Below, piece by piece: positions 1 to 64,000 of a stretch of DNA of 64,000 nt. Source of the DNA: an uncultured virus (IMG/VR IMGVR_UViG_3300026493_000141) (Duplodnaviria; Heunggongvirae; Uroviricota; Caudoviricetes); the IMG/VR virus record IMGVR_UViG_3300026493_000141, positions 1 to 64,000 of that record. The stretch is one strand, 5' to 3'. The notes below the pieces were generated by a model, which was not told where the DNA came from, did no database searches, and saw nothing but the letters and a program-made list of their open reading frames with translations. Positions within the stretch are counted from its first letter, which is position 1. Each line of letters starts with the position of its first letter. Both the position numbers and the translations under genes were made by a program.

Positions 1-21
1 ACTGATTATGGGGATGCTGTT

Positions 22-378
22 ATGGTATCACATGATGCCATGGTATTTATCGATCAAGATCGTATTAATCTCAACAGAACACATATGGCTAACCAATTAA
101 TCGTTGGTAAGGTTTGGAATGATGAATGTACTGTAATGATGCTAGATAAACATATCAGACATTATCATTTAATGTATAATGGTCGCTATGCAGTAGAAGG
201 TAGATATGGTGGATTCTATGATGGTCACCTTGTACCTGATGCTGATGGAGCGCCTAGACTTGAAACTTCACACGGTAAATGTTTCATTCTTGCTAGTGAA
301 AGTATTATGGGTATTCGTCCAACAGTAACTGATGCTGCGGGAGTAGTAGACCCATCAGAAGTACCAAATAAAAAATAA
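22..378 (+). CDS. hypothetical protein (may be truncated at the window edge)
   Basis: 118-aa ORF, first of a + strand run; start uncertain at the window edge. Confidence 0.55.
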   Translation: MVSHDAMVFIDQDRINLNRTHMANQLIVGKVWNDECTVMMLDKHIRHYHLMYNGRYAVEGRYGGFYDGHLVPDADGAPRLETSHGKCFILASESIMGIRPTVTDAAGVVDPSEVPNKK

Positions 379-403
379 AACTATTCCTGAGGAGGAACTA
401 ACA

Positions 404-652
404 ATGACAGTAGTATTAAAAGATTGTGACAAATATATTATTACACCTTATAATGAGGACGATGAACCAACGGTTATGGTAAATGGGGAAGACCTTCCTT
501 ACCTAGCTCGTTATGAAATTGATATGGCTACAGCTGTAGAAATTACTGCGGAAGACTTACATGACCATGCTGTAATTACAGATGATGGTATGGTAGCTGT
601 ATTATCTGAAGAGGATTACAATCACTTCAAATCTACTTCTATGCGTGCCTAG
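404..652 (+). CDS. small acidic hypothetical protein
   Basis: 82-aa ORF with strong SD GAGGAGG upstream. Confidence 0.75.
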   Translation: MTVVLKDCDKYIITPYNEDDEPTVMVNGEDLPYLARYEIDMATAVEITAEDLHDHAVITDDGMVAVLSEEDYNHFKSTSMRA

Positions 653-916
653 GTGATAGCTATGGAAAATATCACTGAAGCTATAGCATCATTTCGTCAG
701 AGGATAGCTGGTAAACAATTACCAGCTTCTCTTCGAACTAAAGTAGAGAAAGAAATAGATGAATGTTGTAAGACTAAACTTGATTTAGAGTTGATGCTCA
801 ATAGTTCATCTATGGTAAAAGAACTTGCCCATCAATGCTCAAAGAACTTTATTGATGAAGAGTATAGAAGTGTAGCGTATAATCTTATTTGTACAGCGTT
901 AACACCCGCTACATAA
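653..916 (+). CDS. hypothetical protein (true start probably ATG 662)
   Basis: ORF abuts the previous stop; AGGTG precedes ATG at 662. Confidence 0.65.
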   Translation: MIAMENITEAIASFRQRIAGKQLPASLRTKVEKEIDECCKTKLDLELMLNSSSMVKELAHQCSKNFIDEEYRSVAYNLICTALTPAT

Positions 917-973
917 ATATTAGAAAAAGAAAATATAAACCATAAATTAAGAGAAACCGAGGAGGAAATTAAA

Positions 974-2161
974 ATGCAAAACAAACGTGAAGAAATCGAA
1001 ACAGTAGTAGGACAGGTATTAGAAGGTAAAGAAGACCAAGTACAACCTGGATTTAAAGAAGCTCTAACTAATACTATTGAAAAATTCGATGGAGCACTAC
1101 AAGGATTAGCAGAACAAGAAGCTGCTGAACTTGCTAATATCAATTCTACTGACGGTATTACTATTACTGGTTCTGATATTGTAGCTACACAAGAAGAAAA
1201 GAAATCTAACGCTGTAGTAATTGCAGGAGCAGGTAGCCATAGAATTGATCCAAAAATGTTAAGAGAATTACAAGACATGAATGTGCAGGTACTAGGAACT
1301 GATGTTTCTACACGACCTGATCAAACAAATATTACATATATCTCACCAGATGACTTAAAGAATAAATCTGCTGGTGAATTAGCAAATGCTCAGTTTAATC
1401 AATTATTTGATGGATTAACTCCTGAAAAGATTGATGAAATGACTGATGAAGAGATTTGTAAAGTCCTTCCTCCAGTCATGGTTCAGAACTCTGAGAAATT
1501 TGTAAGTGAAGTTGGAGAACATACACCTGAAGAATTCCGTCGTGACTTCTTAAAGTATATGGTTGCTCAAACTAACCTTGATAAAGTTATCGAGGAAGAG
1601 AAAAAAGTATTAGAAACAATGATGCAACAATTCCATCAGGAATTAGCTGGATTAGTTAAGAACCTTGATTCACAAGAAGAAATTCTTAAAGTGGAAAAAG
1701 AGATTGAAGAAACAACTGATCCTGAAAAGAAACGTCAATTAATTGAATTACGTAACATCCTACATGGTAGCTTATACTTAAACAATTTAACTGATCGTTT
1801 CCATAACCTAGGTGGTAAAGCTGCTGTAATGAAACGTGTGAAGAAGGACTTCAAGAAAGAAGAAAAGAACTTTAATCGTTACGTAAAGAACGATAAGAAG
1901 AATATGTTCTTAGACCCACGTTACTTACTAACAGACTTAAAGAAAATTATTCCGAACCGCTTCCATGGTCAAATCGAAGGTATCTTATACCTATTATACC
2001 GTGAAGTCACAAAGAATAAAAAGATCACTATGTCTACAGCTTCATTTGTTAACTACTTCTTAGTAAACGTTACGAAGTGTGTAGAGAACAATGAAAACGA
2101 AGACCGAAACGTTGCTGAATTTAAACAAAGCTTAATCGACTTAGCAACTTTATTGAAATAA
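974..2161 (+). CDS. hypothetical helical/coiled-coil protein
   Basis: 395-aa ORF, SD GAGGAGG, followed by a terminator. Confidence 0.8.
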   Translation: MQNKREEIETVVGQVLEGKEDQVQPGFKEALTNTIEKFDGALQGLAEQEAAELANINSTDGITITGSDIVATQEEKKSNAVVIAGAGSHRIDPKMLRELQDMNVQVLGTDVSTRPDQTNITYISPDDLKNKSAGELANAQFNQLFDGLTPEKIDEMTDEEICKVLPPVMVQNSEKFVSEVGEHTPEEFRRDFLKYMVAQTNLDKVIEEEKKVLETMMQQFHQELAGLVKNLDSQEEILKVEKEIEETTDPEKKRQLIELRNILHGSLYLNNLTDRFHNLGGKAAVMKRVKKDFKKEEKNFNRYVKNDKKNMFLDPRYLLTDLKKIIPNRFHGQIEGILYLLYREVTKNKKITMSTASFVNYFLVNVTKCVENNENEDRNVAEFKQSLIDLATLLK

Positions 2162-2168
2162 TATACTA

Positions 2169-2180
2169 AACATATTTATA
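2169..2180 (+). promoter_or_regulatory. late-type promoter AACA-N6-TA (no downstream ORF before the terminator)
   Basis: AACA TATTTA TA; same motif as before the structural genes. Confidence 0.5.
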
Positions 2181-2271
2181 AGGGAAATCTTCCCTCTGTC
2201 TAGTTTGTATTATCATGTATCCATGAGATTAAGCACGAGTAGAACCTTCGGGTTCTACTCACTTTTATTTT
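2180..2271 (+). ncRNA. candidate ~90-nt late sRNA
   Basis: Late promoter, 5' hairpin AGGGAA/TTCCCT (2181-2195), no ORF, cUUCGg terminator. Confidence 0.3.
2237..2271 (+). terminator. intrinsic terminator
   Basis: GAGTAGAACC-TTCG-GGTTCTACTC followed by a T-rich tract. Confidence 0.85.
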
Positions 2272-2274
2272 CGT

Positions 2275-2286
2275 AACATCTAATTA
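2275..2286 (+). promoter_or_regulatory. late-type promoter
   Basis: AACA TCTAAT TA just upstream of the SD of ORF 2307. Confidence 0.7.
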
Positions 2287-2306
2287 TAAAATAGAGGAGT
2301 GATATT

Positions 2307-3056
2307 ATGAAGACAAAACCATCTTACTTTGCAGAGAAAGATGAGAAGTTAATCTTCACTGGTGGCTACTTAGAAGTCTATATTCCTGATAGTTTATTCT
2401 CATCGGGTATTGCCACGGTTATAGGAGAGAAAGTGGAAACGATGGGATTATTCAACTTCTGTGTGATGAATAAGCCCACTGACAAGAGAGATTTCTCTAA
2501 ATTAAAAACGTTCAACGTTCCTTGTAAGATGATTACGAAGCCGAATATCATTGAGAAGGAAACACTTACATTAATTCCTGGTCATGAAGAAGAGAAGTAT
2601 TATGTATTAAAATACTTTAACGGTGATGTCGTTATGACTTCTACAAACGTTATCGCAACGATTGATAATGTAGAAGCATTTATTAAGATGCTGAATGATG
2701 GAAAGATTCCTAGAACGATTCCTTACGACCAGTTATTAAATATCATGATTCGTAACTTAGAATTAAACTCTGTTAACCTACAAGTTCCAGGCACACTAAT
2801 GTCTTGTATTATCTCAGAGTTATCTCGTTCGAAGAAAGATATTGCGAAACCATTCCGTTTAGAGATTGGTAAGAATCCGAATGTATCTGTATATGACTAC
2901 ATAGGTGTTAATAACCGTACGGTATGTTCAATGAACTCAACGTTCACAGCATTGACATTCGAGGACTTAGATTCTATGGTAACATCATCAATTAACCGTA
3001 CTCGACACAATCGAAGTCAGGCTTACACACCAGTAGAAGAACTTATTAAAGTATAA
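2307..3056 (+). CDS. late-expressed protein, probably virion/tail associated
   Basis: 249-aa ORF, SD GAGGAG, late promoter, directly upstream of the sheath gene; function inferred from context only. Confidence 0.55.
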   Translation: MKTKPSYFAEKDEKLIFTGGYLEVYIPDSLFSSGIATVIGEKVETMGLFNFCVMNKPTDKRDFSKLKTFNVPCKMITKPNIIEKETLTLIPGHEEEKYYVLKYFNGDVVMTSTNVIATIDNVEAFIKMLNDGKIPRTIPYDQLLNIMIRNLELNSVNLQVPGTLMSCIISELSRSKKDIAKPFRLEIGKNPNVSVYDYIGVNNRTVCSMNSTFTALTFEDLDSMVTSSINRTRHNRSQAYTPVEELIKV

Positions 3057-3062
3057 GAAAAA

Positions 3063-3098
3063 CCCATACTACATTCAGGTAGTATGGGGTCTTTTTTT
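3063..3098 (+). terminator. intrinsic terminator
   Basis: CCCATACTAC/GTAGTATGGG stem plus T7. Confidence 0.85.
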
Positions 3099-3121
3099 GC
3101 CTCCTCGCAATCTTGTAATGG

Positions 3122-3133
3122 AACATAAGATTA
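3122..3133 (+). promoter_or_regulatory. late-type promoter of sheath-tube operon
   Basis: AACA TAAGAT TA. Confidence 0.75.
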
Positions 3134-3168
3134 ATATCTTATGACTTAAAAGATTGGAGGTTTTATTT

Positions 3169-5067
3169 ATGGCTATTGCTCCAGGTTTATACAAACATCC
3201 ACACGATACACTTCGTGTTCAGGACAATACCGAAATTAAAACAGATTCCTTCGTAAACAATGGTGCAGTATTAATTGCTCCATTCATCTCTGACAAAGGT
3301 ATCGATGGTCAAATGACACTTTTACGTGACTTAGCTATCACCGAAAGAGATTACGGTAAAGGAAACTTTAAAGTACACGGTCAAGGGTACTACAACGTAC
3401 TATCTTGGTTGCGTAATGGTGGACAAGTACGAGGAATGCGTATTACAGCGAAAGATGCTACATATGCAAACGTACTTATCATGGCAAAAGTGGCAGTCTT
3501 TGACAAACAAAAGACTGACTCTAAAGGGAACCCTCTTTACATTGATGCTGTAACTGGTCAAGAGACTACTACTGCTTCAGGTAACGTTCCTATTAAAGAA
3601 AAGAAAGCTGAAGTTAAACTTTTCGCTGAAAAGTATGACAACTTACGCGACGTGAACGATGACATCGAAATTCTTATGAAAGAGAAATACGATGACTCTA
3701 ATGCTGCGGATGGGATTATTTTCCCACTTTACTTATTCGTATCAAAAGGTCGTGGAGAATTCGGTAATGCTTACCGCATCCGCTTAACTCCATCTCCATC
3801 TCGCGATAAAGAAACTGTTTATCGTAACTACAGCTTCGAGTTATTTAACAACGAGAACGGGTTACAACGTGTTGAGGTACCATTAAACATCTCTACATTC
3901 CCAGATGCTCGTAGTGTCTACAGCCGAAGCGAGTACATTGAAGATGTACTAAAACGTAACATCTTCCCAATTAACACTTTCGCTATTGAAGATTCATTCT
4001 ATCAAATGGCTGAAATGTTACGCCCTGTAGTTCAACAAGAGCATCCAGAAGCGGAGATTAAACCAGAAGAAATCGACTTCTTATTCTTCCGTAACCGTGA
4101 TACTACGAACTACAAACACATCACAACTGCTAAAGATAGCATTAACCTAAGTTTATACGAAGGTTACCCATTAGCAGCTGGTGACGATGGAGCGTTCAAA
4201 CGTTCTAACCGTGACCGTCAAATCGCTATCAACGAACGTTTAATTGATGCGTTCGACGGAAAGATTGATAAAACAATCTTAGACCGTAAACGTAACCCTG
4301 CTAACGTAGCTTTAGATGCAAACTATCCATTGGAAGTTAAGCAAGCTATGATTAACTGGCGTTACCTACGTGATGACCTACCATTGTACTTAGATGCAGG
4401 TATGTCTCACACAATTCTTGACTTAAAGACATGGAGACAAACTGAGTTAACAGTTAACTCTTACGGAGTAACTATCATGGCTCAAAACTTCATGACTTAT
4501 GATGAATACACAGGTAAGGATATTCCAGTAACAATGACTTACCTTGTAGCTAATACAATGCCAGCACATTTCGCTTCTTATGGAAATCATATTCCATTAG
4601 CAGGTGACTTCGTGAAGCTGAACCAATACATTATTCCTAATAGTGTACGTCCTGCTGTGGCTGAAGATGCAGATAAATCTGATCTTTACGAATTACGTTT
4701 GAACTACTTAGAAGAAGAGTACGGTGAAATCACATTCGGTACTCAGTTATCTTCTCAGTCTAAAGACTCTCAGTTATTAGACATGAACAACGTTCATACG
4801 TTATACGATATCAAACGCGATGTTGAAATGCTTAGCCCTAAATTCCGTTACAAACCAAATGAAACGGAAGAGGACTTAAAAGAATTCAACCGTATGTTGG
4901 ACATGCGTCTAGCTAAATATCGTGACTTCAAATGTAAGTTCATTGAAGGTGTGATTACGAAGAGTTCAAACCCTGACACTCCTCGTCGTATCCAAACGGC
5001 TATCCGTGTCGGATTTAAATCTATCACTGAAATCAATGATATTACAATCTCAATTGACCGCGTGTAA
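3169..5067 (+). CDS. contractile tail sheath protein
   Basis: ~632 aa from ATG 3169 (SD GGAGG); sheath-like size and C-terminal region (LDANYP...LYELRLNY...GTQLSSQ...NNVHTL); followed by a tube-sized gene; late promoter. Confidence 0.75.
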   Translation: MAIAPGLYKHPHDTLRVQDNTEIKTDSFVNNGAVLIAPFISDKGIDGQMTLLRDLAITERDYGKGNFKVHGQGYYNVLSWLRNGGQVRGMRITAKDATYANVLIMAKVAVFDKQKTDSKGNPLYIDAVTGQETTTASGNVPIKEKKAEVKLFAEKYDNLRDVNDDIEILMKEKYDDSNAADGIIFPLYLFVSKGRGEFGNAYRIRLTPSPSRDKETVYRNYSFELFNNENGLQRVEVPLNISTFPDARSVYSRSEYIEDVLKRNIFPINTFAIEDSFYQMAEMLRPVVQQEHPEAEIKPEEIDFLFFRNRDTTNYKHITTAKDSINLSLYEGYPLAAGDDGAFKRSNRDRQIAINERLIDAFDGKIDKTILDRKRNPANVALDANYPLEVKQAMINWRYLRDDLPLYLDAGMSHTILDLKTWRQTELTVNSYGVTIMAQNFMTYDEYTGKDIPVTMTYLVANTMPAHFASYGNHIPLAGDFVKLNQYIIPNSVRPAVAEDADKSDLYELRLNYLEEEYGEITFGTQLSSQSKDSQLLDMNNVHTLYDIKRDVEMLSPKFRYKPNETEEDLKEFNRMLDMRLAKYRDFKCKFIEGVITKSSNPDTPRRIQTAIRVGFKSITEINDITISIDRV

Positions 5068-5103
5068 TTCGCGGTCTTTTTATAAGAAAGGAGAGATCAA
5101 CCT

Positions 5104-5865
5104 ATGTCTACATTACACACATCTCAAACTGGTTTACGTCAAGTAACTCGTGCATACGATGATGTAGATTTATTTAAGGGTATACTGAAATTGGATAATG
5201 CTAACATTAACCAGTTCGACCCAATGATTACTGGTTACGCTCAATTCTACTGGGTTAAACTACCTCCGTTCATGACGCAAGGTCACCCAGAATTAACTAC
5301 GCGTTTCCGCAACTACACAGAGAAAGGTCATACTTCATTCGATGGAATTCAAGATATGGCAGTAGACTCTGAGGATATGACTGGTGGTATCGCTGGTAAC
5401 CAATTCAAAATGGTTACAAATATGAAGGATGACTTCGATACTTTCACTATGAAAGTATATGAATTACAAGGTTCTCCTGTTCGTGAAGCGATCAACTACT
5501 GGGCAACAGGTATTCGTGACCCTAAAACTGGTTACGCTACTTACCACGGATTAGCTGATACAATTGACGGTGGATACTGTGCTAAAAACCACTCTGGCGA
5601 ATTACTATACGTAGTAACTGACCCTACTGGTGGTTCTAAAGGTATTGAGTACGCTGCATTAATCGCTAATATTGTACCAACAAAGATTCCAAAATCTCAC
5701 TTGAACTTGAACCACGGTGAACACGGTCTTGTACAAATTGACCTTGAATTCACTGGTGTTAAATACGAATCCGTTTACATTAACGAATACGCTAACAAAA
5801 TCGTTCAAGCGCGACGTAAGATCGAGAGATACGATCAATTCCGTCCTGTATTACCAGAAGTGTGA
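5104..5865 (+). CDS. tail tube protein
   Basis: 253 aa immediately after the sheath; tube-like W...IRDPKTG motif and C-terminal beta strands. Confidence 0.7.
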   Translation: MSTLHTSQTGLRQVTRAYDDVDLFKGILKLDNANINQFDPMITGYAQFYWVKLPPFMTQGHPELTTRFRNYTEKGHTSFDGIQDMAVDSEDMTGGIAGNQFKMVTNMKDDFDTFTMKVYELQGSPVREAINYWATGIRDPKTGYATYHGLADTIDGGYCAKNHSGELLYVVTDPTGGSKGIEYAALIANIVPTKIPKSHLNLNHGEHGLVQIDLEFTGVKYESVYINEYANKIVQARRKIERYDQFRPVLPEV

Positions 5866-5909
5866 TAAAAATAGACTATACCGTAATGGTATAGTCTATA
5901 TCTTTTGTC
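5866..5909. terminator. bidirectional terminator between convergent genes
   Basis: ATAGACTATACC/GGTATAGTCTAT stem flanked by A- and T-tracts. Confidence 0.85.
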
Positions 5910-5912
5910 ATT

Positions 5913-8231
5913 TTAGTAACCTGATGTATCATCGCCGCCACCAGCGTTCTTCGCTTTAGCCGCTTTCTCTGCTTTTTCTTTCTCTAATTGCACACGAGCC
6001 TGTTTCTCCATTTCAGCAAATGATGCCCAAGGGACAGATGGTGCATACTGTTTCATAATAGATAAGTTTAGTATATCTAATAAACGTTGTGCATCTTCAT
6101 CTTGGTTGTTATCTCCAATCATTGCTCCTGAGATAGCATTCGCTAAATCTCTTGCATTATTAATTTCATCTAATGCATTCTGTAATACTAGATTCGTCGG
6201 TGCTTGGAATGAAGTTGTTAAGCTATTGATTTCACTTTCTCTATCATCCAACTCACTACGAAGAATTGCTTTAATGAATTCCGTATTCGGTTCATTTAAA
6301 TCCAACTGCCAACCTAATACCCGACGTAGGTACTTGGTACTTAACATAGTTAAGGTCTTAGCAAAGTCTACGTCATTAGAAGCGTTCAATAGCACGCTTG
6401 GAACTCCGGTCCCACTGACAATAATCTCTTCTAGCATCTCCATCATTTCATCTTTTACCTGCACATCTTGACCTTGAATGATGTCAAAGTCAATCGGACG
6501 TTTACCATCTTTATCTGTAGGTAAGAATAAATCTGTAAATTTAGTCGTAGTTGCAATCATACGAGGAATGTTATTTAAATGCATTAAAGAACGATTGTCC
6601 TTTTTAATCTCATTGATTGCATGGTTTACTACGCTTGATACATCTGGTGCTACACCACTATTAATGTAGTATGCACGAATATCATTAGAACGAGAAATAC
6701 GCATCATGATATTAGACATTAATAATCCTAAGTATAACTTCGCAAAGAATAATACATTGTCTAATACAGATTTCCCACCATTGATTTCAAACTTGTATAC
6801 TTCATCAGGACGTAAGTATGTTACTTTAACAGCATTACGGTTATGAAGTACTTGGTGGTATTTTAATAATCCGTAAATCTCATCTTTAATGTGAGCATTC
6901 TTCTCTAAGAACTTCTTATCTAGACGATGCAATAATAGTTTCGACAAGTTACTGTAAGCATTCTCAACAGAGTTAGATACCGTCTGCTTCGAAGCACTTT
7001 TCTTAATGTTCTGTGCCCACTGTTGTGGATTATAGCTCTTACGGAGAGCTTGTTGTGTATCATCTGATTCAATGTAGTAATACCCTAGACAGATATCGTC
7101 TACTTCTAATGGAATGACTTTACGGATATCTAACTGCTTGATAACGACCCCTTTTAAAGAAGCTGTATCAGCATCAGTTAGTTCTTTTATCTCATCGGTA
7201 GATTTAAATCCGTCATTTATAATCTTACCGTTTGCTTCTAATTCTTTCGCAAGTGTTTCCGATTTATCTTTCTTCTTCGGAGCTTTCTTCTTAATCATGT
7301 TTTGTTTCTTTGCCTCTTGTAGTAGCTCCATATCTACAAGATTTACAGCACCTTCTTGAAGAACGAATGAGTCTACCGTTTCCACGATACTACCTTTCAG
7401 GTCTTCAATAGATTTTGATTCATAACATTCTGAAAGATTCATCGTAAACGATTCAGTTAGAAGTTCTGTTACTTCCTCCGTCTTACCTTTGTAAGATTCA
7501 GATAAAGTCGTTCTACCCATCATTTGCTGTTTTGCAAGTTGCATATCTTTATCATTTAAAAGATATTGGAATGCTCGACTGTAAGGGATAGCTGCCACGT
7601 AATGCTTACCTTGGATAGCAGTTTTATTTACAATCTCTTTGATATGCTTATTGTACTTATACTCAGATAATACTTGCATTGACTCTTTTCTGAAATCGTC
7701 ATCTTCTTTTAATTCTACATCAGCTTTCATAAGAGATAACACTACTTGTTTCGTGAAATCATCTGGTGATAGAATGGAATCTGTTATCGCATTGATTGCG
7801 TCACCAAGCTGAGGGATTAAGTTAACGACAACATTTAAATCCTCGTTCTTACTAATTGTCGAGTTTAATTCAGAGTAGATTTTATAGATGTCACTAGCTC
7901 CATCAGGATTAGATAAAGCATCTTTAATACGGTTAAATGTTTCTTTATCTTTACCACCTGAGTTACCGTAGTAACTTTCCAGTCCACCTATTAAGTCTCC
8001 ATTGGCAGAACCTGTCTCCCTTTGGATTAATTCCGATACGACATCATTGACACGTGATCTTGTACGTTCTCCATCACGTTGTACATCATTGGCTGTACCA
8101 TATACCTGTGTTTCCAGGTCACGGTTAATATCAGCTTGAGCTTTTAATAAAGGCTCTACTGGTTTTATGTTAATATTGGATAGATTTTCCGTTTTTTTCA
8201 TAAAAAAATAAAGACTTATGGTTTTACCCAT
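5913..8231 (-). CDS. portal protein (jumbo-phage/T4 gp20-like), probable
   Basis: 772 aa; C-terminal RAYYIN...DLFLP...IDFDIIQGQ...TGVPSVLL segment resembles the T4-like/jumbo portal core; late promoter at 8292-8303. Confidence 0.7.
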   Translation of the reverse strand: MGKTISLYFFMKKTENLSNINIKPVEPLLKAQADINRDLETQVYGTANDVQRDGERTRSRVNDVVSELIQRETGSANGDLIGGLESYYGNSGGKDKETFNRIKDALSNPDGASDIYKIYSELNSTISKNEDLNVVVNLIPQLGDAINAITDSILSPDDFTKQVVLSLMKADVELKEDDDFRKESMQVLSEYKYNKHIKEIVNKTAIQGKHYVAAIPYSRAFQYLLNDKDMQLAKQQMMGRTTLSESYKGKTEEVTELLTESFTMNLSECYESKSIEDLKGSIVETVDSFVLQEGAVNLVDMELLQEAKKQNMIKKKAPKKKDKSETLAKELEANGKIINDGFKSTDEIKELTDADTASLKGVVIKQLDIRKVIPLEVDDICLGYYYIESDDTQQALRKSYNPQQWAQNIKKSASKQTVSNSVENAYSNLSKLLLHRLDKKFLEKNAHIKDEIYGLLKYHQVLHNRNAVKVTYLRPDEVYKFEINGGKSVLDNVLFFAKLYLGLLMSNIMMRISRSNDIRAYYINSGVAPDVSSVVNHAINEIKKDNRSLMHLNNIPRMIATTTKFTDLFLPTDKDGKRPIDFDIIQGQDVQVKDEMMEMLEEIIVSGTGVPSVLLNASNDVDFAKTLTMLSTKYLRRVLGWQLDLNEPNTEFIKAILRSELDDRESEINSLTTSFQAPTNLVLQNALDEINNARDLANAISGAMIGDNNQDEDAQRLLDILNLSIMKQYAPSVPWASFAEMEKQARVQLEKEKAEKAAKAKNAGGGDDTSGY

Positions 8232-8259
8232 AAGTCTTCTACACCTCCCCTTTGAGTTT

Positions 8260-8901
8260 TTAGAAGTTAATTATGAGATACATATTTGATATAATATAGT
8301 GTTTTTTATGTACATCTATTATTGCTTTAAATAGATGAGGTTCATCTGTCTGATGAAAAGTCACGTATACTTTATCATTTTTCTTATATCCCTTAATCAT
8401 CTTCTTACTCACTCGGACTATCATACTTCCTATCTGAACGGTATGTACTGATTTTGTTTCATTAATTTCATAAGCTACTTCTGACATATCCCCTGAGATA
8501 ACTGTACCTGAATCCGATACCGTAGGTATATTATTATATTTATTCACCTTCTGTACGATAGGTTTCAAGTCTTTCTTTCGTCTAGATAATTCAATTGATT
8601 CTTCGTCATTACCTAGTCTAATGTACTTACTGGTCACATCTAGAATCTCTGGCTGTTTCACTACTTTATACAAGCCAAAGAGTTCTTTTCCATCTACACA
8701 AATACCATCTAGTAGACTGAATAATTCTTTATATTCGGAGGAAATCGGAGTAACGACTGATACTCCGACTGTTTCATCTCCAAATACATCTATTACCGCA
8801 GACATTACTTTACCATCTTTGATAATGTATCCACTGTCTTTACGCAAGTTTTTACAATCTTGATTCATTGCGTTTAATACTTTCGGGTTAAACTCTACCA
8901 T
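8260..8901 (-). CDS. hypothetical protein coupled to DNA polymerase (possible replication accessory/clamp-like)
   Basis: 213 aa, start overlaps the polymerase stop; alternating alpha/beta pattern; function speculative. Confidence 0.55.
   Translation of the reverse strand: MVEFNPKVLNAMNQDCKNLRKDSGYIIKDGKVMSAVIDVFGDETVGVSVVTPISSEYKELFSLLDGICVDGKELFGLYKVVKQPEILDVTSKYIRLGNDEESIELSRRKKDLKPIVQKVNKYNNIPTVSDSGTVISGDMSEVAYEINETKSVHTVQIGSMIVRVSKKMIKGYKKNDKVYVTFHQTDEPHLFKAIIDVHKKHYIISNMYLIINF
8292..8303 (-). promoter_or_regulatory. late-type promoter for portal (inside the end of the upstream gene)
   Basis: AACA CTATAT TA on the - strand. Confidence 0.55.
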
Positions 8902-10766
8902 GTAACCTTCACCTTCTCCGATAGTCTGGTCGCTTTTACTTTACGTATTTCGACACCTTTCTTATTCTTCTTCTTGTCATCTTTCTTAACTTTAGATACA
9001 TATTGTACACGAGCCTTACGTATAGCACGTTCCCCAAGCTCATGTCCGAACTCTTCAAGCATATCTTCAGCAGATGGCATACCCATCCAACGATGCATGA
9101 ATTGAACTGGTTCGTTTAATTCTAAATCTTCAATGAACTTACCACCTCTATCATACTTGTCCATATCAGTGATAACTTCTCGTTTCGTAATGTTACGATT
9201 ATCCATAATGACTCGACCCAGCTGCGTCGTAGCAAATATGTTGAATATCATGATAATCGATGGATATAGTGAACTATAGTCAAAGTCCATTACGTTATTA
9301 AATACATTTCGTGATTGATAGTTCTTCAAGATATTCATACCTGTAGGCAAGTTTAACTTCGGATCACCAACTACGGCACCCTCGAAGCGCTCTTGGTTCT
9401 CACTATCTCCTGAACTTTCACCATAGGTAATATTATGATTATTACCCATAACTAATCCTTGCTCCTGGAACTCCATTGCTGCTTTATTTCTCAGGAACAC
9501 AGTTTCTTTATATGTTTTATTGAATCGTGTACTAGAGTCATATGCTTTATTAAACAGTAACTCGATATCATTTAATTTATTTTCGATTTTCATCTGAATA
9601 AGTACATCTCGAATATTGTATCGTACAAACATCTTGTAATCTACATAAGGTAAGTTTCTGAAGTTTGCTGTACCCGTATATTCTAACTTCTTAGCTCCTA
9701 CTTCTCTATCACCTATGTAATCTAACTTATAGCTATCTAACTCTGCACCCGATTTACGAATCGCTGCATAGTTAATCATTTGGTCTACCCATACTGTAAA
9801 GCTAGTTAGTGTTGCATAATCACCTTTACGGTTAATTTTAAAGTTACGTTTATCTGCATAGTACCAACACTCTTTATACTTGAATGCTTCATCCGTCATG
9901 ATGTCTTCTGGGTCAATTCCTAATCGTTCGATACGGTGCATAATGTACTGAAAATCGAACCCGAGGTTCCATACCATCATAAAGTCTACACGGATAATAT
10001 TAATAATCTGGAATAACTTTCTGATTAATTCTATCTCAGTATCACACATGATAATATGGTACTCAAGTTTACCGAATTCTGGTTCGAACTCAGCTTCAAT
10101 CTCTTCAATGAATCCTGGAATGTCTTGCTCGAATTCCGCAATCAATGGATTCTCTGAGTTACGTAATAATAGAGTGAACGATTGTTTCTTATCATTGTCC
10201 ACAAGTGTTACAGCATTAATAGGAGCAGAACCTTCTACATTCTTCATATCAATGTTTCCTGCATAGATATCTGCCTCTATATCTAGGAACCCCTTAGTTA
10301 ACTTAAACTTCTCTTTTGTTCCAAAGTGTTCTAGACATTTAAACTTATAGAAATCCTCTACATCTACATCAGATGAGAAGATACGATTCCATTTATGGAA
10401 GTTCTTTAATTCAGAAGAACGTCGTTCTTTAATCATCTGCCAATACTGGTTGACGGCTTGCTCACCAATTAGACCAGCTATATCTTTCAAGACATAACGG
10501 TAACTTAAATCAACCTTATTAACTTTATCGGCTTCTATACAAATCATAGGATAGTCTATTTGGACATCATCCTTTGCCACATATGCTTCAATCTGTGGAT
10601 TCTCAATAATCTTTAATTGCTTCTCACCCGTCTTTATGTTTTTAATAATTAGTGAGATAGCGTCTGGAGTCATATCATCTCCATCACGTTTAGGCTTGTG
10701 GTACATCTGATTTAATAAGATGTAATCCCCGCCTTCTGGCAGTCCCAGTAGTTTGGTCATATCCAT
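8895..10766 (-). CDS. family B DNA polymerase, N-terminal part (3'-5' exonuclease + motif A) of a split enzyme
   Basis: ExoI DIEAD, ExoII VWNLGFD, ExoIII YNIRD, motif A DFDYSSLYPSII; motifs B and C absent; ATG 10766 has SD GGAGG. Confidence 0.9.
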   Translation of the reverse strand: MDMTKLLGLPEGGDYILLNQMYHKPKRDGDDMTPDAISLIIKNIKTGEKQLKIIENPQIEAYVAKDDVQIDYPMICIEADKVNKVDLSYRYVLKDIAGLIGEQAVNQYWQMIKERRSSELKNFHKWNRIFSSDVDVEDFYKFKCLEHFGTKEKFKLTKGFLDIEADIYAGNIDMKNVEGSAPINAVTLVDNDKKQSFTLLLRNSENPLIAEFEQDIPGFIEEIEAEFEPEFGKLEYHIIMCDTEIELIRKLFQIINIIRVDFMMVWNLGFDFQYIMHRIERLGIDPEDIMTDEAFKYKECWYYADKRNFKINRKGDYATLTSFTVWVDQMINYAAIRKSGAELDSYKLDYIGDREVGAKKLEYTGTANFRNLPYVDYKMFVRYNIRDVLIQMKIENKLNDIELLFNKAYDSSTRFNKTYKETVFLRNKAAMEFQEQGLVMGNNHNITYGESSGDSENQERFEGAVVGDPKLNLPTGMNILKNYQSRNVFNNVMDFDYSSLYPSIIMIFNIFATTQLGRVIMDNRNITKREVITDMDKYDRGGKFIEDLELNEPVQFMHRWMGMPSAEDMLEEFGHELGERAIRKARVQYVSKVKKDDKKKNKKGVEIRKVKATRLSEKVKVTW

Positions 10767-10837
10767 ATTAAAATTCCTCCCTTTATTCTCGGTTAATGAA
10801 GTGTTTCCCTCCTTTTCAATTTCAAGTCTTTTCTCTT

Positions 10838-10855
10838 TCACTTAGATAATATATA
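10838..10855 (-). promoter_or_regulatory. early-type promoter (DNA polymerase)
   Basis: TATATTAT CTAAG TGA. Confidence 0.7.
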
Positions 10856-10878
10856 TTTAAGACGAATGTTAAACTTAA

Positions 10879-10890
10879 AACAATATATTA
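10879..10890 (+). promoter_or_regulatory. late-type promoter
   Basis: AACA ATATAT TA upstream of the SD of ORF 10913. Confidence 0.7.
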
Positions 10891-10912
10891 TATACGTAGA
10901 GGAGGAATATAT

Positions 10913-12007
10913 ATGAAATTAAGAATAGCAAAGGTAAAACGTGTAGAACCCAAATCACAAAAGTTACCTACTTCTATACCAAGCGTGTATAAAGAAGAAA
11001 ATGATAAGGACTTAGCAATCTTAAATAGCCTAATGGCTAGTACTCGTATACGAGATAAAATGCACGAAGATAAAAAAGAAAAAGAGAAAAAAAAGAAAGA
11101 GAAACCATCGAAGAAGAAAAAAAGCGGTAAGAAACGTCAAAGTGCTATATCAGCACTTTACGAGATGAGTGGAACAAATAAAGATATATTTGGAGAAGGT
11201 GGTGGTGGAACTCCTGTACCTGCAACAAAAGCAGATAAGAGTGCAGAAGACTTCTACGAACAACGTTTCGATGGCTCCATTATGATGCTACGCGACCTAC
11301 TTAAAAATATTAATCATATGACAGAAGATGGTCAAGCATTCTTAGATATGCTGAAAAAGACACCTCATTATAGAGGCTACTTAACAGCTATTACGAACCA
11401 AACATCTAACTTAGCTTCACTAGTAAATACAAAGTTAAGTATCGTAAAAGAGATTACATCTGTTAATAAAAGTATCTCTGACCTTGAGCTTAAACGTGCG
11501 GCTAGAGAAGCGAAAGAAGGTAACGCTGCGGGTGGAGCTGGTGCTAGTGATGAATTCTTAATCAACCAAGCATTTGCTCAATTAATGGATACTGATACAC
11601 CTACCGTTACAACGAAGAAAAAGAAGAAGAAAAAGAAATTGGAAGAAGACCCGAATTATAACTTCGGTATTCCTGAAGATGAAATTGCATTGGAAGACTT
11701 GGGTGAAGAGGATTTCGATGATATGATTGATGCACGCTTCGATCAGCTCGTTGAGGCTGAAGATATTGTCTTAACAGACAATGAGCAAGCATTCCATTAT
11801 GAAGGTGATACTGGTATTAAGATTGTTATCCGTAAATGGTTACCATCAGAAAGATGGGAGTTCGAAGCGGTTAACGCTTTAGGAGAAGTGTTAGATGATC
11901 ATCCGTTACCAGATAGAGACTCTGTTGGACGTATTCAATTCGATAAAGATAAAGGAATTGCACGTGACAGATTAGGTACGGTTTATGAGGTTATGTATTC
12001 GAGATAA
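10913..12007 (+). CDS. hypothetical protein with N-terminal basic tag, poly-Lys tracts, coiled coil and acidic segment
   Basis: 364 aa, SD GAGGAGG; K-rich and D/E-rich low-complexity blocks. Confidence 0.8.
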   Translation: MKLRIAKVKRVEPKSQKLPTSIPSVYKEENDKDLAILNSLMASTRIRDKMHEDKKEKEKKKKEKPSKKKKSGKKRQSAISALYEMSGTNKDIFGEGGGGTPVPATKADKSAEDFYEQRFDGSIMMLRDLLKNINHMTEDGQAFLDMLKKTPHYRGYLTAITNQTSNLASLVNTKLSIVKEITSVNKSISDLELKRAAREAKEGNAAGGAGASDEFLINQAFAQLMDTDTPTVTTKKKKKKKKLEEDPNYNFGIPEDEIALEDLGEEDFDDMIDARFDQLVEAEDIVLTDNEQAFHYEGDTGIKIVIRKWLPSERWEFEAVNALGEVLDDHPLPDRDSVGRIQFDKDKGIARDRLGTVYEVMYSR

Positions 12008-12050
12008 AAAGGAGTGGTATAGGCTGAGCGCCTATACCACTTTCTTTGTC
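12006..12050. terminator. bidirectional terminator
   Basis: AGTGGTATAGGC/GCCTATACCACT 12-bp stem with tracts on both sides. Confidence 0.85.
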
Positions 12051-12105
12051 CATAGTCTAAGTACAATAATATACCTGAGGAGGAAATTCGGAATATTTTC
12101 CGATT
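12006..12105 (-). ncRNA. candidate ~100-nt late sRNA with anti-SD tract
   Basis: Late promoter 12105-12116 (-), 5' hairpin UCGGAA/UUCCGA, UUUCCUCCUCAGG, terminator; isolated from upstream genes by the terminator at 12141-12175; no ORF. Confidence 0.45.
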
Positions 12106-12137
12106 ATAATAATGTTGGGTAATGTAAGAGTAAAATA

Positions 12138-12175
12138 GACAAAAAAAGAAAGGAAGCGTTAATTCGCTTCCTTTT
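12138..12175 (-). terminator. intrinsic terminator
   Basis: AAAGGAAGCG/CGCTTCCTTT stem plus U-tract. Confidence 0.8.
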
Positions 12176-12181
12176 CATTTA

Positions 12182-12685
12182 TTACAAATCTTTATCGGTT
12201 GCCGCATCAACGATTATGTTATGGAAGTTTCTAAATCCTCCTGTACCTAATCGTCTAGAAGTAAATAGATTTGGTTTAAGTCCTTTGATACTAGCTACCC
12301 CATCTTTTGCACGATAGGCAATAGACAGGCTATCTGTACCTAAACTATGAATGACAAACTCTTCTTTCATAGGTTGGAATGTACCATTGGCTCCAATTAA
12401 ATCAAAGCGGTAGTTATCGACAAATTCATTGTTCTTTGTTTCCATTGCTTTTATAAACTCTAATACTTCTAATGGACCAGTAAAGCAATGAGTAATCTCC
12501 CCTGATTCGCCATCATTATATGCAATTGTGACTGACTTAGTATTATCATATTCTGTAAGCCTTACATGACCTGCAATCTCACGACGGATCATAGCAATTA
12601 TCTCATCGTGAGCAATAGTTAATACTAACCCCTTTAAGTCTGTACTTGAAGAAAGCAATTTTAATAAATGTGGCTGTGTTCCCAT
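12182..12685 (-). CDS. hypothetical protein, paralog of 12733
   Basis: Shares IxH..I.AM....SV.I.Y....PL(E/D)VLE with the next ORF. Confidence 0.7.
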   Translation of the reverse strand: MGTQPHLLKLLSSSTDLKGLVLTIAHDEIIAMIRREIAGHVRLTEYDNTKSVTIAYNDGESGEITHCFTGPLEVLEFIKAMETKNNEFVDNYRFDLIGANGTFQPMKEEFVIHSLGTDSLSIAYRAKDGVASIKGLKPNLFTSRRLGTGGFRNFHNIIVDAATDKDL

Positions 12686-12732
12686 CGTACTTGTCTCCCT
12701 CTAAGGTATATTTTTTTAATATACTTTTTATC

Positions 12733-13389
12733 TTATCGTTTCCATTTGCTTCCGCTTGGACCGAATAATTCGTCAAACTCCCCCGTGCTTAAATTAGCAT
12801 ATTCCTCATCAGATTCATCTGGATGTGTTGCTCTACCTTCTAATCCAGTGACTAATTCACCGACATCCCATTTTCTATCCCCTGCTAAATACATTGCATA
12901 ACTAAACGTTGGTAACATATCATTCACATATGTAGCCCATGGTTTCGTTGCATCAATATATTCTTTATCGATACCGCAATTGACATAGTATAAAATAGAT
13001 AATGTGTCTGAGCAAATAGCTTCTTCTTGAATAGTAAAGCATCCACCAGATTCATCTAACGTCCCACTTACTTCAATGTAGTTGTACGTACTTATCCCGT
13101 TCTCGTACATATCTTCTGAAAGCGCATCATTCCGTAAACGCATGACATCCTCCAGCACATCTAGTGGTGTATAATATTCTTTGTTCCATACCTTACCATT
13201 CTCTATATAGGTAATAGATACGGATTGAGCTTTCACACTATCAATAATTTTTACACCTTCCACATATTCACTTAGCATAGCTGTAATTACTTTATGTGGT
13301 ATGTGTATTTTAAAATCTTCCGATGCACTATCCGACAATAAGCTAATTTTATGTGTATCAAAGTGTCTTTTTAAATATCCGTTTCTCAT
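12733..13389 (-). CDS. hypothetical protein, paralog of 12182
   Basis: ATG 13389 with SD AGGGGA; shared motif with 12182. Confidence 0.7.
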   Translation of the reverse strand: MRNGYLKRHFDTHKISLLSDSASEDFKIHIPHKVITAMLSEYVEGVKIIDSVKAQSVSITYIENGKVWNKEYYTPLDVLEDVMRLRNDALSEDMYENGISTYNYIEVSGTLDESGGCFTIQEEAICSDTLSILYYVNCGIDKEYIDATKPWATYVNDMLPTFSYAMYLAGDRKWDVGELVTGLEGRATHPDESDEEYANLSTGEFDELFGPSGSKWKR

Positions 13390-13448
13390 TTGAGCCTTTC
13401 CCCTTTTTAAGGGTGTACCTTTTGGATACACCCGTTTATATTTTTTAT

Positions 13449-13868
13449 TTATCTAATATTAATTGAATTTAATACTTGAGCATAATTATTGATTACAATA
13501 TAAGTTTCATTATAAGGATGCTCCTGTGTTGCACGTCTTGTAGTTAGATGATAGCATTCATCCATATCAACTGTAAAGTCATGGTACATTGAAGATTGAC
13601 TACCCCAGTTAATTTTGATGAATCGTTGATATGCACCTTTTGTTAACGCTCTAAATGTAACGTGTTTATTCTTACCAATCGTTACCTCACCCTCCAGTGA
13701 AATAACATTTGATATAGGAATTCCATTTCGTAAGCACATTGTTTCTAACGCTGTATCTGTATACACTTCTGGATGTTGAGGCAATGCTTCTAAATACTCC
13801 TCTGAAACACCTGCTATTGTTAAGTTTGTTGAAATATCAAAGCTATATATGTTTTCTGTATTTTCCAT
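13449..13868 (-). CDS. hypothetical protein
   Basis: 139-aa ORF in a co-oriented run. Confidence 0.7.
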   Translation of the reverse strand: MENTENIYSFDISTNLTIAGVSEEYLEALPQHPEVYTDTALETMCLRNGIPISNVISLEGEVTIGKNKHVTFRALTKGAYQRFIKINWGSQSSMYHDFTVDMDECYHLTTRRATQEHPYNETYIVINNYAQVLNSINIR

Positions 13869-13869
13869 G

Positions 13870-14490
13870 TTATTGTTCCACCTTTCCGATGCGACTGATT
13901 CTGTTGTACGTTACTTCTTGATTTGGTACGACAATTAATAATAGATTCTTATCATCAGATGTTACTGTTTTAGCATGTACGATATACTGTAAGTAATGTA
14001 GTGCTAATGTGTGTTCAGTACCCCATTCAAATACAAACATTAAGAATTTAGGGTCTTCCAAATTCAATCTGATATCGGTTACGTCAGGTGTGTTATCTGA
14101 TTCGCTCACTATAACATTTCGATCTACTTCAACTATTGTAGAACCAACAATGTTTACGTCAGCTAGAGTATATTCCGGTACATCTACTCCAATACTCATT
14201 ACCTTTGTTACATCGAATCCTTTATCATAACAGAAATCGATTCCTGGGTTATGGTCATTTAATCGACTCCAATATAGTCTCATAAACGTAAATGCATCTA
14301 AATAGCGTCTTTCCCCTGTAGCTACATCGTTGATGTCTACAACATCATTTGCAGTACTATTAACACCAAATGCACCAGACCATTCACTCATTTTAGAGAC
14401 ATCTTTACGTTCAATAATGAAACGATAGTCTCCTTTAAACCCAAAATTCTTTAATTCTACTGCCAGTTCGTTTTCGTGAAACTTTGTCAT
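13870..14490 (-). CDS. hypothetical protein (similar to 14610)
   Basis: 206 aa, SD GAGGGAG. Confidence 0.75.
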   Translation of the reverse strand: MTKFHENELAVELKNFGFKGDYRFIIERKDVSKMSEWSGAFGVNSTANDVVDINDVATGERRYLDAFTFMRLYWSRLNDHNPGIDFCYDKGFDVTKVMSIGVDVPEYTLADVNIVGSTIVEVDRNVIVSESDNTPDVTDIRLNLEDPKFLMFVFEWGTEHTLALHYLQYIVHAKTVTSDDKNLLLIVVPNQEVTYNRISRIGKVEQ

Positions 14491-14609
14491 TTTATAACTC
14501 TCTCCCTCGGCTTTATAGTGACTTGTATTTTATACACGTCTAATATGATAATGTATATGTATAAGAGCGTTTATTACGAAAAAAAAAGCTAGGGAAATTA
14601 ATCCCTAGC

Positions 14610-15185
14610 TCATCGTACGATCTCAATATCTTCAAGAAATTCCATTCCACCAAGATAGAACTCTGGTAGTTCAATGATAAACATTGTTTCATTATCAAAT
14701 ACCGCACTTCCAGATTTATATGTTTTATTATAGATAACTGTAGAATCAGACTCATATTTACCAAGCCACTCTACATCCGTAATATCGTTAGAAGTGAATC
14801 CACCCCAACGAACTGTTACCATAACATGGAATGGCTGTGTCGATGTTTTAAATTCAATCTTTTCACCTTTTTGTGTAGCATCGCCAAATACGATAGATAC
14901 CATTGTTGCAGACACTTGATTAATTGAACTAAAGAAATTAAACATAGAGTCCTGTGCTAACATAGGTGCTACATATTGCTGGATAATCTCATATCCACCC
15001 AATGTGATCTCACGTCCAGGCATTTTTAAATCTTCTATTGTAAACTTCCCAGTTGTAGTATCTTCTTTAATAATTCTAAATGTATCAGGTAGCTTCTGTA
15101 GCTCCTCTACATCCGATGTTTCGTACACGAATGTAATCTCTGGGAAACCTTTATCTTCTAATTTTCTTTCATATAACATTTTCAT
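14610..15185 (-). CDS. hypothetical protein (similar to 13870)
   Basis: 191 aa, SD AGGGAG. Confidence 0.75.
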   Translation of the reverse strand: MKMLYERKLEDKGFPEITFVYETSDVEELQKLPDTFRIIKEDTTTGKFTIEDLKMPGREITLGGYEIIQQYVAPMLAQDSMFNFFSSINQVSATMVSIVFGDATQKGEKIEFKTSTQPFHVMVTVRWGGFTSNDITDVEWLGKYESDSTVIYNKTYKSGSAVFDNETMFIIELPEFYLGGMEFLEDIEIVR

Positions 15186-15228
15186 CTCTCCCTTTATAGT
15201 ATAATATAATGGTCAAACTTTTCTAGAT

Positions 15229-15384
15229 TTATACAAAAAAAGAAAGACGTTTAGGTCTTTCTTCTTTAGACTTATCCGTAATGGATAAGTCTCTATCTTC
15301 GTTCTTTTTCTCTTCTAATTGTTTCATTTTAAATTCTAGTAATAAGTTCTCAAGTTCAAATAGTTTCTTATTGAGGTCTGACAA
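15229..15384 (-). CDS. possible 51-aa charged peptide (not in the ORF track)
   Basis: TTG start with SD AAGGAG 7 nt upstream; reads MSDLNKKLFELENLL...; the end runs through a terminator. Confidence 0.35.
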   Translation of the reverse strand: MSDLNKKLFELENLLLEFKMKQLEEKKNEDRDLSITDKSKEERPKRLSFFV

Positions 15385-15395
15385 ATTATATCTCC

Positions 15396-15932
15396 TTACC
15401 AGATTGGTTTAATTACATTCATAATCTCAGGATCAAATTCAAGAATAGCAAAGTGCGCTGTTAGTACACCTAACTGATAATTATGTCGGTATAACTGTTT
15501 CGCAGAACCGTAATCAAAGTCTTTAATTTCGTCTGATGGTCCAGTAACAACTTGGATAATCATATGTGTAATATCTTGATCTGTTGCTTCAAATATAAAT
15601 TCTCCCATTTCAGTTCTTGTGCAACGACCACTTACTCCCATAAAGTTTCCTGGATGGATACGAGTACGCTTTGTAAAGCTTAATGAATCTGGATGATGTC
15701 TCGTTGCAATTTCACTAAGGTCTTTAAATAGTTGGAATAGACCAAAATGCATATCTTTATTTTCTAAAATGATTGTACCATCTAATCGAACTTCTTTAAT
15801 TGCAGGTAAATCTATTTCTGCTAACCCATCGTTGATTGCTTGTGTGCTTACTGTAATCTTCACAGTAGGCATTCCGTATTCAGTTAAAACCTCGTCCATT
15901 GTTTCTGGTAAATTCTTAGTTTCGTTTGTCAT
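15396..15932 (-). CDS. hypothetical protein
   Basis: ATG 15932 with SD GAGGAG; early promoter upstream. Confidence 0.75.
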   Translation of the reverse strand: MTNETKNLPETMDEVLTEYGMPTVKITVSTQAINDGLAEIDLPAIKEVRLDGTIILENKDMHFGLFQLFKDLSEIATRHHPDSLSFTKRTRIHPGNFMGVSGRCTRTEMGEFIFEATDQDITHMIIQVVTGPSDEIKDFDYGSAKQLYRHNYQLGVLTAHFAILEFDPEIMNVIKPIW

Positions 15933-15979
15933 TTTTAAACACTCCTCAGTATAATTTAGAAGCATATATTTTGTATATG

Positions 15980-15997
15980 CTCATTAATATAATGTAT
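15980..15997 (-). promoter_or_regulatory. early-type promoter
   Basis: TACATTAT ATTAA TGAG. Confidence 0.7.
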
Positions 15998-16022
15998 CTT
16001 TATATTACTTCTTGTTACGTTT

Positions 16023-16610
16023 TTAGCTTAATGTGATTTCATCCATTGGATGACCTGCTTTTACTCGTTTAATGAAATGAATTCGATTACAGCGCTTACC
16101 ATCATAACGCTCTACGTTAGACTCACCGATTGTATATAATGTATCAATTTTATTTGTATTGTCGTATACGTATACATAATCATCAAGGTCACCACCGTAT
16201 TCAAATGCTGTATATGAATATATCTCATTTGAACCTGGTGTCATGGAGAATAAGATTTCATCATTCGCATCAATTAGGTTACTACTTGATAACATGATGT
16301 ATCCTCCATTTACACGAGATTGATCTTTACCGAATGTTTCAGCCATATCATAGATTGCTCGTCGAGCAATACCACCTAGGTATAAAGCACATTCAAAAGC
16401 TTCATCGAAATCAAATGATTCACCATCATAAGAACCTTCAATGAAGAATCGACCCTTGCTAATAGTTAAAGAGTCAACTGTAATCTTTTGTGTTAAACGT
16501 TTAATATGATTAATTAAACTGATAATCTTATCCGAACTTAATTCCACATAAAGTGTTTTTGCAACACCGTTAAGTGTTATATCAAATGATTTTACATAAA
16601 TAGCTGCCAT
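16023..16610 (-). CDS. hypothetical protein
   Basis: ATG 16610 with SD GAGGGAG. Confidence 0.7.
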   Translation of the reverse strand: MAAIYVKSFDITLNGVAKTLYVELSSDKIISLINHIKRLTQKITVDSLTISKGRFFIEGSYDGESFDFDEAFECALYLGGIARRAIYDMAETFGKDQSRVNGGYIMLSSSNLIDANDEILFSMTPGSNEIYSYTAFEYGGDLDDYVYVYDNTNKIDTLYTIGESNVERYDGKRCNRIHFIKRVKAGHPMDEITLS

Positions 16611-16623
16611 TATATTCTCTCCC

Positions 16624-17166
16624 TCAATATATCCGAACGATTGCATAAGCGATAGTATGCTTTGGATATTCTTCTTTTATATTGTAAAACACCGCTTCTA
16701 ATCTTGGATCATCGAATATCAATTTCTCTAACGACCTTCGATTCAAATGAGTTCTAATAATACGATGTGTAGGATTCTCGGATGTCATGATAAATGTTCC
16801 ACCTGATGATGAAACATATGGTTTCTTATAAGTGCCTTCAAACTCAAAGTATGTGAAACTTGTTGTTCGAATATCCTTTGGGTGAAGTATGACGGGAACG
16901 ATTTTCCGTTCTTTCATATCACACTCAAATTTAGCTTTCAGGAAATCTTGTATAGAAGCAAAGCCAATCTTTCGATCTACTTGCTTTCCGAATACAGCTG
17001 GGAAAGATTCTATTGCTCGAATCGTTCCTTCTTTTGTCCATTCGTCTAAGGTGATATGTCTTTCTCCCATCCTCATCTGTAACCAGTCCACATCAAATAA
17101 AATCCGATCAACGTTATTTACTTTATAAATAACGGTCTTTCTTGCATTCGTATATAAGAGACTCAT
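16624..17166 (-). CDS. hypothetical protein
   Basis: 180 aa, SD GGAGG. Confidence 0.75.
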   Translation of the reverse strand: MSLLYTNARKTVIYKVNNVDRILFDVDWLQMRMGERHITLDEWTKEGTIRAIESFPAVFGKQVDRKIGFASIQDFLKAKFECDMKERKIVPVILHPKDIRTTSFTYFEFEGTYKKPYVSSSGGTFIMTSENPTHRIIRTHLNRRSLEKLIFDDPRLEAVFYNIKEEYPKHTIAYAIVRIY

Positions 17167-17192
17167 TTTGTAAACCTCCGTATTTTATTATA

Positions 17193-17687
17193 CTACTTAG
17201 CTATCTTGATAGATTGCTTTACATCAAATGCTGGGTTTAACCAAAGAATTGATTCACATTCCCAATAGAAGAATGGGTTATCATTAATCATGAATGATAG
17301 ACTTTCTTGATACGTCATATCATACTTGATTATTTGTGGCGAATAATAAATGCCATCATAATCTTTAGCCAATTTTTCATAATCTAATAATACATCACTT
17401 ATGGAGTAATGTTCAAGTAAACGTTCCATTTCTTTCTTTGTCACACATAAGAGTCTAGCATCTTCTCTTGGATGAATGACATGACCGTAGTGCTGGGTAT
17501 TCTGCCAATATGGTGAACCGATATCTGTACAATATTGATACCACCATGAGTAATCTGTTTGCAGGAAAGTTGATGTCCAAAGTCCTCCTACCGGTTTATT
17601 TAACTTTATTTCGTTATTATCTATAGGTCTAATTTTATCCTTTGAAAATTCCATATCTTGTGTTATGAATAACTGTGCTGTATTCAT
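17193..17687 (-). CDS. phage hypothetical protein (KPxGGLWTS motif)
   Basis: 164 aa; NKPVGGLWTST, DYEKLAKDYDGI, WECES motifs; SD GGAGGG. Confidence 0.7.
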   Translation of the reverse strand: MNTAQLFITQDMEFSKDKIRPIDNNEIKLNKPVGGLWTSTFLQTDYSWWYQYCTDIGSPYWQNTQHYGHVIHPREDARLLCVTKKEMERLLEHYSISDVLLDYEKLAKDYDGIYYSPQIIKYDMTYQESLSFMINDNPFFYWECESILWLNPAFDVKQSIKIAK

Positions 17688-17745
17688 GTGCTATCCCTCC
17701 AAAAATTATAATAGATAGAAGAGGATTATCTCCTCTTCTATACAT

Positions 17746-18255
17746 TTACATTAAGTCCATTCTGGGAACATAGATATTTAGGATAAAATAATGTGAGTCA
17801 AATTCAGGAATTCCAGAACCAGACAAGTTATTCCATACATGTCGATGGATTGTAACGACATTCACTTTTGTTTCATCAAACTCAGGCTTAACGAAATCAA
17901 ACGTTGTTTTACTTGGAATAAACATTCCGTGATGTTCTGTACTCTTACGAGTTCCAAATACTAATTCATTACCGATTACGCATTGTCCAAACTCTTCAGT
18001 TCCTTCAGAACCTGATACTGAATTTGAACGATTATAGTTACGCAATGTCAGTGTGTTTTCAAATTCCTTTGGGTCACGAGTTACGTGTACCATGTAACCT
18101 AAACTTACATCGACAGTATCAATGATTTTCTTTAGGTATGTAGTAGAGATATCCCCTTCAGCTTTCTGAACGATTAACTCTAAAAGATTAATCTTCTGAT
18201 TCTCTAACGCGATGTCCTTCATCATTTCTGGTCTAGCTACTGTTGTGATTGTCAT
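17746..18255 (-). CDS. outlying member of paralog family A
   Basis: C-terminal LNIYVP; central VHVTRD...F; long structured leader. Confidence 0.65.
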   Translation of the reverse strand: MTITTVARPEMMKDIALENQKINLLELIVQKAEGDISTTYLKKIIDTVDVSLGYMVHVTRDPKEFENTLTLRNYNRSNSVSGSEGTEEFGQCVIGNELVFGTRKSTEHHGMFIPSKTTFDFVKPEFDETKVNVVTIHRHVWNNLSGSGIPEFDSHYFILNIYVPRMDLM

Positions 18256-18420
18256 TTCGGTTTCTCCTCCTGATAGTATGCTTTTTACATACTATGCTTA
18301 TCTAATAGTTTTTCTATACCCTACTGTTTTTTACAGTATTGTATTTAAGACACATGATAGCATATGCTTTTTGTCCCTGCTATCCTGGGAAGCTTATTTA
18401 TTTAACGAGTACTAACTATA

Positions 18421-18440
18421 CTCACAGATATAATGTATAG
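18421..18440 (-). promoter_or_regulatory. early-type promoter
   Basis: CTATACATTAT ATCTG TGAG. Confidence 0.75.
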
Positions 18441-18455
18441 CCAAGGATACTGTTA

Positions 18456-18983
18456 TTACGATTTTATATATGGGTCTGGTATCTGGTACGTCCTAGGTAA
18501 AATCATGTATACTGTCGGATAACCTTTCGATACAGTTTCTCCACAACGTTCAATTCCCAAATCCATAAAGAGTTCTTCCGCTAAGAATACAGCGTTTAAA
18601 TCCATAATATCACTTACTCGTAATTCTTCAGGTGCTACACAATCTAAGTAAGTTGTAAACTTTACTAACATAAACGCACCATTTTTATTTATATCAAATA
18701 CTACTGGTACTCCATCATAAGAGTAACCTAATAGTCCACAATTTCCATATAAAATATATTCCACTTCATATAGCGGATTCAACTTGAACCGTTCCCAAGT
18801 ATCAATCATTCCTGTTGCATGAGCAAGAGATTTAAGTAATTTGTCTCCTTGCTTATGACGTTCTTTTGCATTAAGGTCTTTTGATATTAAATCCCTTAAA
18901 GCTTCTCTTTTATAATAAATAGTAAGTTTGTCGGGTGACGGCATTGTCACTCCTGAAGCTCCAAATGCTCTCATAATTTCCAT
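18456..18983 (-). CDS. hypothetical protein (related to 28555 and 32428)
   Basis: FDINKNGAFML...GYPTVYMILP versus FTVNNDGNFML and GYPTLYVVVP. Confidence 0.65.
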   Translation of the reverse strand: MEIMRAFGASGVTMPSPDKLTIYYKREALRDLISKDLNAKERHKQGDKLLKSLAHATGMIDTWERFKLNPLYEVEYILYGNCGLLGYSYDGVPVVFDINKNGAFMLVKFTTYLDCVAPEELRVSDIMDLNAVFLAEELFMDLGIERCGETVSKGYPTVYMILPRTYQIPDPYIKS

Positions 18984-19027
18984 TCCTCCTACAAAAAAAT
19001 AAGTACATCCCGAGTGGGATGTACCTT

Positions 19028-21700
19028 CTAATACTCATATACTATGTTCTTCTCTTTGTAATTGTCCAGTTGATGCTTATACAATAGTACAAGCCCGGCA
19101 TCTTTAGTAGAGAATGCATCATTATGTGAGATGATATGACATTGACCTGTATCCATCTTCTCTAATAACTCTAAGAATAATCGACGATGATACTTATCTA
19201 ATGTCGCATCTAACTCATCTACTAGCATGATATCATAACTACTAGACGCTTGTGTCGATAATGCATAACATAAGGCAAGACCGATAATCGCTTTCTCACC
19301 TGAAGAACACGTGCTAATATCTCCGTTCTTCTCTCCCTTACCTGAGCAAGGAATACGGAACTCTTTCTCATTAATCTCAAACTTATCTAACTTCAGTTTT
19401 CCATCAAATGCTTTCTCTAGTATCTTATTTGCAATAACCCGAGTCTTACGTAAATACATATCTACGAATACAATCGGGATACCTTTATTACCAGATAAAG
19501 CTGTACGTAGTAATTCAATCTCCACATAGTCTTTCTCTAAAGCATCTTTCTCTTTCTTAAATCGTTTTGCCATCTTCTCTTTGATTTTAAGTTTATCCCG
19601 ACGTTTATTTAATTCAGAGATAGAGAAGTCTATTGGAGCTATCGCTTCTCGATTGGTTTGAATCCCAATACGACAAGCATGAATCTTATTAATTGAATCC
19701 GTATACTTTACAATACTTGATTCAATCTTTCTTTTCTCTTGTATCATTTCTTCCTTCTCTTCTAAGGTACTCATCATTGTTTCAATACCTTGTGTGAGAA
19801 GTTGATTCTGATGTAAACGTCTTTCTGAAGTATTTGTCGTATCTTTCAATACTTTAATCTCATCTTGTAGACGTTGCGATTGTTTCTCTAATAAATTGAT
19901 ATTCATCTTCAGAGATTGTACCATTCTATCATTAGATTCTAGTAGCTCTAACTCTTTCTCTAACATAGGTACTTTCTCTTCATATGTTTTCATTTCTTTT
20001 AATGTGTCTGCATCCTCAATCTCTTGTATCATCATCTCTTTATTATATAAAGGCTTACCAGTCTTTACGCATTTGATAAGATGATCTTTATCTAATAGAT
20101 GGGGATTACGCGTTTGATTAATCATATGGGCTTGACGTCCTAATTGTACATGAAGTTGTTTAATAGTTCGCTCCATCTCAATACATTCTCCAACCCATGT
20201 AAGTTCTTGCTCTAGTCGTTCTATTTCATGATTTAGTTCGTCTTGACGACGCTCATTGGCATGATAAGCTTCAATTAAATGCATAGAAGACAACGCCTCT
20301 TGTATAAACGGACAGGTGTCAATCTTACATTCTTTTGGACGAAGCTGTAATGTATTTGCTAGTGTAACGGCACCTTTATTCTCTGCCAGCTTACGTTCTA
20401 TATCAGCTAAATCCTTCTCAGCTCTTTCTAATGCTGAGCTAGAATATAAATACATTTGTTGTAATTCACTCATTGGTTTTGTACCAACTAGATTGATGAC
20501 ATTCTCACCACGTTGACGCATCGCATCAATACTATCTTGAATCGAGTCAACTGTTCCATAGATAGACTTAATCTCTTGTGATGATAATGTCGGTTCATCA
20601 ATCATGATTCGAATACGATGTTGTAAGTTATCGTATGCTTTCTTATATTGTCTATATACACTACGAGTCTCTTCTAAGTTATAATCGTTCATAGAGAATA
20701 ACTGAGATTGATAATCTGTAATCTGGTTCTGAATTGTATGGAACTCTTCCAGCTTACTATTTAAGATACTCGTTTCTCTTTCAATTGATTCTTGATCTAA
20801 CGCAATAGACTTATTCAATGAAGTTAGTTTCTTCTGTGCATCCTGTAAGGATTCTGCACGATATACACTTTGACCCTCAATGATTTCTAAGTCCTTAATT
20901 GAACTATCGATTAGACGTAACTCCGTTACGAGCTTATTATACTCACTTTCTAGTATCCCATTCGGGTCTAATGCTGCTATAGCTCCTACAGCGTTATTCA
21001 TTTGAGCATGGAACTTATCTCGTTCTATTTGTAACTGCTCTAACTTACGTTCAGCTATCTCAATATCTTCTTGTAGGATAGATATATCATCTAGCTTATT
21101 TAACTTATCCGTTAAGTTCTTGATAACCCCTTTATACTCTCGGGCTTTTGTATTAATGTTTTTAAACATCTTCAAATAGATATCAGCTTCTGAAATAAAT
21201 TGACTAATATATTTCTTACGTTCAGTTGCTGACATTCCAATGATATTCTTTAAGTTAACACCCATCTGAATTAGGTTCAAGTAATCACTATTAATTCCTA
21301 ATTCCATGAAGACACATTCTTCAAAAGATGTTACATTACCATTCTCATTTAATTCAACTGGGTCTGCAAATCCAATCTGTTTTGCAATGAAACTCTTCGT
21401 TGAATGTTTATCCCCTTTTGCATCAAAGTAATGCTTAATCAGGTACGTAGTATTTTCGTCCTTACTGATATGGATTTCTTTATATCCATTCTTCCCTGGA
21501 CGTATAAATCGCATGTGAGACCCACCAGCTTTTGCGAATGGTTGAATCTCATTCTGAATGGTAGATTTTCCACTACCATTGGCTCCAGCATAAATATAAA
21601 ACTTATGCTCACTCTTGGTGAAATCTATCTCAATAGACTTCAGTCCCATTCCATTATAAATACCTATATAGTTCTTTAGTTTTAAATAAAGGACTTTCAT
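19028..21700 (-). CDS. sbcC: SbcC/Rad50-like SMC ATPase
   Basis: Walker A GANGSGKST, long coiled coils with central CKIDTCP hook, signature CSSGE, Walker B MLVDELD, H-loop ISHN. Confidence 0.92.
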   Translation of the reverse strand: MKVLYLKLKNYIGIYNGMGLKSIEIDFTKSEHKFYIYAGANGSGKSTIQNEIQPFAKAGGSHMRFIRPGKNGYKEIHISKDENTTYLIKHYFDAKGDKHSTKSFIAKQIGFADPVELNENGNVTSFEECVFMELGINSDYLNLIQMGVNLKNIIGMSATERKKYISQFISEADIYLKMFKNINTKAREYKGVIKNLTDKLNKLDDISILQEDIEIAERKLEQLQIERDKFHAQMNNAVGAIAALDPNGILESEYNKLVTELRLIDSSIKDLEIIEGQSVYRAESLQDAQKKLTSLNKSIALDQESIERETSILNSKLEEFHTIQNQITDYQSQLFSMNDYNLEETRSVYRQYKKAYDNLQHRIRIMIDEPTLSSQEIKSIYGTVDSIQDSIDAMRQRGENVINLVGTKPMSELQQMYLYSSSALERAEKDLADIERKLAENKGAVTLANTLQLRPKECKIDTCPFIQEALSSMHLIEAYHANERRQDELNHEIERLEQELTWVGECIEMERTIKQLHVQLGRQAHMINQTRNPHLLDKDHLIKCVKTGKPLYNKEMMIQEIEDADTLKEMKTYEEKVPMLEKELELLESNDRMVQSLKMNINLLEKQSQRLQDEIKVLKDTTNTSERRLHQNQLLTQGIETMMSTLEEKEEMIQEKRKIESSIVKYTDSINKIHACRIGIQTNREAIAPIDFSISELNKRRDKLKIKEKMAKRFKKEKDALEKDYVEIELLRTALSGNKGIPIVFVDMYLRKTRVIANKILEKAFDGKLKLDKFEINEKEFRIPCSGKGEKNGDISTCSSGEKAIIGLALCYALSTQASSSYDIMLVDELDATLDKYHRRLFLELLEKMDTGQCHIISHNDAFSTKDAGLVLLYKHQLDNYKEKNIVYEY

Positions 21701-21722
21701 ATAATCTCTCCCTGTATCTTAT

Positions 21723-21734
21723 TAATACATTGTC
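21723..21734 (-). promoter_or_regulatory. variant late-type promoter GACA-N6-TA
   Basis: GACA ATGTAT TA upstream of the sbcC SD. Confidence 0.45.
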
Positions 21735-21777
21735 GTAAGTTTAATCAAAAAATAAAAGAGTAGGAATATCCTACTCT

Positions 21778-22530
21778 TTATACTGACGCCTTATAGCGTT
21801 TTGTTGCACGATTCACATAATCTATCGCCAATCGAATAGATGCTTCTGCTGGTTGCCAATCGATTGGGAACTTACGGTAACGTTGTTTCTCTTTCTTTCC
21901 AGTACAATCGGTAACGACTGCGGTAATACATTGTGTATGCTCATCAAACTGGATACATTTATAATATGTATTGAAATGTTCTTCACCTTTATAAGCACCG
22001 ATAGTCATTAACAATTCTCTGAACGCATCTCGACTTTTCTTCTCTACAACATTCTTTCTACGTAAGTCTAATACATTCCCATTGACAAATCCGTATGTAT
22101 CTTCTGGGAAATCTTGATCAGCGCTACGAGAAGCATGAGCATCCCAATTATCATCTGTTAACACTTTTACAATCGGAGTTTTTCTGGCTACATTATTTGT
22201 AGACTTTGTAATAACTGCATCGATTGCTTTTCCTGTAGAAGTTGTATTAACACGTACAAAGAAATTCTTCAAGATAGGTTGCATATCTTTATCAATCAGT
22301 ACGTCATAATAATGGTCAACCATTGCTACATATACTCGAATGATATAATGATCATCTTTCTCAATATATAAGTTATTGTAAAGAAATTTGTCTTTGATAC
22401 TCTTATCGATAATCTCTTCAAATAAGTTTCCAAAGAATTTACGTGCGTAAGTTTTCGTCACCTCTCCCTGAATTAGCTTTACACTGTTAGTTCCTGTTTT
22501 AGGTAGTTTCTTAGTAATTTGCATAGTCAT
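21778..22530 (-). CDS. degenerate HNH-AP2-like protein
   Basis: VLIDKD...GFVNGNVLDLRRKNV...YKCIQFD...ITAVV follows the phage HNH-AP2 layout but lacks the catalytic DH. Confidence 0.55.
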   Translation of the reverse strand: MTMQITKKLPKTGTNSVKLIQGEVTKTYARKFFGNLFEEIIDKSIKDKFLYNNLYIEKDDHYIIRVYVAMVDHYYDVLIDKDMQPILKNFFVRVNTTSTGKAIDAVITKSTNNVARKTPIVKVLTDDNWDAHASRSADQDFPEDTYGFVNGNVLDLRRKNVVEKKSRDAFRELLMTIGAYKGEEHFNTYYKCIQFDEHTQCITAVVTDCTGKKEKQRYRKFPIDWQPAEASIRLAIDYVNRATKRYKASV

Positions 22531-22583
22531 TGTTATTTCCCCTTTTTCTATATGTAATTTACGTTAATAAAACAGCTAGAGGA

Positions 22584-24344
22584 TTAATCCTCTAGCCGTG
22601 TTGCTTTCACTTTTCTTGCTTTTGGTTTTGTCTTGACCCTAGCTGGGTCAACTCGAACTACTTTTGCAATTCGTAGTTTATCATCCACATCTAATATATT
22701 ATATCCTTTGTTATACTCATCGTTACGGATGAAGTAATGGACATCTTCTAGACGTTCTACCATCTTACGAGATTTCTTCTCTTGTTGATAGAAGTAGTCA
22801 AGACCTTTAATTTCATATTGTTTTCCTTCAAAGTGGTTCGCATATAATTTCTTATAGTTTGCTAACCAATTATCCGGTTCAGGCGTATCATCAAAGTACA
22901 TTCCGAAGTTCTCCATGAACGGTGTAAATACGCCACCCATACCTGGATCAGATGAACCTGATGTATTAATGTCGAGTCGTCCAACGTGTGATGGATGTAC
23001 TCCGCGATACTTTATGTTTACAGCATTGCTACTATGCTCACCAAGTGAACCAGGACCCTTCGTTGAATACTTCAACGCTGTAAAGAAGTCCATGTCATTC
23101 ACAGTGTTATCATAGCGCAGTAAGCTGGATTTACTTTTGTGTAACTGTTTGATTAACTCATCTGGTGGGAATGTTAAGAGTCCCACTAAGTCAGCCATTG
23201 TTACTGCATTACGTTTACGGCTTAATAACATATTTACTTTCGTAGATAGTTTACGAATAAAGTAGAATGCAATGTACTCAGCCATACGAATACGTTTGTT
23301 TGCTAAGTCCATATTATCCTTAGCTTTCAACTCAGAGAAGTTACATAGTAACCATCTAATTAATGCATAGATGTTTTCTTTGTTGAATGGTTGTAGCTTC
23401 AGACTCTTACGAGTCGTGTTATCCAATAGACGATAGAACGAAAGTAATACATTCTTTCCTTTCTCTAACTGTCCATTGGTATTCTTTGCGAACTCAGCAC
23501 CTAATGAAGTGACCCAATAATCAACATCTTCTAATTGATGGAATTCTGTCTTCTTACATAACTCGTGTAACGCATATACCATTGACTGAACGAAGTGATC
23601 GTTGTCAAATAAGTATTTTACTACTTTTACGTATACATGGTTACACTTGAAATAATGATGTTCTTCATCATCCCAGTTTGGTTCAGCAACTACATCGATA
23701 GCATCCTCTACATTCATGAAGCGTAATGTATTCTCTAATCCCATTGTTGCTAAATAGTATAGGACAGCATTACATTTCTTCTTGAAGATACATAATGTAT
23801 AATGTGGAACCTGGAATGAATCTCCTGCTATAGAGTTCAGTTTTCCTGTGTTCCGTTTAATAATAATTGGCATGTACATTGTTTTCAATGTCACGTAATC
23901 CTTATTATTATAGGTACTACTATCTACAATCTGATAGATTGGATAGAACTTATTCCCACTCATCATCAGATAGTATTTCTTATATTGCTTCAATAACAGA
24001 AGTTCTACTTGCTTATACTGAACTTCATTGTTTAGCGTTAACTTAAAGTTTACACGAAGCATATTGTAACGAGTCACATCAATATTGATGTGCTTTTTGA
24101 TATTCTTTCCTTTGCTTTTCTTAGACTTTAAATACTTCTCATTAACAACATCTGTATCGAACTGAGACTCATGCTCAATGTAGTCATAGTCTAGCATTTT
24201 GATGTTATTAATTACTTCTAGTGATTTAAATGCATCTAAGATATAATCAACCAGAGGTTCATTTCTCATCCCGTAGATTAACTCTTCATTGATTCTCTTT
24301 CTGTTGGGATTCTCATACTGTGATATAAATTTTGAAAAACTCAT
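22584..24344 (-). CDS. phage multisubunit RNA polymerase beta subunit, N-terminal part (probably non-virion RNAP)
   Basis: MSGNKFYPIYQ, DNMDLANKRIR, KGPGSLG, YRGVHPSHVGRLD...SSDPG match RpoB conserved regions; ATG 24344 has SD GAGGGGG. Confidence 0.88.
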   Translation of the reverse strand: MSFSKFISQYENPNRKRINEELIYGMRNEPLVDYILDAFKSLEVINNIKMLDYDYIEHESQFDTDVVNEKYLKSKKSKGKNIKKHINIDVTRYNMLRVNFKLTLNNEVQYKQVELLLLKQYKKYYLMMSGNKFYPIYQIVDSSTYNNKDYVTLKTMYMPIIIKRNTGKLNSIAGDSFQVPHYTLCIFKKKCNAVLYYLATMGLENTLRFMNVEDAIDVVAEPNWDDEEHHYFKCNHVYVKVVKYLFDNDHFVQSMVYALHELCKKTEFHQLEDVDYWVTSLGAEFAKNTNGQLEKGKNVLLSFYRLLDNTTRKSLKLQPFNKENIYALIRWLLCNFSELKAKDNMDLANKRIRMAEYIAFYFIRKLSTKVNMLLSRKRNAVTMADLVGLLTFPPDELIKQLHKSKSSLLRYDNTVNDMDFFTALKYSTKGPGSLGEHSSNAVNIKYRGVHPSHVGRLDINTSGSSDPGMGGVFTPFMENFGMYFDDTPEPDNWLANYKKLYANHFEGKQYEIKGLDYFYQQEKKSRKMVERLEDVHYFIRNDEYNKGYNILDVDDKLRIAKVVRVDPARVKTKPKARKVKATRLED

Positions 24345-24372
24345 GTTACTCCCCCTCGTGGCTTTCTGTAGT

Positions 24373-24415
24373 GACAATAAAAAAATAAGTAGCGGTAACC
24401 TCTCGGTCACCGCTA
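24373..24415 (-). terminator. intrinsic terminator after the HU-like pair
   Basis: TAGCGGT-ACC/GGT-ACCGCTA stem plus U-tract. Confidence 0.7.
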
Positions 24416-24431
24416 TATTGTAAGCTCACGC

Positions 24432-24761
24432 TTATTCTTCGTCAGATTCTTCTAACTCTTCTAGTTGAGCATCTGATTTAATACGTTTCTTGATCTCAGC
24501 ATGAGCTGTGATTCCGATAACGATTTCATCTTCCTGTTTAACACCTTTGAACTCGATGTAGTCAGCAAGTTTAACTACTACTGATGCTCCATTTTCAGCA
24601 TCTTTTAATTCTTCGCCGATTACAGTACCAACGTATTGGTAGTAACCTTTCACAGTATCTTCAACGAATGATGCGTCTTCGAAACGTACACGCATGTTGT
24701 CCTCGATGAATTGTGTTTGTCCTTCAAAGAATTTCTTGTCCATTTTAATTGTTTTAGCCAT
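24432..24761 (-). CDS. acidic HU/IHF-fold-like protein (paralog 1)
   Basis: Clear paralog of 24826; helix-helix then VKLADYIEF and GITAHAEIKK pattern. Confidence 0.55.
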   Translation of the reverse strand: MAKTIKMDKKFFEGQTQFIEDNMRVRFEDASFVEDTVKGYYQYVGTVIGEELKDAENGASVVVKLADYIEFKGVKQEDEIVIGITAHAEIKKRIKSDAQLEELEESDEE

Positions 24762-24825
24762 TGTAATTTCCTCCAGTATATTGGTTAGTTTATTTTAATA
24801 GTAATACGTTTACTACAATTTATAA

Positions 24826-25134
24826 TTAAGCTTCGTTTGCTAATTCAACTAATTCTTCACCAGCAGTAATACCAATACCGAAGTTACCTTCAGACTCATC
24901 TGCACCTGCACGATAAGAAGCTTGGTATGTAACTAATCCATCTAATTCTAAAGCTACTGGTTCTTCTTCATTTTTATTTGCTCCAAGTACTTCACCAGCA
25001 TATTGGTGGTTACCTTTAACAACCATTTCTAATAAATCTAAATCTTCAGGATCATAGTCAACTCCATTGTTTTCTACTAGGAAAGCTGAAAGTCCTTTGA
25101 AGAATTCTTCGTTCATTTCGATTGTTTTAGTCAT
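24826..25134 (-). CDS. acidic HU/IHF-fold-like protein (paralog 2)
   Basis: ATG 25134 with SD GGAGG; LELDGLVTYQASYR and ITAGEELVE resemble HU VQLVGFGTFEVRER and FKAGKALKD. Confidence 0.55.
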   Translation of the reverse strand: MTKTIEMNEEFFKGLSAFLVENNGVDYDPEDLDLLEMVVKGNHQYAGEVLGANKNEEEPVALELDGLVTYQASYRAGADESEGNFGIGITAGEELVELANEA

Positions 25135-25172
25135 TTTAATTTCCTCCAATTAAGTTAAGTATATTTTTCCTA

Positions 25173-25252
25173 CAATAATTTGTTATGGTTATTGTAGTTT
25201 GTTAATATTTGGTTATTGGGATGAGCAGTCTCATCTCTCCCAATACCTTGTT
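25173..25252 (-). promoter_or_regulatory. two tandem late-type promoters
   Basis: AACA AATTAT TG (25173-25184) and AACA AGGTAT TG (25241-25252). Confidence 0.6.
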
Positions 25253-25316
25253 AAGCCGATATTAATTTTTAATAACATCGATTATAGAAGTGATTCCTCC
25301 TTATATTTTATTTGGT

Positions 25317-25336
25317 CTCACCTCTATAATGTATAG
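25317..25336 (-). promoter_or_regulatory. early-type promoter
   Basis: CTATACATTAT AGAGG TGAG. Confidence 0.75.
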
Positions 25337-25355
25337 TTATAATTTCTTTTAATTT

Positions 25356-26150
25356 TTATTTTACTAGCTTCCGAGCATCTCCTTGTCGTACTACTCTACC
25401 ACTACCTGCTGAGAATGATTTAGGTTCTGGTATAATTGTATGCGACGTTATATTCATTTCACCTACAACGTCATAAGACAATAGTCGGAATAGTTCTTCA
25501 ATGTCACATTCACTTGTAGTAGTAAATTCAAATACGAAATTATCTTTACTACTAAAATTCATTGTATCAAAGTTATGGACAACATCCCATATCTTCGTCT
25601 TTTCTAAATCTGCTAATAGAGTGTACATAGCTTCAATATCTAATTCCATCTTACTTTGTATTGTATACTCTAGATTAGATGTCCATGTATTCTTACGGGC
25701 TTTATAAGCACCCATTGCTAAGCTTACACATGTACGTCTACCGTCCACTTCTATATCTGTCACATGTTTATTGTAGCGGTCTTGGTAGATATAAATTTCA
25801 TTTGTCGCTGACCCGCGGTTTGCATCTATATCTTCCAATGTAAAATGTAGTGAATTGATATAATCGACATACTCCCTTTTCCCCATATTATGTACAGCTG
25901 AGATTAAATGTGGTAATCCTAAATTCTGTTTTAATCTCCATAAGTTCTCACTTGCTCTTTCAGGAAAAGCTGAACGTAGTCCAAACTTATATGCTTGGAC
26001 TAACTGTTCTAAGATTTGCCCATTAATTGCAACAATCTCTTTTTGGATATCAGGTTGGAAACCTGTTCTAATTACTGTAAAGAATTGTTCAGCCTTTACT
26101 TTATCAGGTTTAACCATTGTCATTGTTACTCGTTTAAGTGGATTTGTCAT
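25356..26150 (-). CDS. hypothetical protein
   Basis: ATG 26150 with SD AGGGAG. Confidence 0.7.
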   Translation of the reverse strand: MTNPLKRVTMTMVKPDKVKAEQFFTVIRTGFQPDIQKEIVAINGQILEQLVQAYKFGLRSAFPERASENLWRLKQNLGLPHLISAVHNMGKREYVDYINSLHFTLEDIDANRGSATNEIYIYQDRYNKHVTDIEVDGRRTCVSLAMGAYKARKNTWTSNLEYTIQSKMELDIEAMYTLLADLEKTKIWDVVHNFDTMNFSSKDNFVFEFTTTSECDIEELFRLLSYDVVGEMNITSHTIIPEPKSFSAGSGRVVRQGDARKLVK

Positions 26151-26175
26151 TTTTCTTTCTCTCCCTTTGATTGGA

Positions 26176-26955
26176 TTATTTCTTTTTAGATTTTTCTTTT
26201 CCATCTTTAAATTTCTTATCAGTTATTGTTTTATTAGCAAATCGGGTTTGATCGTTATACTTAATCTTCATTGTAAACTCTAACTTAGGAAACTGTTTAG
26301 AGATTTTTTTAATTGCATCATGACTCATTTCAGCACGTACGTCGAATGAATATTCATGACGACTTTTCTTTTCACGTTTAAGTTCAATTGGAATATTATA
26401 TAATTGTAATGTACCTAATCCAAACACCTTTGTGCTCCATTCATCATATGTCAAGTGACTTGGTATAGCAGGAGATTCCTTTCTATACTTTGTAAACTCA
26501 CTTGGTTCAATTAAATTGAAGAAGCAATAGTCAGGCGTATGGGAACGTAGAAACTTCACATATAATTCATCAGCTTCTGCTTTTTCTTCAGGTGTTGCAT
26601 TCATACGTTTCAATGCAATATCAAACACTCCATCCGCAACCTGATCAATATCCATTCGTTGAAGTGTAACCCATGATAAATTTAAGTGATTATAGTTTGC
26701 ATACATAAATTTAAAAAGGTCTTCGATATGATGACCTTTATATTGCTTCTCAGAAAATGCTTTTCCACCTAACTTCATTAAAAAGTATTGGTAGAAGAAG
26801 TCAACTTTCTTTAAGTTATTATAACCGAAACTTTGTTTTACTCTGTCTGCTGAATCACCAAATACTTTATTGAATTTCTCTAATTGAGATGGGTTACCTT
26901 CTACGATTAATGTATGCTCATATTGTTTGATTGATTTTACGAATTTAGATGTCAT
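26176..26955 (-). CDS. YubB/DUF1281-like ferredoxin-fold protein (family B)
   Basis: LIVEGNPSQLEKF...YDEWSTKVFG...YSFD...IKKISKQFPKLEF pattern. Confidence 0.5.
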   Translation of the reverse strand: MTSKFVKSIKQYEHTLIVEGNPSQLEKFNKVFGDSADRVKQSFGYNNLKKVDFFYQYFLMKLGGKAFSEKQYKGHHIEDLFKFMYANYNHLNLSWVTLQRMDIDQVADGVFDIALKRMNATPEEKAEADELYVKFLRSHTPDYCFFNLIEPSEFTKYRKESPAIPSHLTYDEWSTKVFGLGTLQLYNIPIELKREKKSRHEYSFDVRAEMSHDAIKKISKQFPKLEFTMKIKYNDQTRFANKTITDKKFKDGKEKSKKK

Positions 26956-26993
26956 TTTAATTTCTCCCTTAGTCTAATTATTTTAGTTTTATA

Positions 26994-27938
26994 TTACTCG
27001 GATTCTAATTGTAAGTTTAAATGTGATACAATATCTCTCATGCCTTCAGCTTTGCCTTCAACATGCATTTTTAAATAATCTCCACATAATTGCTCTGCGT
27101 AATGAGATGTATAGTCACTACCTTCTAGATGCATTCCAAAGTGGATATTATATTCTTTTACGTATTTAGGTAAATCTACTTTCTCTCTAAATCTTTCAGC
27201 TAACATATAAGCTGTACAATCTCTTACAGCGCGTAAAACCGGTAGCCATCTTCTCTCAATAAGAGGTCTAGATGTACCATAATGCTCTGCAAGTTCTTCA
27301 TCACTATTGTATTTATTTTCAAATATTGTTAACTGAACCATTTCCAAACCAATACCTCTTAACCCACAGAAGTTTAATTTATACATAGGAATTCTAAGTT
27401 CATTTAACGCTATCTCTAAATACATTTGTATCTTATCTATTCTTGAATCATCAAATGTTCTCTTACGTTTAATGATTGAATCAGAAGGTTTAACTAATGA
27501 TTCTACAAGACTTTCAGCATAGAATTTCAATTGAGCACATTTGTCAATCTCATACTCTTGTACATATTCTTTTACTTCTTCTGTCCGCACATCTATGAAC
27601 GTACGCATATCACTTTCAATACCAGCACGTTGCATAAATTGTGTGCTGATTTTAGATGTAAATACTTGACGTAATCTGTTTGCTAAACGACGCTGTTTCT
27701 GCATACAGTTTGACATTGCATCTCCTGAGAACTTTGAGTACTCAATAGTTGTATTGAAATAATTGTGTACTAATAAGTCGTCAAATAACTCTACCTCAGT
27801 ATGTGTGAAGTTAGCTTCTAAATCTTCTCTTGTATATCCTATACCTCTTAGTAGTTCCGCATACATTTGAATATCATCTGCAACATGCGTAAGACAGTCT
27901 CTATCAGTATAGTTTCTATTAATTGTTAATTGTGTCAT
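26994..27938 (-). CDS. hypothetical protein with possible sigma-region-4-like HTH
   Basis: SDEELAEHYGTSRPLIERR HTH-like segment; ATG 27938. Confidence 0.5.
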   Translation of the reverse strand: MTQLTINRNYTDRDCLTHVADDIQMYAELLRGIGYTREDLEANFTHTEVELFDDLLVHNYFNTTIEYSKFSGDAMSNCMQKQRRLANRLRQVFTSKISTQFMQRAGIESDMRTFIDVRTEEVKEYVQEYEIDKCAQLKFYAESLVESLVKPSDSIIKRKRTFDDSRIDKIQMYLEIALNELRIPMYKLNFCGLRGIGLEMVQLTIFENKYNSDEELAEHYGTSRPLIERRWLPVLRAVRDCTAYMLAERFREKVDLPKYVKEYNIHFGMHLEGSDYTSHYAEQLCGDYLKMHVEGKAEGMRDIVSHLNLQLESE

Positions 27939-27973
27939 GGTTATATTCCCCCGCATAGTCTAATTTATTTTAA

Positions 27974-28252
27974 TTACATAGAATCCATTACTATTAAATA
28001 GGCTTGTAAAGCTACTGTAATTCGTTCTATTGTATCTTTATCTTTACTTGGATATTTCTTTACAATATATTTTGCAACTCGTTTCGGATTTCTCCTTGGT
28101 GACCATCTACGCCACCAAGGTCCTGATTGATAGTATTTCATAAACGCTGATAGTACTAGTTGTACATCACGTCTTTCAAACTTCATACCATCATTTGCTC
28201 TTTCTACAAATTCATGAATGATTCTTAATTCTTGAATATATTCACTTAACAC
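27974..28252 (-). CDS. hypothetical protein
   Basis: 92 aa, SD GGAGG, overlaps the upstream stop. Confidence 0.65.
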   Translation of the reverse strand: MLSEYIQELRIIHEFVERANDGMKFERRDVQLVLSAFMKYYQSGPWWRRWSPRRNPKRVAKYIVKKYPSKDKDTIERITVALQAYLIVMDSM

Positions 28253-28545
28253 TGTTCTTCCTCCTTCACTCTAGCATAATGAATCATGCTAGAGCCGATA
28301 TGGAATATTAATGCTTTACGTATTGGTGGTAACTTGTCCCCGTAATTATCGAGGACAAAGTTTGTGAAACGCATTTTCTTTCTGATTAGTATCTTACTTT
28401 GCTCTACCACCGTAAATCGATGTGTTGCAAGTAATAATGTTTCTAATACGTTTGTTTCCATAAAGGGTGCTCCGCACTCTTTATGTAAGTAATCTCTAAT
28501 CTGCGTAATCTCAGGCAAGTATTCTACTAATCGTTTATTCACCAT
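28246..28545 (-). CDS. hypothetical protein (weakly similar to 27974)
   Basis: LVEYLPEITQI versus LSEYIQELRII. Confidence 0.65.
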   Translation of the reverse strand: MVNKRLVEYLPEITQIRDYLHKECGAPFMETNVLETLLLATHRFTVVEQSKILIRKKMRFTNFVLDNYGDKLPPIRKALIFHIGSSMIHYARVKEEEQC

Positions 28546-28554
28546 TCTTCTTCC

Positions 28555-29076
28555 TTATCGTTTATTATTTTCTTTAATTTCTTCCGCTTGTTTCATTTTT
28601 TCGATGGCTTCTAGTTTTATAATGACATAATAAACTAGATTGCCCATATTTTCATTTTCTTTAGATGGTACAAGAGAAGTTTCGTGCCATGATGCAAGTA
28701 ACCCAAAATGTTTATTTAATGCAATATCAATATGCTCATTATCACCGTATGCATTGAATATCATTGGTGTTAAATTTTTATCAAATAATCTAAGTAGCAT
28801 AAAGTTACCATCATTATTGACAGTAAAAGTATGCATATCAAAGTTAATATAATGACCAATCCATGATAGTTGAACTTCAATATTTTCTGGTAAATAATAT
28901 TCCTTTGTAAGATGTGGTTTTGAATCAGGTAATGTATATGCTCTCTTGTATCCTTTTTCAAGATAGTTAAATGGTGTTGCTACAGGAATATCTGTTTCTT
29001 GAAATACTGTGAATGATGGTCCTGTGATAATATCTACTGTCGTGTTTAGTGCGTCTATTTTATTTACGTTTGTCAT
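28555..29076 (-). CDS. hypothetical protein
   Basis: 173 aa, SD AGGGAG. Confidence 0.7.
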   Translation of the reverse strand: MTNVNKIDALNTTVDIITGPSFTVFQETDIPVATPFNYLEKGYKRAYTLPDSKPHLTKEYYLPENIEVQLSWIGHYINFDMHTFTVNNDGNFMLLRLFDKNLTPMIFNAYGDNEHIDIALNKHFGLLASWHETSLVPSKENENMGNLVYYVIIKLEAIEKMKQAEEIKENNKR

Positions 29077-29109
29077 TTTAATTAGCTCCCTTAGTTTATA
29101 TTATTTTTA

Positions 29110-29523
29110 TTATTTAGCTAAACGTGAAACATTCTTTCCAGCTTTTTTTAATTTCTTAGCATCCTTATTTGACCAGCCATGTTTATCTTGCATTTCTATC
29201 ATAGCCTTCTTACCCCAGCCAAATACAATTCCCCAAATTAAAGCTAATTCCGAGGATTCGCTCCAATCTCTGCTACTACTAGCAAGAATCTCTTTTAGCA
29301 TACCCAAACCTTTTCCAACTTCCTCTACATCAATTGGGATAACATCTAATTCATTTATATCAGTATATCTTCCTCCACAGAAAGTTTCCCCTGAACCAAT
29401 GATGTATGCTTTAACAGTTCCATCATTATCACGGTATTCTGTCTTAAACCCGATTGTATCATTATATCTAAATAATGAACCCGGTTCTACATCTTCTAAT
29501 TTTACAGTCTTAGTCATTTTCAT
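29110..29523 (-). CDS. hypothetical protein
   Basis: 137 aa, SD AAGGAG. Confidence 0.7.
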   Translation of the reverse strand: MKMTKTVKLEDVEPGSLFRYNDTIGFKTEYRDNDGTVKAYIIGSGETFCGGRYTDINELDVIPIDVEEVGKGLGMLKEILASSSRDWSESSELALIWGIVFGWGKKAMIEMQDKHGWSNKDAKKLKKAGKNVSRLAK

Positions 29524-29557
29524 TCTCCTTTGCTTTATGAAAGACAGGTAAGAGGAA

Positions 29558-31708
29558 TTAACCTCTTACCTTCTTTTCAAACTCTTTACGCGAAATTACT
29601 TCAATACCTTTGTCTAAAGCCTTCGCTACTTTCTTCTTACTCGTATCATGTGGATCAGTTGCCACTAAATATGTCAACCCTTTGAATCCACTGTCTACTA
29701 CTTTATATCCTTTTGCTTCACACTCTTTCTTTAAGTCCTTATCTCGGAATCCAGTAAACATAACTTTCTTCTTACCAGTATCCTGATGTGCTTCGAACTT
29801 AGAATGTATAATGTTATTTGTAAATACTTCTTGTAATAGATATTGTAAAGTCGGCATGACTTCATCTAATCCATTAATAAAGTTTTCTTTCTTAGCATCT
29901 CTTACATTCGGAATATTAACTGTCCCGATAGAATAAGAGTTCTTCATTACTTCTTGTAATGTATACCAATTTAAAATCTGCTCACTCGTCTTTGGACCAG
30001 AGATACCTAACGCATTACATAAGTTATAATCATGTATCGGTTCGGTTCTAATTCTCTCAATCTCAGACTTTATATTATTTACTTTTGATTCTCCGAATCC
30101 ATCTAATTGTAAGATAGCTGAATAATCTAGATTAAATAATGATGGGATATCCGTAAGGAGACCTTCATCATATAATCGTGTTACTGTCTTATCAGCAAAG
30201 TCTTTCAGACCTAATGCTTTGATAAAGAATGTAATACGATTCAAATGTTTCGTTGTACAATTACCATTTGCACAGAAATAGTTCTTTCCTTTCTGTACTA
30301 TAGACCCTCCACAGCTTGGACATTGGTCAGGATATCCAATGACTGGACCCATCCCGTTATGTCGTACGGTTGGTTGCACATAAGGCATTACATCACCGTT
30401 ATAAGATACTGTAACTGTATCTCCGTAATGTAAATTCATCTTACTAAATCTCTCATAAGATGATAGTGTACTATGATTGTGGATTGTACCATTTAGTTCA
30501 ATCGGATCATAGAAAAGGATCGGTGTTAATAATCCTGTACGACCTACGGTTACTTCGAATCCTTTAACAGTCGTCTGCACTTCATCGGGTGGATACTTGT
30601 AAGCTACCTGATATTTATTAATTGCATTCTTTCTTCCAAACTCATCACGAATCTCATCATTGATTACATCGATAACGATACCATCAATTGCGAATCCTAA
30701 GTCTGGACGCTTTACTCGAATGTCTGCTATGAAGTCATGAATCTTAGCCATCGCTTCTTTTACCGATGTTACTTCTAACTCAATAAATGATAGTGCTAAG
30801 TTCTGTGCAAACATTTTGTTTATTACCGCATAGGATACTTCCTCATCGGTATCTGTTACGGCATACAATGGAACTGGTGTTAAGTACTTTGCATACTTGG
30901 CTCCATTACTAGCTGATACAATACTAACTGCCGCGCTTCGACAGTTTGCATAACTCTTTCCTCGTTCTTCCATGTATAAATCACGGTTTGCTTTTGTTAC
31001 AATTAACTCTGTCTTCAATCCGAAGTTTAACCCCATTTCATTTAAGGCATTCGGATATCTTACATTTGTAAATAAGTGTGTTAGGTCTGTTCCATTACCA
31101 TCATCACCACGAGTGATTGCTGATACAACTTTACCTGTTACACTATCTATTTCTAAGATGACAGATACGCCATCATACTTTAATGATAATCTGATACGAA
31201 GAGGTCCACGGCTTCTAGCCATCCAACTTCTAATGAAGGATTCAACATCTTTCGTACCTTCTTTCCTTTGTGTGTTATCTGCTGTATAGATAAAATGAGC
31301 CTTGTCTAATGTACCACGTAATAGTGGAAACTCATGTGTCGTATCTTTCGTACGTCTACCAACAAATAATGTAGCCTCAATTGGCTCAGCGCGATAAGAC
31401 TTAAATTTATCTAATGTTATGTCATATATCTTATCGCTTACAAACTCCTTTCCATTTTCGTATATGATTTTTAATGCCTTGATAATGTCTTCAACACTAT
31501 CAAGCATTTCATCTATTTTCTTTTCTTTACCTTCTTTAACGAAGCGTTCCATATATAATTCAACGCCCGCTTTCTTCAGCGTATTCTTCGCTTGACGTAG
31601 CTTTCCTTTCTTTGCAAGCTTCAATGCTTTTGCAAATAATTCTTCAGGAGCTACTGTTAGTTCATCTGGCTTAATTCGTTTGACTCTCGCTACTCTAATT
31701 TCAGTCAT
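29558..31708 (-). CDS. ligA: NAD-dependent DNA ligase
   Basis: KYDG adenylation motif, AITRGDD, IDGIV, VAYKYP, TVGRTG, CPSC-C-C zinc finger, HhH repeats, C-terminal BRCT (VMFTGFR). Confidence 0.95.
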   Translation of the reverse strand: MTEIRVARVKRIKPDELTVAPEELFAKALKLAKKGKLRQAKNTLKKAGVELYMERFVKEGKEKKIDEMLDSVEDIIKALKIIYENGKEFVSDKIYDITLDKFKSYRAEPIEATLFVGRRTKDTTHEFPLLRGTLDKAHFIYTADNTQRKEGTKDVESFIRSWMARSRGPLRIRLSLKYDGVSVILEIDSVTGKVVSAITRGDDGNGTDLTHLFTNVRYPNALNEMGLNFGLKTELIVTKANRDLYMEERGKSYANCRSAAVSIVSASNGAKYAKYLTPVPLYAVTDTDEEVSYAVINKMFAQNLALSFIELEVTSVKEAMAKIHDFIADIRVKRPDLGFAIDGIVIDVINDEIRDEFGRKNAINKYQVAYKYPPDEVQTTVKGFEVTVGRTGLLTPILFYDPIELNGTIHNHSTLSSYERFSKMNLHYGDTVTVSYNGDVMPYVQPTVRHNGMGPVIGYPDQCPSCGGSIVQKGKNYFCANGNCTTKHLNRITFFIKALGLKDFADKTVTRLYDEGLLTDIPSLFNLDYSAILQLDGFGESKVNNIKSEIERIRTEPIHDYNLCNALGISGPKTSEQILNWYTLQEVMKNSYSIGTVNIPNVRDAKKENFINGLDEVMPTLQYLLQEVFTNNIIHSKFEAHQDTGKKKVMFTGFRDKDLKKECEAKGYKVVDSGFKGLTYLVATDPHDTSKKKVAKALDKGIEVISRKEFEKKVRG

Positions 31709-31766
31709 TGTTATTCCTCCTCTATGTAGCTTTATACATTAGTAGCTTTTGGATTCATTATCCAAT

Positions 31767-31785
31767 CTCACCTATATAATGTATA
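31767..31785 (-). promoter_or_regulatory. early-type promoter (ligase operon)
   Basis: TATACATTAT ATAGG TGAG. Confidence 0.75.
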
Positions 31786-31863
31786 ATCAAATTAAATGTT
31801 GAATTTATTGTTATTGTATAAAAATGACAAAAAATAAAGATAGGGATTTCTCCCTATCTCGTA

Positions 31864-32340
31864 CTATTGTAGACGGATGTTTACGTCTAAGTATTGCCCT
31901 GGTCCCATTTTAATAGGTTCCAATTCGATTGCAGTATACTTGTTTTCTACAATACAAGTTACTCCATTATGATATGAATGACGTTCTTTATTAAGTAACC
32001 CGATATCCGCCATCACATTCAATATTCTATAATAGTAATTTCTAGTTGTATCAGATGATGCTTTTGCACGTTTTAATGGATTCACATCAGCTAGTTCGCG
32101 AGAAGTAGCATACCCTTTACGTACCATATCTAATACTGTTTTATAATTATTTGGTAGATAGTTTTCATTACGAGTTAAACGAACTAAGTTTATCTTACTC
32201 GTTAACCCACCTTTAATTAATAAACCTGCTTTACGTTTACGTACTGATACTGTTTTGATAGCATCTACTTTTTGTACGGAAACTTTCTTTGTAGTCTTTC
32301 TAGTTGTTGCTTTAGCCTCTTTATTTGTTTTAGTAGCCAT
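31864..32340 (-). CDS. basic winged-HTH DNA-binding protein
   Basis: VLDMVRKGYATSRELAD...YYRILNVMADIGLLNKE wHTH pattern; K/T-rich N-tail; ATG 32340. Confidence 0.6.
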   Translation of the reverse strand: MATKTNKEAKATTRKTTKKVSVQKVDAIKTVSVRKRKAGLLIKGGLTSKINLVRLTRNENYLPNNYKTVLDMVRKGYATSRELADVNPLKRAKASSDTTRNYYYRILNVMADIGLLNKERHSYHNGVTCIVENKYTAIELEPIKMGPGQYLDVNIRLQ

Positions 32341-32427
32341 TGTTAATGGTCCCCTCTCCACTTTTTATATCTGAGTATATTAATTATAAGTTCTAATTTT
32401 TTAAGAGAAAAGTGTTACTTCTTTATA

Positions 32428-33471
32428 TTAAATAACATTTGGTACTACTACATATAATGTAGGATACCCTGCAACATAACCATCATTAATAGTCATAGAG
32501 TCCATATCAAAATCAAGTAAATGTGGTATCACAAGACTATTAACTCGGATAAATTGTTTTGCTGTTTCTTCTAAGTTTGTACGCATAATCTCAAATGTTT
32601 CACGAGAGTATGTCGCCGGAGCTGCTAATGTTAATTTAAGGAAATAGCTAGTCGGCTCTGCAATATGACTTCTCGTTTCAAGATATTTGTACACGCCCCC
32701 ATCACCAGGTTTAATTTTTGATATAAGCGCTCCTTGTACGACAGCTTTTGTTATAACTTTATCTGACACTTTAACCTGAGATGCAAAGTCTGCGGACAAT
32801 GGTGTCCATAGCATACGAGCATCAGGTAAAACCGCAGCTGGGCTATCAGACTGTACCCATATTTCAAAATCATGGAAACCTTTTAATTTTGTTACTTTAT
32901 TGGCTCTCATTAGAGCTTCTTCTTTTTCTACTTCTACACGTTTTAATGCATTGCGTAATACTAATTTTGCATTAAGTACTCCTGCATGATCCGGCATTCC
33001 GTTAACTGGAACCAAACCAAATTCATACCAAGAGACAACACCTACCGCTGCAAATTCATCTTGACTGAATAGTTCGATTAAATGCTTATCATTCAGTTTA
33101 TCGAATTCACTAAACGTCATAAGTGTTGGATGCATTGCATGTAGTAATATATCTTTACCGTTTTTATCTTCAACAAATTCACGGTATATGCCATCTTTAG
33201 TATCATTATTACGTCGAACGTTATATTCACCTCGGACAACTGCACTTACATGAATGTCTTCAGGAATCTTATATGTATCCTGTACTTCTTTACATTGCTC
33301 ATCTGTTACACCCATTGTACGATAAGATGCCGCAGGCAATGATAATCCTTTTTTAAATGATCCACTTGTAGCCTTTACAGGTAAATCATATTCTGTAAAT
33401 TTTAATGCCATATCATCTACCTGTAGTAGATGTGGTCTAATATGCTTTACAGATACATTCTTTCTAACCAT
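32428..33471 (-). CDS. hypothetical protein, apparently two tandem related domains
   Basis: 347 aa, SD GAGGAGG; halves share the pattern (V/A)(V)xG...DGx(I/V)Y(R/K). Confidence 0.75.
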   Translation of the reverse strand: MVRKNVSVKHIRPHLLQVDDMALKFTEYDLPVKATSGSFKKGLSLPAASYRTMGVTDEQCKEVQDTYKIPEDIHVSAVVRGEYNVRRNNDTKDGIYREFVEDKNGKDILLHAMHPTLMTFSEFDKLNDKHLIELFSQDEFAAVGVVSWYEFGLVPVNGMPDHAGVLNAKLVLRNALKRVEVEKEEALMRANKVTKLKGFHDFEIWVQSDSPAAVLPDARMLWTPLSADFASQVKVSDKVITKAVVQGALISKIKPGDGGVYKYLETRSHIAEPTSYFLKLTLAAPATYSRETFEIMRTNLEETAKQFIRVNSLVIPHLLDFDMDSMTINDGYVAGYPTLYVVVPNVI

Positions 33472-33574
33472 TATAGTTCCTCCTCAGGAAATGTATTTTC
33501 TTTCTATAATAATTAGTTGTCATTATTTTTATTTATTACCAAATATATGTAAAAAAGAAGAGTAGACCAATGGT

Positions 33575-35635
33575 CTACTCCTCATCTTCATCTTCAAATA
33601 CAACCCCGTTTAATTGAGTTTCATCAGCTACTTCTTCCCCGTCTTCAATCTCGAATTCTAATCCGATACCAATAGACTTTAAGTACACTGTTGCAATCTC
33701 TGCTGCACGGTTCTTTGCATTATCTGACATTTCAATATTCTCTAAATCTAATACATTGTTTTCATATAACTGACCTGTATCACGACGACCGATTACAGAC
33801 GTACTATATAGCATAGACATATACGCTAATAGGTCTGGTCGTTGTGTCATCAGTAAGTTAGAATACTCCATTTCCCCTACACGTACTGGTGTCTTTTGAT
33901 AAATAGAACGATGATGTTTATTTGCAATAGACTTAGATGGTAGGTCTTTACTGTTTGAGTATCCGGTACTACGAGTTGAGAACTTACCTTTCGGTGTATG
34001 TTTCAACTTCAGAATATATTTGCTTCCTACAACAACTTTGTTTAGCATTTTGATCTTGCGACCAAATTTGTTTACATAGCAAGTATATGGTTCGAATCCA
34101 TACTTGTCATAAATAAACTCAAACTTATCAAGTGTCATATTATCATACATCGGTGGTTGATGTATCATGATACCATTCTTATCAATATCTTCAAAGAAGG
34201 CAAGCTTCTCATCCTCAGCTAATGGTGAATAATAGTTAATTAATGCATTAGCCTGAGTTGTATTAATATCATTAATGATATCGAATAAGAAGTTTTCTTT
34301 ATCAGTTAATGATGCCATTTCTGCTAATCGTTCTCTTACTCGGTGTCCAATAAAATTTAACTCCACTTCATATAACTGACCTGGATTTAAACGGTTAACA
34401 ACACCTAGAACGTTGAATATGGCATCTACACGAAGACCTGTTTCTGTGAAAGGCATTTCATCATCAGGAACAATCTGACTGATAACCCCTTTGTCACCGA
34501 AGCGTCCTGTAAGTTTTTGTCCGATTGTAACACCAGATTCTTTCTCAACAACGAACTCAATAACCATGTTACTGAATGTTGAGTTATTGCTATCTTTCCA
34601 ACTACAAGTTGGGTCTAAGATATCTTTCGAACGCTTGTACATAAAGTCTAGGTCTTCTGTATATTGACCAGTCTTCATAATCTCTCCAAGCGTTTGTACG
34701 ACTTCTCTATGATAACGTAATTCATTATCGTAGTATTTCATAATTTGTTTATTGTACTTTGCTTTTGGAATTTCGTCATATGGTTTATTACAATAGATAT
34801 TAATATCAACTACTTTTCCTTGTGCATAGAACGTTGTATCATTTCTAAAGTTAGGCTTCTGCATATTTTCATACTTTAAATCATATAGAGATTGAGAGTA
34901 TGTAATTCGACGCTTACAAGCCAAGATTGTATCTTTATTAATCATCTCTCCAATATCAGGGAATGCTCGATATCCATCTTCCCCTCCATACATATTGATG
35001 AGAAGGTCATTATCATTTAGTGAGATGCGAACGTTCTCTACTTCGATAGACTTTAATCCATCTCGAAGAGATTCTGATATAACAATCGCATCCTCTATCG
35101 TTCGGTTATCAATACCATACATACAGTTTACATTGATACCATAACGATAGTTCATATTTTCATCAAATGAAGTACTGCTAAATAATACTTCACCTGCTTC
35201 AATTGTATCATCTATTTCCTTTGAGTCTAATTTCTGAGTATTATATTTATACCCGTAAGACTCTGTTAAGCGTTCATTACTTCTCTTTTCAATAACATCG
35301 AACTTTTGTGTTTCTGTATTGAATACGAGTAATGTATATAAGTGGTCAGGATTATCTTCAAACTTCTGAATTTTTCCTACCACGACTAATTGTGCTTCCG
35401 CTCGATAATAAGCAGAACTAAATTCTCCAACTATATTCTCATAGTTGGTATACATCTTCGGAATCTCTGGATTCAGTAGAACTACGTTCTGATCTAACTG
35501 ACTACTTACCATGATTGCACGAGATGAGTTTGTACGATTCGCCATCGTCAATACATTCTTTCCTAGAATGTCATCTTTTCCTTCATACTTTCGATCTAAC
35601 TCTAGCATCTGCTCTTTAATGTTTTTAATTGACAT
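33575..35635 (-). CDS. phage multisubunit RNA polymerase beta subunit, C-terminal part (probably non-virion RNAP)
   Basis: RAIMVSSQ, IEDAIVIS, GQKLTGRFGDKGVIS, RLNPGQ, YILKLKH, RVGEME. Confidence 0.93.
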   Translation of the reverse strand: MSIKNIKEQMLELDRKYEGKDDILGKNVLTMANRTNSSRAIMVSSQLDQNVVLLNPEIPKMYTNYENIVGEFSSAYYRAEAQLVVVGKIQKFEDNPDHLYTLLVFNTETQKFDVIEKRSNERLTESYGYKYNTQKLDSKEIDDTIEAGEVLFSSTSFDENMNYRYGINVNCMYGIDNRTIEDAIVISESLRDGLKSIEVENVRISLNDNDLLINMYGGEDGYRAFPDIGEMINKDTILACKRRITYSQSLYDLKYENMQKPNFRNDTTFYAQGKVVDINIYCNKPYDEIPKAKYNKQIMKYYDNELRYHREVVQTLGEIMKTGQYTEDLDFMYKRSKDILDPTCSWKDSNNSTFSNMVIEFVVEKESGVTIGQKLTGRFGDKGVISQIVPDDEMPFTETGLRVDAIFNVLGVVNRLNPGQLYEVELNFIGHRVRERLAEMASLTDKENFLFDIINDINTTQANALINYYSPLAEDEKLAFFEDIDKNGIMIHQPPMYDNMTLDKFEFIYDKYGFEPYTCYVNKFGRKIKMLNKVVVGSKYILKLKHTPKGKFSTRSTGYSNSKDLPSKSIANKHHRSIYQKTPVRVGEMEYSNLLMTQRPDLLAYMSMLYSTSVIGRRDTGQLYENNVLDLENIEMSDNAKNRAAEIATVYLKSIGIGLEFEIEDGEEVADETQLNGVVFEDEDEE

Positions 35636-35680
35636 TTTAAAATCACACTCCCTATAGTTATGATGTTATAGTTTACATCA

Positions 35681-35699
35681 TTCGCTACTATAATGTATA
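35681..35699 (-). promoter_or_regulatory. early-type promoter (RNAP beta-C)
   Basis: TATACATTAT AGTAG CGA (one deviation). Confidence 0.6.
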
Positions 35700-35776
35700 T
35701 TTATAGAAGGAGTGAATATTTACTATGAACCCAAAAAAAAATAAGGGTAAGCTTTTGCTTACCCTCCCCCTAATCA

Positions 35777-36283
35777 TTAAACGATGTCAAATAACTTCGT
35801 AATGATTTCTATCTCTTTATCCATTTTATATGGTTGACCCTCTGGTAAGTAGATTGCAACTTCTTTATGCATCTTATCAAAGTTAGGGTCTTTACTTGTA
35901 ATCTCAATTACTGCTACTTCATCAACTGAGAAGTTTGGTAATTGTAATTTACTTTCAGCTTGACTATAGAAAGTAGCTTCCTTCTCAATCTTCTTACCTA
36001 CTTCTACATTACCTACGATTACACGGCAATATTGTTTTACGTAAGTTGGTACTGTGTTACCTGCTTTAGATTTAGTAATATCTTTATCAAAACATTTTTC
36101 AGCAAATTTCTTTGAAGTTTCATATACGTTAATTCTGTATTGTTCCATCACATCCATATTACTCACTACAGCTTCAATCTGAGATTTAGTTAATGCACCT
36201 CGCGTACGCTTGATAATCGTTCCGATTAAAATCGCCTTTCGTTCCGCCATATTAAGTGTTTTATAATTTTTTAATTCCGACAT
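35777..36283 (-). CDS. paralog family A protein
   Basis: INVYE...F..KC, RVIVGNVEVG, VAIYLP. Confidence 0.75.
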   Translation of the reverse strand: MSELKNYKTLNMAERKAILIGTIIKRTRGALTKSQIEAVVSNMDVMEQYRINVYETSKKFAEKCFDKDITKSKAGNTVPTYVKQYCRVIVGNVEVGKKIEKEATFYSQAESKLQLPNFSVDEVAVIEITSKDPNFDKMHKEVAIYLPEGQPYKMDKEIEIITKLFDIV

Positions 36284-36305
36284 TGTTAAAATTCCTCCTA
36301 ATTAG

Positions 36306-36830
36306 TTATGTTAAACAAACGTGTAATTCATAATGTAAACTTATTGGTTGTTCTTCTCTCGTTACTTCCCTAACGATCATAGTTGCAAATAAGTTACGTG
36401 TACCAAAATCTTCTATGTTTCCAATTTCAAATGTTTTACCCTCGACGATATTTACACCTTCGATGATTTCTGTATCATAATTATAACCATATCCATATGC
36501 TTGGAATGATGCTTTTGCTTTTGCTTTTGTTATTTTAATATCTCCGATTATCACTACAGGCATAGCCACATGACGGATTGTTACTTCTTTTCCATCCTCC
36601 ATCATTGTATATGTGAAGTCTCTTCCTGTACATGCATTTGATAGGAACTTGCGATATGCAGGACCTCTTTCTGCGGCATCAGCATAAATGTGTACTGCAT
36701 CAATATGATGTGTTGTGAAAACACCTATGAATGCTGATCTATCTCCGTCTCCTAATTCTAATCTACTAATCCCAAAAGGTCTTGGTCCAAATATTGATAA
36801 GAATGCTTCTTCATGTTTTAATGTAGTCAT
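36306..36830 (-). CDS. paralog family A protein
   Basis: VHIYA...FLSNACT, VVIIGDI, ELHVCL. Confidence 0.75.
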   Translation of the reverse strand: MTTLKHEEAFLSIFGPRPFGISRLELGDGDRSAFIGVFTTHHIDAVHIYADAAERGPAYRKFLSNACTGRDFTYTMMEDGKEVTIRHVAMPVVIIGDIKITKAKAKASFQAYGYGYNYDTEIIEGVNIVEGKTFEIGNIEDFGTRNLFATMIVREVTREEQPISLHYELHVCLT

Positions 36831-36843
36831 TATTATTTCCCCC

Positions 36844-37398
36844 TTATTTTATCCCTCTGTAGTTGTAACACAATTCCATAACGGTATCTGGTATATAGAC
36901 ATGTAACCTGGACTTAATATCCGAATCAGTTACTTCTTCATTTTCCAGAGTCTGATAGGAATGTGTGACTCGAATGATTAAAATATTCTCATGGAGATTT
37001 TTAGGGTCATAGTCTTTTGACTCACCTCTGACATCGATATCAACATCCACACATCGACCACTATTGAATGGATCGAATATAACCGCCGCATTTACATGTG
37101 TGTCTGGAATCTTGATGTCTTTTGGAATGAGTAACCATTCCGGTGTTACCTTTTGCTTTATTTCTAATGTCCCACCATCAAGCTTGTATATGCCATCTCT
37201 TTTTGTGGTAGCGTGCATAGTGAATACAGGATACTCCTTGTATCCCATGTATACCGCTACATCATCTATAATATTACTGAACTGCAATTGATGCCGTAGA
37301 ACTGCAATTACATTCTCAGCTGGTTGAAATCCTCTAATTCCCAAAATCACATTACTGTCTAATGATTGTAAAGCCACCTCTTTAGTTAGAATAGTCAT
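36844..37398 (-). CDS. paralog family A protein
   Basis: VAVYMG...F..HAT, RLHVYIP. Confidence 0.75.
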   Translation of the reverse strand: MTILTKEVALQSLDSNVILGIRGFQPAENVIAVLRHQLQFSNIIDDVAVYMGYKEYPVFTMHATTKRDGIYKLDGGTLEIKQKVTPEWLLIPKDIKIPDTHVNAAVIFDPFNSGRCVDVDIDVRGESKDYDPKNLHENILIIRVTHSYQTLENEEVTDSDIKSRLHVYIPDTVMELCYNYRGIK

Positions 37399-37468
37399 TT
37401 TTAATAACCTCTTTCTATTATATTATCGGATGGAGTTTTATCTCCATCCGGTGTTACCATTGATAAAC

Positions 37469-37969
37469 CTATATACGATTATTAGGAATATAAATGTGTA
37501 ATTCTTTGAGGTCATGTTCTTGCCCATCGTCATTCGTTCCATAACGATTTACCTGAACAATTTGTAACTTGCTTTCATTTAAAGTTCCTTGTACATGAGG
37601 TCGTTCGACTTCTCCTATACGTGGATGCTCCATAAGACAATCATAGGCTACATCCGCAAACTCTAATGAACCGCATGTAGCTTCTCCGTATAATACATAA
37701 TTTGCTGTAGCATACGTAATTTTAGTATCTGGTTCAGTCACTGATACATATTTTACTAACATACGAGTTAAAGCATTATCTATAAACTTTTGTGTTTTAG
37801 AATACGCTTCATTTCGATCCGAGTATATATGAACTAAGTCAAATTTTTCTTTGTGTAATGTTGCGAGTAGAACGTGTAATTCATTATGCATTAACATAAA
37901 GTCTTTTAAACCTAATACGTTCGGTGAGAATAGTGAGTGTAATGTTTCATCATGTGATAGTGTTTTCAT
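37469..37969 (-). CDS. paralog family A protein
   Basis: ATG 37969 (SD GAGGAG); VHIYS...FIDNALT, ELHIYIP. Confidence 0.75.
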   Translation of the reverse strand: MKTLSHDETLHSLFSPNVLGLKDFMLMHNELHVLLATLHKEKFDLVHIYSDRNEAYSKTQKFIDNALTRMLVKYVSVTEPDTKITYATANYVLYGEATCGSLEFADVAYDCLMEHPRIGEVERPHVQGTLNESKLQIVQVNRYGTNDDGQEHDLKELHIYIPNNRI

Positions 37970-38015
37970 TGTAATATCTCTCCTCAAATAAATTAGTAGG
38001 ATAAAGCTTTTAGCT

Positions 38016-38486
38016 TTATCCCTGTTCTGCTTGCAGAATGCGATTCTCTGGAATGTGTATATACATAATACTTCCATCGCCTCTATATTTCATTTTGTCA
38101 GCATGTATAACTCCAACTAAATCTTCTGCTAGGGTCATAGTAAACTGATTAGAATCAACGAAGCATTCGCTTCGTTTTTCACTATTGGGTTGATACTTTG
38201 GATAGACTGAGTCTTCCACTTTTCCTACTGACACGTTACCTGATAAGACTTTAATACGACGCATTTCCATTCGGTCAGACGTTTGTTTAAAGTTACTGTC
38301 ATAGCACGCTAGTTTCTTGAATGGCGATAACTCTCCATTCCCAAAGAAGAAGCGAACTCCTGTGATATCATCATTCTTCTTTAAGTGTGAAACTAATACT
38401 TTCTTTTCTGAATCTTTCATTAATCCGCCATGCGGGATCATAGATTCATTGTACTTCATAAGTTCTTCTCTTACGTATAATTCCAT
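38016..38486 (-). CDS. paralog family A protein
   Basis: VRFFFG...F..LAC, KVLSGNVSVG, MYIHIP. Confidence 0.75.
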   Translation of the reverse strand: MELYVREELMKYNESMIPHGGLMKDSEKKVLVSHLKKNDDITGVRFFFGNGELSPFKKLACYDSNFKQTSDRMEMRRIKVLSGNVSVGKVEDSVYPKYQPNSEKRSECFVDSNQFTMTLAEDLVGVIHADKMKYRGDGSIMYIHIPENRILQAEQG

Positions 38487-38503
38487 TTCTTAGCTCCTTA
38501 TCT

Positions 38504-38557
38504 CCATACCTTATAAGTATGGGGGAGGGTTGTTATGGACAACCCTAAAACCTTTAT
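38504..38557 (-). promoter_or_regulatory. two-hairpin leader element (copy 1)
   Basis: AAAGGTT-AGGGTTGT CCATA ACAACCCT-second hairpin-SD. Confidence 0.6.
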
Positions 38558-38567
38558 TAATGGCTTA

Positions 38568-38585
38568 CTCACTAATATAATGTAT
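38568..38585 (-). promoter_or_regulatory. early-type promoter
   Basis: TACATTAT ATTAG TGAG. Confidence 0.75.
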
Positions 38586-38611
38586 GACTGAATACACATT
38601 TGTTACGTTTT

Positions 38612-39151
38612 TTATTCTACTGGAATTGTAGGGTTAATATTAGGCTGATATACATGTAGTTCATTATACACTTCATCATGCTCTTTTCCTGTAGTTAACT
38701 CTTTTACGCAACGAGTAATTGTTCTAATAAAGATATGAGGCTTCTCAATATCAAAGTTCTCAAATTCTTTATCTGTATCAGCAATGAGAGTCTGACGTGT
38801 TTTACCAAAAATAGTCTCTACTGTCTGGCGAATATGCTTATCACCAAATTCAATATCACTATCAATAGCCTTTACAAAGATACTTGACATCTCCATACAC
38901 TCATCATTTTTACCGTAATACTTTTCATTATATAATACGTCAGTGATAGACATTTCTTGAGAGTTAATATCATCTTTATGATGATATACAAAACGAAGAA
39001 ACTTATCAGATGATAAGTTCTTCAGTAATGTAGCTGTAATATTTCTATCCATTTCCGATATGATATTATTCTCTACCATGTGATCATATCGTGCTTGCAT
39101 TGTTTTTATTAATTGACCAATATGTTCTAGTCCGTCTCCAAATATATGCAT
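38612..39151 (-). CDS. paralog family A protein
   Basis: ATG 39151 (SD GAGGAG); ELHVYQP. Confidence 0.7.
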   Translation of the reverse strand: MHIFGDGLEHIGQLIKTMQARYDHMVENNIISEMDRNITATLLKNLSSDKFLRFVYHHKDDINSQEMSITDVLYNEKYYGKNDECMEMSSIFVKAIDSDIEFGDKHIRQTVETIFGKTRQTLIADTDKEFENFDIEKPHIFIRTITRCVKELTTGKEHDEVYNELHVYQPNINPTIPVE

Positions 39152-39152
39152 A

Positions 39153-39758
39153 CTAGTTCTCCTCACTTTCTGTAAATTCTTCAAATAAGGTACCTGGCAT
39201 TAGAATATGTAATGAGTATTCAGGTTTCGTACTTGTAGCAGAGCGTTCTGCAAATATACGATGAGATTCATAATCTTTTACTAGTGCAATAATAATCTCT
39301 TTTTTACCCGGGAACTTAGTAAGTTTTTCGGATGTAGTTGTCATGATTTCCAATTGTCCAGTATGTGTCATTTTCTGTGACGTATGGATACATTTATTAC
39401 CTTTAAGAATAGCGTCAGCACCCTTAACGATATCCACTCGTCGAGTGGTAGTTTTATTACCAATAATTTCAGAGATATTTGGAACTTCTCCCACAGGGTA
39501 TTGCATATTCGTAGGAACTGTTTCATCCATATCAATACACTTAAATGCGAAGTCTAAGAAGTCCTTCGAGAATAATGAGCAATCCCCACCATCGTATAAG
39601 TGTACTAATTTAAGTCCATATGTATCATCTTGTAGTAATGTTTTAATTGCATCTGTATGATCTTGTGAGAAGTGTAATGATGAATTCTTAGGAAGGAATT
39701 TATCCAGCCCGTCCTTCTCGATATGTTGTAATGTAAGTTCTTTTGATAGTGTAATCAT
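39153..39758 (-). CDS. paralog family A protein
   Basis: VHLYDG...FLDFA, SLHILMP. Confidence 0.72.
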   Translation of the reverse strand: MITLSKELTLQHIEKDGLDKFLPKNSSLHFSQDHTDAIKTLLQDDTYGLKLVHLYDGGDCSLFSKDFLDFAFKCIDMDETVPTNMQYPVGEVPNISEIIGNKTTTRRVDIVKGADAILKGNKCIHTSQKMTHTGQLEIMTTTSEKLTKFPGKKEIIIALVKDYESHRIFAERSATSTKPEYSLHILMPGTLFEEFTESEEN

Positions 39759-40333
39759 TATTTATTCTCTCCCTTTTCTGTAGTTGGTACATATACCATA
39801 ATATGTCGGTAAACACCCATAACGTCAGCAGGTTTATACCATTGCATTTCATTATTTGGGCGTGTAGCTATTTCTACTTCTACTTCGCATATAATAACAT
39901 TATTTATAAACATTGGAATTGCTACACCATCTTCATCACAAGCGGTACATGATTCCATAATTTCAGTTTGCATAACACCATTACGATTCATATATGCAAA
40001 GTTTTTAATTTTTCTTGTTTTAGGTTGATAAGTTCCAAATAATACTGTAACTTTATGAGTATCAAATGAATCGAATGGTTTTACACCAATTCGAGATATG
40101 TGCTTGTTTGTAGCCTCATCGATAAATGTAAACATATCATTCTGACCTTCGAAGATTGCAATACTATCGATAACCTTTTCACCTTGTGCGAGTCTATCTA
40201 AGATAATATCATGATGCTCATGTAGTAATGAGCCATCTCTACATAATTTTGTAATTTTATTAAGTCCTTTATCTATATTCTCTAAGCGAATATTTTCATA
40301 TACTTTCTCAGCCTTATGTAAGTCTGTCGTCAT
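39758..40333 (-). CDS. paralog family A protein
   Basis: IAIFEG...FIDEAT, VTVLFG, IMVYVP. Confidence 0.72.
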   Translation of the reverse strand: MTTDLHKAEKVYENIRLENIDKGLNKITKLCRDGSLLHEHHDIILDRLAQGEKVIDSIAIFEGQNDMFTFIDEATNKHISRIGVKPFDSFDTHKVTVLFGTYQPKTRKIKNFAYMNRNGVMQTEIMESCTACDEDGVAIPMFINNVIICEVEVEIATRPNNEMQWYKPADVMGVYRHIMVYVPTTEKGENK

Positions 40334-40426
40334 TTCTATTTCCTCCTCTAAGGTTTCTCAATATAATGTAGGATGATTTCTAAAAAATGACAAAAAAGAA
40401 GAGTAGACCGAAGTCTACTCTCTTTC

Positions 40427-41473
40427 TTAGTATTTATCACGAACTGTGATATATGCACCATGAACCCATTCGTCATCATTGATGCAGTACCAATCACCTT
40501 GACGTGTCCAAACGCGTACTTGTGCACCGCTTGTAAGTTGTTTCTTAATAGAGAAGTTTGTTCCTGGACCTGTACGTACATTTAATACAGATGCTGTTAC
40601 TACAGCTCCACCAGAAATAAAGTCTCCACCTACGTCAGAACGAACCCATCCAGAACCTAAGTTCCACCAAATGTAACCGTCTTCACCTTTGACATAACCG
40701 TAGTATAAATACTCAAGTTTATCAAGTGTTTTAACGATTCTTGAATTTGTAGATGGCTGTTCACGTAAACGTACACCAGTGCCAGTTACTTTTACACGAC
40801 CAATTGGAAGACCTGCGTTTTTATCAACAAGACTACCACTGTCAGGTGCAATGCTTGGAGGTGGTGTTGGAACACTCGCTCCAGTATACCATTCAAGTGT
40901 TTTATCACCTAATAGCATATTTACATCAGAACGTGTTTGGATACCTGGAATGTTACCGTACTCAGTATATTGCCAAATATCTACACGCATTTTTGGTTTA
41001 GGACCATCTGGGTTAGGAGATTTGTTAGCTCCGTAACGTGGTACCCAAACGAAGTCAGCATCCACTTTATCCATACGGAATTCATCCCATACGTGATGAC
41101 CAGTGTATAAGCCAACTTTCCATCCTGCTTTACGTAACTCATCAACGTAAGCTTGTGTAGCAGGAAGCATTAAATCAGGGCGTCCTTTGATTGTCAATTC
41201 TTCTACATCGACAACTAAGAACTTCGCATCTTTATCCGCACGTTTCATGAAGTCACGTGCTTCCACACGAGCATCTTCGACGCTTACGAATAAAGCATAT
41301 GCATAGTGACCGAAAGGAATACCGTATTGTTTACAGCCTTCAACGAAAGACTTATACTTTCTATCAACCGTGTTAGAACCGTATTGGACACGAATGATTG
41401 CTAAGTCTAAGTATTTACTAGCTAAAGACCAATCTACAGTATTATGATGGGAAATATCAACGATGAAACCCAT
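40427..41473 (-). CDS. endolysin: GH25 muramidase plus two SH3b cell-wall-binding domains
   Basis: IVDISHHN, FGHYAY, VVDVEE, WQYTE...DVN; Pro-rich linker; VRLREQPST and LNVRTGPGT SH3b repeats. Confidence 0.93.
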   Translation of the reverse strand: MGFIVDISHHNTVDWSLASKYLDLAIIRVQYGSNTVDRKYKSFVEGCKQYGIPFGHYAYALFVSVEDARVEARDFMKRADKDAKFLVVDVEELTIKGRPDLMLPATQAYVDELRKAGWKVGLYTGHHVWDEFRMDKVDADFVWVPRYGANKSPNPDGPKPKMRVDIWQYTEYGNIPGIQTRSDVNMLLGDKTLEWYTGASVPTPPPSIAPDSGSLVDKNAGLPIGRVKVTGTGVRLREQPSTNSRIVKTLDKLEYLYYGYVKGEDGYIWWNLGSGWVRSDVGGDFISGGAVVTASVLNVRTGPGTNFSIKKQLTSGAQVRVWTRQGDWYCINDDEWVHGAYITVRDKY

Positions 41474-41519
41474 ATATATCCACTCCTTTTAAGTAAGATA
41501 TGAGACAAGTTTGTTGTCT

Positions 41520-41531
41520 CAATATATTGTT
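41520..41531 (-). promoter_or_regulatory. late-type promoter (endolysin)
   Basis: AACA ATATAT TG followed by a 5' hairpin. Confidence 0.7.
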
Positions 41532-41589
41532 AAGAGTGAAGATGGGTGGGGAGTTCATAATGGAGACAAAAAAAAGGAATAACCTAGAA

Positions 41590-41901
41590 TTAGGCTACTC
41601 CTAATCCACTCTTCATGATACGCATCTGCGGTATGAATATGTGGATTGTCCTATCTTTAAATACTTTGGTGATATCTAATGGATGGACGACATGTACTTC
41701 AACGGCGGCTTTAAAGGCTGCACCATCTTTGAAACCAGTATAGAAGATAACGTTCTCAACATCGTCAGTTAAAGTAACTTCGTCAAATAATTCTTCTACT
41801 TCAAATTTAGTTAAGATACCAGTTCTAATGATTGTACCGTTAACATAAGCTTCGTTCTCCTGCATAAATCTTGAAAATTCTGAGTCAGTAAATTTTTTCA
41901 T
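41590..41901 (-). CDS. short paralog family A protein (internal deletion)
   Basis: GILTKFEV...VIFYTG...IHIFIPQ.R. Confidence 0.7.
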   Translation of the reverse strand: MKKFTDSEFSRFMQENEAYVNGTIIRTGILTKFEVEELFDEVTLTDDVENVIFYTGFKDGAAFKAAVEVHVVHPLDITKVFKDRTIHIFIPQMRIMKSGLGVA

Positions 41902-41941
41902 AATAATAAATCCCCTTTATAATTAGTATAGTTTTGATGTA

Positions 41942-41960
41942 TTCACTAATATAATATGTA
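41942..41960 (-). promoter_or_regulatory. early-type promoter
   Basis: CATATTAT ATTAG TGAA. Confidence 0.6.
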
Positions 41961-42059
41961 ACTGAAAAGGGGGTTATTACGGAACATAGATTTACGGTCA
42001 GGAGCATAGTAAAACAGACAAAAAAATAAAAGGTAGGAATGAACCTACCTTTCATTATA

Positions 42060-42560
42060 TTACTCAGATAAACGACTCTGAGGAATATATACTCGCAATG
42101 CTCTGAAACTCGGGATAGAATGAGGAGTGACAATGCCTCCAAAACCACGTGTCGCTCCACGACCGACATGGGAGCATACCGTAGCAGTAAGATGATCTGC
42201 ATTAAATGCTGGTAATTGATTGGTCGATAATGGTTTACGATTGTATTCGACATATCTTCCAACTTCCACATCGTTTAATACAGGTTCAATTTTAACTGTA
42301 TCAGTTCGACTTGTAGTCTTATGTTCTCGAACAATTTCTTTCTCAGTACATCCTTGTAAACGGAATGCTTCGTTATGACGTCCTCCGAAATACACTTCAA
42401 CAATATCGATTTCTTTGTCTTTAAATACATCTAATAAAACATCAAACTCGTTAGAAGTGATATAGCCTAAGGTAAAGAAGTGATTCACATACTCTTCACC
42501 CATTTCTTGAATATCGATAGGTTGTACTGTTAGTACTTTTTCTGTAGTTAATTTAATCAT
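42060..42560 (-). CDS. paralog family A protein (recent duplicate of 42642)
   Basis: VNHFFTL.Y.TSNE, VEVYFG.RH, GCT.KEI, ATVC.H, LRVYIPQ.R shared. Confidence 0.8.
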   Translation of the reverse strand: MIKLTTEKVLTVQPIDIQEMGEEYVNHFFTLGYITSNEFDVLLDVFKDKEIDIVEVYFGGRHNEAFRLQGCTEKEIVREHKTTSRTDTVKIEPVLNDVEVGRYVEYNRKPLSTNQLPAFNADHLTATVCSHVGRGATRGFGGIVTPHSIPSFRALRVYIPQSRLSE

Positions 42561-42565
42561 TGCCG

Positions 42566-42630
42566 TCTCCTCTTAGCTATCCAATTTTTCATTAGATAGT
42601 GAGGGCTGTTATGGACAGCCCTCGAACCTT
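42566..42630 (-). repeat. 65-nt leader repeat / two-hairpin element (copy 2)
   Basis: 60/65 identical to 43169-43233. Confidence 0.85.
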
Positions 42631-42641
42631 ATTATATAATA

Positions 42642-43163
42642 TTACTTTACTTCATGACCTGGACGTACACGTTCTTGTGGAATGTATACACGCAATACAA
42701 TTTCATGTGAATGTGAAGCTCTATTACGAGGTCCAACTTCAAATCGACGAACTGTTTTACGACTTGTATGATGACAAACTGTAGCATTGATATTGTCAAA
42801 GTTAATCATTGGTCGTGAATGCACAACAGTGTTACGATTTACTTCAACATAGTTTCCTAAACTAACTGCACCAAATTCTGCAACTGGGAAGATATTCACT
42901 ACACGAGATTCTTCTTCACCAGGTTTCTTCATGCGAATTTCTTTTTGTGTGCAACCGTTAAATAGGAACTCTTCAACATGTCGTGCACCAAAGTATACTT
43001 CAACTTTGTTAATAGTATGTGCACGATATACATTCATTAAAGCTTCTAATTCATTAGATGTAACGTAATCTAAAGTAAAGAAGTGATTTACCCACTCATT
43101 ACCTTTTTCTAAAATCTCTTTTTCTGTTACTTCTAATACGTCTGCTGTAGTCATTTCGATCAT
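42642..43163 (-). CDS. paralog family A protein
   Basis: Shares the motifs listed for 42060. Confidence 0.8.
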   Translation of the reverse strand: MIEMTTADVLEVTEKEILEKGNEWVNHFFTLDYVTSNELEALMNVYRAHTINKVEVYFGARHVEEFLFNGCTQKEIRMKKPGEEESRVVNIFPVAEFGAVSLGNYVEVNRNTVVHSRPMINFDNINATVCHHTSRKTVRRFEVGPRNRASHSHEIVLRVYIPQERVRPGHEVK

Positions 43164-43168
43164 TGTTT

Positions 43169-43233
43169 TCTCCTCTTAGCTATCTAATTTTTCATTAGAT
43201 AGTAAGGGTTGTTATGGACAACCCTCAAACCTT
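43169..43233 (-). repeat. 65-nt leader repeat / two-hairpin element (copy 3)
   Basis: 60/65 identical to 42566-42630. Confidence 0.85.
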
Positions 43234-43245
43234 TATATGTTTTTA

Positions 43246-43755
43246 TTATTTATTTTCTTGTAAACGTTCTTGCGGAATATAGATATTTAATGTTGTTACA
43301 GGTAATGCAATTGCAGCACGTTGCTGTCCAAACGTTTCATGTAATCGTTCGATAGTAATTGTTGCTGTTACATCTGTAGCTTTGAATCCAGCTTGAACCA
43401 TATTGGAATTCTCTAAGTTAGCGCCAGTACGGTCAATAGATTCAGTCCCTTTAGTCACAGTACCAAATTGAACAGTTACTTCAACTGTTTTATTTCGTTT
43501 TGCAAATGTTTGATGTGTAGTATGGAATTTAGCTGTGCATGCATCATAAGCAAAGAACTCACCTTGCACTGTTCCAAAGTACACTCGTACATGTGTAAAT
43601 TTATTTTGTGGATTAGTGTAAATACCATGTAGCATATTTGCTTCAGTTTTATTTAATAATCCTTGATTTAAAAATGCTTGTTTATACTCTTCCCCTGAAG
43701 TTTGTACCACTTCATCGGTTACTCTTAAAATTGAATTCGTATCGATTTTTAACAT
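43246..43755 (-). CDS. paralog family A protein
   Basis: ATG 43755 (SD GAGGAGG); VRVYFG...DACT, LNIYIPQER. Confidence 0.78.
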   Translation of the reverse strand: MLKIDTNSILRVTDEVVQTSGEEYKQAFLNQGLLNKTEANMLHGIYTNPQNKFTHVRVYFGTVQGEFFAYDACTAKFHTTHQTFAKRNKTVEVTVQFGTVTKGTESIDRTGANLENSNMVQAGFKATDVTATITIERLHETFGQQRAAIALPVTTLNIYIPQERLQENK

Positions 43756-43881
43756 AAGTTTCTCCTCCTCATACAATCTTTAATTGTATGAATGATATTT
43801 GTCTGGTATATCGGACCATAGTTTTTATATCTATATTGTAAGCTAGGAGGGAGGGTATGGGGACCCTTCTCCTAGGTGTTA

Positions 43882-44346
43882 CTAACCTAAATACACATGA
43901 AGTGATTTAATAACAACAATTTTTGTAACTCTCTGATCCTTTCGAATCTTATGGTTGTATGTTACAGTTGCTGCAAATTGATTTTGTTTGCAACGACCTG
44001 ATACCTGGGATAATAATCCTACACTAAAAGGATCATCGTAGTCATCATTTGCACCGATAATAATATCCGATGTCAATACTTTTACTCGTTGAATCCATAC
44101 ATATCCCATATCTTGACGATAAACTGTCGTACATGCACCGCCACAGAAACGGTTGTAATCGTCAATATATTTATCGTATACATGTAATTCTGAAATGTCA
44201 CCTTTCGCTAACTCGACTTTAAGAACTTCAAAGTTCTTTTTAGAAAGCTTTCCTGCGGAAATGTGTTCTTTTAACAATACCATCATTTCAGAAGTGAGTT
44301 CTTCCGATGGCTTGTTTTGAGAAGGTGATACTTTAATCGATTTCAT
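43882..44346 (-). CDS. paralog family A protein
   Basis: ATG 44346; LHVYD...GACT, VKVLTSDIIIG, LHVYLG. Confidence 0.72.
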   Translation of the reverse strand: MKSIKVSPSQNKPSEELTSEMMVLLKEHISAGKLSKKNFEVLKVELAKGDISELHVYDKYIDDYNRFCGGACTTVYRQDMGYVWIQRVKVLTSDIIIGANDDYDDPFSVGLLSQVSGRCKQNQFAATVTYNHKIRKDQRVTKIVVIKSLHVYLG

Positions 44347-44422
44347 AGTTCCCCTTTTCTTACTCAAGTTTTAATTGAGTAGGTAATGTTTCATGGATAA
44401 CATTCAACCTTTTTTTATGGTG

Positions 44423-44442
44423 CTCACTATTATAATATATAG
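44423..44442 (-). promoter_or_regulatory. early-type promoter
   Basis: CTATATATTAT AATAG TGAG. Confidence 0.75.
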
Positions 44443-44484
44443 TCAATTATATCTTTATTACGAAAAAAAAGAAAAGTAGAATCC

Positions 44485-45024
44485 TTAACGGATTCTACTC
44501 TCTGGAATGTAAATATGAAGATACACTTTACTATCTTCTTTATAGTGATAAGACGGATGTTCTTTGACTGTCTTATCCATTTCATATGTTTCTATTACAT
44601 GTAACTTGTTTACATCGAATACAGATTTGCAATTATCTGAAGTGGACGTGTCACGCATTTGTCCAGTCTGAGTACGATGAGTTGTTTGTTTTCGTTTAAA
44701 ACCAACTGACATGTCGGTCAGTACTGGTCGTACTACTTTTGCAGACGTTACCGTTTTTTTCACTTCAGGTACGTCCTTATATACGAATTGATTTTCATTA
44801 TATGTAGCACTATGTTCGAAACGATAAATATCAGCGTTTCCAATATAAAAAATAACAGTCGCTTCATTTAATTCTTCACATGAAGCACCGTTAACGATGG
44901 TAGATAATTCTTCTGATGTTAGTATTTCTAATTTTGGATTATGTAACGCCTTCTTAATTTCTTTTATATTATTTGTTAAGATGCGTTGTAGTACATATCG
45001 TTTCATCTCTATTGTTTCAGTCAT
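44485..45024 (-). CDS. paralog family A protein
   Basis: VIFYIG...F..SAT, LHIYIPESR. Confidence 0.75.
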   Translation of the reverse strand: MTETIEMKRYVLQRILTNNIKEIKKALHNPKLEILTSEELSTIVNGASCEELNEATVIFYIGNADIYRFEHSATYNENQFVYKDVPEVKKTVTSAKVVRPVLTDMSVGFKRKQTTHRTQTGQMRDTSTSDNCKSVFDVNKLHVIETYEMDKTVKEHPSYHYKEDSKVYLHIYIPESRIR

Positions 45025-45106
45025 GAATATCTCCCTCTCCGGTTTCTCTCTATTATATGGATGTACAGATATTCATAAATGATTACAAAAAAAGAATAGG
45101 GATTCC

Positions 45107-45631
45107 CTATTCTTCTCCAATCACATACGCTTGAGGAACATAGATACTTAGTACAGTACCTAGGTCATCCGTATGTGTTCTATCTCCATCTTCCGTTTTA
45201 TTTACTTTATTATTCTTAATAACTGTAACCAATTGGTCAGCCATTTCACATGATACATATTTATGATAGTTCTCTGTATCGATGCCACCTGATAGCTTCT
45301 TAATAATCGTAGATGTTTCTCGGTGTACCCCTGTTGTAATAAGACCGATCAATACATTACAAGTTGTGCTATGTGTTGCTATTTTGATATTCTCACCTTC
45401 ATGAATAGTAGACATCATTGTTTTTGTATAGCAAGCTGTATTCTTAAAATCATCTAAATCCTTTTCTCCAAAGTAAAATGTAATTTCTTTAATCGTTTTA
45501 TCTTTCTCTAACTCTTGCGTTGCTACTGAATCAATTGTTGCTAAAGCTGTAGGCTCAACCAACTCCTGCATTCCTCCAAAGAACAATTCCTTCATTTTCT
45601 CCGTTACAAAGAATCCTTTCATCTTAGCCAT
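45107..45631 (-). CDS. paralog family A protein
   Basis: ITFYFG...F..TAC, NVLIGLITTG, LSIYVPQ. Confidence 0.75.
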   Translation of the reverse strand: MAKMKGFFVTEKMKELFFGGMQELVEPTALATIDSVATQELEKDKTIKEITFYFGEKDLDDFKNTACYTKTMMSTIHEGENIKIATHSTTCNVLIGLITTGVHRETSTIIKKLSGGIDTENYHKYVSCEMADQLVTVIKNNKVNKTEDGDRTHTDDLGTVLSIYVPQAYVIGEE

Positions 45632-46266
45632 CCCTCTTCCGTTAATTTTTTTACATTTATATCTGTTAGTTTATAATCGCCTTTAAATACATTATGATCA
45701 ACGTTACCGAATCTAGTTTCCCCGTCTTGGATTTCCATTACATCCATGCCATCATTCGTAAGAGTCTGTAAAGAGAATGTACAATACGGATATGATTTAG
45801 AAATCTCTTCTAGCTTCTTTCTTGTACTTTCTAATTTATCATAATCTTTATCAATATAAATACTATATTGATGCATGTTATCATTAAAGATAATACGCTC
45901 ACCTTCCAATACTCGTATGCCAGCTCGCAATTGACCTGCTATCAATATTGGGTCAAATTTATTATATTTGTCATATTGTTTAGAGTCTTCCTTTTTCAAT
46001 GCTTCTATGATATCATCAGCTCTCGCCATGACCATATCGATATCATATGATTCAAACTGTTCATAATGGTCCATTACATACTGTGCCATGATTGATAGTT
46101 TATCCCAAATGTATTTAGAGTTAATACTATCCACAATTCTATTATGGAATTGAACCAATAATGTATTATCTAAAGAGAGCGAATGTATATCCGCTCTCAA
46201 TCCTTTATCTTCTTCTACGATGCCTTCTATTAATATTCTAAGTTCAACTATCTTCTTCATTCCCAT
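45619..46266 (-). CDS. paralog family B protein
   Basis: NRIV...QYVMDHY..F...FDP...LEG...ISKSYP shared with 52313-54197. Confidence 0.7.
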   Translation of the reverse strand: MGMKKIVELRILIEGIVEEDKGLRADIHSLSLDNTLLVQFHNRIVDSINSKYIWDKLSIMAQYVMDHYEQFESYDIDMVMARADDIIEALKKEDSKQYDKYNKFDPILIAGQLRAGIRVLEGERIIFNDNMHQYSIYIDKDYDKLESTRKKLEEISKSYPYCTFSLQTLTNDGMDVMEIQDGETRFGNVDHNVFKGDYKLTDINVKKLTEEGWLR

Positions 46267-46901
46267 TCACCATCCAGTGTTAATTCTGATGCCATCACGT
46301 TCGGAACATAGATGTGAACAAAGTTTGCAGTAAATTCTTTATCCTTCACACCATCAGGCTCCATGATAGAAGAAGAATGACGATAGTGAGACAATGTTAC
46401 CATAAAGAATGTATTATCCCATACTGGTGATACATAATGGAATGAATCTGGGATAAGATTACGAGTCGGTCCATTTGCAAAATGCTCCTCAACATTTACT
46501 GCCATCATCATACCTAGTTTCGGCTTAGGTAGATGGCTAGGCACATCACCATCATCTATAATAACTGTTTTTAACATTTCATAATCAGTGTCAGCGATAT
46601 CCATCCCAGGTCTTCTACTAGATAGGTGAATATCATCCATACCATAAGTCTCAAAATCATTATGCTCATCTGTACCATAATATAGGTAGAATCCATCAAT
46701 GGTTTTTCCTAATGATTGGATTTGAGCATGAATTTTACCCGCCAACATATCATACTTTCCTTCAAAGAAGTATGTGCGTTTACGCGGTAATACTTGAAGC
46801 AATGCGTTTTTAATCGTAAAGACCGTTAGGTCAGTACGCTTCGGTTTGTTCATTCTTTCACACTTTCGATACGGTTTGAAGATTGTGTCTAAACTTGTCA
46901 T
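46257..46901 (-). CDS. paralog family A protein (divergent)
   Basis: FYLYYG...F, VHIYVP. Confidence 0.68.
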   Translation of the reverse strand: MTSLDTIFKPYRKCERMNKPKRTDLTVFTIKNALLQVLPRKRTYFFEGKYDMLAGKIHAQIQSLGKTIDGFYLYYGTDEHNDFETYGMDDIHLSSRRPGMDIADTDYEMLKTVIIDDGDVPSHLPKPKLGMMMAVNVEEHFANGPTRNLIPDSFHYVSPVWDNTFFMVTLSHYRHSSSIMEPDGVKDKEFTANFVHIYVPNVMASELTLDGEWE

Positions 46902-46953
46902 TTTATAATTCCTCCAAGTAAATTATTGATAAAGCTTTTTACTTTATCTTGTA

Positions 46954-46971
46954 TTCATATAAATAATGTAT
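46954..46971 (-). promoter_or_regulatory. early-type promoter
   Basis: TACATTAT TTATA TGAA. Confidence 0.6.
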
Positions 46972-46985
46972 GTTTTAGAATACCG

Positions 46986-47462
46986 TTATTCCGTTTCTGG
47001 TCCAGGGATATAAATATGGAAAGCTATACTTGTCATAACCTTTGGTATATTACGCTTTCCACTCTTACGTATCTCTGTAAAGGTAGACTTTGTAACGATT
47101 GGCTTACTATAATCTCCGTAACATATTTCCTCCATCTCATCTCGACTACATGCACGGATACCAATACCAAACGTTCCTAGAAGAACATGAATGCGCTTCA
47201 TGTCGCATATATACTCGTTGTCATGCTTTACAACTTCTTTGTAAGCATACCCTGACATCTCTTCGAATGTAGGAATACCATGCTTTCCAATATGTATACC
47301 AACATGAACACATTTTGTCCAGTTGTCATCTAAAGCATTGATAATCTTATTAATCTTCTTTTTAGACAATCCTAGATTACCTAATTCTAAATAATGATAT
47401 AATGGCTCGATACCCGCTGGGGTATCGAACACTTCGTATGGTATAAACTGACTTACTCGCAT
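46986..47462 (-). CDS. paralog family A protein
   Basis: IHVLLGTFGIG, FHIYIP. Confidence 0.7.
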   Translation of the reverse strand: MRVSQFIPYEVFDTPAGIEPLYHYLELGNLGLSKKKINKIINALDDNWTKCVHVGIHIGKHGIPTFEEMSGYAYKEVVKHDNEYICDMKRIHVLLGTFGIGIRACSRDEMEEICYGDYSKPIVTKSTFTEIRKSGKRNIPKVMTSIAFHIYIPGPETE

Positions 47463-47478
47463 AATAAAACTCTCCCTT

Positions 47479-48021
47479 TCACTTCATTTTAGGTGGTACG
47501 TATATGTATAAGAAATACATCGGACGTCGATGCTCAACCGGTTTCAATTTTCCGACAGGATATGGAAGACTAAACTCTATTGTATTAACATTTGAAAATG
47601 CTCGTGTAATAAATGCAATAGGACCTCTATCATTCTCTGGAATATTCCCATTATAGAAACAATCTACACTACCACCATAAATACACCAAGTATCCACTCT
47701 ATCCGATAAATTTGTTGAACGTGGACCTGGAATACCCGATTCTAACATGAACTTTCTATCCATTAATATCGGTACAATATTAATACTATTACTAATTGTC
47801 AATGGATATAAACGCTCAGCAATATAGTGCGCGTCATACATTGGTAAAAATGCTTCACATCTTCCATGTAATGTATATGCCCATTGATTTATAATAGCTG
47901 TGGTCTGTTCCGATCTACGGGAAGTTATATCTGGTAGATAATGCATTAGAGGTAAGAATGCCTCTTTCTGAAATTTGTTAAATTGTTGAATGTGATCATC
48001 GTATACGAACATATGACTCAA
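47479..48021 (-). CDS. paralog family A protein (divergent)
   Basis: LYIYVP; N-terminus similar to 48018 (Q.EAF..L.H). Confidence 0.65.
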   Translation of the reverse strand: MSHMFVYDDHIQQFNKFQKEAFLPLMHYLPDITSRRSEQTTAIINQWAYTLHGRCEAFLPMYDAHYIAERLYPLTISNSINIVPILMDRKFMLESGIPGPRSTNLSDRVDTWCIYGGSVDCFYNGNIPENDRGPIAFITRAFSNVNTIEFSLPYPVGKLKPVEHRRPMYFLYIYVPPKMK

Positions 48022-48644
48022 ATCCCTTCCCCTTGGAATAGCTCATATCTATCTCTACATCCTTCAAAGATATGTATTGTGTACTCATGACGGAGACAGT
48101 TACGTCTCGGCTGATAAGCCATATGGTCATACATAAGATATTCTTTCCTGCTGTCCACATAATAATTCTCCTTCTCTCTCTCATATATTAATTCATTTAT
48201 CTCTATTTTTTCTAATACCACAATTAGTTTAGGCTCTTTATCAGGCATTTCCTGACAAGAGGAATTGTAAAAGTGTTGTGTAGGTAATCCTTTTAAAACT
48301 ATGTTTTCAGTTCTCTTTTCTAACCCAGTTCTATTATTCATAACACTACTAGGTTGACAAGCTTTTAAAAATTCATATTTATTATCAGTATATATTTCAA
48401 ATCCCCAATCATGTATTGGTATTTCTAATTGTATATTAAACCAAACCTCTGCAACTTCACATGCTGCTTCCCAGCTTAGTCTACCCTTACTATGGTTATG
48501 TAGATAATATGCTAAAGAAGTAACATTGCTTGCACGTGTTTTACCTGTAGTAAACATGCTAGGTTTGTGATACCAGCAGAGGTGTAATAACTGATCAAAA
48601 GCTTCTCGTTGAGAATAGTTTAATGTATTTGGGTCTAATTTCAT
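48018..48644 (-). CDS. paralog family A protein (divergent)
   Basis: ATG 48644; EIYTD...FLKAC, IHIFE. Confidence 0.62.
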   Translation of the reverse strand: MKLDPNTLNYSQREAFDQLLHLCWYHKPSMFTTGKTRASNVTSLAYYLHNHSKGRLSWEAACEVAEVWFNIQLEIPIHDWGFEIYTDNKYEFLKACQPSSVMNNRTGLEKRTENIVLKGLPTQHFYNSSCQEMPDKEPKLIVVLEKIEINELIYEREKENYYVDSRKEYLMYDHMAYQPRRNCLRHEYTIHIFEGCRDRYELFQGEGI

Positions 48645-48691
48645 AGCCAACTCTCCCTTTGACTTAATAAAAGACAATAAGGGAATATCCC

Positions 48692-48997
48692 TTATTGCTT
48701 AAATAGTTCCATGCGTTTATCATAATCTCTCATAATAAAGTTATGATAATCATTTGGTTGCATTGGAAATGATTTTATTATTTCATTTATAGACATTTTC
48801 TTTATCTCATCTGTCAACATTTGATGACGTACTAAAGTAAATATTGATCTATATTGATTTTGTACTTGCTTATAAACTGTAGGTCTGATTAAACCTCCAT
48901 GTTTATCCTGTAACTTTATCATAGCTGAAATCGCAGAACGCTCCATCTTGTGCTTCCATATAAATTTTGCTATCTTTAGTTTTGTATGATAAAACAT
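48692..48997 (-). CDS. hypothetical basic protein
   Basis: 101 aa, SD AAGGTG. Confidence 0.6.
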   Translation of the reverse strand: MFYHTKLKIAKFIWKHKMERSAISAMIKLQDKHGGLIRPTVYKQVQNQYRSIFTLVRHQMLTDEIKKMSINEIIKSFPMQPNDYHNFIMRDYDKRMELFKQ

Positions 48998-49061
48998 AGA
49001 GACACCTTCTTTCTTTTTAGTAAAAAATAAAAGCGGGTGACAATTAAGTCACCCACAGGTA

Positions 49062-50348
49062 TTATGCAGCGAACTCACTTGGATCGTTGTACGCTGATAC
49101 GATATTCGCCATTACATCATCCACTGACATGTCTGTAGAAGAACCTAAATCATGTTTCGGAATATATGTATTGAATACCTCTAAGCTTAAATCTCTCATT
49201 GCTTCTCTCATGATTGGTTCTTCGTAGAACTTCTTCAGGAAGCCTTTCTGTTGGAACTTCATATGTTCTAAGCCATCGAAGTAATACCAACCAGAACCAC
49301 GTATTGCTCCCGCCTCTTTCAGAGTCACGAAGTTTGTAAGCATCCGGTCGAATCCATAATCTTGGTTGTAGACCATCTTAACTTCTTGACCTGCACGGTT
49401 TGTACGTGATTTAACTAGCTGTACTTTACTGTAGAATCCGTTAATACCGAACTCTTTCTCATCAGTTAACTTCGTGCTTGTAGTGAACTTGATGATGTTA
49501 TTTGATAAGTATAATGCCATGTGACCACCTGGTAATGTTTCATCTTGTTTCAGGTAGTTGATTTGTGCTGCTTTAGGCATATTAGAAATATTTACGTTTT
49601 GGTTGATGTGGTTAACCACAAATAAGATTACGTTTGCTTTTGCTAAGTCAGGCGCAATCGTACGGAAGATACGAGCATTTGTTTTTGCTTGAGAAGTTGT
49701 ACTCATTTGTCCTGCTAACTTCTCTTCTTCCGTTAAGTCCTTCGGCATTAATAATGGAAGTGAATCCAAAATAATTACTGAAGGGATAATTTTATAAATC
49801 GGTTTACCGTATGAATTAAATAATCCTGTAAAGTATGTAAACTCTTCAGGCATTTTCGCTGCCGCTTCCATCTTCTGATTACAGTGGATTTTAACACGCT
49901 CATAGAAGCTCTCTGCTGTAATCCCTTGTTGTCGTAAGATGTAACGATGCTGAACCATAGCTGGTGTCCAACCAGATACGTTCTGAATACGTGATTTAGA
50001 AGAACCACGTTCTAAGTCTTCATGTATAATTACGGAGTTAGGATATGGTGCTACAATCGAAGTAGCTGCTTGTACAGCGAACGTTGTTTTAGCTGTACCT
50101 GCTTTACCGATACACATTACAATTGTACCGTCACCAATCCCTAAACATTGGTTCTGATAAGAACCGCCATCTACTATGTTGTCAATCGTGTTGTACATAC
50201 CATTCTTAAAATCTAATGGTAAGAATGTTGTAGGATACCCAATAGCTACATCTACTTCAGATGACATACTAGGGTCTTTTGATTTACGAGTTTCTGCTCG
50301 AAACATGTCTGCTAGTTTACTTTGACCAGCTGTGTTATATAATTGCAT
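49062..50348 (-). CDS. recA: RecA/UvsX-like recombinase
   Basis: Walker A GKAGTAKTT, HEDLE, Walker B IILDS, FVVNHI, LPGG, LVKSR; ATG 50348 has SD GGAGG. Confidence 0.88.
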   Translation of the reverse strand: MQLYNTAGQSKLADMFRAETRKSKDPSMSSEVDVAIGYPTTFLPLDFKNGMYNTIDNIVDGGSYQNQCLGIGDGTIVMCIGKAGTAKTTFAVQAATSIVAPYPNSVIIHEDLERGSSKSRIQNVSGWTPAMVQHRYILRQQGITAESFYERVKIHCNQKMEAAAKMPEEFTYFTGLFNSYGKPIYKIIPSVIILDSLPLLMPKDLTEEEKLAGQMSTTSQAKTNARIFRTIAPDLAKANVILFVVNHINQNVNISNMPKAAQINYLKQDETLPGGHMALYLSNNIIKFTTSTKLTDEKEFGINGFYSKVQLVKSRTNRAGQEVKMVYNQDYGFDRMLTNFVTLKEAGAIRGSGWYYFDGLEHMKFQQKGFLKKFYEEPIMREAMRDLSLEVFNTYIPKHDLGSSTDMSVDDVMANIVSAYNDPSEFAA

Positions 50349-50412
50349 ATCCTCTTTTCCTCCTAAGAAAAAATAATATAAAGCTAGACACATGAGTGCC
50401 TAGCTTCACAGA

Positions 50413-51510
50413 TTATACTAACTTAATCATCTTGATGCTAGTCATATCTGTTCTATTTAGTTGTTCGAGAACAGGTAGAAACTTATCCATTGAAATAGTC
50501 TCATCGATAAAGATGTTTGTATTTGGATGTGCACCTTTGATTGTTTTCTTCGCAGCGTCTACTGCAATAACTGTTACTTTACCTTTGAAGTGATCTAACA
50601 CTTTACCAAAGTTTTGTTTGTTTGTAATTGCAATGTTAAATCCAGTTCCTGGATTCTTTTGTTTATTGTTTACTCGCACACCTTTGTTTTGAGGGTGGCG
50701 AGATTCAGTTGATTTAGCTCCATCACGTTTAACGAATGGTTTACCTTGACCTTGTCCTGTACGCCATTTGCCGTCACGAGGTGTTGGTTTTGCTGCCGGT
50801 TTACCAAATGGTTTCTTATCTACTGGTCGTTTACCATTAGCTTTACCATATCTAGAAGCCGCTTTTACTTTCTTAGGCTTTGGTAATGCCGGTTTTACTT
50901 TTGTACCGTCAGCTTTTGTTAATGTAAATAATGCTTTTGCAGTATCTTCTAGTTTCTCTTTTAAACGAGTAACCTTCGGTTCACTACCTGCTGTTACTAC
51001 ATGAGAGAACTGCTGCTTTTTCTTCATATCTTCAGTAATAACTTCAATTTTATTATTTGGATTCGTTTTCATATTTACAATTGCAATGAATTGTTTACGA
51101 TATTTATTATTGCGATTTCCTTCTTTAGTATCATGACTAAAGATACCGTAGAAATAAACATCGATATCGGAATCCGTACGGATGTCCATGATGCGTTCGT
51201 TTACATCAGTATAGAAACTGATTAACGCATATGTATTGTCATCTTTTTCATTATCCTTTTTAATACCGATAACTGGACGTCCTTGCTTATTGAATACAAC
51301 CTTCAGCTTAGTATAATTGAAAGCTCCATTTGGAAATGCTTCCTTAGCTGCTGTACCGACTGAGACAAATGTGTTTTTAACCACTTCTTTTTTGTCTTCC
51401 CCAATTGTATGATTCGCTGTCCAGAATGCTGGGAACTTAGGATTGTTTTTATCGTAGTCCCAACCTTTTTGTTTGAATGTTTTCTTTCCAAAGTTAATAA
51501 TGCGTAGCAT
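50413..51510 (-). CDS. basic hypothetical protein with long K/P/G-rich disordered segment
   Basis: 365 aa, SD AGGGAG, late promoter at 51571-51582. Confidence 0.75.
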   Translation of the reverse strand: MLRIINFGKKTFKQKGWDYDKNNPKFPAFWTANHTIGEDKKEVVKNTFVSVGTAAKEAFPNGAFNYTKLKVVFNKQGRPVIGIKKDNEKDDNTYALISFYTDVNERIMDIRTDSDIDVYFYGIFSHDTKEGNRNNKYRKQFIAIVNMKTNPNNKIEVITEDMKKKQQFSHVVTAGSEPKVTRLKEKLEDTAKALFTLTKADGTKVKPALPKPKKVKAASRYGKANGKRPVDKKPFGKPAAKPTPRDGKWRTGQGQGKPFVKRDGAKSTESRHPQNKGVRVNNKQKNPGTGFNIAITNKQNFGKVLDHFKGKVTVIAVDAAKKTIKGAHPNTNIFIDETISMDKFLPVLEQLNRTDMTSIKMIKLV

Positions 51511-51570
51511 AATAAATCTCTCCCTTGATAGTTATATTTTTTATATTTCTAGTCAGCGAATCCTTTCGCT

Positions 51571-51582
51571 CAATAAATTGTT
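51571..51582 (-). promoter_or_regulatory. late-type promoter
   Basis: AACA ATTTAT TG followed by 5' hairpin AGCGAA/TTCGCT. Confidence 0.7.
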
Positions 51583-51602
51583 AGATTGATTGTAAAATGT
51601 TA

Positions 51603-52226
51603 TTATTTTCCAACCTTCTTCAGCATTGCTTCATAATCACTAGAACGCATACAAGTAATCGGACGAGTTTCATAAATCGCTTTGATTACTAATGCATCAT
51701 ATAGAGCGTTATGTTTGTTATCTTCTGAGAATCCTTCAATTGCAAAAGTAAGTAAGTCCTCTCTACATTTATCAAATGCTTCCTTCGGACTAATCCCCAT
51801 GTACTCTGCAATAATCTCATTTAAGTCTACACATGTTTTACTAATACGGTCTGGAATATCAAAGATATTATCAGATAGTAAATCTAGTAATAGTGCGAAA
51901 TCAAAATGGGATACATCTGATACGAATTGGATTTCTCCAGACATATCACTTAACCAGGAACATAGTTCTTTACGTACGTGTAGCTTATCCCCTTTAGCTA
52001 CAACTCCTGATGCTTTCTTGATTGTTTGTCCATCGTTTAAGTTCTGTAATAATAAGTTCTGGATTACATTCTTCTCTAACCATTCATCAATTTGAGAATA
52101 ATCATAATCAGTTAATTCAGCATAGAATTGACTGCCATTCTCAGCAATCAATCCAATTGAAATAAGTGTAGTCCCCATATGTAATCCTGTAAATTCTGTG
52201 TCAAAGTAAATGTTAGTGATTGTCAT
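51603..52226 (-). CDS. DEDDh 3'-5' exonuclease (Rv2179c-like exoribonuclease type)
   Basis: YFDTEFTGL..LISIGL, FDF, HNALYDA. Confidence 0.85.
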   Translation of the reverse strand: MTITNIYFDTEFTGLHMGTTLISIGLIAENGSQFYAELTDYDYSQIDEWLEKNVIQNLLLQNLNDGQTIKKASGVVAKGDKLHVRKELCSWLSDMSGEIQFVSDVSHFDFALLLDLLSDNIFDIPDRISKTCVDLNEIIAEYMGISPKEAFDKCREDLLTFAIEGFSEDNKHNALYDALVIKAIYETRPITCMRSSDYEAMLKKVGK

Positions 52227-52252
52227 TATACTCTCTCCCTTATTATCTTTTA

Positions 52253-52264
52253 TAATTACTTGTT
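52253..52264 (-). promoter_or_regulatory. late-type promoter
   Basis: AACA AGTAAT TA. Confidence 0.6.
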
Positions 52265-52312
52265 TTAGTATTATTAATTCGTCAAAAAAGAAGACTAGGA
52301 AGTCCTAGTCTT

Positions 52313-52951
52313 TTATTTAAAGTTTGCACGTCTTTCTTTTGATGGAACAAGTTTTACCAACTTAGGCGTAAACTCTTCTCCACCTTTAAACCATTTTGTA
52401 AATTTACCAATGTTACCTTCAACCCAATTTATTTTACATTCTAAATCAGGGTATTGTGCCGATATATTTTTTACAGCAGATGACATATCTTGTGCAGTAT
52501 AGGTATCAATAATAATACAACCTGCTTCAGTATCGACAACTTTGCCTTCCAGTAATTCCAGTACAGTATCTAATTTATGTACAAATCGTACTGGATCAAA
52601 GCGTGGTCTCATTCTATCAATATGAATCATACTCTCTTCTTCATCTGCAATATTTATCATATGGGTAGCCATCTTAATAGCTAAGTCAACGTTCTCTATT
52701 TCATAGAATAATCGATAACGTGATGTGATATAATGTGTTGCAACTGCAAGATCACGTATATCTGAAATAGGGTATCCTTTATTTGTCTTTCTAACAATCC
52801 TATTACGTAAATTAGTAAGTAATAGTTCATCCAATTCACGTGAGCCTGCAAATCCGGCTATTTCTTCTTTAGCCTGCTGTAACTGCTCTTTTGAATCTCC
52901 TGTTATAATAATCTTACTTTCGAAAATATCTTGAATCATTAATCTTGTCAT
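52313..52951 (-). CDS. paralog family B protein
   Basis: IIITGDSKEQL, NRIV, FDP, LEGKVV, ISAQYPDL. Confidence 0.72.
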   Translation of the reverse strand: MTRLMIQDIFESKIIITGDSKEQLQQAKEEIAGFAGSRELDELLLTNLRNRIVRKTNKGYPISDIRDLAVATHYITSRYRLFYEIENVDLAIKMATHMINIADEEESMIHIDRMRPRFDPVRFVHKLDTVLELLEGKVVDTEAGCIIIDTYTAQDMSSAVKNISAQYPDLECKINWVEGNIGKFTKWFKGGEEFTPKLVKLVPSKERRANFK

Positions 52952-52952
52952 T

Positions 52953-53570
52953 TTATTTCTCTCCCTTAATAATAGTAAATAAATCTCTCATTCTAACCGA
53001 ATGCTGTACAACTTCATGATTATAAATTGAGCCATTATCGTAATGTAGTATAGTCTTTGTGCCATCCTCATGCTCAGTTTCAACCATGACATATAGATAA
53101 TGAATCTTAGATAACTCTGTCATTCGAGCTACCACATCAGCATCCGTATATAAATCAACTCTATATCTAAATACATCACTTACAACCTTACCGTCAATTA
53201 AATCAATAAATTCATTGATTGTATCTAGAAACGGTGTTTGGTTAAGTATTGATTTATTTTGTAATTCTAAAAATTCTCTCATCCATAGTTTTGGTAATTT
53301 TTCTTCCTTAATAGTAGTTAATGCTTCCTCTACAGGCATAGATTTAAATTGAACGTAATTGTCCATAAGATATTGCATACATACTATTTCTATCTGACGT
53401 TCATTGGTAGACTCTTTATCCTGTAAGGTATTTATATATCTATCCTTCATTTCTAGTATTAGTCTATCATCCATTAATACATCTTGAGCCGCACGTAGTA
53501 TATGTGTATCATCGTATGATTCATGCTCCTCTACAGTAACATGATATCTTTTTGCATTTGATGTTTTCAT
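52953..53570 (-). CDS. paralog family B protein
   Basis: QYLMDNY..FK, D.DVV.RM..LS shared with 53589. Confidence 0.75.
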   Translation of the reverse strand: MKTSNAKRYHVTVEEHESYDDTHILRAAQDVLMDDRLILEMKDRYINTLQDKESTNERQIEIVCMQYLMDNYVQFKSMPVEEALTTIKEEKLPKLWMREFLELQNKSILNQTPFLDTINEFIDLIDGKVVSDVFRYRVDLYTDADVVARMTELSKIHYLYVMVETEHEDGTKTILHYDNGSIYNHEVVQHSVRMRDLFTIIKGEK

Positions 53571-53588
53571 TTTATATCCCCCTTATTA

Positions 53589-54197
53589 TTAGTTAACTTC
53601 TGTTAATTCACGATATCTAATTTGATAAGTGGTAGGTTCGTCTTTATATACTACCCCGTTATTAAAAGTGACATTGCCTATAGATTTATCGGCACGTTTT
53701 ATCATAATATCGATATACACATTCTTATCCATAGATAACTGCTTCATACGGTCTACCACATCTATATCTGAAGTAAGTTCGGCGCGAAATACTTCAGTCA
53801 TACTTGTTTCAGTAATCGTGCCACTGATTTTATAAATGAAATGATCCATTTTCTTTATCATGGATAATCTATCTTGACATGTATACGCTTTTAATATCTC
53901 ACGTTTCTCATAATCCATAACCTCAATCATCACTTTCATAATTTCAAATGCATCAGTACTTTCTAAATTCTTAAATATCGGATAGTTGTCCATTAGAAAT
54001 TGAATCGACATTAATTGACGAAAATGATCATTTTCCGATAGTCCTCCATTGGTATTATTTACAAAAGCTTCACGTACACCTACAATCAATTTATCATTTG
54101 TAAGTGAGTCCTCTAGTGCATTCCGTATACCAATCATATCCTCCTCAGCATAGTTTGTTATCTTAATCGAGTAATCGATTAGCTTTGATTCTTTCAT
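53589..54197 (-). CDS. paralog family B protein
   Basis: ATG 54197 (SD GGAGAGG); QFLMDNY..FK. Confidence 0.75.
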   Translation of the reverse strand: MKESKLIDYSIKITNYAEEDMIGIRNALEDSLTNDKLIVGVREAFVNNTNGGLSENDHFRQLMSIQFLMDNYPIFKNLESTDAFEIMKVMIEVMDYEKREILKAYTCQDRLSMIKKMDHFIYKISGTITETSMTEVFRAELTSDIDVVDRMKQLSMDKNVYIDIMIKRADKSIGNVTFNNGVVYKDEPTTYQIRYRELTEVN

Positions 54198-54279
54198 TTT
54201 ATAAGTCTCCTCTCCAAAAAAATTTGGGTTATAAATAAAATAAAAGATAGATATACCCGAAGGTATATCTATCAATTCA

Positions 54280-55245
54280 TTAGCTTAATAAATCTTTGCT
54301 AATGTTGTTACGTACTAAACGGTCAACTGTTAACTTGATACGACGGTATTCTTCACCATCTAATTGCATGAAGTTAATACGACGTTTCACATGAGCGTTC
54401 TGTCTACGAGCTTTTGTGTACTCTTTCAAGATAGAACGACGCTCATCGTTGTCCATTTTATTCATTGTTTTTAAAGCCCACTCAGTAACTAAGTCGAATC
54501 CTTCTTTTTCAAGGTCATCTAAGTTGTTACGGTTTTGAGCTTTCTCTAATAATACGGTTAACATGAATTCTTCCATGTTACGACCATGCACAATCTTGAT
54601 TGCTTTCTCTACATCTTTGTATCCTAATTCTTCAGAAGCTACTGCTTCGTATAGAACGTTTAGGAACTGGTAAGTGCGGTCACGCATGAATCGGCGTGGG
54701 CAACCTTTGTAAGATTGTGCTAATAGAATGATAAGTAAAGCATCTAAGTTTGATACTTTTAATACTTTACGTAATTTCTTAATACGATCTTCCTCTGAGT
54801 CAGCGATTACTTGTAAGTAACGTTTTAATACTTTCTCATCATCTTGGAAGACTTTCTTTAAATGTAATTCACTGATAGTGAATACTAATAGTGGATCAAT
54901 GTCACCTTCATCTTTACAGATGTCAGTTAAAGCTCTTGCGAACTTGTTGTTTAAGAATACATCTGCGATATCATCGATATCTTCAAACAGTTTAGAGTAT
55001 CCTTGTTGGAAGTATTTGAATAAGTTTGATTTAAACTCTTTCATGTTACCGTCTAACTCATCTACTAATTCATCGCGATCGATTTTCTTTAAAGTCTTTG
55101 TTTTCAATAGAGTCTTTAAAGGAATGCTGCTATGGCTACCATGACCGTATCCGTTTCCATTACCACGGCGGTTACGTTTGTGCTTAGGAGCCTTTCTTTG
55201 AGCTAATTGATCCAATTTGTAGATTGCTTTGATTGCGTTTGACAT
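54280..55245 (-). CDS. alpha-helical hypothetical protein with basic N-terminus, downstream of tubulin
   Basis: 321 aa, SD GAGGAGG, late promoter at 55289-55300. Confidence 0.78.
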   Translation of the reverse strand: MSNAIKAIYKLDQLAQRKAPKHKRNRRGNGNGYGHGSHSSIPLKTLLKTKTLKKIDRDELVDELDGNMKEFKSNLFKYFQQGYSKLFEDIDDIADVFLNNKFARALTDICKDEGDIDPLLVFTISELHLKKVFQDDEKVLKRYLQVIADSEEDRIKKLRKVLKVSNLDALLIILLAQSYKGCPRRFMRDRTYQFLNVLYEAVASEELGYKDVEKAIKIVHGRNMEEFMLTVLLEKAQNRNNLDDLEKEGFDLVTEWALKTMNKMDNDERRSILKEYTKARRQNAHVKRRINFMQLDGEEYRRIKLTVDRLVRNNISKDLLS

Positions 55246-55288
55246 TTTTATTTCCTCCTCGGTTATATACCTTTAATTTGGTTTTCAT

Positions 55289-55300
55289 TAGTAATATGTT
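55289..55300 (-). promoter_or_regulatory. late-type promoter
   Basis: AACA TATTAC TA. Confidence 0.6.
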
Positions 55301-55385
55301 ATATATTCATTAATTATATACACCTATAAGGGGAATGGATGGATGTCCACTTCCCCTTACACTGTGCTTATACATTAATAGCTAA

Positions 55386-56501
55386 TTAATAATTTCCTAA
55401 GATAGAATCTGCATCTGTCTCAGGTTCTTCATTTAAATCTTTGATTGTTGTATCATCTTCCTCGCTATTTAACCAGTCTAAAGAACCTGCGATTTCACCC
55501 AGGTTATCCTTGCGGCTACGAGTTAAGTTTTCTTTCATGCTGTTTAACTTCTCTGCTATGTCCTCTATGCGTGTTGCAGGGTAAGACATTCCAGCCATAA
55601 TTGTTACGATAGAACCTGCTTCAGATTCTCCAATGCAATTGATATGTTCGAAGATTTCATATGGCTCACCATATACTTCTTTCATCTTCGTGTAATAGCT
55701 ATCAATTGTCTTTAATAATGATTCAGGCAATGTATGGATTACACCGACACGTTTGATTGCACGATCACGTTCGATATCCACATTGTTACTTCCTTTGATT
55801 GATGTAATCATTAATTCGTTTACATCTCTATCATTTAAATAGTTCTCTTTAATACCAGAGACTTTACTTACTGTGATAAGTCCTTTCGAACCAATTAATT
55901 TCAATCTGTCACGGTCATCCATTACACCGTAAGCAGTTGTTTCACATAAGTCACCTCTGAATACTTTCAGATCATTTACAAAAGCATTGTTGATTGTTTT
56001 GAATACTTCTGTAATTGGACCTTTCACTGTTTCGTTATCATACATTAGATAACCTAAGTCCAAGTTCTTAATCTCAGCCATACACTCAATTGTATTCTTT
56101 TGAGCTACTGGAGATTCTTTTACACTTGGAATGATTAATGCGTTTAAGTATACAGGACCTTTTACAAGGGAACGTAGTAAATCCGTCATAATCGGAATCA
56201 TCCCTGAGCCTGTACCTCCACCTGTAGAACCCGCTACAACGATTACGTTGCACTCGCCTAGAAGTGTTTGTATATCACCAATGATTGGTTTATATTTTTG
56301 TTTCACAAATGCTTTGGCACGATTGCGGTCTTTCCCACATCCGTCTTCCCCAATAAGCATCTTTTCAACTGATTCGTTCATTGTCATTAAGTCAGCCTCA
56401 GTACTATTAATTGCAATTACATCGAAGCCTGCTTCTGATGCTAAGTTTGCTAACTGATTCCCTGCTGATCCAATACCGATTACTCCAATTTTAAGTGTCA
56501 T
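55386..56501 (-). CDS. tubZ: tubulin/FtsZ-family GTPase (TubZ/PhuZ-like)
   Basis: VIGIGSAGNQ, INST..DL, GCGKD, signature GGGTGSG, YDN, T7-like MDDRD; acidic C-tail. Confidence 0.9.
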   Translation of the reverse strand: MTLKIGVIGIGSAGNQLANLASEAGFDVIAINSTEADLMTMNESVEKMLIGEDGCGKDRNRAKAFVKQKYKPIIGDIQTLLGECNVIVVAGSTGGGTGSGMIPIMTDLLRSLVKGPVYLNALIIPSVKESPVAQKNTIECMAEIKNLDLGYLMYDNETVKGPITEVFKTINNAFVNDLKVFRGDLCETTAYGVMDDRDRLKLIGSKGLITVSKVSGIKENYLNDRDVNELMITSIKGSNNVDIERDRAIKRVGVIHTLPESLLKTIDSYYTKMKEVYGEPYEIFEHINCIGESEAGSIVTIMAGMSYPATRIEDIAEKLNSMKENLTRSRKDNLGEIAGSLDWLNSEEDDTTIKDLNEEPETDADSILGNY

Positions 56502-56553
56502 AATATTTCTCTCTCCTCAGTCTAATTATATTTTTATATGTAGGTTTTTCCCA

Positions 56554-56565
56554 CAATACTTTGTT
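56554..56565 (-). promoter_or_regulatory. late-type promoter (tubulin)
   Basis: AACA AAGTAT TG. Confidence 0.65.
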
Positions 56566-56622
56566 TCATGTAATGTAGAATTACATAGAAAATCAACTCC
56601 TTAAATATATTTTTTATATTGA

Positions 56623-56642
56623 CTCACCTATATAATGTATAG
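56623..56642 (-). promoter_or_regulatory. early-type promoter (tubulin)
   Basis: CTATACATTAT ATAGG TGAG. Confidence 0.75.
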
Positions 56643-56661
56643 TTAAATTATAGGTTAAATT

Positions 56662-57327
56662 TTAAACGTATAGTGCATCTTCTAAATGGTGGATATCTAA
56701 ATTAAATGCTCGGTTCTTATATACATGAACATCATGGGTATCCATATTATGTAATACATGATGAAGTGACTGTACATCTTCAAGAATAGATAAGAACTCT
56801 GATTTAAGAGAACTATCCCATTTATCATTCTTAATATCATATGGAGTTAAAGGATAGTCTATACAATCCATACCGATAATTACAGGAACCTGTAATTGCC
56901 ATGCATAATCAACAAGACGTTTAATTTTTGTAGTCGATATACATGCAGCGTCAATTACTTTTAAGTCGATAATGATAGCTCGGATATGCTGTTTCTTCTC
57001 TCCAGGGTATTTACCTGAAATAATATTAATCGGGTCATCGTGTACGAATAGGTCACTTGTAGCAAATACATCTTTCTTACCTTTTATTCTATTTGCAAAG
57101 TGACTAGCATTCGATAAGTCATGCATGGCAGCAGATACTAATATCTGATCCCACGTTCTGTTAGAATTAAAATAAATAACAGTTTCATCGACATTATGTT
57201 CTCTATTTGCTACGGTCATAAATCCCATTGCAATATTTGTAAGATATGAATGTAATGCCAAATAGTCACCTGTCGTAACTACTAAATGTGCTCCTGGTAC
57301 GTTATATGCTTTTATCATTGTTTTCAT
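56662..57327 (-). CDS. degenerate DnaB/RecA-fold-like protein (family C)
   Basis: PGAHLVVTTG, VIYFNS, AIIID, QVPVIIG, VHVYKNR; no Walker A GKT. Confidence 0.55.
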   Translation of the reverse strand: MKTMIKAYNVPGAHLVVTTGDYLALHSYLTNIAMGFMTVANREHNVDETVIYFNSNRTWDQILVSAAMHDLSNASHFANRIKGKKDVFATSDLFVHDDPINIISGKYPGEKKQHIRAIIIDLKVIDAACISTTKIKRLVDYAWQLQVPVIIGMDCIDYPLTPYDIKNDKWDSSLKSEFLSILEDVQSLHHVLHNMDTHDVHVYKNRAFNLDIHHLEDALYV

Positions 57328-57357
57328 TATTATTCTCTCCCTTAATATAATTTAGTT

Positions 57358-57810
57358 TTATAGTAATGCTGAATCTGCAACCATGATTGGCAGATATTCA
57401 AATACACTAGATATATCAACACAATCTTCGAAGTCAATCATCATATCGTCGATAAGGATACCGATTAATTGATATAATTTAAATTCATCTTTTTGCATTG
57501 CTTCTGTGATTTGCTCACTGTATTTATCTACATCAAGAGGGGTTACCTTTGAACGAATAGTCTTCACATGAATAGGTTCATCCTCGTGAATCATTTCTAA
57601 TATTTCATCTTCGTCATCTTGTACGATAACTAATAGTAAAGGTATTTTACCCTCATCTACTTTCACTTCTCTATTCGACTTGATGATGTCATCAGCAATA
57701 GATAATATATCTTCATGGAATAAGAATTGCTCCATTAGGAATAATCCATCCACTTCTTTTTCACCTTTAAAGAAAGTTTCTTGTAAATAAACATTATTTA
57801 TTTTGAGCAT
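57358..57810 (-). CDS. acidic family C protein (short)
   Basis: DEGKIPL.L...IH.KTI...YQLI....D....D..DC.DI shared with 57794. Confidence 0.65.
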   Translation of the reverse strand: MLKINNVYLQETFFKGEKEVDGLFLMEQFLFHEDILSIADDIIKSNREVKVDEGKIPLLLVIVQDDEDEILEMIHEDEPIHVKTIRSKVTPLDVDKYSEQITEAMQKDEFKLYQLIGILIDDMMIDFEDCVDISSVFEYLPIMVADSALL

Positions 57811-58267
57811 TCTTTATATCCTCCTCTGTTATATATCTTGAATTTGTTACTAGGATTGGAATGTCTGGATATTCTTGTCGAATATCTAAACAGTCATCGA
57901 TATCAGCCATCTGTGCATCCATAAATACGCTAATCAATTGGTAATTCTTATACTCTTCCACAGTCGTTAATACTTCGTTGATATAGTCGATATATTTAAT
58001 ATCTGCTGAGAAGTCTGCAATGATTGTCTTAATATGAATATGAGTTCTAGTTTCATATAATCTAGTAAATTCACCATCTGTTACAATTAGTATCAGAGGT
58101 ATTTTACCCTCGTCTGCTTTAACATCAGGATTCGATTCTAAAATATCTCGCAATAAAGCAGCGTACGTATCAAACATGCCGATGTCGCTTTTTATTGCCA
58201 TAAGACCTTCAATCTTATCACCACCGATAACACAATTTGTATTATGAAATCTTGAAACTTTTAACAT
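57794..58267 (-). CDS. acidic family C protein (short)
   Basis: Clear paralog of 57358. Confidence 0.65.
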   Translation of the reverse strand: MLKVSRFHNTNCVIGGDKIEGLMAIKSDIGMFDTYAALLRDILESNPDVKADEGKIPLILIVTDGEFTRLYETRTHIHIKTIIADFSADIKYIDYINEVLTTVEEYKNYQLISVFMDAQMADIDDCLDIRQEYPDIPILVTNSRYITEEDIKNAQNK

Positions 58268-58321
58268 AATAAATCCCCCTCAAATAAAAGTAACCCTAGC
58301 TATCTGCTAGGGTTATAGTAA

Positions 58322-58951
58322 TTAAAATAAGTATTCAGCCGTATTAATATATAACATTTCACCTTCGGTCAATGTCTTATGGTAGAACGGCATGATTGGA
58401 TGGAAATTATCTTTGGGTCTTGGCATTAATAATACACTCTCATATTTCTTTAAGAATGATTTACTCGTAATATCCAATACTGTTGGATCAATAAGCGCTG
58501 GTAGTACAAGTGGGATATTATGCTTCATTGCCATCTCATGCAGACGGTCAAGAGCATCCTCACTTGTTTGCATACCCCAGTTGTTACCGTGTGTCAAACT
58601 CATAAAAGCATTTGCTACTCCTGCACGATAATTTGTTACACCAGGTTCTTCAGACTGACTGATAAAATCAGACTTAACTGAAGCGAATGGATTGTAGGAT
58701 TCCATAAAACGATCATACATGAATCGATTCTCTTGTCCTAATTTATTTAAACGATCTTCCCAATTATGGTACATAGGACCTACTACAGTAAACGGTTTAT
58801 CGTCAGGTGTAACATGCATGTTTAGGAATTGTGCTGCCACATTTATCATAAATTTTTCTACATTTTCTTTGTTTGTAGTATGAGCCACTATTACATGTAA
58901 CCCAGGTGTATCAAAGAATATTTTTGGATAGTTCGTTAATGTGATTTGCAT
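58322..58951 (-). CDS. degenerate DnaB/RecA-fold-like protein (family C)
   Basis: PGLHVIVAH, LHEMAMKHNIPLVL. Confidence 0.55.
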   Translation of the reverse strand: MQITLTNYPKIFFDTPGLHVIVAHTTNKENVEKFMINVAAQFLNMHVTPDDKPFTVVGPMYHNWEDRLNKLGQENRFMYDRFMESYNPFASVKSDFISQSEEPGVTNYRAGVANAFMSLTHGNNWGMQTSEDALDRLHEMAMKHNIPLVLPALIDPTVLDITSKSFLKKYESVLLMPRPKDNFHPIMPFYHKTLTEGEMLYINTAEYLF

Positions 58952-58952
58952 A

Positions 58953-59642
58953 TTAAAACTCCTCCGCTGTAAATGTGAATTCTTTATTTGTATTGATTGT
59001 TAATGGTGGCTGTCCACCTAATTCATTCGATTTACTAAAATGAATATCTAGTAACTCATGATGAGACATGAATCGTAGAGCTGTATCTACATCGTAGTTA
59101 TGAGGTATCTTACCAATACTACGAATCTCATCATGTACATGAATCAATGTTTTAGCTTGTGCTAAGTTAATACGTACACCTATCGTAACAGGTATATCAA
59201 ATTGCTTTCTCATTGAATGTGCAAATACAATTGTATCTAACAATGCTCGTGATTCTTCTTCTCCTCGTAGGGAAACAATCGCATCTGTTATGATTGCTTT
59301 AATATCATACGTATTTGCCGCGTTTAAGATTTCATACTCTAAATCTTTTAATACTCTATCATATGTATTAAAGAATAACATATCGACATTCTTTTCATGT
59401 ATACGGTTCAATACATTAGGGTATTGACCTTCGTCTGATACATACTTCATGAAGTCGTGTGCTCCTAAGTCTCTTGTAAATAGGATAATTGCTGGACGTT
59501 TCTGTCCTTCTTTATGCTCTAATTTAGATGCCATTTCCAATGCAAGGTGTAGGGCAGACGTTGTTAATCTGTCACCTACTGCTCCTGCTATTACGTGAAC
59601 TCCTGGTTCACTAATTTTTAAAGTATCTGCTAAGTTTCTCAT
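58953..59642 (-). CDS. degenerate DnaB/RecA-fold-like protein (family C)
   Basis: PGVHVIAGAVGDRLTT, IILFTRD, AIITD, FDIPVTIG, DVDTAL, IHFSKS. Confidence 0.6.
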   Translation of the reverse strand: MRNLADTLKISEPGVHVIAGAVGDRLTTSALHLALEMASKLEHKEGQKRPAIILFTRDLGAHDFMKYVSDEGQYPNVLNRIHEKNVDMLFFNTYDRVLKDLEYEILNAANTYDIKAIITDAIVSLRGEEESRALLDTIVFAHSMRKQFDIPVTIGVRINLAQAKTLIHVHDEIRSIGKIPHNYDVDTALRFMSHHELLDIHFSKSNELGGQPPLTINTNKEFTFTAEEF

Positions 59643-59674
59643 TCAAAACTCTCCCTTATATAATGTATTGGTTT

Positions 59675-59694
59675 CTCACCTATATAATATATAG
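59675..59694 (-). promoter_or_regulatory. early-type promoter (family C operon)
   Basis: CTATATATTAT ATAGG TGAG. Confidence 0.75.
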
Positions 59695-59713
59695 TCGTAT
59701 ACTTTTTCAATTA

Positions 59714-59944
59714 TTATCGAGACACCCATGGTAGTGGGCTACTGCTTCGAACTTCAAATTCGTTAGGATATACTGCAACATGTGCAAGCTGTCCTTTATG
59801 GGTAACCCAAGCTTCATAATAAGCTTCTCCTGTTTCGGATTTCTTCTTCGGTACATATTTAGAGATATAACCTCCAGCACCTTCATACTCTCCTTCTGTT
59901 ATAGTTACCACATGTGCTAATAAGTCTTTTCCTGTTTTTGTCAT
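59714..59944 (-). CDS. small KOW/SH3-like beta-barrel protein
   Basis: VTITEGEYEGAGGYI KOW-like pattern; SD GGAGG. Confidence 0.55.
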   Translation of the reverse strand: MTKTGKDLLAHVVTITEGEYEGAGGYISKYVPKKKSETGEAYYEAWVTHKGQLAHVAVYPNEFEVRSSSPLPWVSR

Positions 59945-59956
59945 TTTATTATCCTC

Positions 59957-60136
59957 CTAGTAATTTACTATTAACGAAGTAATCCCTTTTATAAATAAGA
60001 TCGTTAATAGTAGCGTAACGATTAGTGACGCTAATTCTAATTTATTTTTATTCCGTACTGTCCATATAAAATAACAATTCAGCCCGAATGCAAATATGGA
60101 TAGTATTTCCAATATAATGTACACAATTATTTTCAT
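59957..60136 (-). CDS. 59-aa two-TM membrane protein (not in the ORF track)
   Basis: SD GAGGAGGT; MKIIVYIILEILSIFAFGLNCYFIWTVRNKNKLELASLIVTLLLTILFIKGITSLIVNY. Confidence 0.65.
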   Translation of the reverse strand: MKIIVYIILEILSIFAFGLNCYFIWTVRNKNKLELASLIVTLLLTILFIKGITSLIVNY

Positions 60137-60137
60137 T

Positions 60138-60326
60138 TTAATTACCTCCTCTTATAAGTATCATCCATGATACTTGAAGAAAGATTAAACTAAGGACAGG
60201 AAAGACAATTAATAATATAGGTAATATAAATCGATTAAAGACATGCTTACCTGTCACTTCAAGATAAAGCGCGTACAGTGTACAAACCATTAATATTATA
60301 GCTGCAATAAATAAATCTTTTGCCAT
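60138..60326 (-). CDS. 62-aa two-TM membrane protein
   Basis: Two hydrophobic stretches; SD GAGGAGG. Confidence 0.7.
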   Translation of the reverse strand: MAKDLFIAAIILMVCTLYALYLEVTGKHVFNRFILPILLIVFPVLSLIFLQVSWMILIRGGN

Positions 60327-60368
60327 GTGAATTCCTCCTCAAAATAAAAAGATGTAGAGCAATAAGCT

Positions 60369-60548
60369 CTACATCATAAATACTGCAACGAATAAGCCAC
60401 AAAGTAGTAAGAATAGTGTAGCTAACGCTATTATAGCAAATGCTACCTTAAATCCACCCATACCTATATCGTGCATAATTTTAATTATCCATACTTCAAA
60501 TAAGAATGCTATAAATAATAATAGCAATAGAAATCCTTTGAGTGTCAT
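60369..60548 (-). CDS. 59-aa two-TM membrane protein (not in the ORF track)
   Basis: Start overlaps the upstream stop (TAATG); MTLKGFLLLLLFIAFLFEVW...GLFVAVFMM. Confidence 0.6.
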   Translation of the reverse strand: MTLKGFLLLLLFIAFLFEVWIIKIMHDIGMGGFKVAFAIIALATLFLLLCGLFVAVFMM

Positions 60549-60733
60549 TATATATTAAGCCCCCATAATACAATATGCACAATATCTTGCATCACTAATA
60601 ATACAAGATATGTAATTGATACCCATTTCCCAGCTCGTTCAAACTTATTCAGTTTGCCGATCCAATAGATTCCCGCTGCTGTACCGACTCCACATATATG
60701 GAATACGATACATGAAATTATAGCGTCAACCAT
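60548..60733 (-). CDS. 61-aa two-TM membrane protein
   Basis: Two hydrophobic stretches, coupled to neighbours. Confidence 0.6.
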   Translation of the reverse strand: MVDAIISCIVFHICGVGTAAGIYWIGKLNKFERAGKWVSITYLVLLVMQDIVHIVLWGLNI

Positions 60734-61140
60734 GCGATTGGGTGGGCTAATATTAATGAGATTAAGAAGATTCTAACGAGATGTATAGACTGGTCTACTT
60801 CAATCATTACGAAGAATGGTAAATCTTCGATTTTGAAGTTTTTATTTCTAGCTATATGTTTCTCGATTAACATCTTCCACCAGATAACTGGTTTACGTGT
60901 ATCAATAAATAGATGCTCAGCTAATGTTAGGAATAATACGACTAAGGCATATTTCCAGTTAAACATTGCTAGAACTAGTAACGCAATAGTTATTGAGTAT
61001 ACTAGACAATGACGAATTAGCGCGTCCTCATCTGTTGTTTTCTTTAATGCTTGCGTATTTGTTTGTAATAGATAGTCACCTATCCGATGTCCCACGAATT
61101 GAGTAATAAACAATGTGCAAAATACTACATGACTAATCAT
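60718..61140 (-). CDS. DUF3307-like membrane protein
   Basis: H.IGDYLLQ, RHCLVY, HLFID, DQSIH motifs. Confidence 0.75.
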   Translation of the reverse strand: MISHVVFCTLFITQFVGHRIGDYLLQTNTQALKKTTDEDALIRHCLVYSITIALLVLAMFNWKYALVVLFLTLAEHLFIDTRKPVIWWKMLIEKHIARNKNFKIEDLPFFVMIEVDQSIHLVRIFLISLILAHPIAWLTL

Positions 61141-62245
61141 CGTACTTCACCGTCATATCTTCGACATATCGTGCAATTACTTTCTCAATTACATGGTCTG
61201 GGACACCTTTTTCTTTCATATGTTTTACAGAATTAATTAAGCTATGACTTGGACGTTGCATAAAGATTTCTTTCATAATAGAATATAAATCTCCACACAT
61301 AGCTGGAATTTGTTCTAAAATATATTTCTCATCCATGTCCATTTCCAATGGGTTAAATGTAATGTAAATCATTTGACTTGGATATTTTTCTAACTCTTTC
61401 TGTAACTGATGGATTGTCATATCGTACATCGACTCATCGAATTTCAATGAACCCATAATCAGTCTTTGAGCTGCTACATCACGTCTATCATTATCAAAGC
61501 CGATAGAGGATGTTAATACAACTTGACGAGTACTCTTATGATGACAATCTGTTAAATATATATCAAGAATAAGATCATTGTAAGCTAAGTATGTAAAGTG
61601 ATCAATCCATTTGATGTTACTTTCATTTCTCTCAGCTTCTACTCGGATTGCACCAGGTGATACATGCTCACTATCCAAATAATCAACATATACTGTATTC
61701 CCTTTTTCTACAAGTGTAGCTTGTGTTGGATTATGTGAAGTCATATAGCCTGCTATATCAATAAAATAGTTAGGAAGAATATTATATAATTTTTGCATAC
61801 GATTAATATTATGCATAGCATTATTAGGGCTATCCGATACACAACTAGTTATAAACTTAGTTTCACAAATATTTTTCCATGTTACAAATACTGCGGTATT
61901 CATTGTATTTCCTAATTGTCTAGGCAATTCACTATATACATTAAATCCATGTTGCATAATCGACCATAACGCAATATTTCCTCTATGAGCTGTTACCGGT
62001 CGAGTAACACCTTTTTCAAATGTAGGAATACGTGCAACTTCACGTGCAAAGTACCAGAAGTTTCGTTCCACTTCATTTATAATTTTATTCTGCATAACTT
62101 CATCGAGGGTTGGATTAAATGGGTCCACATGGACTAAATCCTTGTCATTTAATTGTAGAATAAATTCTACATTATGTCCTCGTTTCTTCATTTTCTCTAC
62201 TAAATCTGTAAATGATTTATTTGAAGTTTCATAATCGTAATACAT
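61133..62245 (-). CDS. terminase large subunit ATPase-domain paralog, apparently inactive and lacking the nuclease domain
   Basis: TSNKSF, VDPFNP, NFWYFAREVARIP, HRGNIA, PRQLGNT (GK->GN), WIDH (DE->DH); only 370 aa. Confidence 0.7.
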   Translation of the reverse strand: MYYDYETSNKSFTDLVEKMKKRGHNVEFILQLNDKDLVHVDPFNPTLDEVMQNKIINEVERNFWYFAREVARIPTFEKGVTRPVTAHRGNIALWSIMQHGFNVYSELPRQLGNTMNTAVFVTWKNICETKFITSCVSDSPNNAMHNINRMQKLYNILPNYFIDIAGYMTSHNPTQATLVEKGNTVYVDYLDSEHVSPGAIRVEAERNESNIKWIDHFTYLAYNDLILDIYLTDCHHKSTRQVVLTSSIGFDNDRRDVAAQRLIMGSLKFDESMYDMTIHQLQKELEKYPSQMIYITFNPLEMDMDEKYILEQIPAMCGDLYSIMKEIFMQRPSHSLINSVKHMKEKGVPDHVIEKVIARYVEDMTVKYDD

Positions 62246-62291
62246 CGTTTCTCCTCCTCATGATAAAAAAATAAAGAGTAAGGCATAAGCC

Positions 62292-62432
62292 CTACTCTTT
62301 ATCTTTCAGTAATCCTTGTTTACGTAGCTTTTCTTTTTCTTCATCAGTAAGTTCTGCTACTTTGTTTGGGTCGATACCGACCTCACCCCATGCTACTTCA
62401 GTTAGCATTTGCCATTCTCCTTGTTCAGGCAT
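62292..62432 (-). CDS. 46-aa late peptide (not in the ORF track)
   Basis: Late promoter 62464-62475, SD AAAGGAGG, own terminator; MPEQGEWQMLTEVAWGEVGIDPNKVAELTDEEKEKLRKQGLLKDKE. Confidence 0.65.
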   Translation of the reverse strand: MPEQGEWQMLTEVAWGEVGIDPNKVAELTDEEKEKLRKQGLLKDKE

Positions 62433-62488
62433 GTGTTTCTCCTCCTTTCTCTTTATGGTTAGCTATTAAGATGTTACTGCAATAGTAT

Positions 62489-63250
62489 TTATTTATTGTA
62501 CTTCGCAGATATAGAACTTACATCTTTATTTAGATTATTCAATGTGCGAGGTAATGCTAAACCATCTGTAACAAGGTTTGTTTTTAATCCTGCACATGTA
62601 AAGAATACATCTAAAGTATTTAATGCTACCTTATCCGTTTTATTAGAAGGGATATCCTCAAGACTCACATACCCGTCATCTTTAATACGTTTCAACATTT
62701 CTGTTTTTGCACGAAGGTCGTCGGAACGTGCTCCGATTAATTCCTTCATAGAATCTTTTGCCCCTACCGCAATAAGAGCGATATTCTCAACGTCAGATGC
62801 ACGAGCATTCTTATCGTCACCACTAACCATACCAGTCTTCGGATTACGTTGACCAATATGAATAGACATACTATTCTTTTTCGATACCATTTGCTGTACA
62901 CGTTTAATATGAATGTATCCTGTTAGTACCGGTTGCTGTGTAACAACTGGGTCACCTTCGGGATTAGCAAATGGCATGATAACATGTTCGAATAAAGGCA
63001 CTTTTAAGAAGTCTGCCGCTTTCTGCGCTTCCTTCATCGATACCTCTACAGCGTATGGTTCAATCTCCAGATAGAAGTAAGCATCTGGATTATTTAAGAA
63101 CTTCTTCATCTCTTTATCAAATTGCTCATTAGACATTTTAGAATAACGTTCTTTATACTTCTGCGTATTCTTTCCTGTCTTGTCTAATATATTAAAAGTC
63201 CCGTAAATCAAGTCTTCCATTTTCTTACGTTTTGCTGGCGTCATTGCCAT
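62489..63250 (-). CDS. RNA polymerase beta subunit C-terminal fragment (probably virion RNAP)
   Basis: GYIHIKRVQQMVSKK, RNPKTG, RASDVENIAL, ELIGARSDD correspond to the RpoB C-terminal region; second copy of this region in the window; GACA late-variant promoter at 63273-63284. Confidence 0.75.
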   Translation of the reverse strand: MAMTPAKRKKMEDLIYGTFNILDKTGKNTQKYKERYSKMSNEQFDKEMKKFLNNPDAYFYLEIEPYAVEVSMKEAQKAADFLKVPLFEHVIMPFANPEGDPVVTQQPVLTGYIHIKRVQQMVSKKNSMSIHIGQRNPKTGMVSGDDKNARASDVENIALIAVGAKDSMKELIGARSDDLRAKTEMLKRIKDDGYVSLEDIPSNKTDKVALNTLDVFFTCAGLKTNLVTDGLALPRTLNNLNKDVSSISAKYNK

Positions 63251-63290
63251 AAATATTCCTCCTTTAGTCTATTATAGTAATGTCGGAATT

Positions 63291-63962
63291 CTATTTCTTA
63301 ACCATGTGTATAGAAAATTTATCAGTTTGATTCTTAATCATATCTAAGGTTTTTATCGTTTGACCATTTACGGTCACATTACCATTAAGATGTTTTACAG
63401 GCTTACCTTTTGATTTGAATGTCTCTATTGAAGTGTTATCAACATCTTGTGAAACCATTTCTAATCCACTATCAGTTACCGCATATAATTTACCATCCAT
63501 ACCAAGTAACTGATACTCGTTTATACTTAAATAAAATTGCATATTCCGTAGGAATACATATGAATCACCTTTTGCAGACTTTAGATTCATGAATAAATAA
63601 TTTGTTTCTATTATTTGTCCTAAATCATATAATCTTGGAGATTCATTTGCTACTGCACTATGTGACCATGTCCCATATGATGTAAACCCATTTGTTAATG
63701 TGAAATTCGGCGCATGATATTCGCTTGTAGCAGGTTCTATCATAATGTGATCGAATTTCATCTTAAATGGTGCCCGTACTTCAACTGTTGCAGAGGTTGA
63801 AGTTATATGATGGAAATATGAACTAGAATCATTTTTAAACATATTTGCTGCAACATAATTCTCATAATGTCCATTGTCAGTTATAGTAAACCCTTGCATA
63901 TCATTTAATAAATTTGGCACCTGAGGTGTCATAGTAAATCTATCGTTACTGTTAATCTCCAT
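63291..63962 (-). CDS. hypothetical protein, possible discoidin/F5-8-like carbohydrate-binding virion domain
   Basis: beta-rich; IETNYLFMNL...VFLRNMQFY resembles the end of a discoidin domain; SD GGAGG. Confidence 0.5.
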   Translation of the reverse strand: MEINSNDRFTMTPQVPNLLNDMQGFTITDNGHYENYVAANMFKNDSSSYFHHITSTSATVEVRAPFKMKFDHIMIEPATSEYHAPNFTLTNGFTSYGTWSHSAVANESPRLYDLGQIIETNYLFMNLKSAKGDSYVFLRNMQFYLSINEYQLLGMDGKLYAVTDSGLEMVSQDVDNTSIETFKSKGKPVKHLNGNVTVNGQTIKTLDMIKNQTDKFSIHMVKK

Positions 63963-64000
63963 AATCTAACCTCCTAGTAAGATGCACTTTGCTGGATATG

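What the first reader, a model, noticed from the sequence alone, without database searches (positions are those of the whole stretch)
8922..31702. Shared basic peptide tag on the termini of unrelated DNA-transaction proteins: candidate phage docking or localisation signal
Seen directly, motif 1: the 364-aa protein begins M-KLRIAKVKRVEP (10916-10951), the RNAP beta-N subunit carries KLRIAKVVRVDP near its end (22644-22679; 10/12 identical), and the NAD ligase begins MT-EIRVARVKRIKP (31667-31702). Motif 2: RKVKATRL is identical at the C-terminus of RNAP beta-N (22593-22616) and of the split DNA polymerase (8922-8945), which also has a weaker motif-1-like IRKARVQYV just before it. All copies lie in terminal extensions outside the catalytic folds. 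They use different synonymous codons (AGA AAA GTG AAA GCA ACA CGG CTA versus CGT AAA GTA AAA GCG ACC AGA CTA), pointing to selection on the peptide rather than a recent DNA repeat. Inference: an alternating basic/hydrophobic beta-strand that occurs at either terminus looks like a portable address tag binding a common hub by beta-augmentation, such as a replication-compartment scaffold, an import gate, a clamp or a tubulin adaptor. I know of no described linear tag of this kind in jumbo phages. Weaker candidates occur at the termini of 32428 (VSVKHIRP), 25356 (VTMTMVKP) and 52313 (KLVKLVP).
Basis: partly seen in the sequence, partly recalled or inferred. Interest (0 to 1): 0.88.

Follow-up and report, generated by a model that had tools for sequence, protein, structure and literature searches.

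The report
Shared basic tag on phage enzymes
An uncultured giant phage has put the same short, positively charged peptide on the loose ends of about a dozen otherwise unrelated proteins, mostly its DNA-copying and RNA-making enzymes, which looks like a common address or docking label whose receptor is still unknown.

Summary
The window holds 6 copies on 4 proteins. The whole phage (a 223-kb IMG/VR record, AR9/PBS1-like) holds 15 copies on 12 proteins, all within 46 residues of an N- or C-terminus. A regex finds 12 hits against 0.02-0.03 in composition-preserving shuffles. Carriers are DNA polymerase B N-half, two non-virion RNA polymerase subunits (beta-N, beta'-N), NAD ligase, topoisomerase II A, DnaB-like helicase, a small DNA-binding protein and five unknowns: 7 of 28 DNA/RNA-class proteins against 5 of 200 others and 0 of 19 structural. 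Synonymous codons are randomised, so selection is on the peptide. The one tail modelled (beta-N) is predicted disordered. AR9 and three complete relatives lack the tag. Closer metagenomic relatives keep a tag at the same termini in lineage-specific wording shared between protein families (modest support, p = 0.025). Best reading (0.4): a docking or address peptide that gathers the replication and transcription machinery on a common, unidentified receptor. Main rival (0.3): direct binding to DNA or another polyanion. No clamp, chimallin or shell gene was found.

The parts
8895..10841 (-). Family-B DNA polymerase, N-terminal half (exonuclease domain plus start of the polymerase domain). The C-half is encoded far away, at G001 149487-151427.
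   Evidence: Pfam PF03104 and PF00136; phrog_3011 covers residues 47-604 of 648; C-half phrog_2927
8997..9023 (-). Tag copy IRKARVQYV, 33 residues from the C-terminus of the polymerase N-half
   Evidence: 24.7 bits
8922..8948 (-). Tag copy IRKVKATRL, 8 residues from the C-terminus of the polymerase N-half
   Evidence: 22.8 bits
10913..12007 (+). 364-aa protein of unknown function (phrog_27823). Distant homologues are widespread in uncultured phages; only the closer ones are tagged.
   Evidence: no PDB, Atlas, NCBIfam or GenBank-phage match
10919..10945 (+). Tag copy LRIAKVKRV at residues 3-11 of the 364-aa protein
   Evidence: 24.3 bits
22584..24410 (-). Non-virion RNA polymerase beta subunit, N-half (orthologue of AR9 gp105). 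The true start is probably the ATG at 24344 (586-aa form P0007).
22650..22676 (-). Tag copy LRIAKVVRV, 21 residues from the C-terminus of beta-N, in a tail with pLDDT 30-43
22593..22619 (-). Tag copy ARKVKATRL, 2 residues from the C-terminus of beta-N
29558..31708 (-). NAD-dependent DNA ligase with an N-terminal extension of about 50-65 residues that AR9's ligase lacks
31673..31699 (-). Tag copy IRVARVKRI at residues 4-12 of the ligase
   Evidence: 25.0 bits

Best explanation
The peptide is a short linear docking or address motif, h-R-x-[A/V]-[K/R]-[V/A]-x-R-h. It sits on flexible terminal extensions of the phage's replication, repair and middle/late-transcription proteins, plus a few clade-specific proteins of unknown function. 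It most likely binds one common receptor made during infection, probably a phage protein with an acidic, narrow groove. That would concentrate the tagged proteins at the place where phage DNA is copied and transcribed (a replication/transcription factory or compartment).

Shown: the motif, its excess over chance, its strictly terminal position, selection on the peptide, enrichment on DNA/RNA enzymes, absence from the virion RNAP and from structural proteins, its gain as extensions within one clade, and its persistence at the same termini with lineage-specific wording.

Inferred: that it binds anything, that the partner is a protein, and that the outcome is co-localisation.
For: (1) There are 15 copies above 13 bits on 12 of 238 ORFs of the 223-kb phage, all within 46 residues of a terminus. 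The probability of that under uniform placement within the carriers is about 10^-9.4.
(2) At identical-residue positions between copies, 185 of 461 use the same codon against 171 expected from codon usage. This is not a DNA repeat or recent gene conversion.
(3) Columns 2, 4, 5 and 6 are invariant in class in 15 of 15 copies: R; A or V only; K/R; V or A only. Column 8 is R in 14 of 15. That size restriction suits a fitted pocket better than loose electrostatics.
(4) Seven of 28 DNA/RNA-class proteins are tagged against 5 of 200 others (Fisher p = 1e-4), and 0 of 19 structural, lysis or packaging proteins.
(5) Both tagged RNAP subunits are orthologues of AR9 non-virion subunits gp105 and gp270. 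None of the other RNAP-like ORFs is tagged.
(6) Multi-subunit enzymes carry the tag on only some subunits: polymerase N-half but not C-half, and topoisomerase II A but not B.
(7) The beta-N tail is predicted unstructured.
(8) AR9 has 0 pattern matches against 11 in this phage, and the reversed-pattern control gives 0 in this phage. Orthologues in three complete relatives lack the tag at all corresponding termini except for a short basic start on the helicase.
(9) Closer relatives keep a tag at the same termini in their own wording. In the sister phage the ligase has IRKVTVRRL, beta-N has VRKVTVRRL, the helicase has MRKVKVKRL and the 364-aa homologue has IRKVKVRRV. An 'LFKN' wording occurs on beta-N tails, a ligase, helicases and 364-aa homologues.
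(10) N-termini match the beta-N tail of their own contig better than tails of other contigs: mean 21.7 against 18.9, p = 0.025 over all 5040 permutations.
Against: - No receptor was identified. No clamp, PCNA, chimallin or shell family was found.
- Tubulin, GroEL and PPK1 occur in untagged relatives too, so none tracks the tag.
- The co-variation test is weak: 9 N-termini in 7 genomes, of which 3 rank poorly (ranks 4, 6 and 7 of 7).
- The dialect regexes were written after seeing the data.
- Tags are flanked by lysine-rich runs, as in generic nucleic-acid-binding tails, and all identified carriers already act on DNA.
- Only one complete tag-bearing genome could be read. 152 of its 228 proteins lack homologues in untagged relatives, so profiling could not narrow a receptor.
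- Functional classes rest on PHROG and Pfam names.
- No binding prediction or experiment was done.
Confidence: 0.4

Rival explanations
1. The tag is a small nucleic-acid (or other polyanion) binding arm. Together with its lysine-rich flanks it tethers each enzyme directly to phage DNA, which may be modified or uracil-containing as in AR9-type phages, or to RNA or polyphosphate. The 'hub' is then the DNA itself.
For: All identified carriers are DNA or RNA enzymes or DNA-binding proteins. Arginines recur every third residue with small residues beside them. Tags sit next to K-rich runs. The pattern is nearly palindromic: reversed sites score 18.7 bits against -7.4 for shuffled sites, which would suit a two-fold symmetric ligand such as duplex DNA. 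No protein receptor was found. The phage encodes a polyphosphate kinase.
Against: Non-specific binding to a polyanion does not explain why 15 copies keep the same nine positions while synonymous sites are randomised. It does not explain why wording differs between lineages yet is shared between families within a lineage. It also does not explain why related phages with the same enzymes do without it. PPK1 is present in untagged relatives too. The AT-hook core R-G-R-P (recalled) is absent.
Confidence: 0.3
2. The tag is a recognition signal for an unfoldase or protease (host ClpX-type or phage-encoded). It would be a terminal degron or remodelling tag that times the activity or turnover of the replication and transcription proteins.
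For: Terminal position at either end and basic-plus-hydrophobic make-up resemble known terminal recognition tags such as the basic C-terminal tag of MuA recognised by ClpX (recalled from memory, not tested).
Against: There is no evidence of processing. Nothing explains why most of the replication machinery should share a degron. Host unfoldases are conserved, so lineage-specific wording is unexpected. The phage's only recognised protease is a T4-type prohead protease.
Confidence: 0.07
3. The tag is a capsid-targeting (cargo-loading) peptide that packs these proteins into the virion for injection with the DNA.
For: Terminal cargo peptides of this general kind exist, for example the T4 capsid-targeting sequence and encapsulin cargo-loading peptides (recalled; an encapsulin paper was seen only as a search listing). 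Jumbo phages do package many proteins, and AR9-type phages package an RNAP (annotation notes).
Against: The two tagged RNAP subunits are orthologues of AR9's non-virion enzyme. None of the other RNAP-like ORFs, among which the virion RNAP subunits should lie, is tagged, nor are any of 19 structural, lysis or packaging proteins. Ligase, replicative helicase and topoisomerase are not expected virion cargo.
Confidence: 0.05
4. The shared tails are historical residue with little function of their own. A small coding cassette was copied onto several genes, for example together with homing-endonuclease or split-gene events.
For: Three tagged C-termini (polymerase N-half, beta-N, beta'-N) lie exactly at the break points of split genes. 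Homing-endonuclease ORFs interrupt RNAP genes in this phage and its sister.
Against: The genes downstream of the two in-window split halves are not the partner halves. AR9's split genes lack the tails. N-terminal copies on unsplit genes are unexplained. Synonymous sites are saturated while nine peptide positions are held, and the tag persists over 40-80% protein divergence.
Confidence: 0.03

Closest known systems
Sliding-clamp-binding terminal peptides (T4 gp45 partners gp43, gp33 and gp55; PIP boxes; bacterial beta-clamp motif). T4 details are recalled; a beta-clamp hub review was seen as a search listing only.
   Same: Short peptides on the extreme termini of a polymerase, transcription proteins, a ligase and other DNA enzymes, docking on one common hub. 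This is the best precedent for replication and transcription proteins sharing a tag.
   Different: Those motifs are hydrophobic or aromatic, not arginine-rich. No clamp-like gene was detected here. The tag also sits on a helicase, a topoisomerase and small unknown proteins.
Protein import into the Chimalliviridae phage nucleus (PicA/Imp pathway)
   Same: The same classes of protein (polymerase, non-virion RNAP, recombination and repair enzymes) must be gathered around phage DNA in a jumbo phage that also has a PhuZ-like tubulin.
   Different: In chimalliviruses no conserved signal sequence was found and targeting uses residues on the folded surface (passages read in PMC11087766, and PMC12908238). 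This phage is AR9-like, a group said to lack chimallin (passage in PMC13282480), and no match to phiKZ gp54 was found.
Classical basic nuclear localisation signals of eukaryotes (recalled)
   Same: A short K/R-rich linear signal that works at different positions, is sometimes doubled ('bipartite'), and is carried by DNA and RNA enzymes.
   Different: Bacterial virus; no importin-like protein known; fixed small hydrophobic residues between the basic ones.
Cargo-loading peptides of encapsulins and encapsulation peptides of bacterial microcompartments (recalled; PMC11659603 seen as a listing only)
   Same: Terminal peptides at either end of unrelated enzymes that address them to one protein assembly.
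   Different: No shell gene apart from the phage's own capsid protein. Different sequence. Cargo here are DNA enzymes.
AT-hooks and other basic DNA-binding arms (recalled)
   Same: Short arginine-rich stretches with small neighbours on DNA-acting proteins.
   Different: No R-G-R-P core. Strict nine-position conservation, strictly terminal position and lineage-specific wording.

Membership tests
Clamp-binding peptide (T4 gp45 type, PIP box, beta-clamp motif) | A sliding clamp is available as receptor | tested here: not met
   No clamp, PCNA or gp45 family among 154 proteins at E <= 1e-4 or 1e-3, nor among 27 unannotated proteins of the replication neighbourhoods at E <= 1. PHROGs names none. 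The host clamp could not be tested.
Clamp-binding peptide (T4 gp45 type, PIP box, beta-clamp motif) | Consensus with glutamine and paired hydrophobic or aromatic residues (recalled) | tested here: not met
   Column make-up of 15 copies shows no Q and no aromatic pair; R, K, A and V dominate.
Clamp-binding peptide (T4 gp45 type, PIP box, beta-clamp motif) | Located at the extreme termini of the polymerase and other DNA enzymes | tested here: met
   All 15 copies lie within 46 residues of a terminus.
Chimallivirus nuclear import cargo | Phage encodes a chimallin shell | tested here: not met
   phiKZ gp54 finds nothing in G001-G004 at E <= 1 and no Pfam hit was found. This is a single-sequence search on a 90%-complete genome, so it is a weak negative.
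Chimallivirus nuclear import cargo | Cargo recognised through folded surface residues, with no terminal signal | tested here: not met
   Here the shared feature is a terminal linear peptide, predicted disordered in the one tail modelled. The literature statement was read.
Capsid-targeting or cargo-loading peptide | Cargo are virion-internal proteins | tested here: not met
   The tagged RNAP subunits are orthologues of AR9 non-virion subunits. 0 of 19 structural, lysis or packaging proteins are tagged. Actual virion content was not testable.
Capsid-targeting or cargo-loading peptide | Short terminal peptide shared by unrelated cargo | tested here: met
AT-hook | Core R-G-R-P (recalled) | tested here: not met
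   No G or P inside the 9-mer in any of 15 copies.
Short linear motif (SLiM) in a disordered region | Lies in a disordered or low-confidence region outside folded domains | tested here: met
   beta-N tail pLDDT is 30-43 with no secondary structure. Domain matches end before or start after the tags in polymerase, ligase, topoisomerase, helicase and beta'-N. Only one carrier was modelled.
Short linear motif (SLiM) in a disordered region | Binds a defined partner domain | not testable with these tools
   No receptor candidate. No complex prediction was sent because no specific pair is claimed.
AR9/PBS1-like jumbo phage (genome context) | Split multisubunit virion and non-virion RNAPs, split family-B polymerase, NAD ligase, with AR9-group phages as best named relatives | tested here: met
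   identities are only about 27-36%, so this is a distant relative and not a Takahashivirus.

The most novel reading that the evidence does not exclude
This clade of non-chimallin jumbo phages uses a true terminal signal sequence, the functional equivalent of a nuclear localisation signal, to recruit or import its replication and transcription machinery into a dedicated phage compartment or condensate through one receptor. Each lineage would speak its own dialect of the signal, which would also keep the enzymes of co-infecting relatives out.
Probability: 0.2. Interest if true: 0.9.

Novelty: new variant of a known kind. Interest (0 to 1): 0.72.

Why it matters
Work on nucleus-forming phages looked for a conserved targeting sequence on replication and transcription proteins and found none (PMC11087766, passages read).

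Here a different jumbo-phage clade shows exactly such a sequence, on the same kinds of protein. It is short enough to synthesise or to fuse to a reporter. If it is an address tag, it provides:
- a direct handle to fish out the receptor;
- a way to find out whether AR9-like phages also organise a replication site;
- a portable tag for sending proteins to phage DNA.

If it instead binds DNA directly, it is a new compact DNA-binding module. Either way it marks five proteins of unknown function as probable members of the replication/transcription machinery.

Tried and rejected
- **Near-identical DNA search:** no named phage found.
- **Earlier notes of this scan:** none for this genome.
- **More tag-bearing genomes:** IMG/VR holds only this phage from the tagged clade. 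IMG/VR relatives at 31-38% identity have acidic tails. The GTDB scan gave one untagged MAG contig. The JGI metagenome scan gave one sister locus of 21 kb, and its 230-kb contig could not be reached.
- **Unbiased terminal 8-mer scan:** the first threshold was useless, giving giant components in the shuffles too. After calibration it recovers only the RKVKA.RL cluster in G001, finds nothing in G002 or G003, and finds an unrelated motif in G004. It is too insensitive for 6-7-residue dialects. One script call gave no answer.
- **Phylogenetic profile for a receptor:** 152 of 228 proteins are clade-specific, too many to be useful.
- **Hub candidates:** tubulin, GroEL and PPK1 do not track the tag. 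No clamp was found. The giant 3602-aa ORF is a tail tape-measure/lysin protein.
- **Unknown carriers:** no match in GenBank phages, PDB sequences, the ESM Atlas or NCBIfam.
- **Tails against PDB sequences:** nothing relevant.
- **Mirror-image idea:** the two sub-types (x-A-R-V-K and K-V-K-A-x) might be mirror images that bind in opposite directions. This rests on essentially one A/V swap, and the sister phage has V at both positions, so it is kept only as a remark.
- **Fold of the 364-aa family:** never obtained.
- **Complex prediction:** not sent, because no specific pair is claimed.

Full report
**What the window is.** The 64-kb window is the first half of a 125,074-bp virus assembly. That assembly is the reverse complement of positions 1368-126441 of a 223,016-bp IMG/VR record, which CheckV rates 90% complete and which I call G001. 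PHROGs and Pfam show a jumbo phage with these features:
- split multisubunit RNA polymerases;
- a family-B DNA polymerase encoded as two distant halves;
- NAD ligase, topoisomerase II A and B, a DnaB-like helicase, a primase and a UvsX-like recombinase;
- SbcCD, a PhuZ-like tubulin, a GroEL and a polyphosphate kinase.

Its best named relatives are the AR9/PBS1 group of Bacillus, the jumbo phages of Staphylococcus and Listeria, and Yersinia phiR1-37, at only about 27-36% protein identity. AR9-like phages are described as lacking chimallin (passage read in PMC13282480). phiKZ gp54 finds nothing in G001 at E <= 1, which is a weak negative.

**The observation.** The two motifs are one. IRKVKATRL aligns position for position with IRKARVKRV, giving h-R-x-[A/V]-[K/R]-[V/A]-x-R-h.
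- In the 125-kb assembly a regex for this gives 12 hits in 9 of 151 ORFs. Shuffles give means of 0.02-0.03 (maximum 2) in 2000 rounds each, shuffling whole proteins or blocks of 30 or 15 residues. The excess is therefore not a by-product of K/R-rich tails.
- The regex was written after the fact, but there are two out-of-sample checks. A weight matrix from the 125-kb part found three further copies, plus one weak one, in the 98 kb that it had not seen.
- Scores are bimodal: 12 sites above 20 bits and nothing between 9 and 20.
- A degenerate DNA pattern finds 11 places in G001 (10 of them tags) and 0 with the reversed control. It finds 0 in the 251-kb AR9 genome.

**Anatomy.** G001 has 15 copies above 13 bits on 12 proteins, plus a weak one (12.5 bits) on a RusA-like resolvase. 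All lie within 46 residues of a terminus, which has a probability of about 10^-9.4 if placed uniformly within the carriers.

Carriers inside the window:

| Carrier | Terminus | Copies |
|---|---|---|
| DNA polymerase N-half | C | 2 |
| 364-aa unknown | N | 1 |
| non-virion RNAP beta-N | C | 2 |
| NAD ligase | N | 1 |

Carriers outside the window:

| Carrier | Coordinates | Terminus |
|---|---|---|
| topoisomerase II A | G000 70786-73251 | N |
| 321-aa unknown | G000 76947-77912 | N (2 copies) |
| DnaB-like helicase | G000 80089-81738 | N (residues 1-9) |
| RNAP beta'-N | G000 108436-109953 | C |
| 291-aa unknown | G000 122439-123314 | C |
| 125-aa DNA-binding protein | G001 172624-173001 | C (last residues) |
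| 323-aa unknown | G001 205849-206820 | C |
| 73-aa unknown | G001 210691-210912 | C |

Domain matches end before, or begin after, the tags. An AlphaFold2 model of beta-N, built from a 22-sequence alignment, gives pLDDT 30-43 and no secondary structure for residues 543-586, which hold both copies. Only this one carrier was modelled.

Column make-up over the 15 copies is strict:
- R at position 2 in 15 of 15;
- only A or V at positions 4 and 6 in 15 of 15;
- K or R at position 5 in 15 of 15;
- R at position 8 in 14 of 15;
- hydrophobic residues at positions 1 and 9 in 14 and 13 of 15.

The pattern is nearly palindromic. Reversed sites still score 18.7 bits on average against -7.4 for shuffled sites. 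This may help it to work at either end of a chain. I give little weight to the further idea that the two sub-types are mirror images.

**Peptide, not DNA.** At the 461 positions where two copies share a residue, 185 share the codon, against 171 expected from the genome's codon usage. Synonymous sites are thus randomised while nine peptide positions are held. This excludes a recent DNA repeat or gene conversion and shows selection on the peptide.

**Who carries it.** By PHROG and Pfam class, 7 of 28 DNA/RNA-metabolism proteins are tagged, against 5 of 200 others (Fisher p = 1e-4) and 0 of 19 structural, lysis or packaging proteins.
- The two tagged RNAP subunits are orthologues of AR9 gp105 and gp270. 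AR9's record annotates both as non-virion RNAP subunits. None of the other RNAP-like ORFs is tagged.
- In the polymerase only the N-half is tagged, and in topoisomerase II only the A subunit.
- The five carriers of unknown function have no homologue in GenBank phages, PDB sequences, NCBIfam or the Atlas. Those five and the small DNA-binding protein have no homologue in the three complete untagged relatives.
- The enzyme carriers are conserved proteins that gained an extension. AR9's ligase and gp105 are shorter and lack the tagged ends.
- In G002-G004 the corresponding termini of beta'-N, topoisomerase A, ligase, beta-N, polymerase N-half and RusA carry no tag. Only the helicase starts with a short basic run (MPKVKRR, MARIKRR, MPKMIKKRK), which may be the seed of the motif.

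**Relatives.** Of 64 beta-N homologues, those nearer than about 37-39% identity and about 570-640 aa long end, by eye, in one or two basic/hydrophobic repeats. The ~490-aa forms (AR9 type) and more distant ones do not. The wording differs by lineage and recurs on other families:

| Wording | Where it occurs |
|---|---|
| RKV[TK]V[RK]R[LV] (sister phage, 82% beta-N) | ligase IRKVTVRRL, beta-N VRKVTVRRL, helicase MRKVKVKRL, nearest 364-aa homologue IRKVKVRRV |
| K-I-K-[IV]-(K)-R-H-L | one 27,505-bp contig: ligase QIKIKRHL and beta-N KIKVRHL |
| 'LFKN' | beta-N tails (P0022, P0027, P0031, P0033, P0047, P0064), a ligase (P0082), helicases (P0088, P0089), three 364-aa homologues (P0206, P0209, P0210) |

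N-termini match the beta-N tail of their own genome better than tails of other genomes: mean 21.7 against 18.9, p = 0.025 over all 5040 permutations, and 0.044 without this phage. Four of 9 rank first (two of them tied), two rank second and three rank poorly. I regard co-variation as suggested, not established. Post hoc regexes for four dialects hit the relevant terminus in 9 of 64, 8 of 12, 14 of 120 and 8 of 125 family members, with interior rates near zero except for one pattern in beta-N.

**What it most likely is.** The facts fit a short linear motif on disordered termini that is read by one common partner. The facts in question are a fitted nine-residue pattern, strict terminal placement, peptide-level selection, gain as extensions on conserved enzymes within one clade, restriction to the replication, repair and non-virion-transcription set plus clade-specific unknowns, and lineage wording shared across families. 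I favour a phage-encoded protein receptor that concentrates these proteins where phage DNA is replicated and transcribed (confidence 0.4).

The nearest working analogies are listed here; the T4, encapsulin and NLS details are recalled from memory:
- the terminal clamp-binding peptides that T4 places on its polymerase and late-transcription proteins;
- cargo-loading peptides of protein compartments;
- basic nuclear localisation signals.

Membership in each fails on at least one tested feature. No clamp, shell or chimallin gene was found, and the sequence differs. In Chimalliviridae the literature states that no terminal signal exists and that targeting uses folded-surface residues (passages read).

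**Rivals.**
- *Direct binding to DNA or another polyanion (0.3)* is the serious one. All identified carriers act on DNA, the tags are flanked by lysine runs, arginines recur every third residue, and no receptor was found. It explains poorly the strict conservation of small hydrophobic positions, the lineage wording, and the absence of the tag from relatives with the same enzymes.
- *A degron or unfoldase tag (0.07), a capsid-packaging signal (0.05) and functionless residue of cassette spread (0.03)* are each contradicted by specific results: non-virion RNAP tagged, none of the other RNAP-like ORFs and no structural protein tagged, saturated synonymous sites, and long persistence.

**Limits.**
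- Only one complete tagged genome was readable.
- The receptor search by annotation and by presence/absence profile failed: 152 of 228 proteins are clade-specific, and tubulin, GroEL and PPK1 are also in untagged genomes.
- Functional classes are family names, not tested functions.
- Gene calls are my own longest-ORF calls. Several starts are uncertain, for example beta-N at 24344 rather than 24410, and topoisomerase A at the ATG seven codons in.
- The second fold could not be run, and no complex prediction was sent.
- Five literature searches and passages of four papers showed no description of such a tag. Subscription journals and supplements were not examined.

**Verdict.** This is a real, statistically strong, lineage-specific terminal motif that marks the replication/transcription set of an uncultured AR9-like jumbo phage clade. 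Its mechanism is unproven. It is a new variant of a known kind (shared docking or address peptides), and it is directly testable.

Noticed in passing
G000 99659-101857 (-), outside the window (L003:659-2857): A complete polyphosphate kinase PPK1 (all four Pfam domains, E 1e-30 to 1e-72) encoded by the phage. Homologues are also present in the untagged relatives G002-G004, and probably in the MAG contig L068 (judged by eye from its N-terminal sequence).
   Followed up: partly
window 35777-48677 (-), also G000 106256-108047: About 20 tandem small ORFs (about 160-220 aa) of unknown function whose C-termini share a '[IV]Y[IV]P' word (HIYIPESRIR, RVYIPQSRLSE, NIYIPQERLQ, HVYQPNINP). This is a large paralogue expansion, and the unbiased terminal scan recovered it as a cluster.
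   Followed up: partly
window 24432-24761 and 24826-25149 (-): Two very acidic small paralogues (109 and 107 aa, net charge -11 and -19) lie directly upstream of the non-virion RNAP beta-N gene. AR9 has its uracil-DNA-glycosylase inhibitor at the same position. They are conserved in the sister phage (48-55% identity) and may be DNA mimics.
   Followed up: no
window 55386-56501 (-): Tubulin/PhuZ-like protein (Pfam Tubulin, E 1.5e-15) with a strongly acidic C-terminal tail. Homologues exist in G002-G004.
   Followed up: partly
G004 (IMG/VR record of 254,592 bp), e.g. 526-1173, 4277-4774, 32397-32951, 109929-111260: A different shared terminal word, roughly '(D)NSYAIESFINYCDDMMIAEEG', sits at the N-terminus of 11 proteins and the C-terminus of one. 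The scan gives 44 high-scoring terminal pairs against about 2 in shuffles. It may be a second, unrelated kind of terminal tag, or an N-terminal module of a gene family.
   Followed up: no
L044 11452-12123 (sister phage) and G001 215464-216219: HNH-type homing-endonuclease ORFs interrupt RNAP genes. In the sister phage the beta-N gene is cut into pieces of 485 and 121 aa, and the second piece carries the tags. In G001 an HNH ORF sits between a 1316-aa RNAP gene and a 69-aa remainder.
   Followed up: partly
window 32428-33471 (-) and G001 143992-145455 (-): The 347-aa protein (MVRKNVSVKHIRP) and a DNA helicase (MTKVTVKHTS) both start with a 'V[ST]VKH' word that recalls the sister phage's RKVTVRR. 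These may be degenerate tags, but they do not score with the matrix.
   Followed up: no
window 61133-62245 (-) and G001 129241-131496 (-): There are two terminase-large-subunit-like ORFs. The 370-aa one in the window matches only the N-terminal ATPase part (phrog_32359); a 751-aa one lies elsewhere. This may be a duplicated or split terminase gene.
   Followed up: no
G001 136512-137159, 137163-137828, 141125-141757: Three paralogous proteins of about 210 aa near the capsid gene share an N-terminal 'LIPKMT' word.
   Followed up: no
window 50413-51510 (-): A 365-aa protein with net charge +36 and no family match lies between the UvsX-like recombinase and the RNase H-like exonuclease. It is a candidate DNA-binding accessory factor.
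   Followed up: no

What the first reader, a model, noticed from the sequence alone, without database searches (positions are those of the whole stretch)
61133..62245. Catalytically dead, nuclease-less terminase paralog: possible decoy
The N-terminus follows phiKZ-like TerL (TSNKSF, VDP, N.WYF.REV.RIP, RGNIA, PRQ.G). However, the Walker A Lys is Asn (PRQLGNT), the Walker B catalytic Glu appears as His (WIDH), and the protein stops at 370 aa without an RNase H-like nuclease domain. The ORF is intact, has a strong SD and lies among accessory genes rather than packaging genes. Established: Avs/AVAST STAND sensors recognise the terminase fold. Inference: a decoy that titrates terminase-sensing immunity, or a regulator of the phage's own packaging motor.
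Basis: partly seen in the sequence, partly recalled or inferred. Interest (0 to 1): 0.75.

Follow-up and report, generated by a model that had tools for sequence, protein, structure and literature searches.

The report
Dead terminase-ATPase copy in jumbo phage
This soil jumbo phage carries, besides its normal DNA-packaging enzyme, an intact and fast-changing second gene that copies only the enzyme's ATP-using half with two key catalytic residues replaced; similar half-copies appear to have arisen several times in related phages, and it likely works by binding something, possibly as an untested decoy for bacterial sensors of the packaging enzyme.

Summary
Confirmed. window 61133-62245 (minus strand) encodes a 370-aa protein predicted to have a complete terminase (TerL) ATPase fold (AlphaFold pLDDT 93), with Walker A Lys replaced by Asn, Walker B Glu by His, and no nuclease domain. 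An intact 751-aa TerL lies elsewhere in a 223-kb record identical to this contig where compared, so this is not a split gene. Five orthologues keep the Asn and lack the Glu, so it is not a read error. Short nuclease-less copies recur in this phage group (8 of 37 records; 25 of 29 short homologues lack a catalytic residue), and one origin is rejected (AU p=0.00014). A binding-only protein in phage-host conflict is the best reading. The decoy idea is untested and has counter-evidence: isolated TerL ATPase domains, and T4 vs.8, activate Avs2, and predicted expression here is late and low. This scan noted similar dead copies in at least 13 other genomes (unchecked AI notes). I found no paper describing dead copies.

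The parts
61133..62245 (-). 370-aa nuclease-less TerL ATPase-domain paralogue (P0001)
62021..62245 (-). N-terminal subdomain (aa 1-75), the best-kept part: 21 of 23 TerL-conserved positions retained
61904..61924 (-). Degenerate Walker A, PRQLGNT (aa 108-114); Asn113 codon at 61907-61909 replaces the Lys
61598..61609 (-). Degenerate Walker B, WIDH (aa 213-216); His216 replaces the catalytic Glu, Asp215 kept
61253..61273 (-). KEIFMQR (aa 325-331), the counterpart of the TerL motif that ends the ATPase lid; most short copies stop just after it
61136..61252 (-). Two-helix C-terminal tail (aa 332-370) in place of the nuclease; a similar tail is present in P0013 and the P0017 cluster; no family assigned
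62251..62259 (-). Ribosome-binding site GAGGAGGAG
   Evidence: sequence
62262..62305 (-). 17-bp hairpin followed by a U tract directly before the ribosome site; likely intrinsic terminator
   Evidence: -22.6 kcal/mol, z -6.06, 0 of 200 shuffles as low
62292..62432 (-). 46-aa ORF of unknown function upstream of the paralogue
   Evidence: no Pfam hit
62463..62475 (-). AR9-type late promoter motif AACA-6N-TA, 43 nt before the 46-aa ORF; predicted, not mapped
   Evidence: consensus from PMC5312081
60718..61140 (-). DUF3307 membrane-protein gene whose start overlaps the paralogue's stop by 8 nt (likely translational coupling)

Best explanation
The gene is an intact second copy of only the ATPase half of this phage group's large terminase, with the ATP-binding lysine and the catalytic glutamate replaced, and it likely acts as a binding-only protein in phage-host conflict, most likely as a look-alike that would occupy a host terminase sensor without switching it on. 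Shown: homology, domain boundary, motif loss, a separate full TerL, retention in relatives, fast divergence. Predicted: fold, loss of ATP hydrolysis, late low-level expression. Inferred and untested: that the partner is a host sensor, and that binding does not activate it. The logic is that Avs3 needs both terminase domains, and Avs2 and Avs3 contact the terminase-bound ATP, so a copy without nuclease and with a damaged ATP site keeps the recognised shape but lacks parts of the trigger.
For: Fold retained: AF2 pLDDT 92.7, pTM 0.91 (the alignment is mostly TerL, which pulls the model toward that fold); top PDB match T4 gp17 ATPase domain, E 4e-11. Divergence against a fixed parent, genomes paired by equal contig length: TerL ATPase 100% vs copy 59.9%; 95.8% vs 58.5%; 76.3% vs 25.6%. 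The adjacent DUF3307 gene is 86% identical where the copy is 58.5%. Recurrence: among 149 profile hits, 102 of 104 long proteins keep Lys, Asp and Glu against 4 of 29 short ones. A second short copy sits beside an intact TerL in 8 of 37 records and 1 of 25 fragments. One clade of 13 short copies is rejected, p-AU 0.00014. Selection in a syntenic pair of another lineage (G023/G053): dN/dS 0.63, CI 0.46-0.84, against 0.19 for TerL. Net acidic (39 K+R, 51 D+E) where the TerL ATPase part is basic (52, 43). Sensor logic: PMC13601566 and 10.64898/2026.08.25.746987.
Against: An isolated TerL ATPase domain strongly activates EcAvs2 (5 of 5 tested) and Upx; catalytic double mutants mostly still activate Upx; T4 vs.8, a stand-alone TerL-ATPase homologue, is toxic with EcAvs2 (PMC13601566). 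A half-terminase can therefore be a trigger. No early promoter motif lies upstream (best score 3.2 or less against 27 or more for the 9 training sites), and a likely terminator precedes the gene, which is a poor design for a sponge needed in excess. None of 46 neighbouring or related proteins scanned hit a known anti-defence Pfam family (4 had any hit). Outside the N-terminal subdomain, dN/dS in G023/G053 is 0.75 with CI reaching 1.05, the upstream neighbour is as relaxed (0.68), and the G023 copy has an in-frame stop, so relaxed constraint explains part of the speed. Two of the 8 distinct second copies read by eye (G017, G013) keep Lys and Asp-Glu. No dN/dS could be computed for this gene itself.
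Confidence: 0.38

Rival explanations
1. Partner of the phage's own packaging machinery: it would bind TerL, portal or small terminase through the conserved N-terminal subdomain, and so pace packaging or hide free TerL monomers.
For: Predicted late expression, as for the TerL region. The N-terminal subdomain is kept as well in short copies as in full TerLs (0.90 vs 0.92 at 23 positions; partly a selection effect of the profile search). Copies lie directly upstream of TerL in G023, G028 and G053. Dead subunits are tolerated by, and slow, the T4 motor (PMC8589836 abstract). The best full-TerL hit is the genome's own in 5 of 8 cases.
Against: The copy differs by 40% between phages whose TerL ATPase domains are identical (pairing inferred). 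It is missing from 29 of 37 records and from BpSp and phiKZ, so it is no core motor part. In T4 the portal contact is assigned to the hinge next to the nuclease (PMC9958956 passage).
Confidence: 0.2
2. Relaxed or slowly decaying duplicate: TerL duplications lose the nuclease and the active site first because active extra copies are harmful or trigger immunity, and the rest persists with little function.
For: dN/dS near 1 outside the N-terminus in G023/G053. In-frame stop in G023; 243-aa and 289-aa eroded copies in G013 and G009. Tandem position beside TerL in three records. Repeated origins need no shared function.
Against: This gene's clade (P0001, P0003, P0013, P0162; support 97) stays open and 353-370 aa long over about 5.5 substitutions per site of path, against 0.3 for the paired TerLs. 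It keeps a strong ribosome site and a confidently modelled fold. Whole-gene dN/dS is below 1 in the pair tested. Most short copies end within a few residues of one domain boundary.
Confidence: 0.17
3. Weapon against co-infecting phages: it would join and poison the packaging motor of related phages.
For: Dead subunits reduce motor velocity and success (PMC8589836 abstract). Allele diversity between near-identical phages fits phage-phage conflict equally well.
Against: It would need to spare its own TerL, which is identical in the ATPase domain to that of the sibling carrying a different allele. No direct evidence.
Confidence: 0.12
4. Repurposed scaffold with an unrelated job, for example binding a nucleotide signal, DNA or a host enzyme through the altered pocket and the new two-helix tail.
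For: Pro-Arg-Gln-x-Gly and the Walker B Asp are invariant in 6 of 6 close sequences, and aa 241-300 are the best-kept stretch among P0001-P0003 (43 of 60), so parts of the pocket remain constrained.
Against: Net acidic charge argues against DNA binding. Substitutions at the Lys differ among lineages (8 residue types), so there is no shared new chemistry. The tail matched no family.
Confidence: 0.1
5. One half of a split or intron-broken active terminase, or a sequencing error.
For: TerL genes in this group can be split: G004 has TerL in three ORFs, and PBS1 and phiR1-37 give two places.
Against: A complete 751-aa TerL with all motifs exists in the same phage. No nuclease-half ORF was found in G000 by inspection of downstream genes. 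The substitutions are shared by orthologues.
Confidence: 0.01

Closest known systems
Large terminase of phiKZ/AR9-related jumbo phages (own TerL P0010; BpSp gp198; phiKZ gp25)
   Same: N-terminal subdomain, ATPase core and lid align at 24-29% identity; same predicted fold.
   Different: No RNase H nuclease; Walker A Lys, Walker B Glu and most core motifs lost (6 of 19 conserved core positions kept); accessory location about 64 kb from TerL in G001; roughly 7-14 times faster divergence where measurable.
T4 vs.8 (Evans et al. 2026, PMC13601566; main text read through the discussion)
   Same: Stand-alone homologue of the phage's own terminase ATPase domain, function unknown, linked to Avs2.
   Different: vs.8 keeps Walker A and B and activates EcAvs2; it belongs to T4-like phages. 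This protein has lost both catalytic residues and its effect on sensors is untested.
Ksap1 and Ksap2 (PMC11564622, passages read)
   Same: Small phage proteins that bind the terminase pocket of Avs2; Ksap2 has weak structural likeness to a terminase ATPase domain.
   Different: They are not sequence paralogues of TerL, and they trigger the sensor.
Viral pseudo-substrate decoys such as poxvirus K3L (recalled, from no call)
   Same: Works-like analogy only: a non-functional look-alike that occupies an immune sensor and evolves fast.
   Different: K3L mimics a host substrate; here the mimic would be of the virus's own recognised protein. No homology.

Membership tests
Large terminase (TerL), functional motor subunit | ASCE P-loop ATPase domain of terminase type | tested here: met
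   PHROG hits; AF2 model and Foldseek to T4 gp17 ATPase domain
Large terminase (TerL), functional motor subunit | Walker A lysine | tested here: not met
   Asn113; Lys in 103 of 104 long homologues
Large terminase (TerL), functional motor subunit | Walker B Asp-Glu with catalytic glutamate | tested here: not met
   Asp-His; Arg in the 5 orthologues; Glu in 102 of 104 long homologues
Large terminase (TerL), functional motor subunit | C-terminal RNase H-like nuclease with catalytic aspartates | tested here: not met
   Protein ends at 370 aa with a two-helix tail
Large terminase (TerL), functional motor subunit | Location in the head/packaging module as the only TerL | tested here: not met
   Full TerL at G001 129241-131496 among structural genes
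T4 vs.8-like stand-alone terminase ATPase | Stand-alone homologue of the TerL ATPase domain beside a full TerL | tested here: met
T4 vs.8-like stand-alone terminase ATPase | [quoted passage not shown] | tested here: not met
   against PMC13601566
T4 vs.8-like stand-alone terminase ATPase | Sequence kinship to vs.8 itself | not tested
   vs.8 was not fetched; the nearest relatives found are phiKZ/AR9-type TerLs
Anti-Avs/Upx decoy (hypothetical class) | Binds a terminase sensor | not testable with these tools
   No sensor from the unknown host was at hand
Anti-Avs/Upx decoy (hypothetical class) | Does not activate the sensor and blocks TerL-triggered killing | not testable with these tools
   Needs co-expression; published ATPase-only constructs activate Avs2 and Upx
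Anti-Avs/Upx decoy (hypothetical class) | Made before, or in excess of, TerL | tested here: inconclusive
   Motifs predict late read-through expression; contig depth cannot rank genes
Anti-Avs/Upx decoy (hypothetical class) | Conflict-like rapid divergence | tested here: inconclusive
   Fast divergence shown; positive selection not shown, dN/dS below 1

The most novel reading that the evidence does not exclude
Jumbo phages of this group have repeatedly (at least three times) turned a duplicate of their own terminase ATPase into a non-activating decoy, removing the parts that Avs sensors need for activation (bound ATP and the nuclease). This would be a counter-defence class built from the recognised viral protein itself, with alleles matched to different host sensors.
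Probability: 0.3. Interest if true: 0.85.

Novelty: new variant of a known kind. Interest (0 to 1): 0.6.

Why it matters
Terminase is one of the main phage proteins that bacterial NLR-like sensors detect, and it is hard to mutate because it is essential. How phages get round such sensors is open; PMC11564622 notes an unexplained failure of KpAvs2 to sense terminase during infection. A natural panel of half-terminases that arose independently, with varied active-site losses, gives ready reagents for asking which features turn binding into activation. If the copies instead regulate packaging, they would be an accessory subunit of the jumbo-phage motor. Practically, these genes score as 'terminase large subunit' in PHROG scans and can mislead TerL-based phylogenies.

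Tried and rejected
No other TerL in G000: the contig ends 2.8 kb short of it, so this absence is an assembly limit. First AlphaFold run on 6 sequences failed (pLDDT 35) and was not used. PDB sequence search gave nothing below E 0.05. No DNA for orthologues was found: viral contigs gave only the identical phage and four distant (25-31%) loci, metagenome contigs only the identical phage, the P0017-type scan nothing, genome contigs nothing, and cultured phages nothing at 60% or above; so no dN/dS for this gene. Sigma-70 promoter scan was at chance (23 vs 20.8 +/- 4.3). Contig depth in RNA runs cannot show expression level. Gene conversion from TerL at the shared 14-residue motif is not supported: 8 of 13 identical codons inside against 38 of 82 outside. 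Origin of this gene from its own TerL lineage is unresolved: best BLAST hit by 137 vs 127 bits, not sister in three trees, not rejected (p-AU 0.46). The careful tree did not finish; all IQ-TREE trees are quick trees. The upstream hairpin is not special: several other promoter-less genes in G000 also follow a hairpin and T tract. The C-terminal tail had no nameable match in the ESM Atlas. No complex prediction with TerL was obtained, so binding to TerL is open. One search covered only fragments (at most 56% complete), so its 1 of 25 is no frequency.

Full report
The observation. Window 61133-62245 on the minus strand is an open 370-codon frame with a strong ribosome site. It matches three PHROG terminase-large-subunit families, the best at E 1.6e-28. 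Aligned to full terminases, Asn113 stands at the Walker A lysine and His216 at the Walker B glutamate, and the protein stops 39 residues after the motif that closes the ATPase lid, with nothing in place of the nuclease but two predicted helices.

The source. The window is the first 64 kb of a 125-kb virus record, G000. Its genes include a tubulin/FtsZ-like protein and an RNA polymerase beta fragment. The closest cultured terminase is that of Bacillus phage BpSp at 38.8%, and named relatives of the adjacent DUF3307 gene are from Brevibacillus and Bacillus, so a soil Bacillota host is inferred. All 24 listed runs holding the region are soil metagenomes.

Not a split gene, not an error. G000 holds no second terminase, but a 223-kb record, G001, matched G000 at 100% in the four fetched stretches that overlap it and carries a 751-aa TerL with intact Walker A, Walker B and nuclease motifs, 2.8 kb beyond the end of G000, among structural genes. 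The two proteins are 28% identical over residues 2-330. Five orthologues of 366-367 aa (58-60% identity) all keep Asn at the lysine position and have Arg at the glutamate position. Eight laid runs list no other letter inside the gene; they may come from one campaign and some cover it only in part.

Fold. With a 143-sequence alignment AlphaFold2 gave pLDDT 92.7 and pTM 0.91; with 6 sequences it failed. The best solved matches are T4 gp17 ATPase-domain structures, E 4e-11, followed by other terminases including the Avs3-bound PhiV-1 terminase; the best viral-library matches have TM 0.82-0.83, and the named ones are large terminases. Because most alignment rows are terminases, the model shows compatibility with the fold, not proof.

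It is one of many. A profile of the six close sequences found 929 proteins at E up to 0.001; the best 150 were listed and 149 aligned, leaving out a 103-aa fragment of the query. They split into 104 long proteins, 29 short ones that end within 60 residues of the lid motif, and 16 others, mostly fragments. Lys, Asp and Glu are all kept in 102 of 104 long and 4 of 29 short proteins (Glu alone: Fisher p 5e-17). The two long exceptions (P0060, P0106) look like dead ATPase domains with another C-terminal part. The 4 intact short ones may be cut-off real terminases. Dropping one misaligned 281-aa row leaves 24 short proteins lacking at least one residue; 22 lack the Glu and 17 the Lys. At positions conserved in full terminases, these 24 keep the N-terminal subdomain (0.90 vs 0.92) but not the core (0.42 vs 0.89); P0001 keeps 21 of 23, 8 of 9 around Walker A, 6 of 19 in the core and 2 of 8 in the lid. 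The profile search favours hits with a good N-terminus, which may inflate that contrast.

Same-genome co-occurrence. G009 and G010 have identical copies. A second batch of 25 fragments added G053. BpSp and phiKZ have one copy. Read by eye, 6 of the 8 distinct copies lack the Walker B Glu; G017 keeps Lys and Asp-Glu but lacks the Arg-Gln before Walker A, and G013 keeps both in an internally shortened 243-aa protein. Three copies lie directly upstream of TerL; G023 has an in-frame stop. These records were picked by similarity to my queries, so 8 of 37 is not an unbiased frequency.

Origins. The genome's own TerL is the best of 110 full terminases for 5 of 8 copies tested, including this one by a narrow 137 to 127 bits. 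In trees of the ATPase domain the short copies need 5 changes, 3 forced by well-supported branches. Holding 13 short copies together is rejected at p-AU 0.00014 on 30 rows; 19 of 49 rows, including the four longest branches, were dropped for that test. This gene groups with P0003, P0013 and P0162 (support 97); descent from its own TerL lineage is neither shown nor rejected (p-AU 0.46). All were quick trees with long branches.

Rate. Pairing proteins to genomes by equal contig length in the look-up tables (an inference, not checked on DNA), the TerL ATPase domains of the 223,016- and 233,918-base contigs are 100% identical while their copies are 59.9% identical; against the 196,841-base contig the figures are 95.8% and 58.5%; against the 230,596-base contig 76.3% and 25.6%. 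The DUF3307 neighbour on the 196,841-base contig is 86% identical. In a syntenic pair from another lineage (G023/G053) the copy has dN/dS 0.63 (CI 0.46-0.84): 0.32 in the N-terminal subdomain and 0.75 (CI to 1.05) elsewhere, against 0.19 for TerL, 0.30 for the downstream gene and 0.68 for the upstream gene (Nei-Gojobori, dS about 0.8). This shows constraint plus relaxation. It does not show positive selection.

Expression context. The genome has an AT-rich motif, TATACATTAT-6N-G, resembling the AR9 early promoter, and the AR9 late motif AACA-6N-T(A/G) (consensus from PMC5312081, passages read). The late motif lies before 22 of 118 start codons against 3-15 for six other spacers, a modest enrichment. 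No early motif lies between the gene and position 65300; the nearest late motifs are at 62437 and 62475, followed by a 46-aa ORF and a strong hairpin with a U tract just before the ribosome site. Late, read-through expression is predicted. Late motifs also precede the two genes upstream of TerL.

Mechanism. The data point to a binding-only protein. For a sensor decoy: SeAvs3 needs both terminase domains, and Avs2 and Avs3 contact the terminase-bound ATP (PMC13601566, parts 1-3 of 7 and passages read; 10.64898/2026.08.25.746987, passages read; Gao et al. 2022 not read, cited through these). The copies have lost those features, and they diverge while TerL stands still. Against it: ATPase domains alone activate EcAvs2 and Upx, catalytic mutants mostly still activate Upx, and T4 vs.8 is toxic with EcAvs2. 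The effect of catalytic mutants on Avs2 is in a figure panel I could not see. Loss of the ATP site could also just stop a copy with some other job from being a trigger. Predicted late, low expression suits a sponge poorly. For a motor partner: dead subunits are tolerated by the T4 motor and slow it (PMC8589836, abstract; PMC9958956, passages), but an unchanging partner should not drive 40% change. My odds: non-activating sensor decoy 0.38, own-motor partner 0.20, relaxed duplicate 0.17, weapon against other phages 0.12, other repurposing 0.10.

What is known. Seven paper searches bore on novelty or mechanism (listings seen). None listed a paper on catalytically dead terminase paralogues, and one search returned no paper. 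The jumbo-phage survey PMC7824862 (passages) mentions none in its four terminase passages. The nearest published cases are vs.8 and Ksap1/2 (PMC11564622, passages). PMC13581612 and PMC7617512 were read in passages for background. The library lacks most subscription papers, and no supplements were read; the vs.8 phylogeny in the supplement of PMC13601566 may include dead forms. This scan's own notes hold 13 findings of dead terminase-ATPase copies in at least 13 other genomes, 8 shown, mostly P1/D6-type phage-plasmids; a search by this sequence found none. Those notes are unchecked and are not used as support. I had reached the reading and found vs.8 before seeing them.

Verdict. Real and recurrent. 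It is not a functional TerL; it is a new variant of the stand-alone terminase-ATPase kind, with function untested but easy to test. Interest 0.6.

Noticed in passing
window 59676-59696, 56624-56644, 31768-31788, 25318-25338 (minus strand) and further sites in G000: Phage promoter code readable from DNA: an AR9-like early motif TATACATTAT-6N-G (9 core sites, all on the minus strand) and the AR9 late motif AACA-6N-T(A/G) before many structural genes.
   Followed up: partly
window 60000-63300: 20 of 24 listed runs holding this DNA are on record as RNA libraries, with contigs spanning intergenic DNA. It could be read-through RNA, DNA carry-over, or a uracil-DNA genome as in AR9; untested.
   Followed up: no
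L193:3689-4155 (G013): Two ORFs of 85 and 70 aa directly upstream of TerL copy only a short piece of the TerL N-terminal subdomain (E 8.5e-10 and 1.8e-5), a minimal version of the part best kept in the dead copies.
   Followed up: no
L194:1082-4431 (G004): TerL is in three ORFs with intervening sequence, likely introns.
   Followed up: no
window 58409-58553: One run (X12) carries a patch of 15 substitutions and two small insertions inside ORF 58322-58951, a diverged allele.
   Followed up: no
window 55386-56501 and 62489-63250: Tubulin/FtsZ-family gene (Pfam E 1.5e-15; PHROG PhuZ E 5.9e-8) and a split RNA polymerase beta-subunit fragment.
   Followed up: no
window 59714-61140: Run of small membrane-protein genes (59-76 aa) and DUF3307 downstream of the paralogue, with no Pfam match for the small ones; candidate accessory or exclusion genes.
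   Followed up: partly
proteins P0060 (580 aa) and P0106 (552 aa): Terminase-like ATPase domains lacking the Walker B Glu inside longer proteins without clear nuclease motifs: possible fusions of the dead domain.
   Followed up: no
G000 88851-92277 (outside the window): A Cys/Gly-rich 480-aa ORF followed by a gene with a CxxxCxxC-type motif; by recall this resembles a radical-SAM peptide-modification cassette.
   Followed up: no
MK308676.1 (hit H56): Vibrio phage vB_VmeM-Yong MS31 gives two places for a short-copy query while one place already covers 95%; it may be a cultured phage with a second copy.
   Followed up: no
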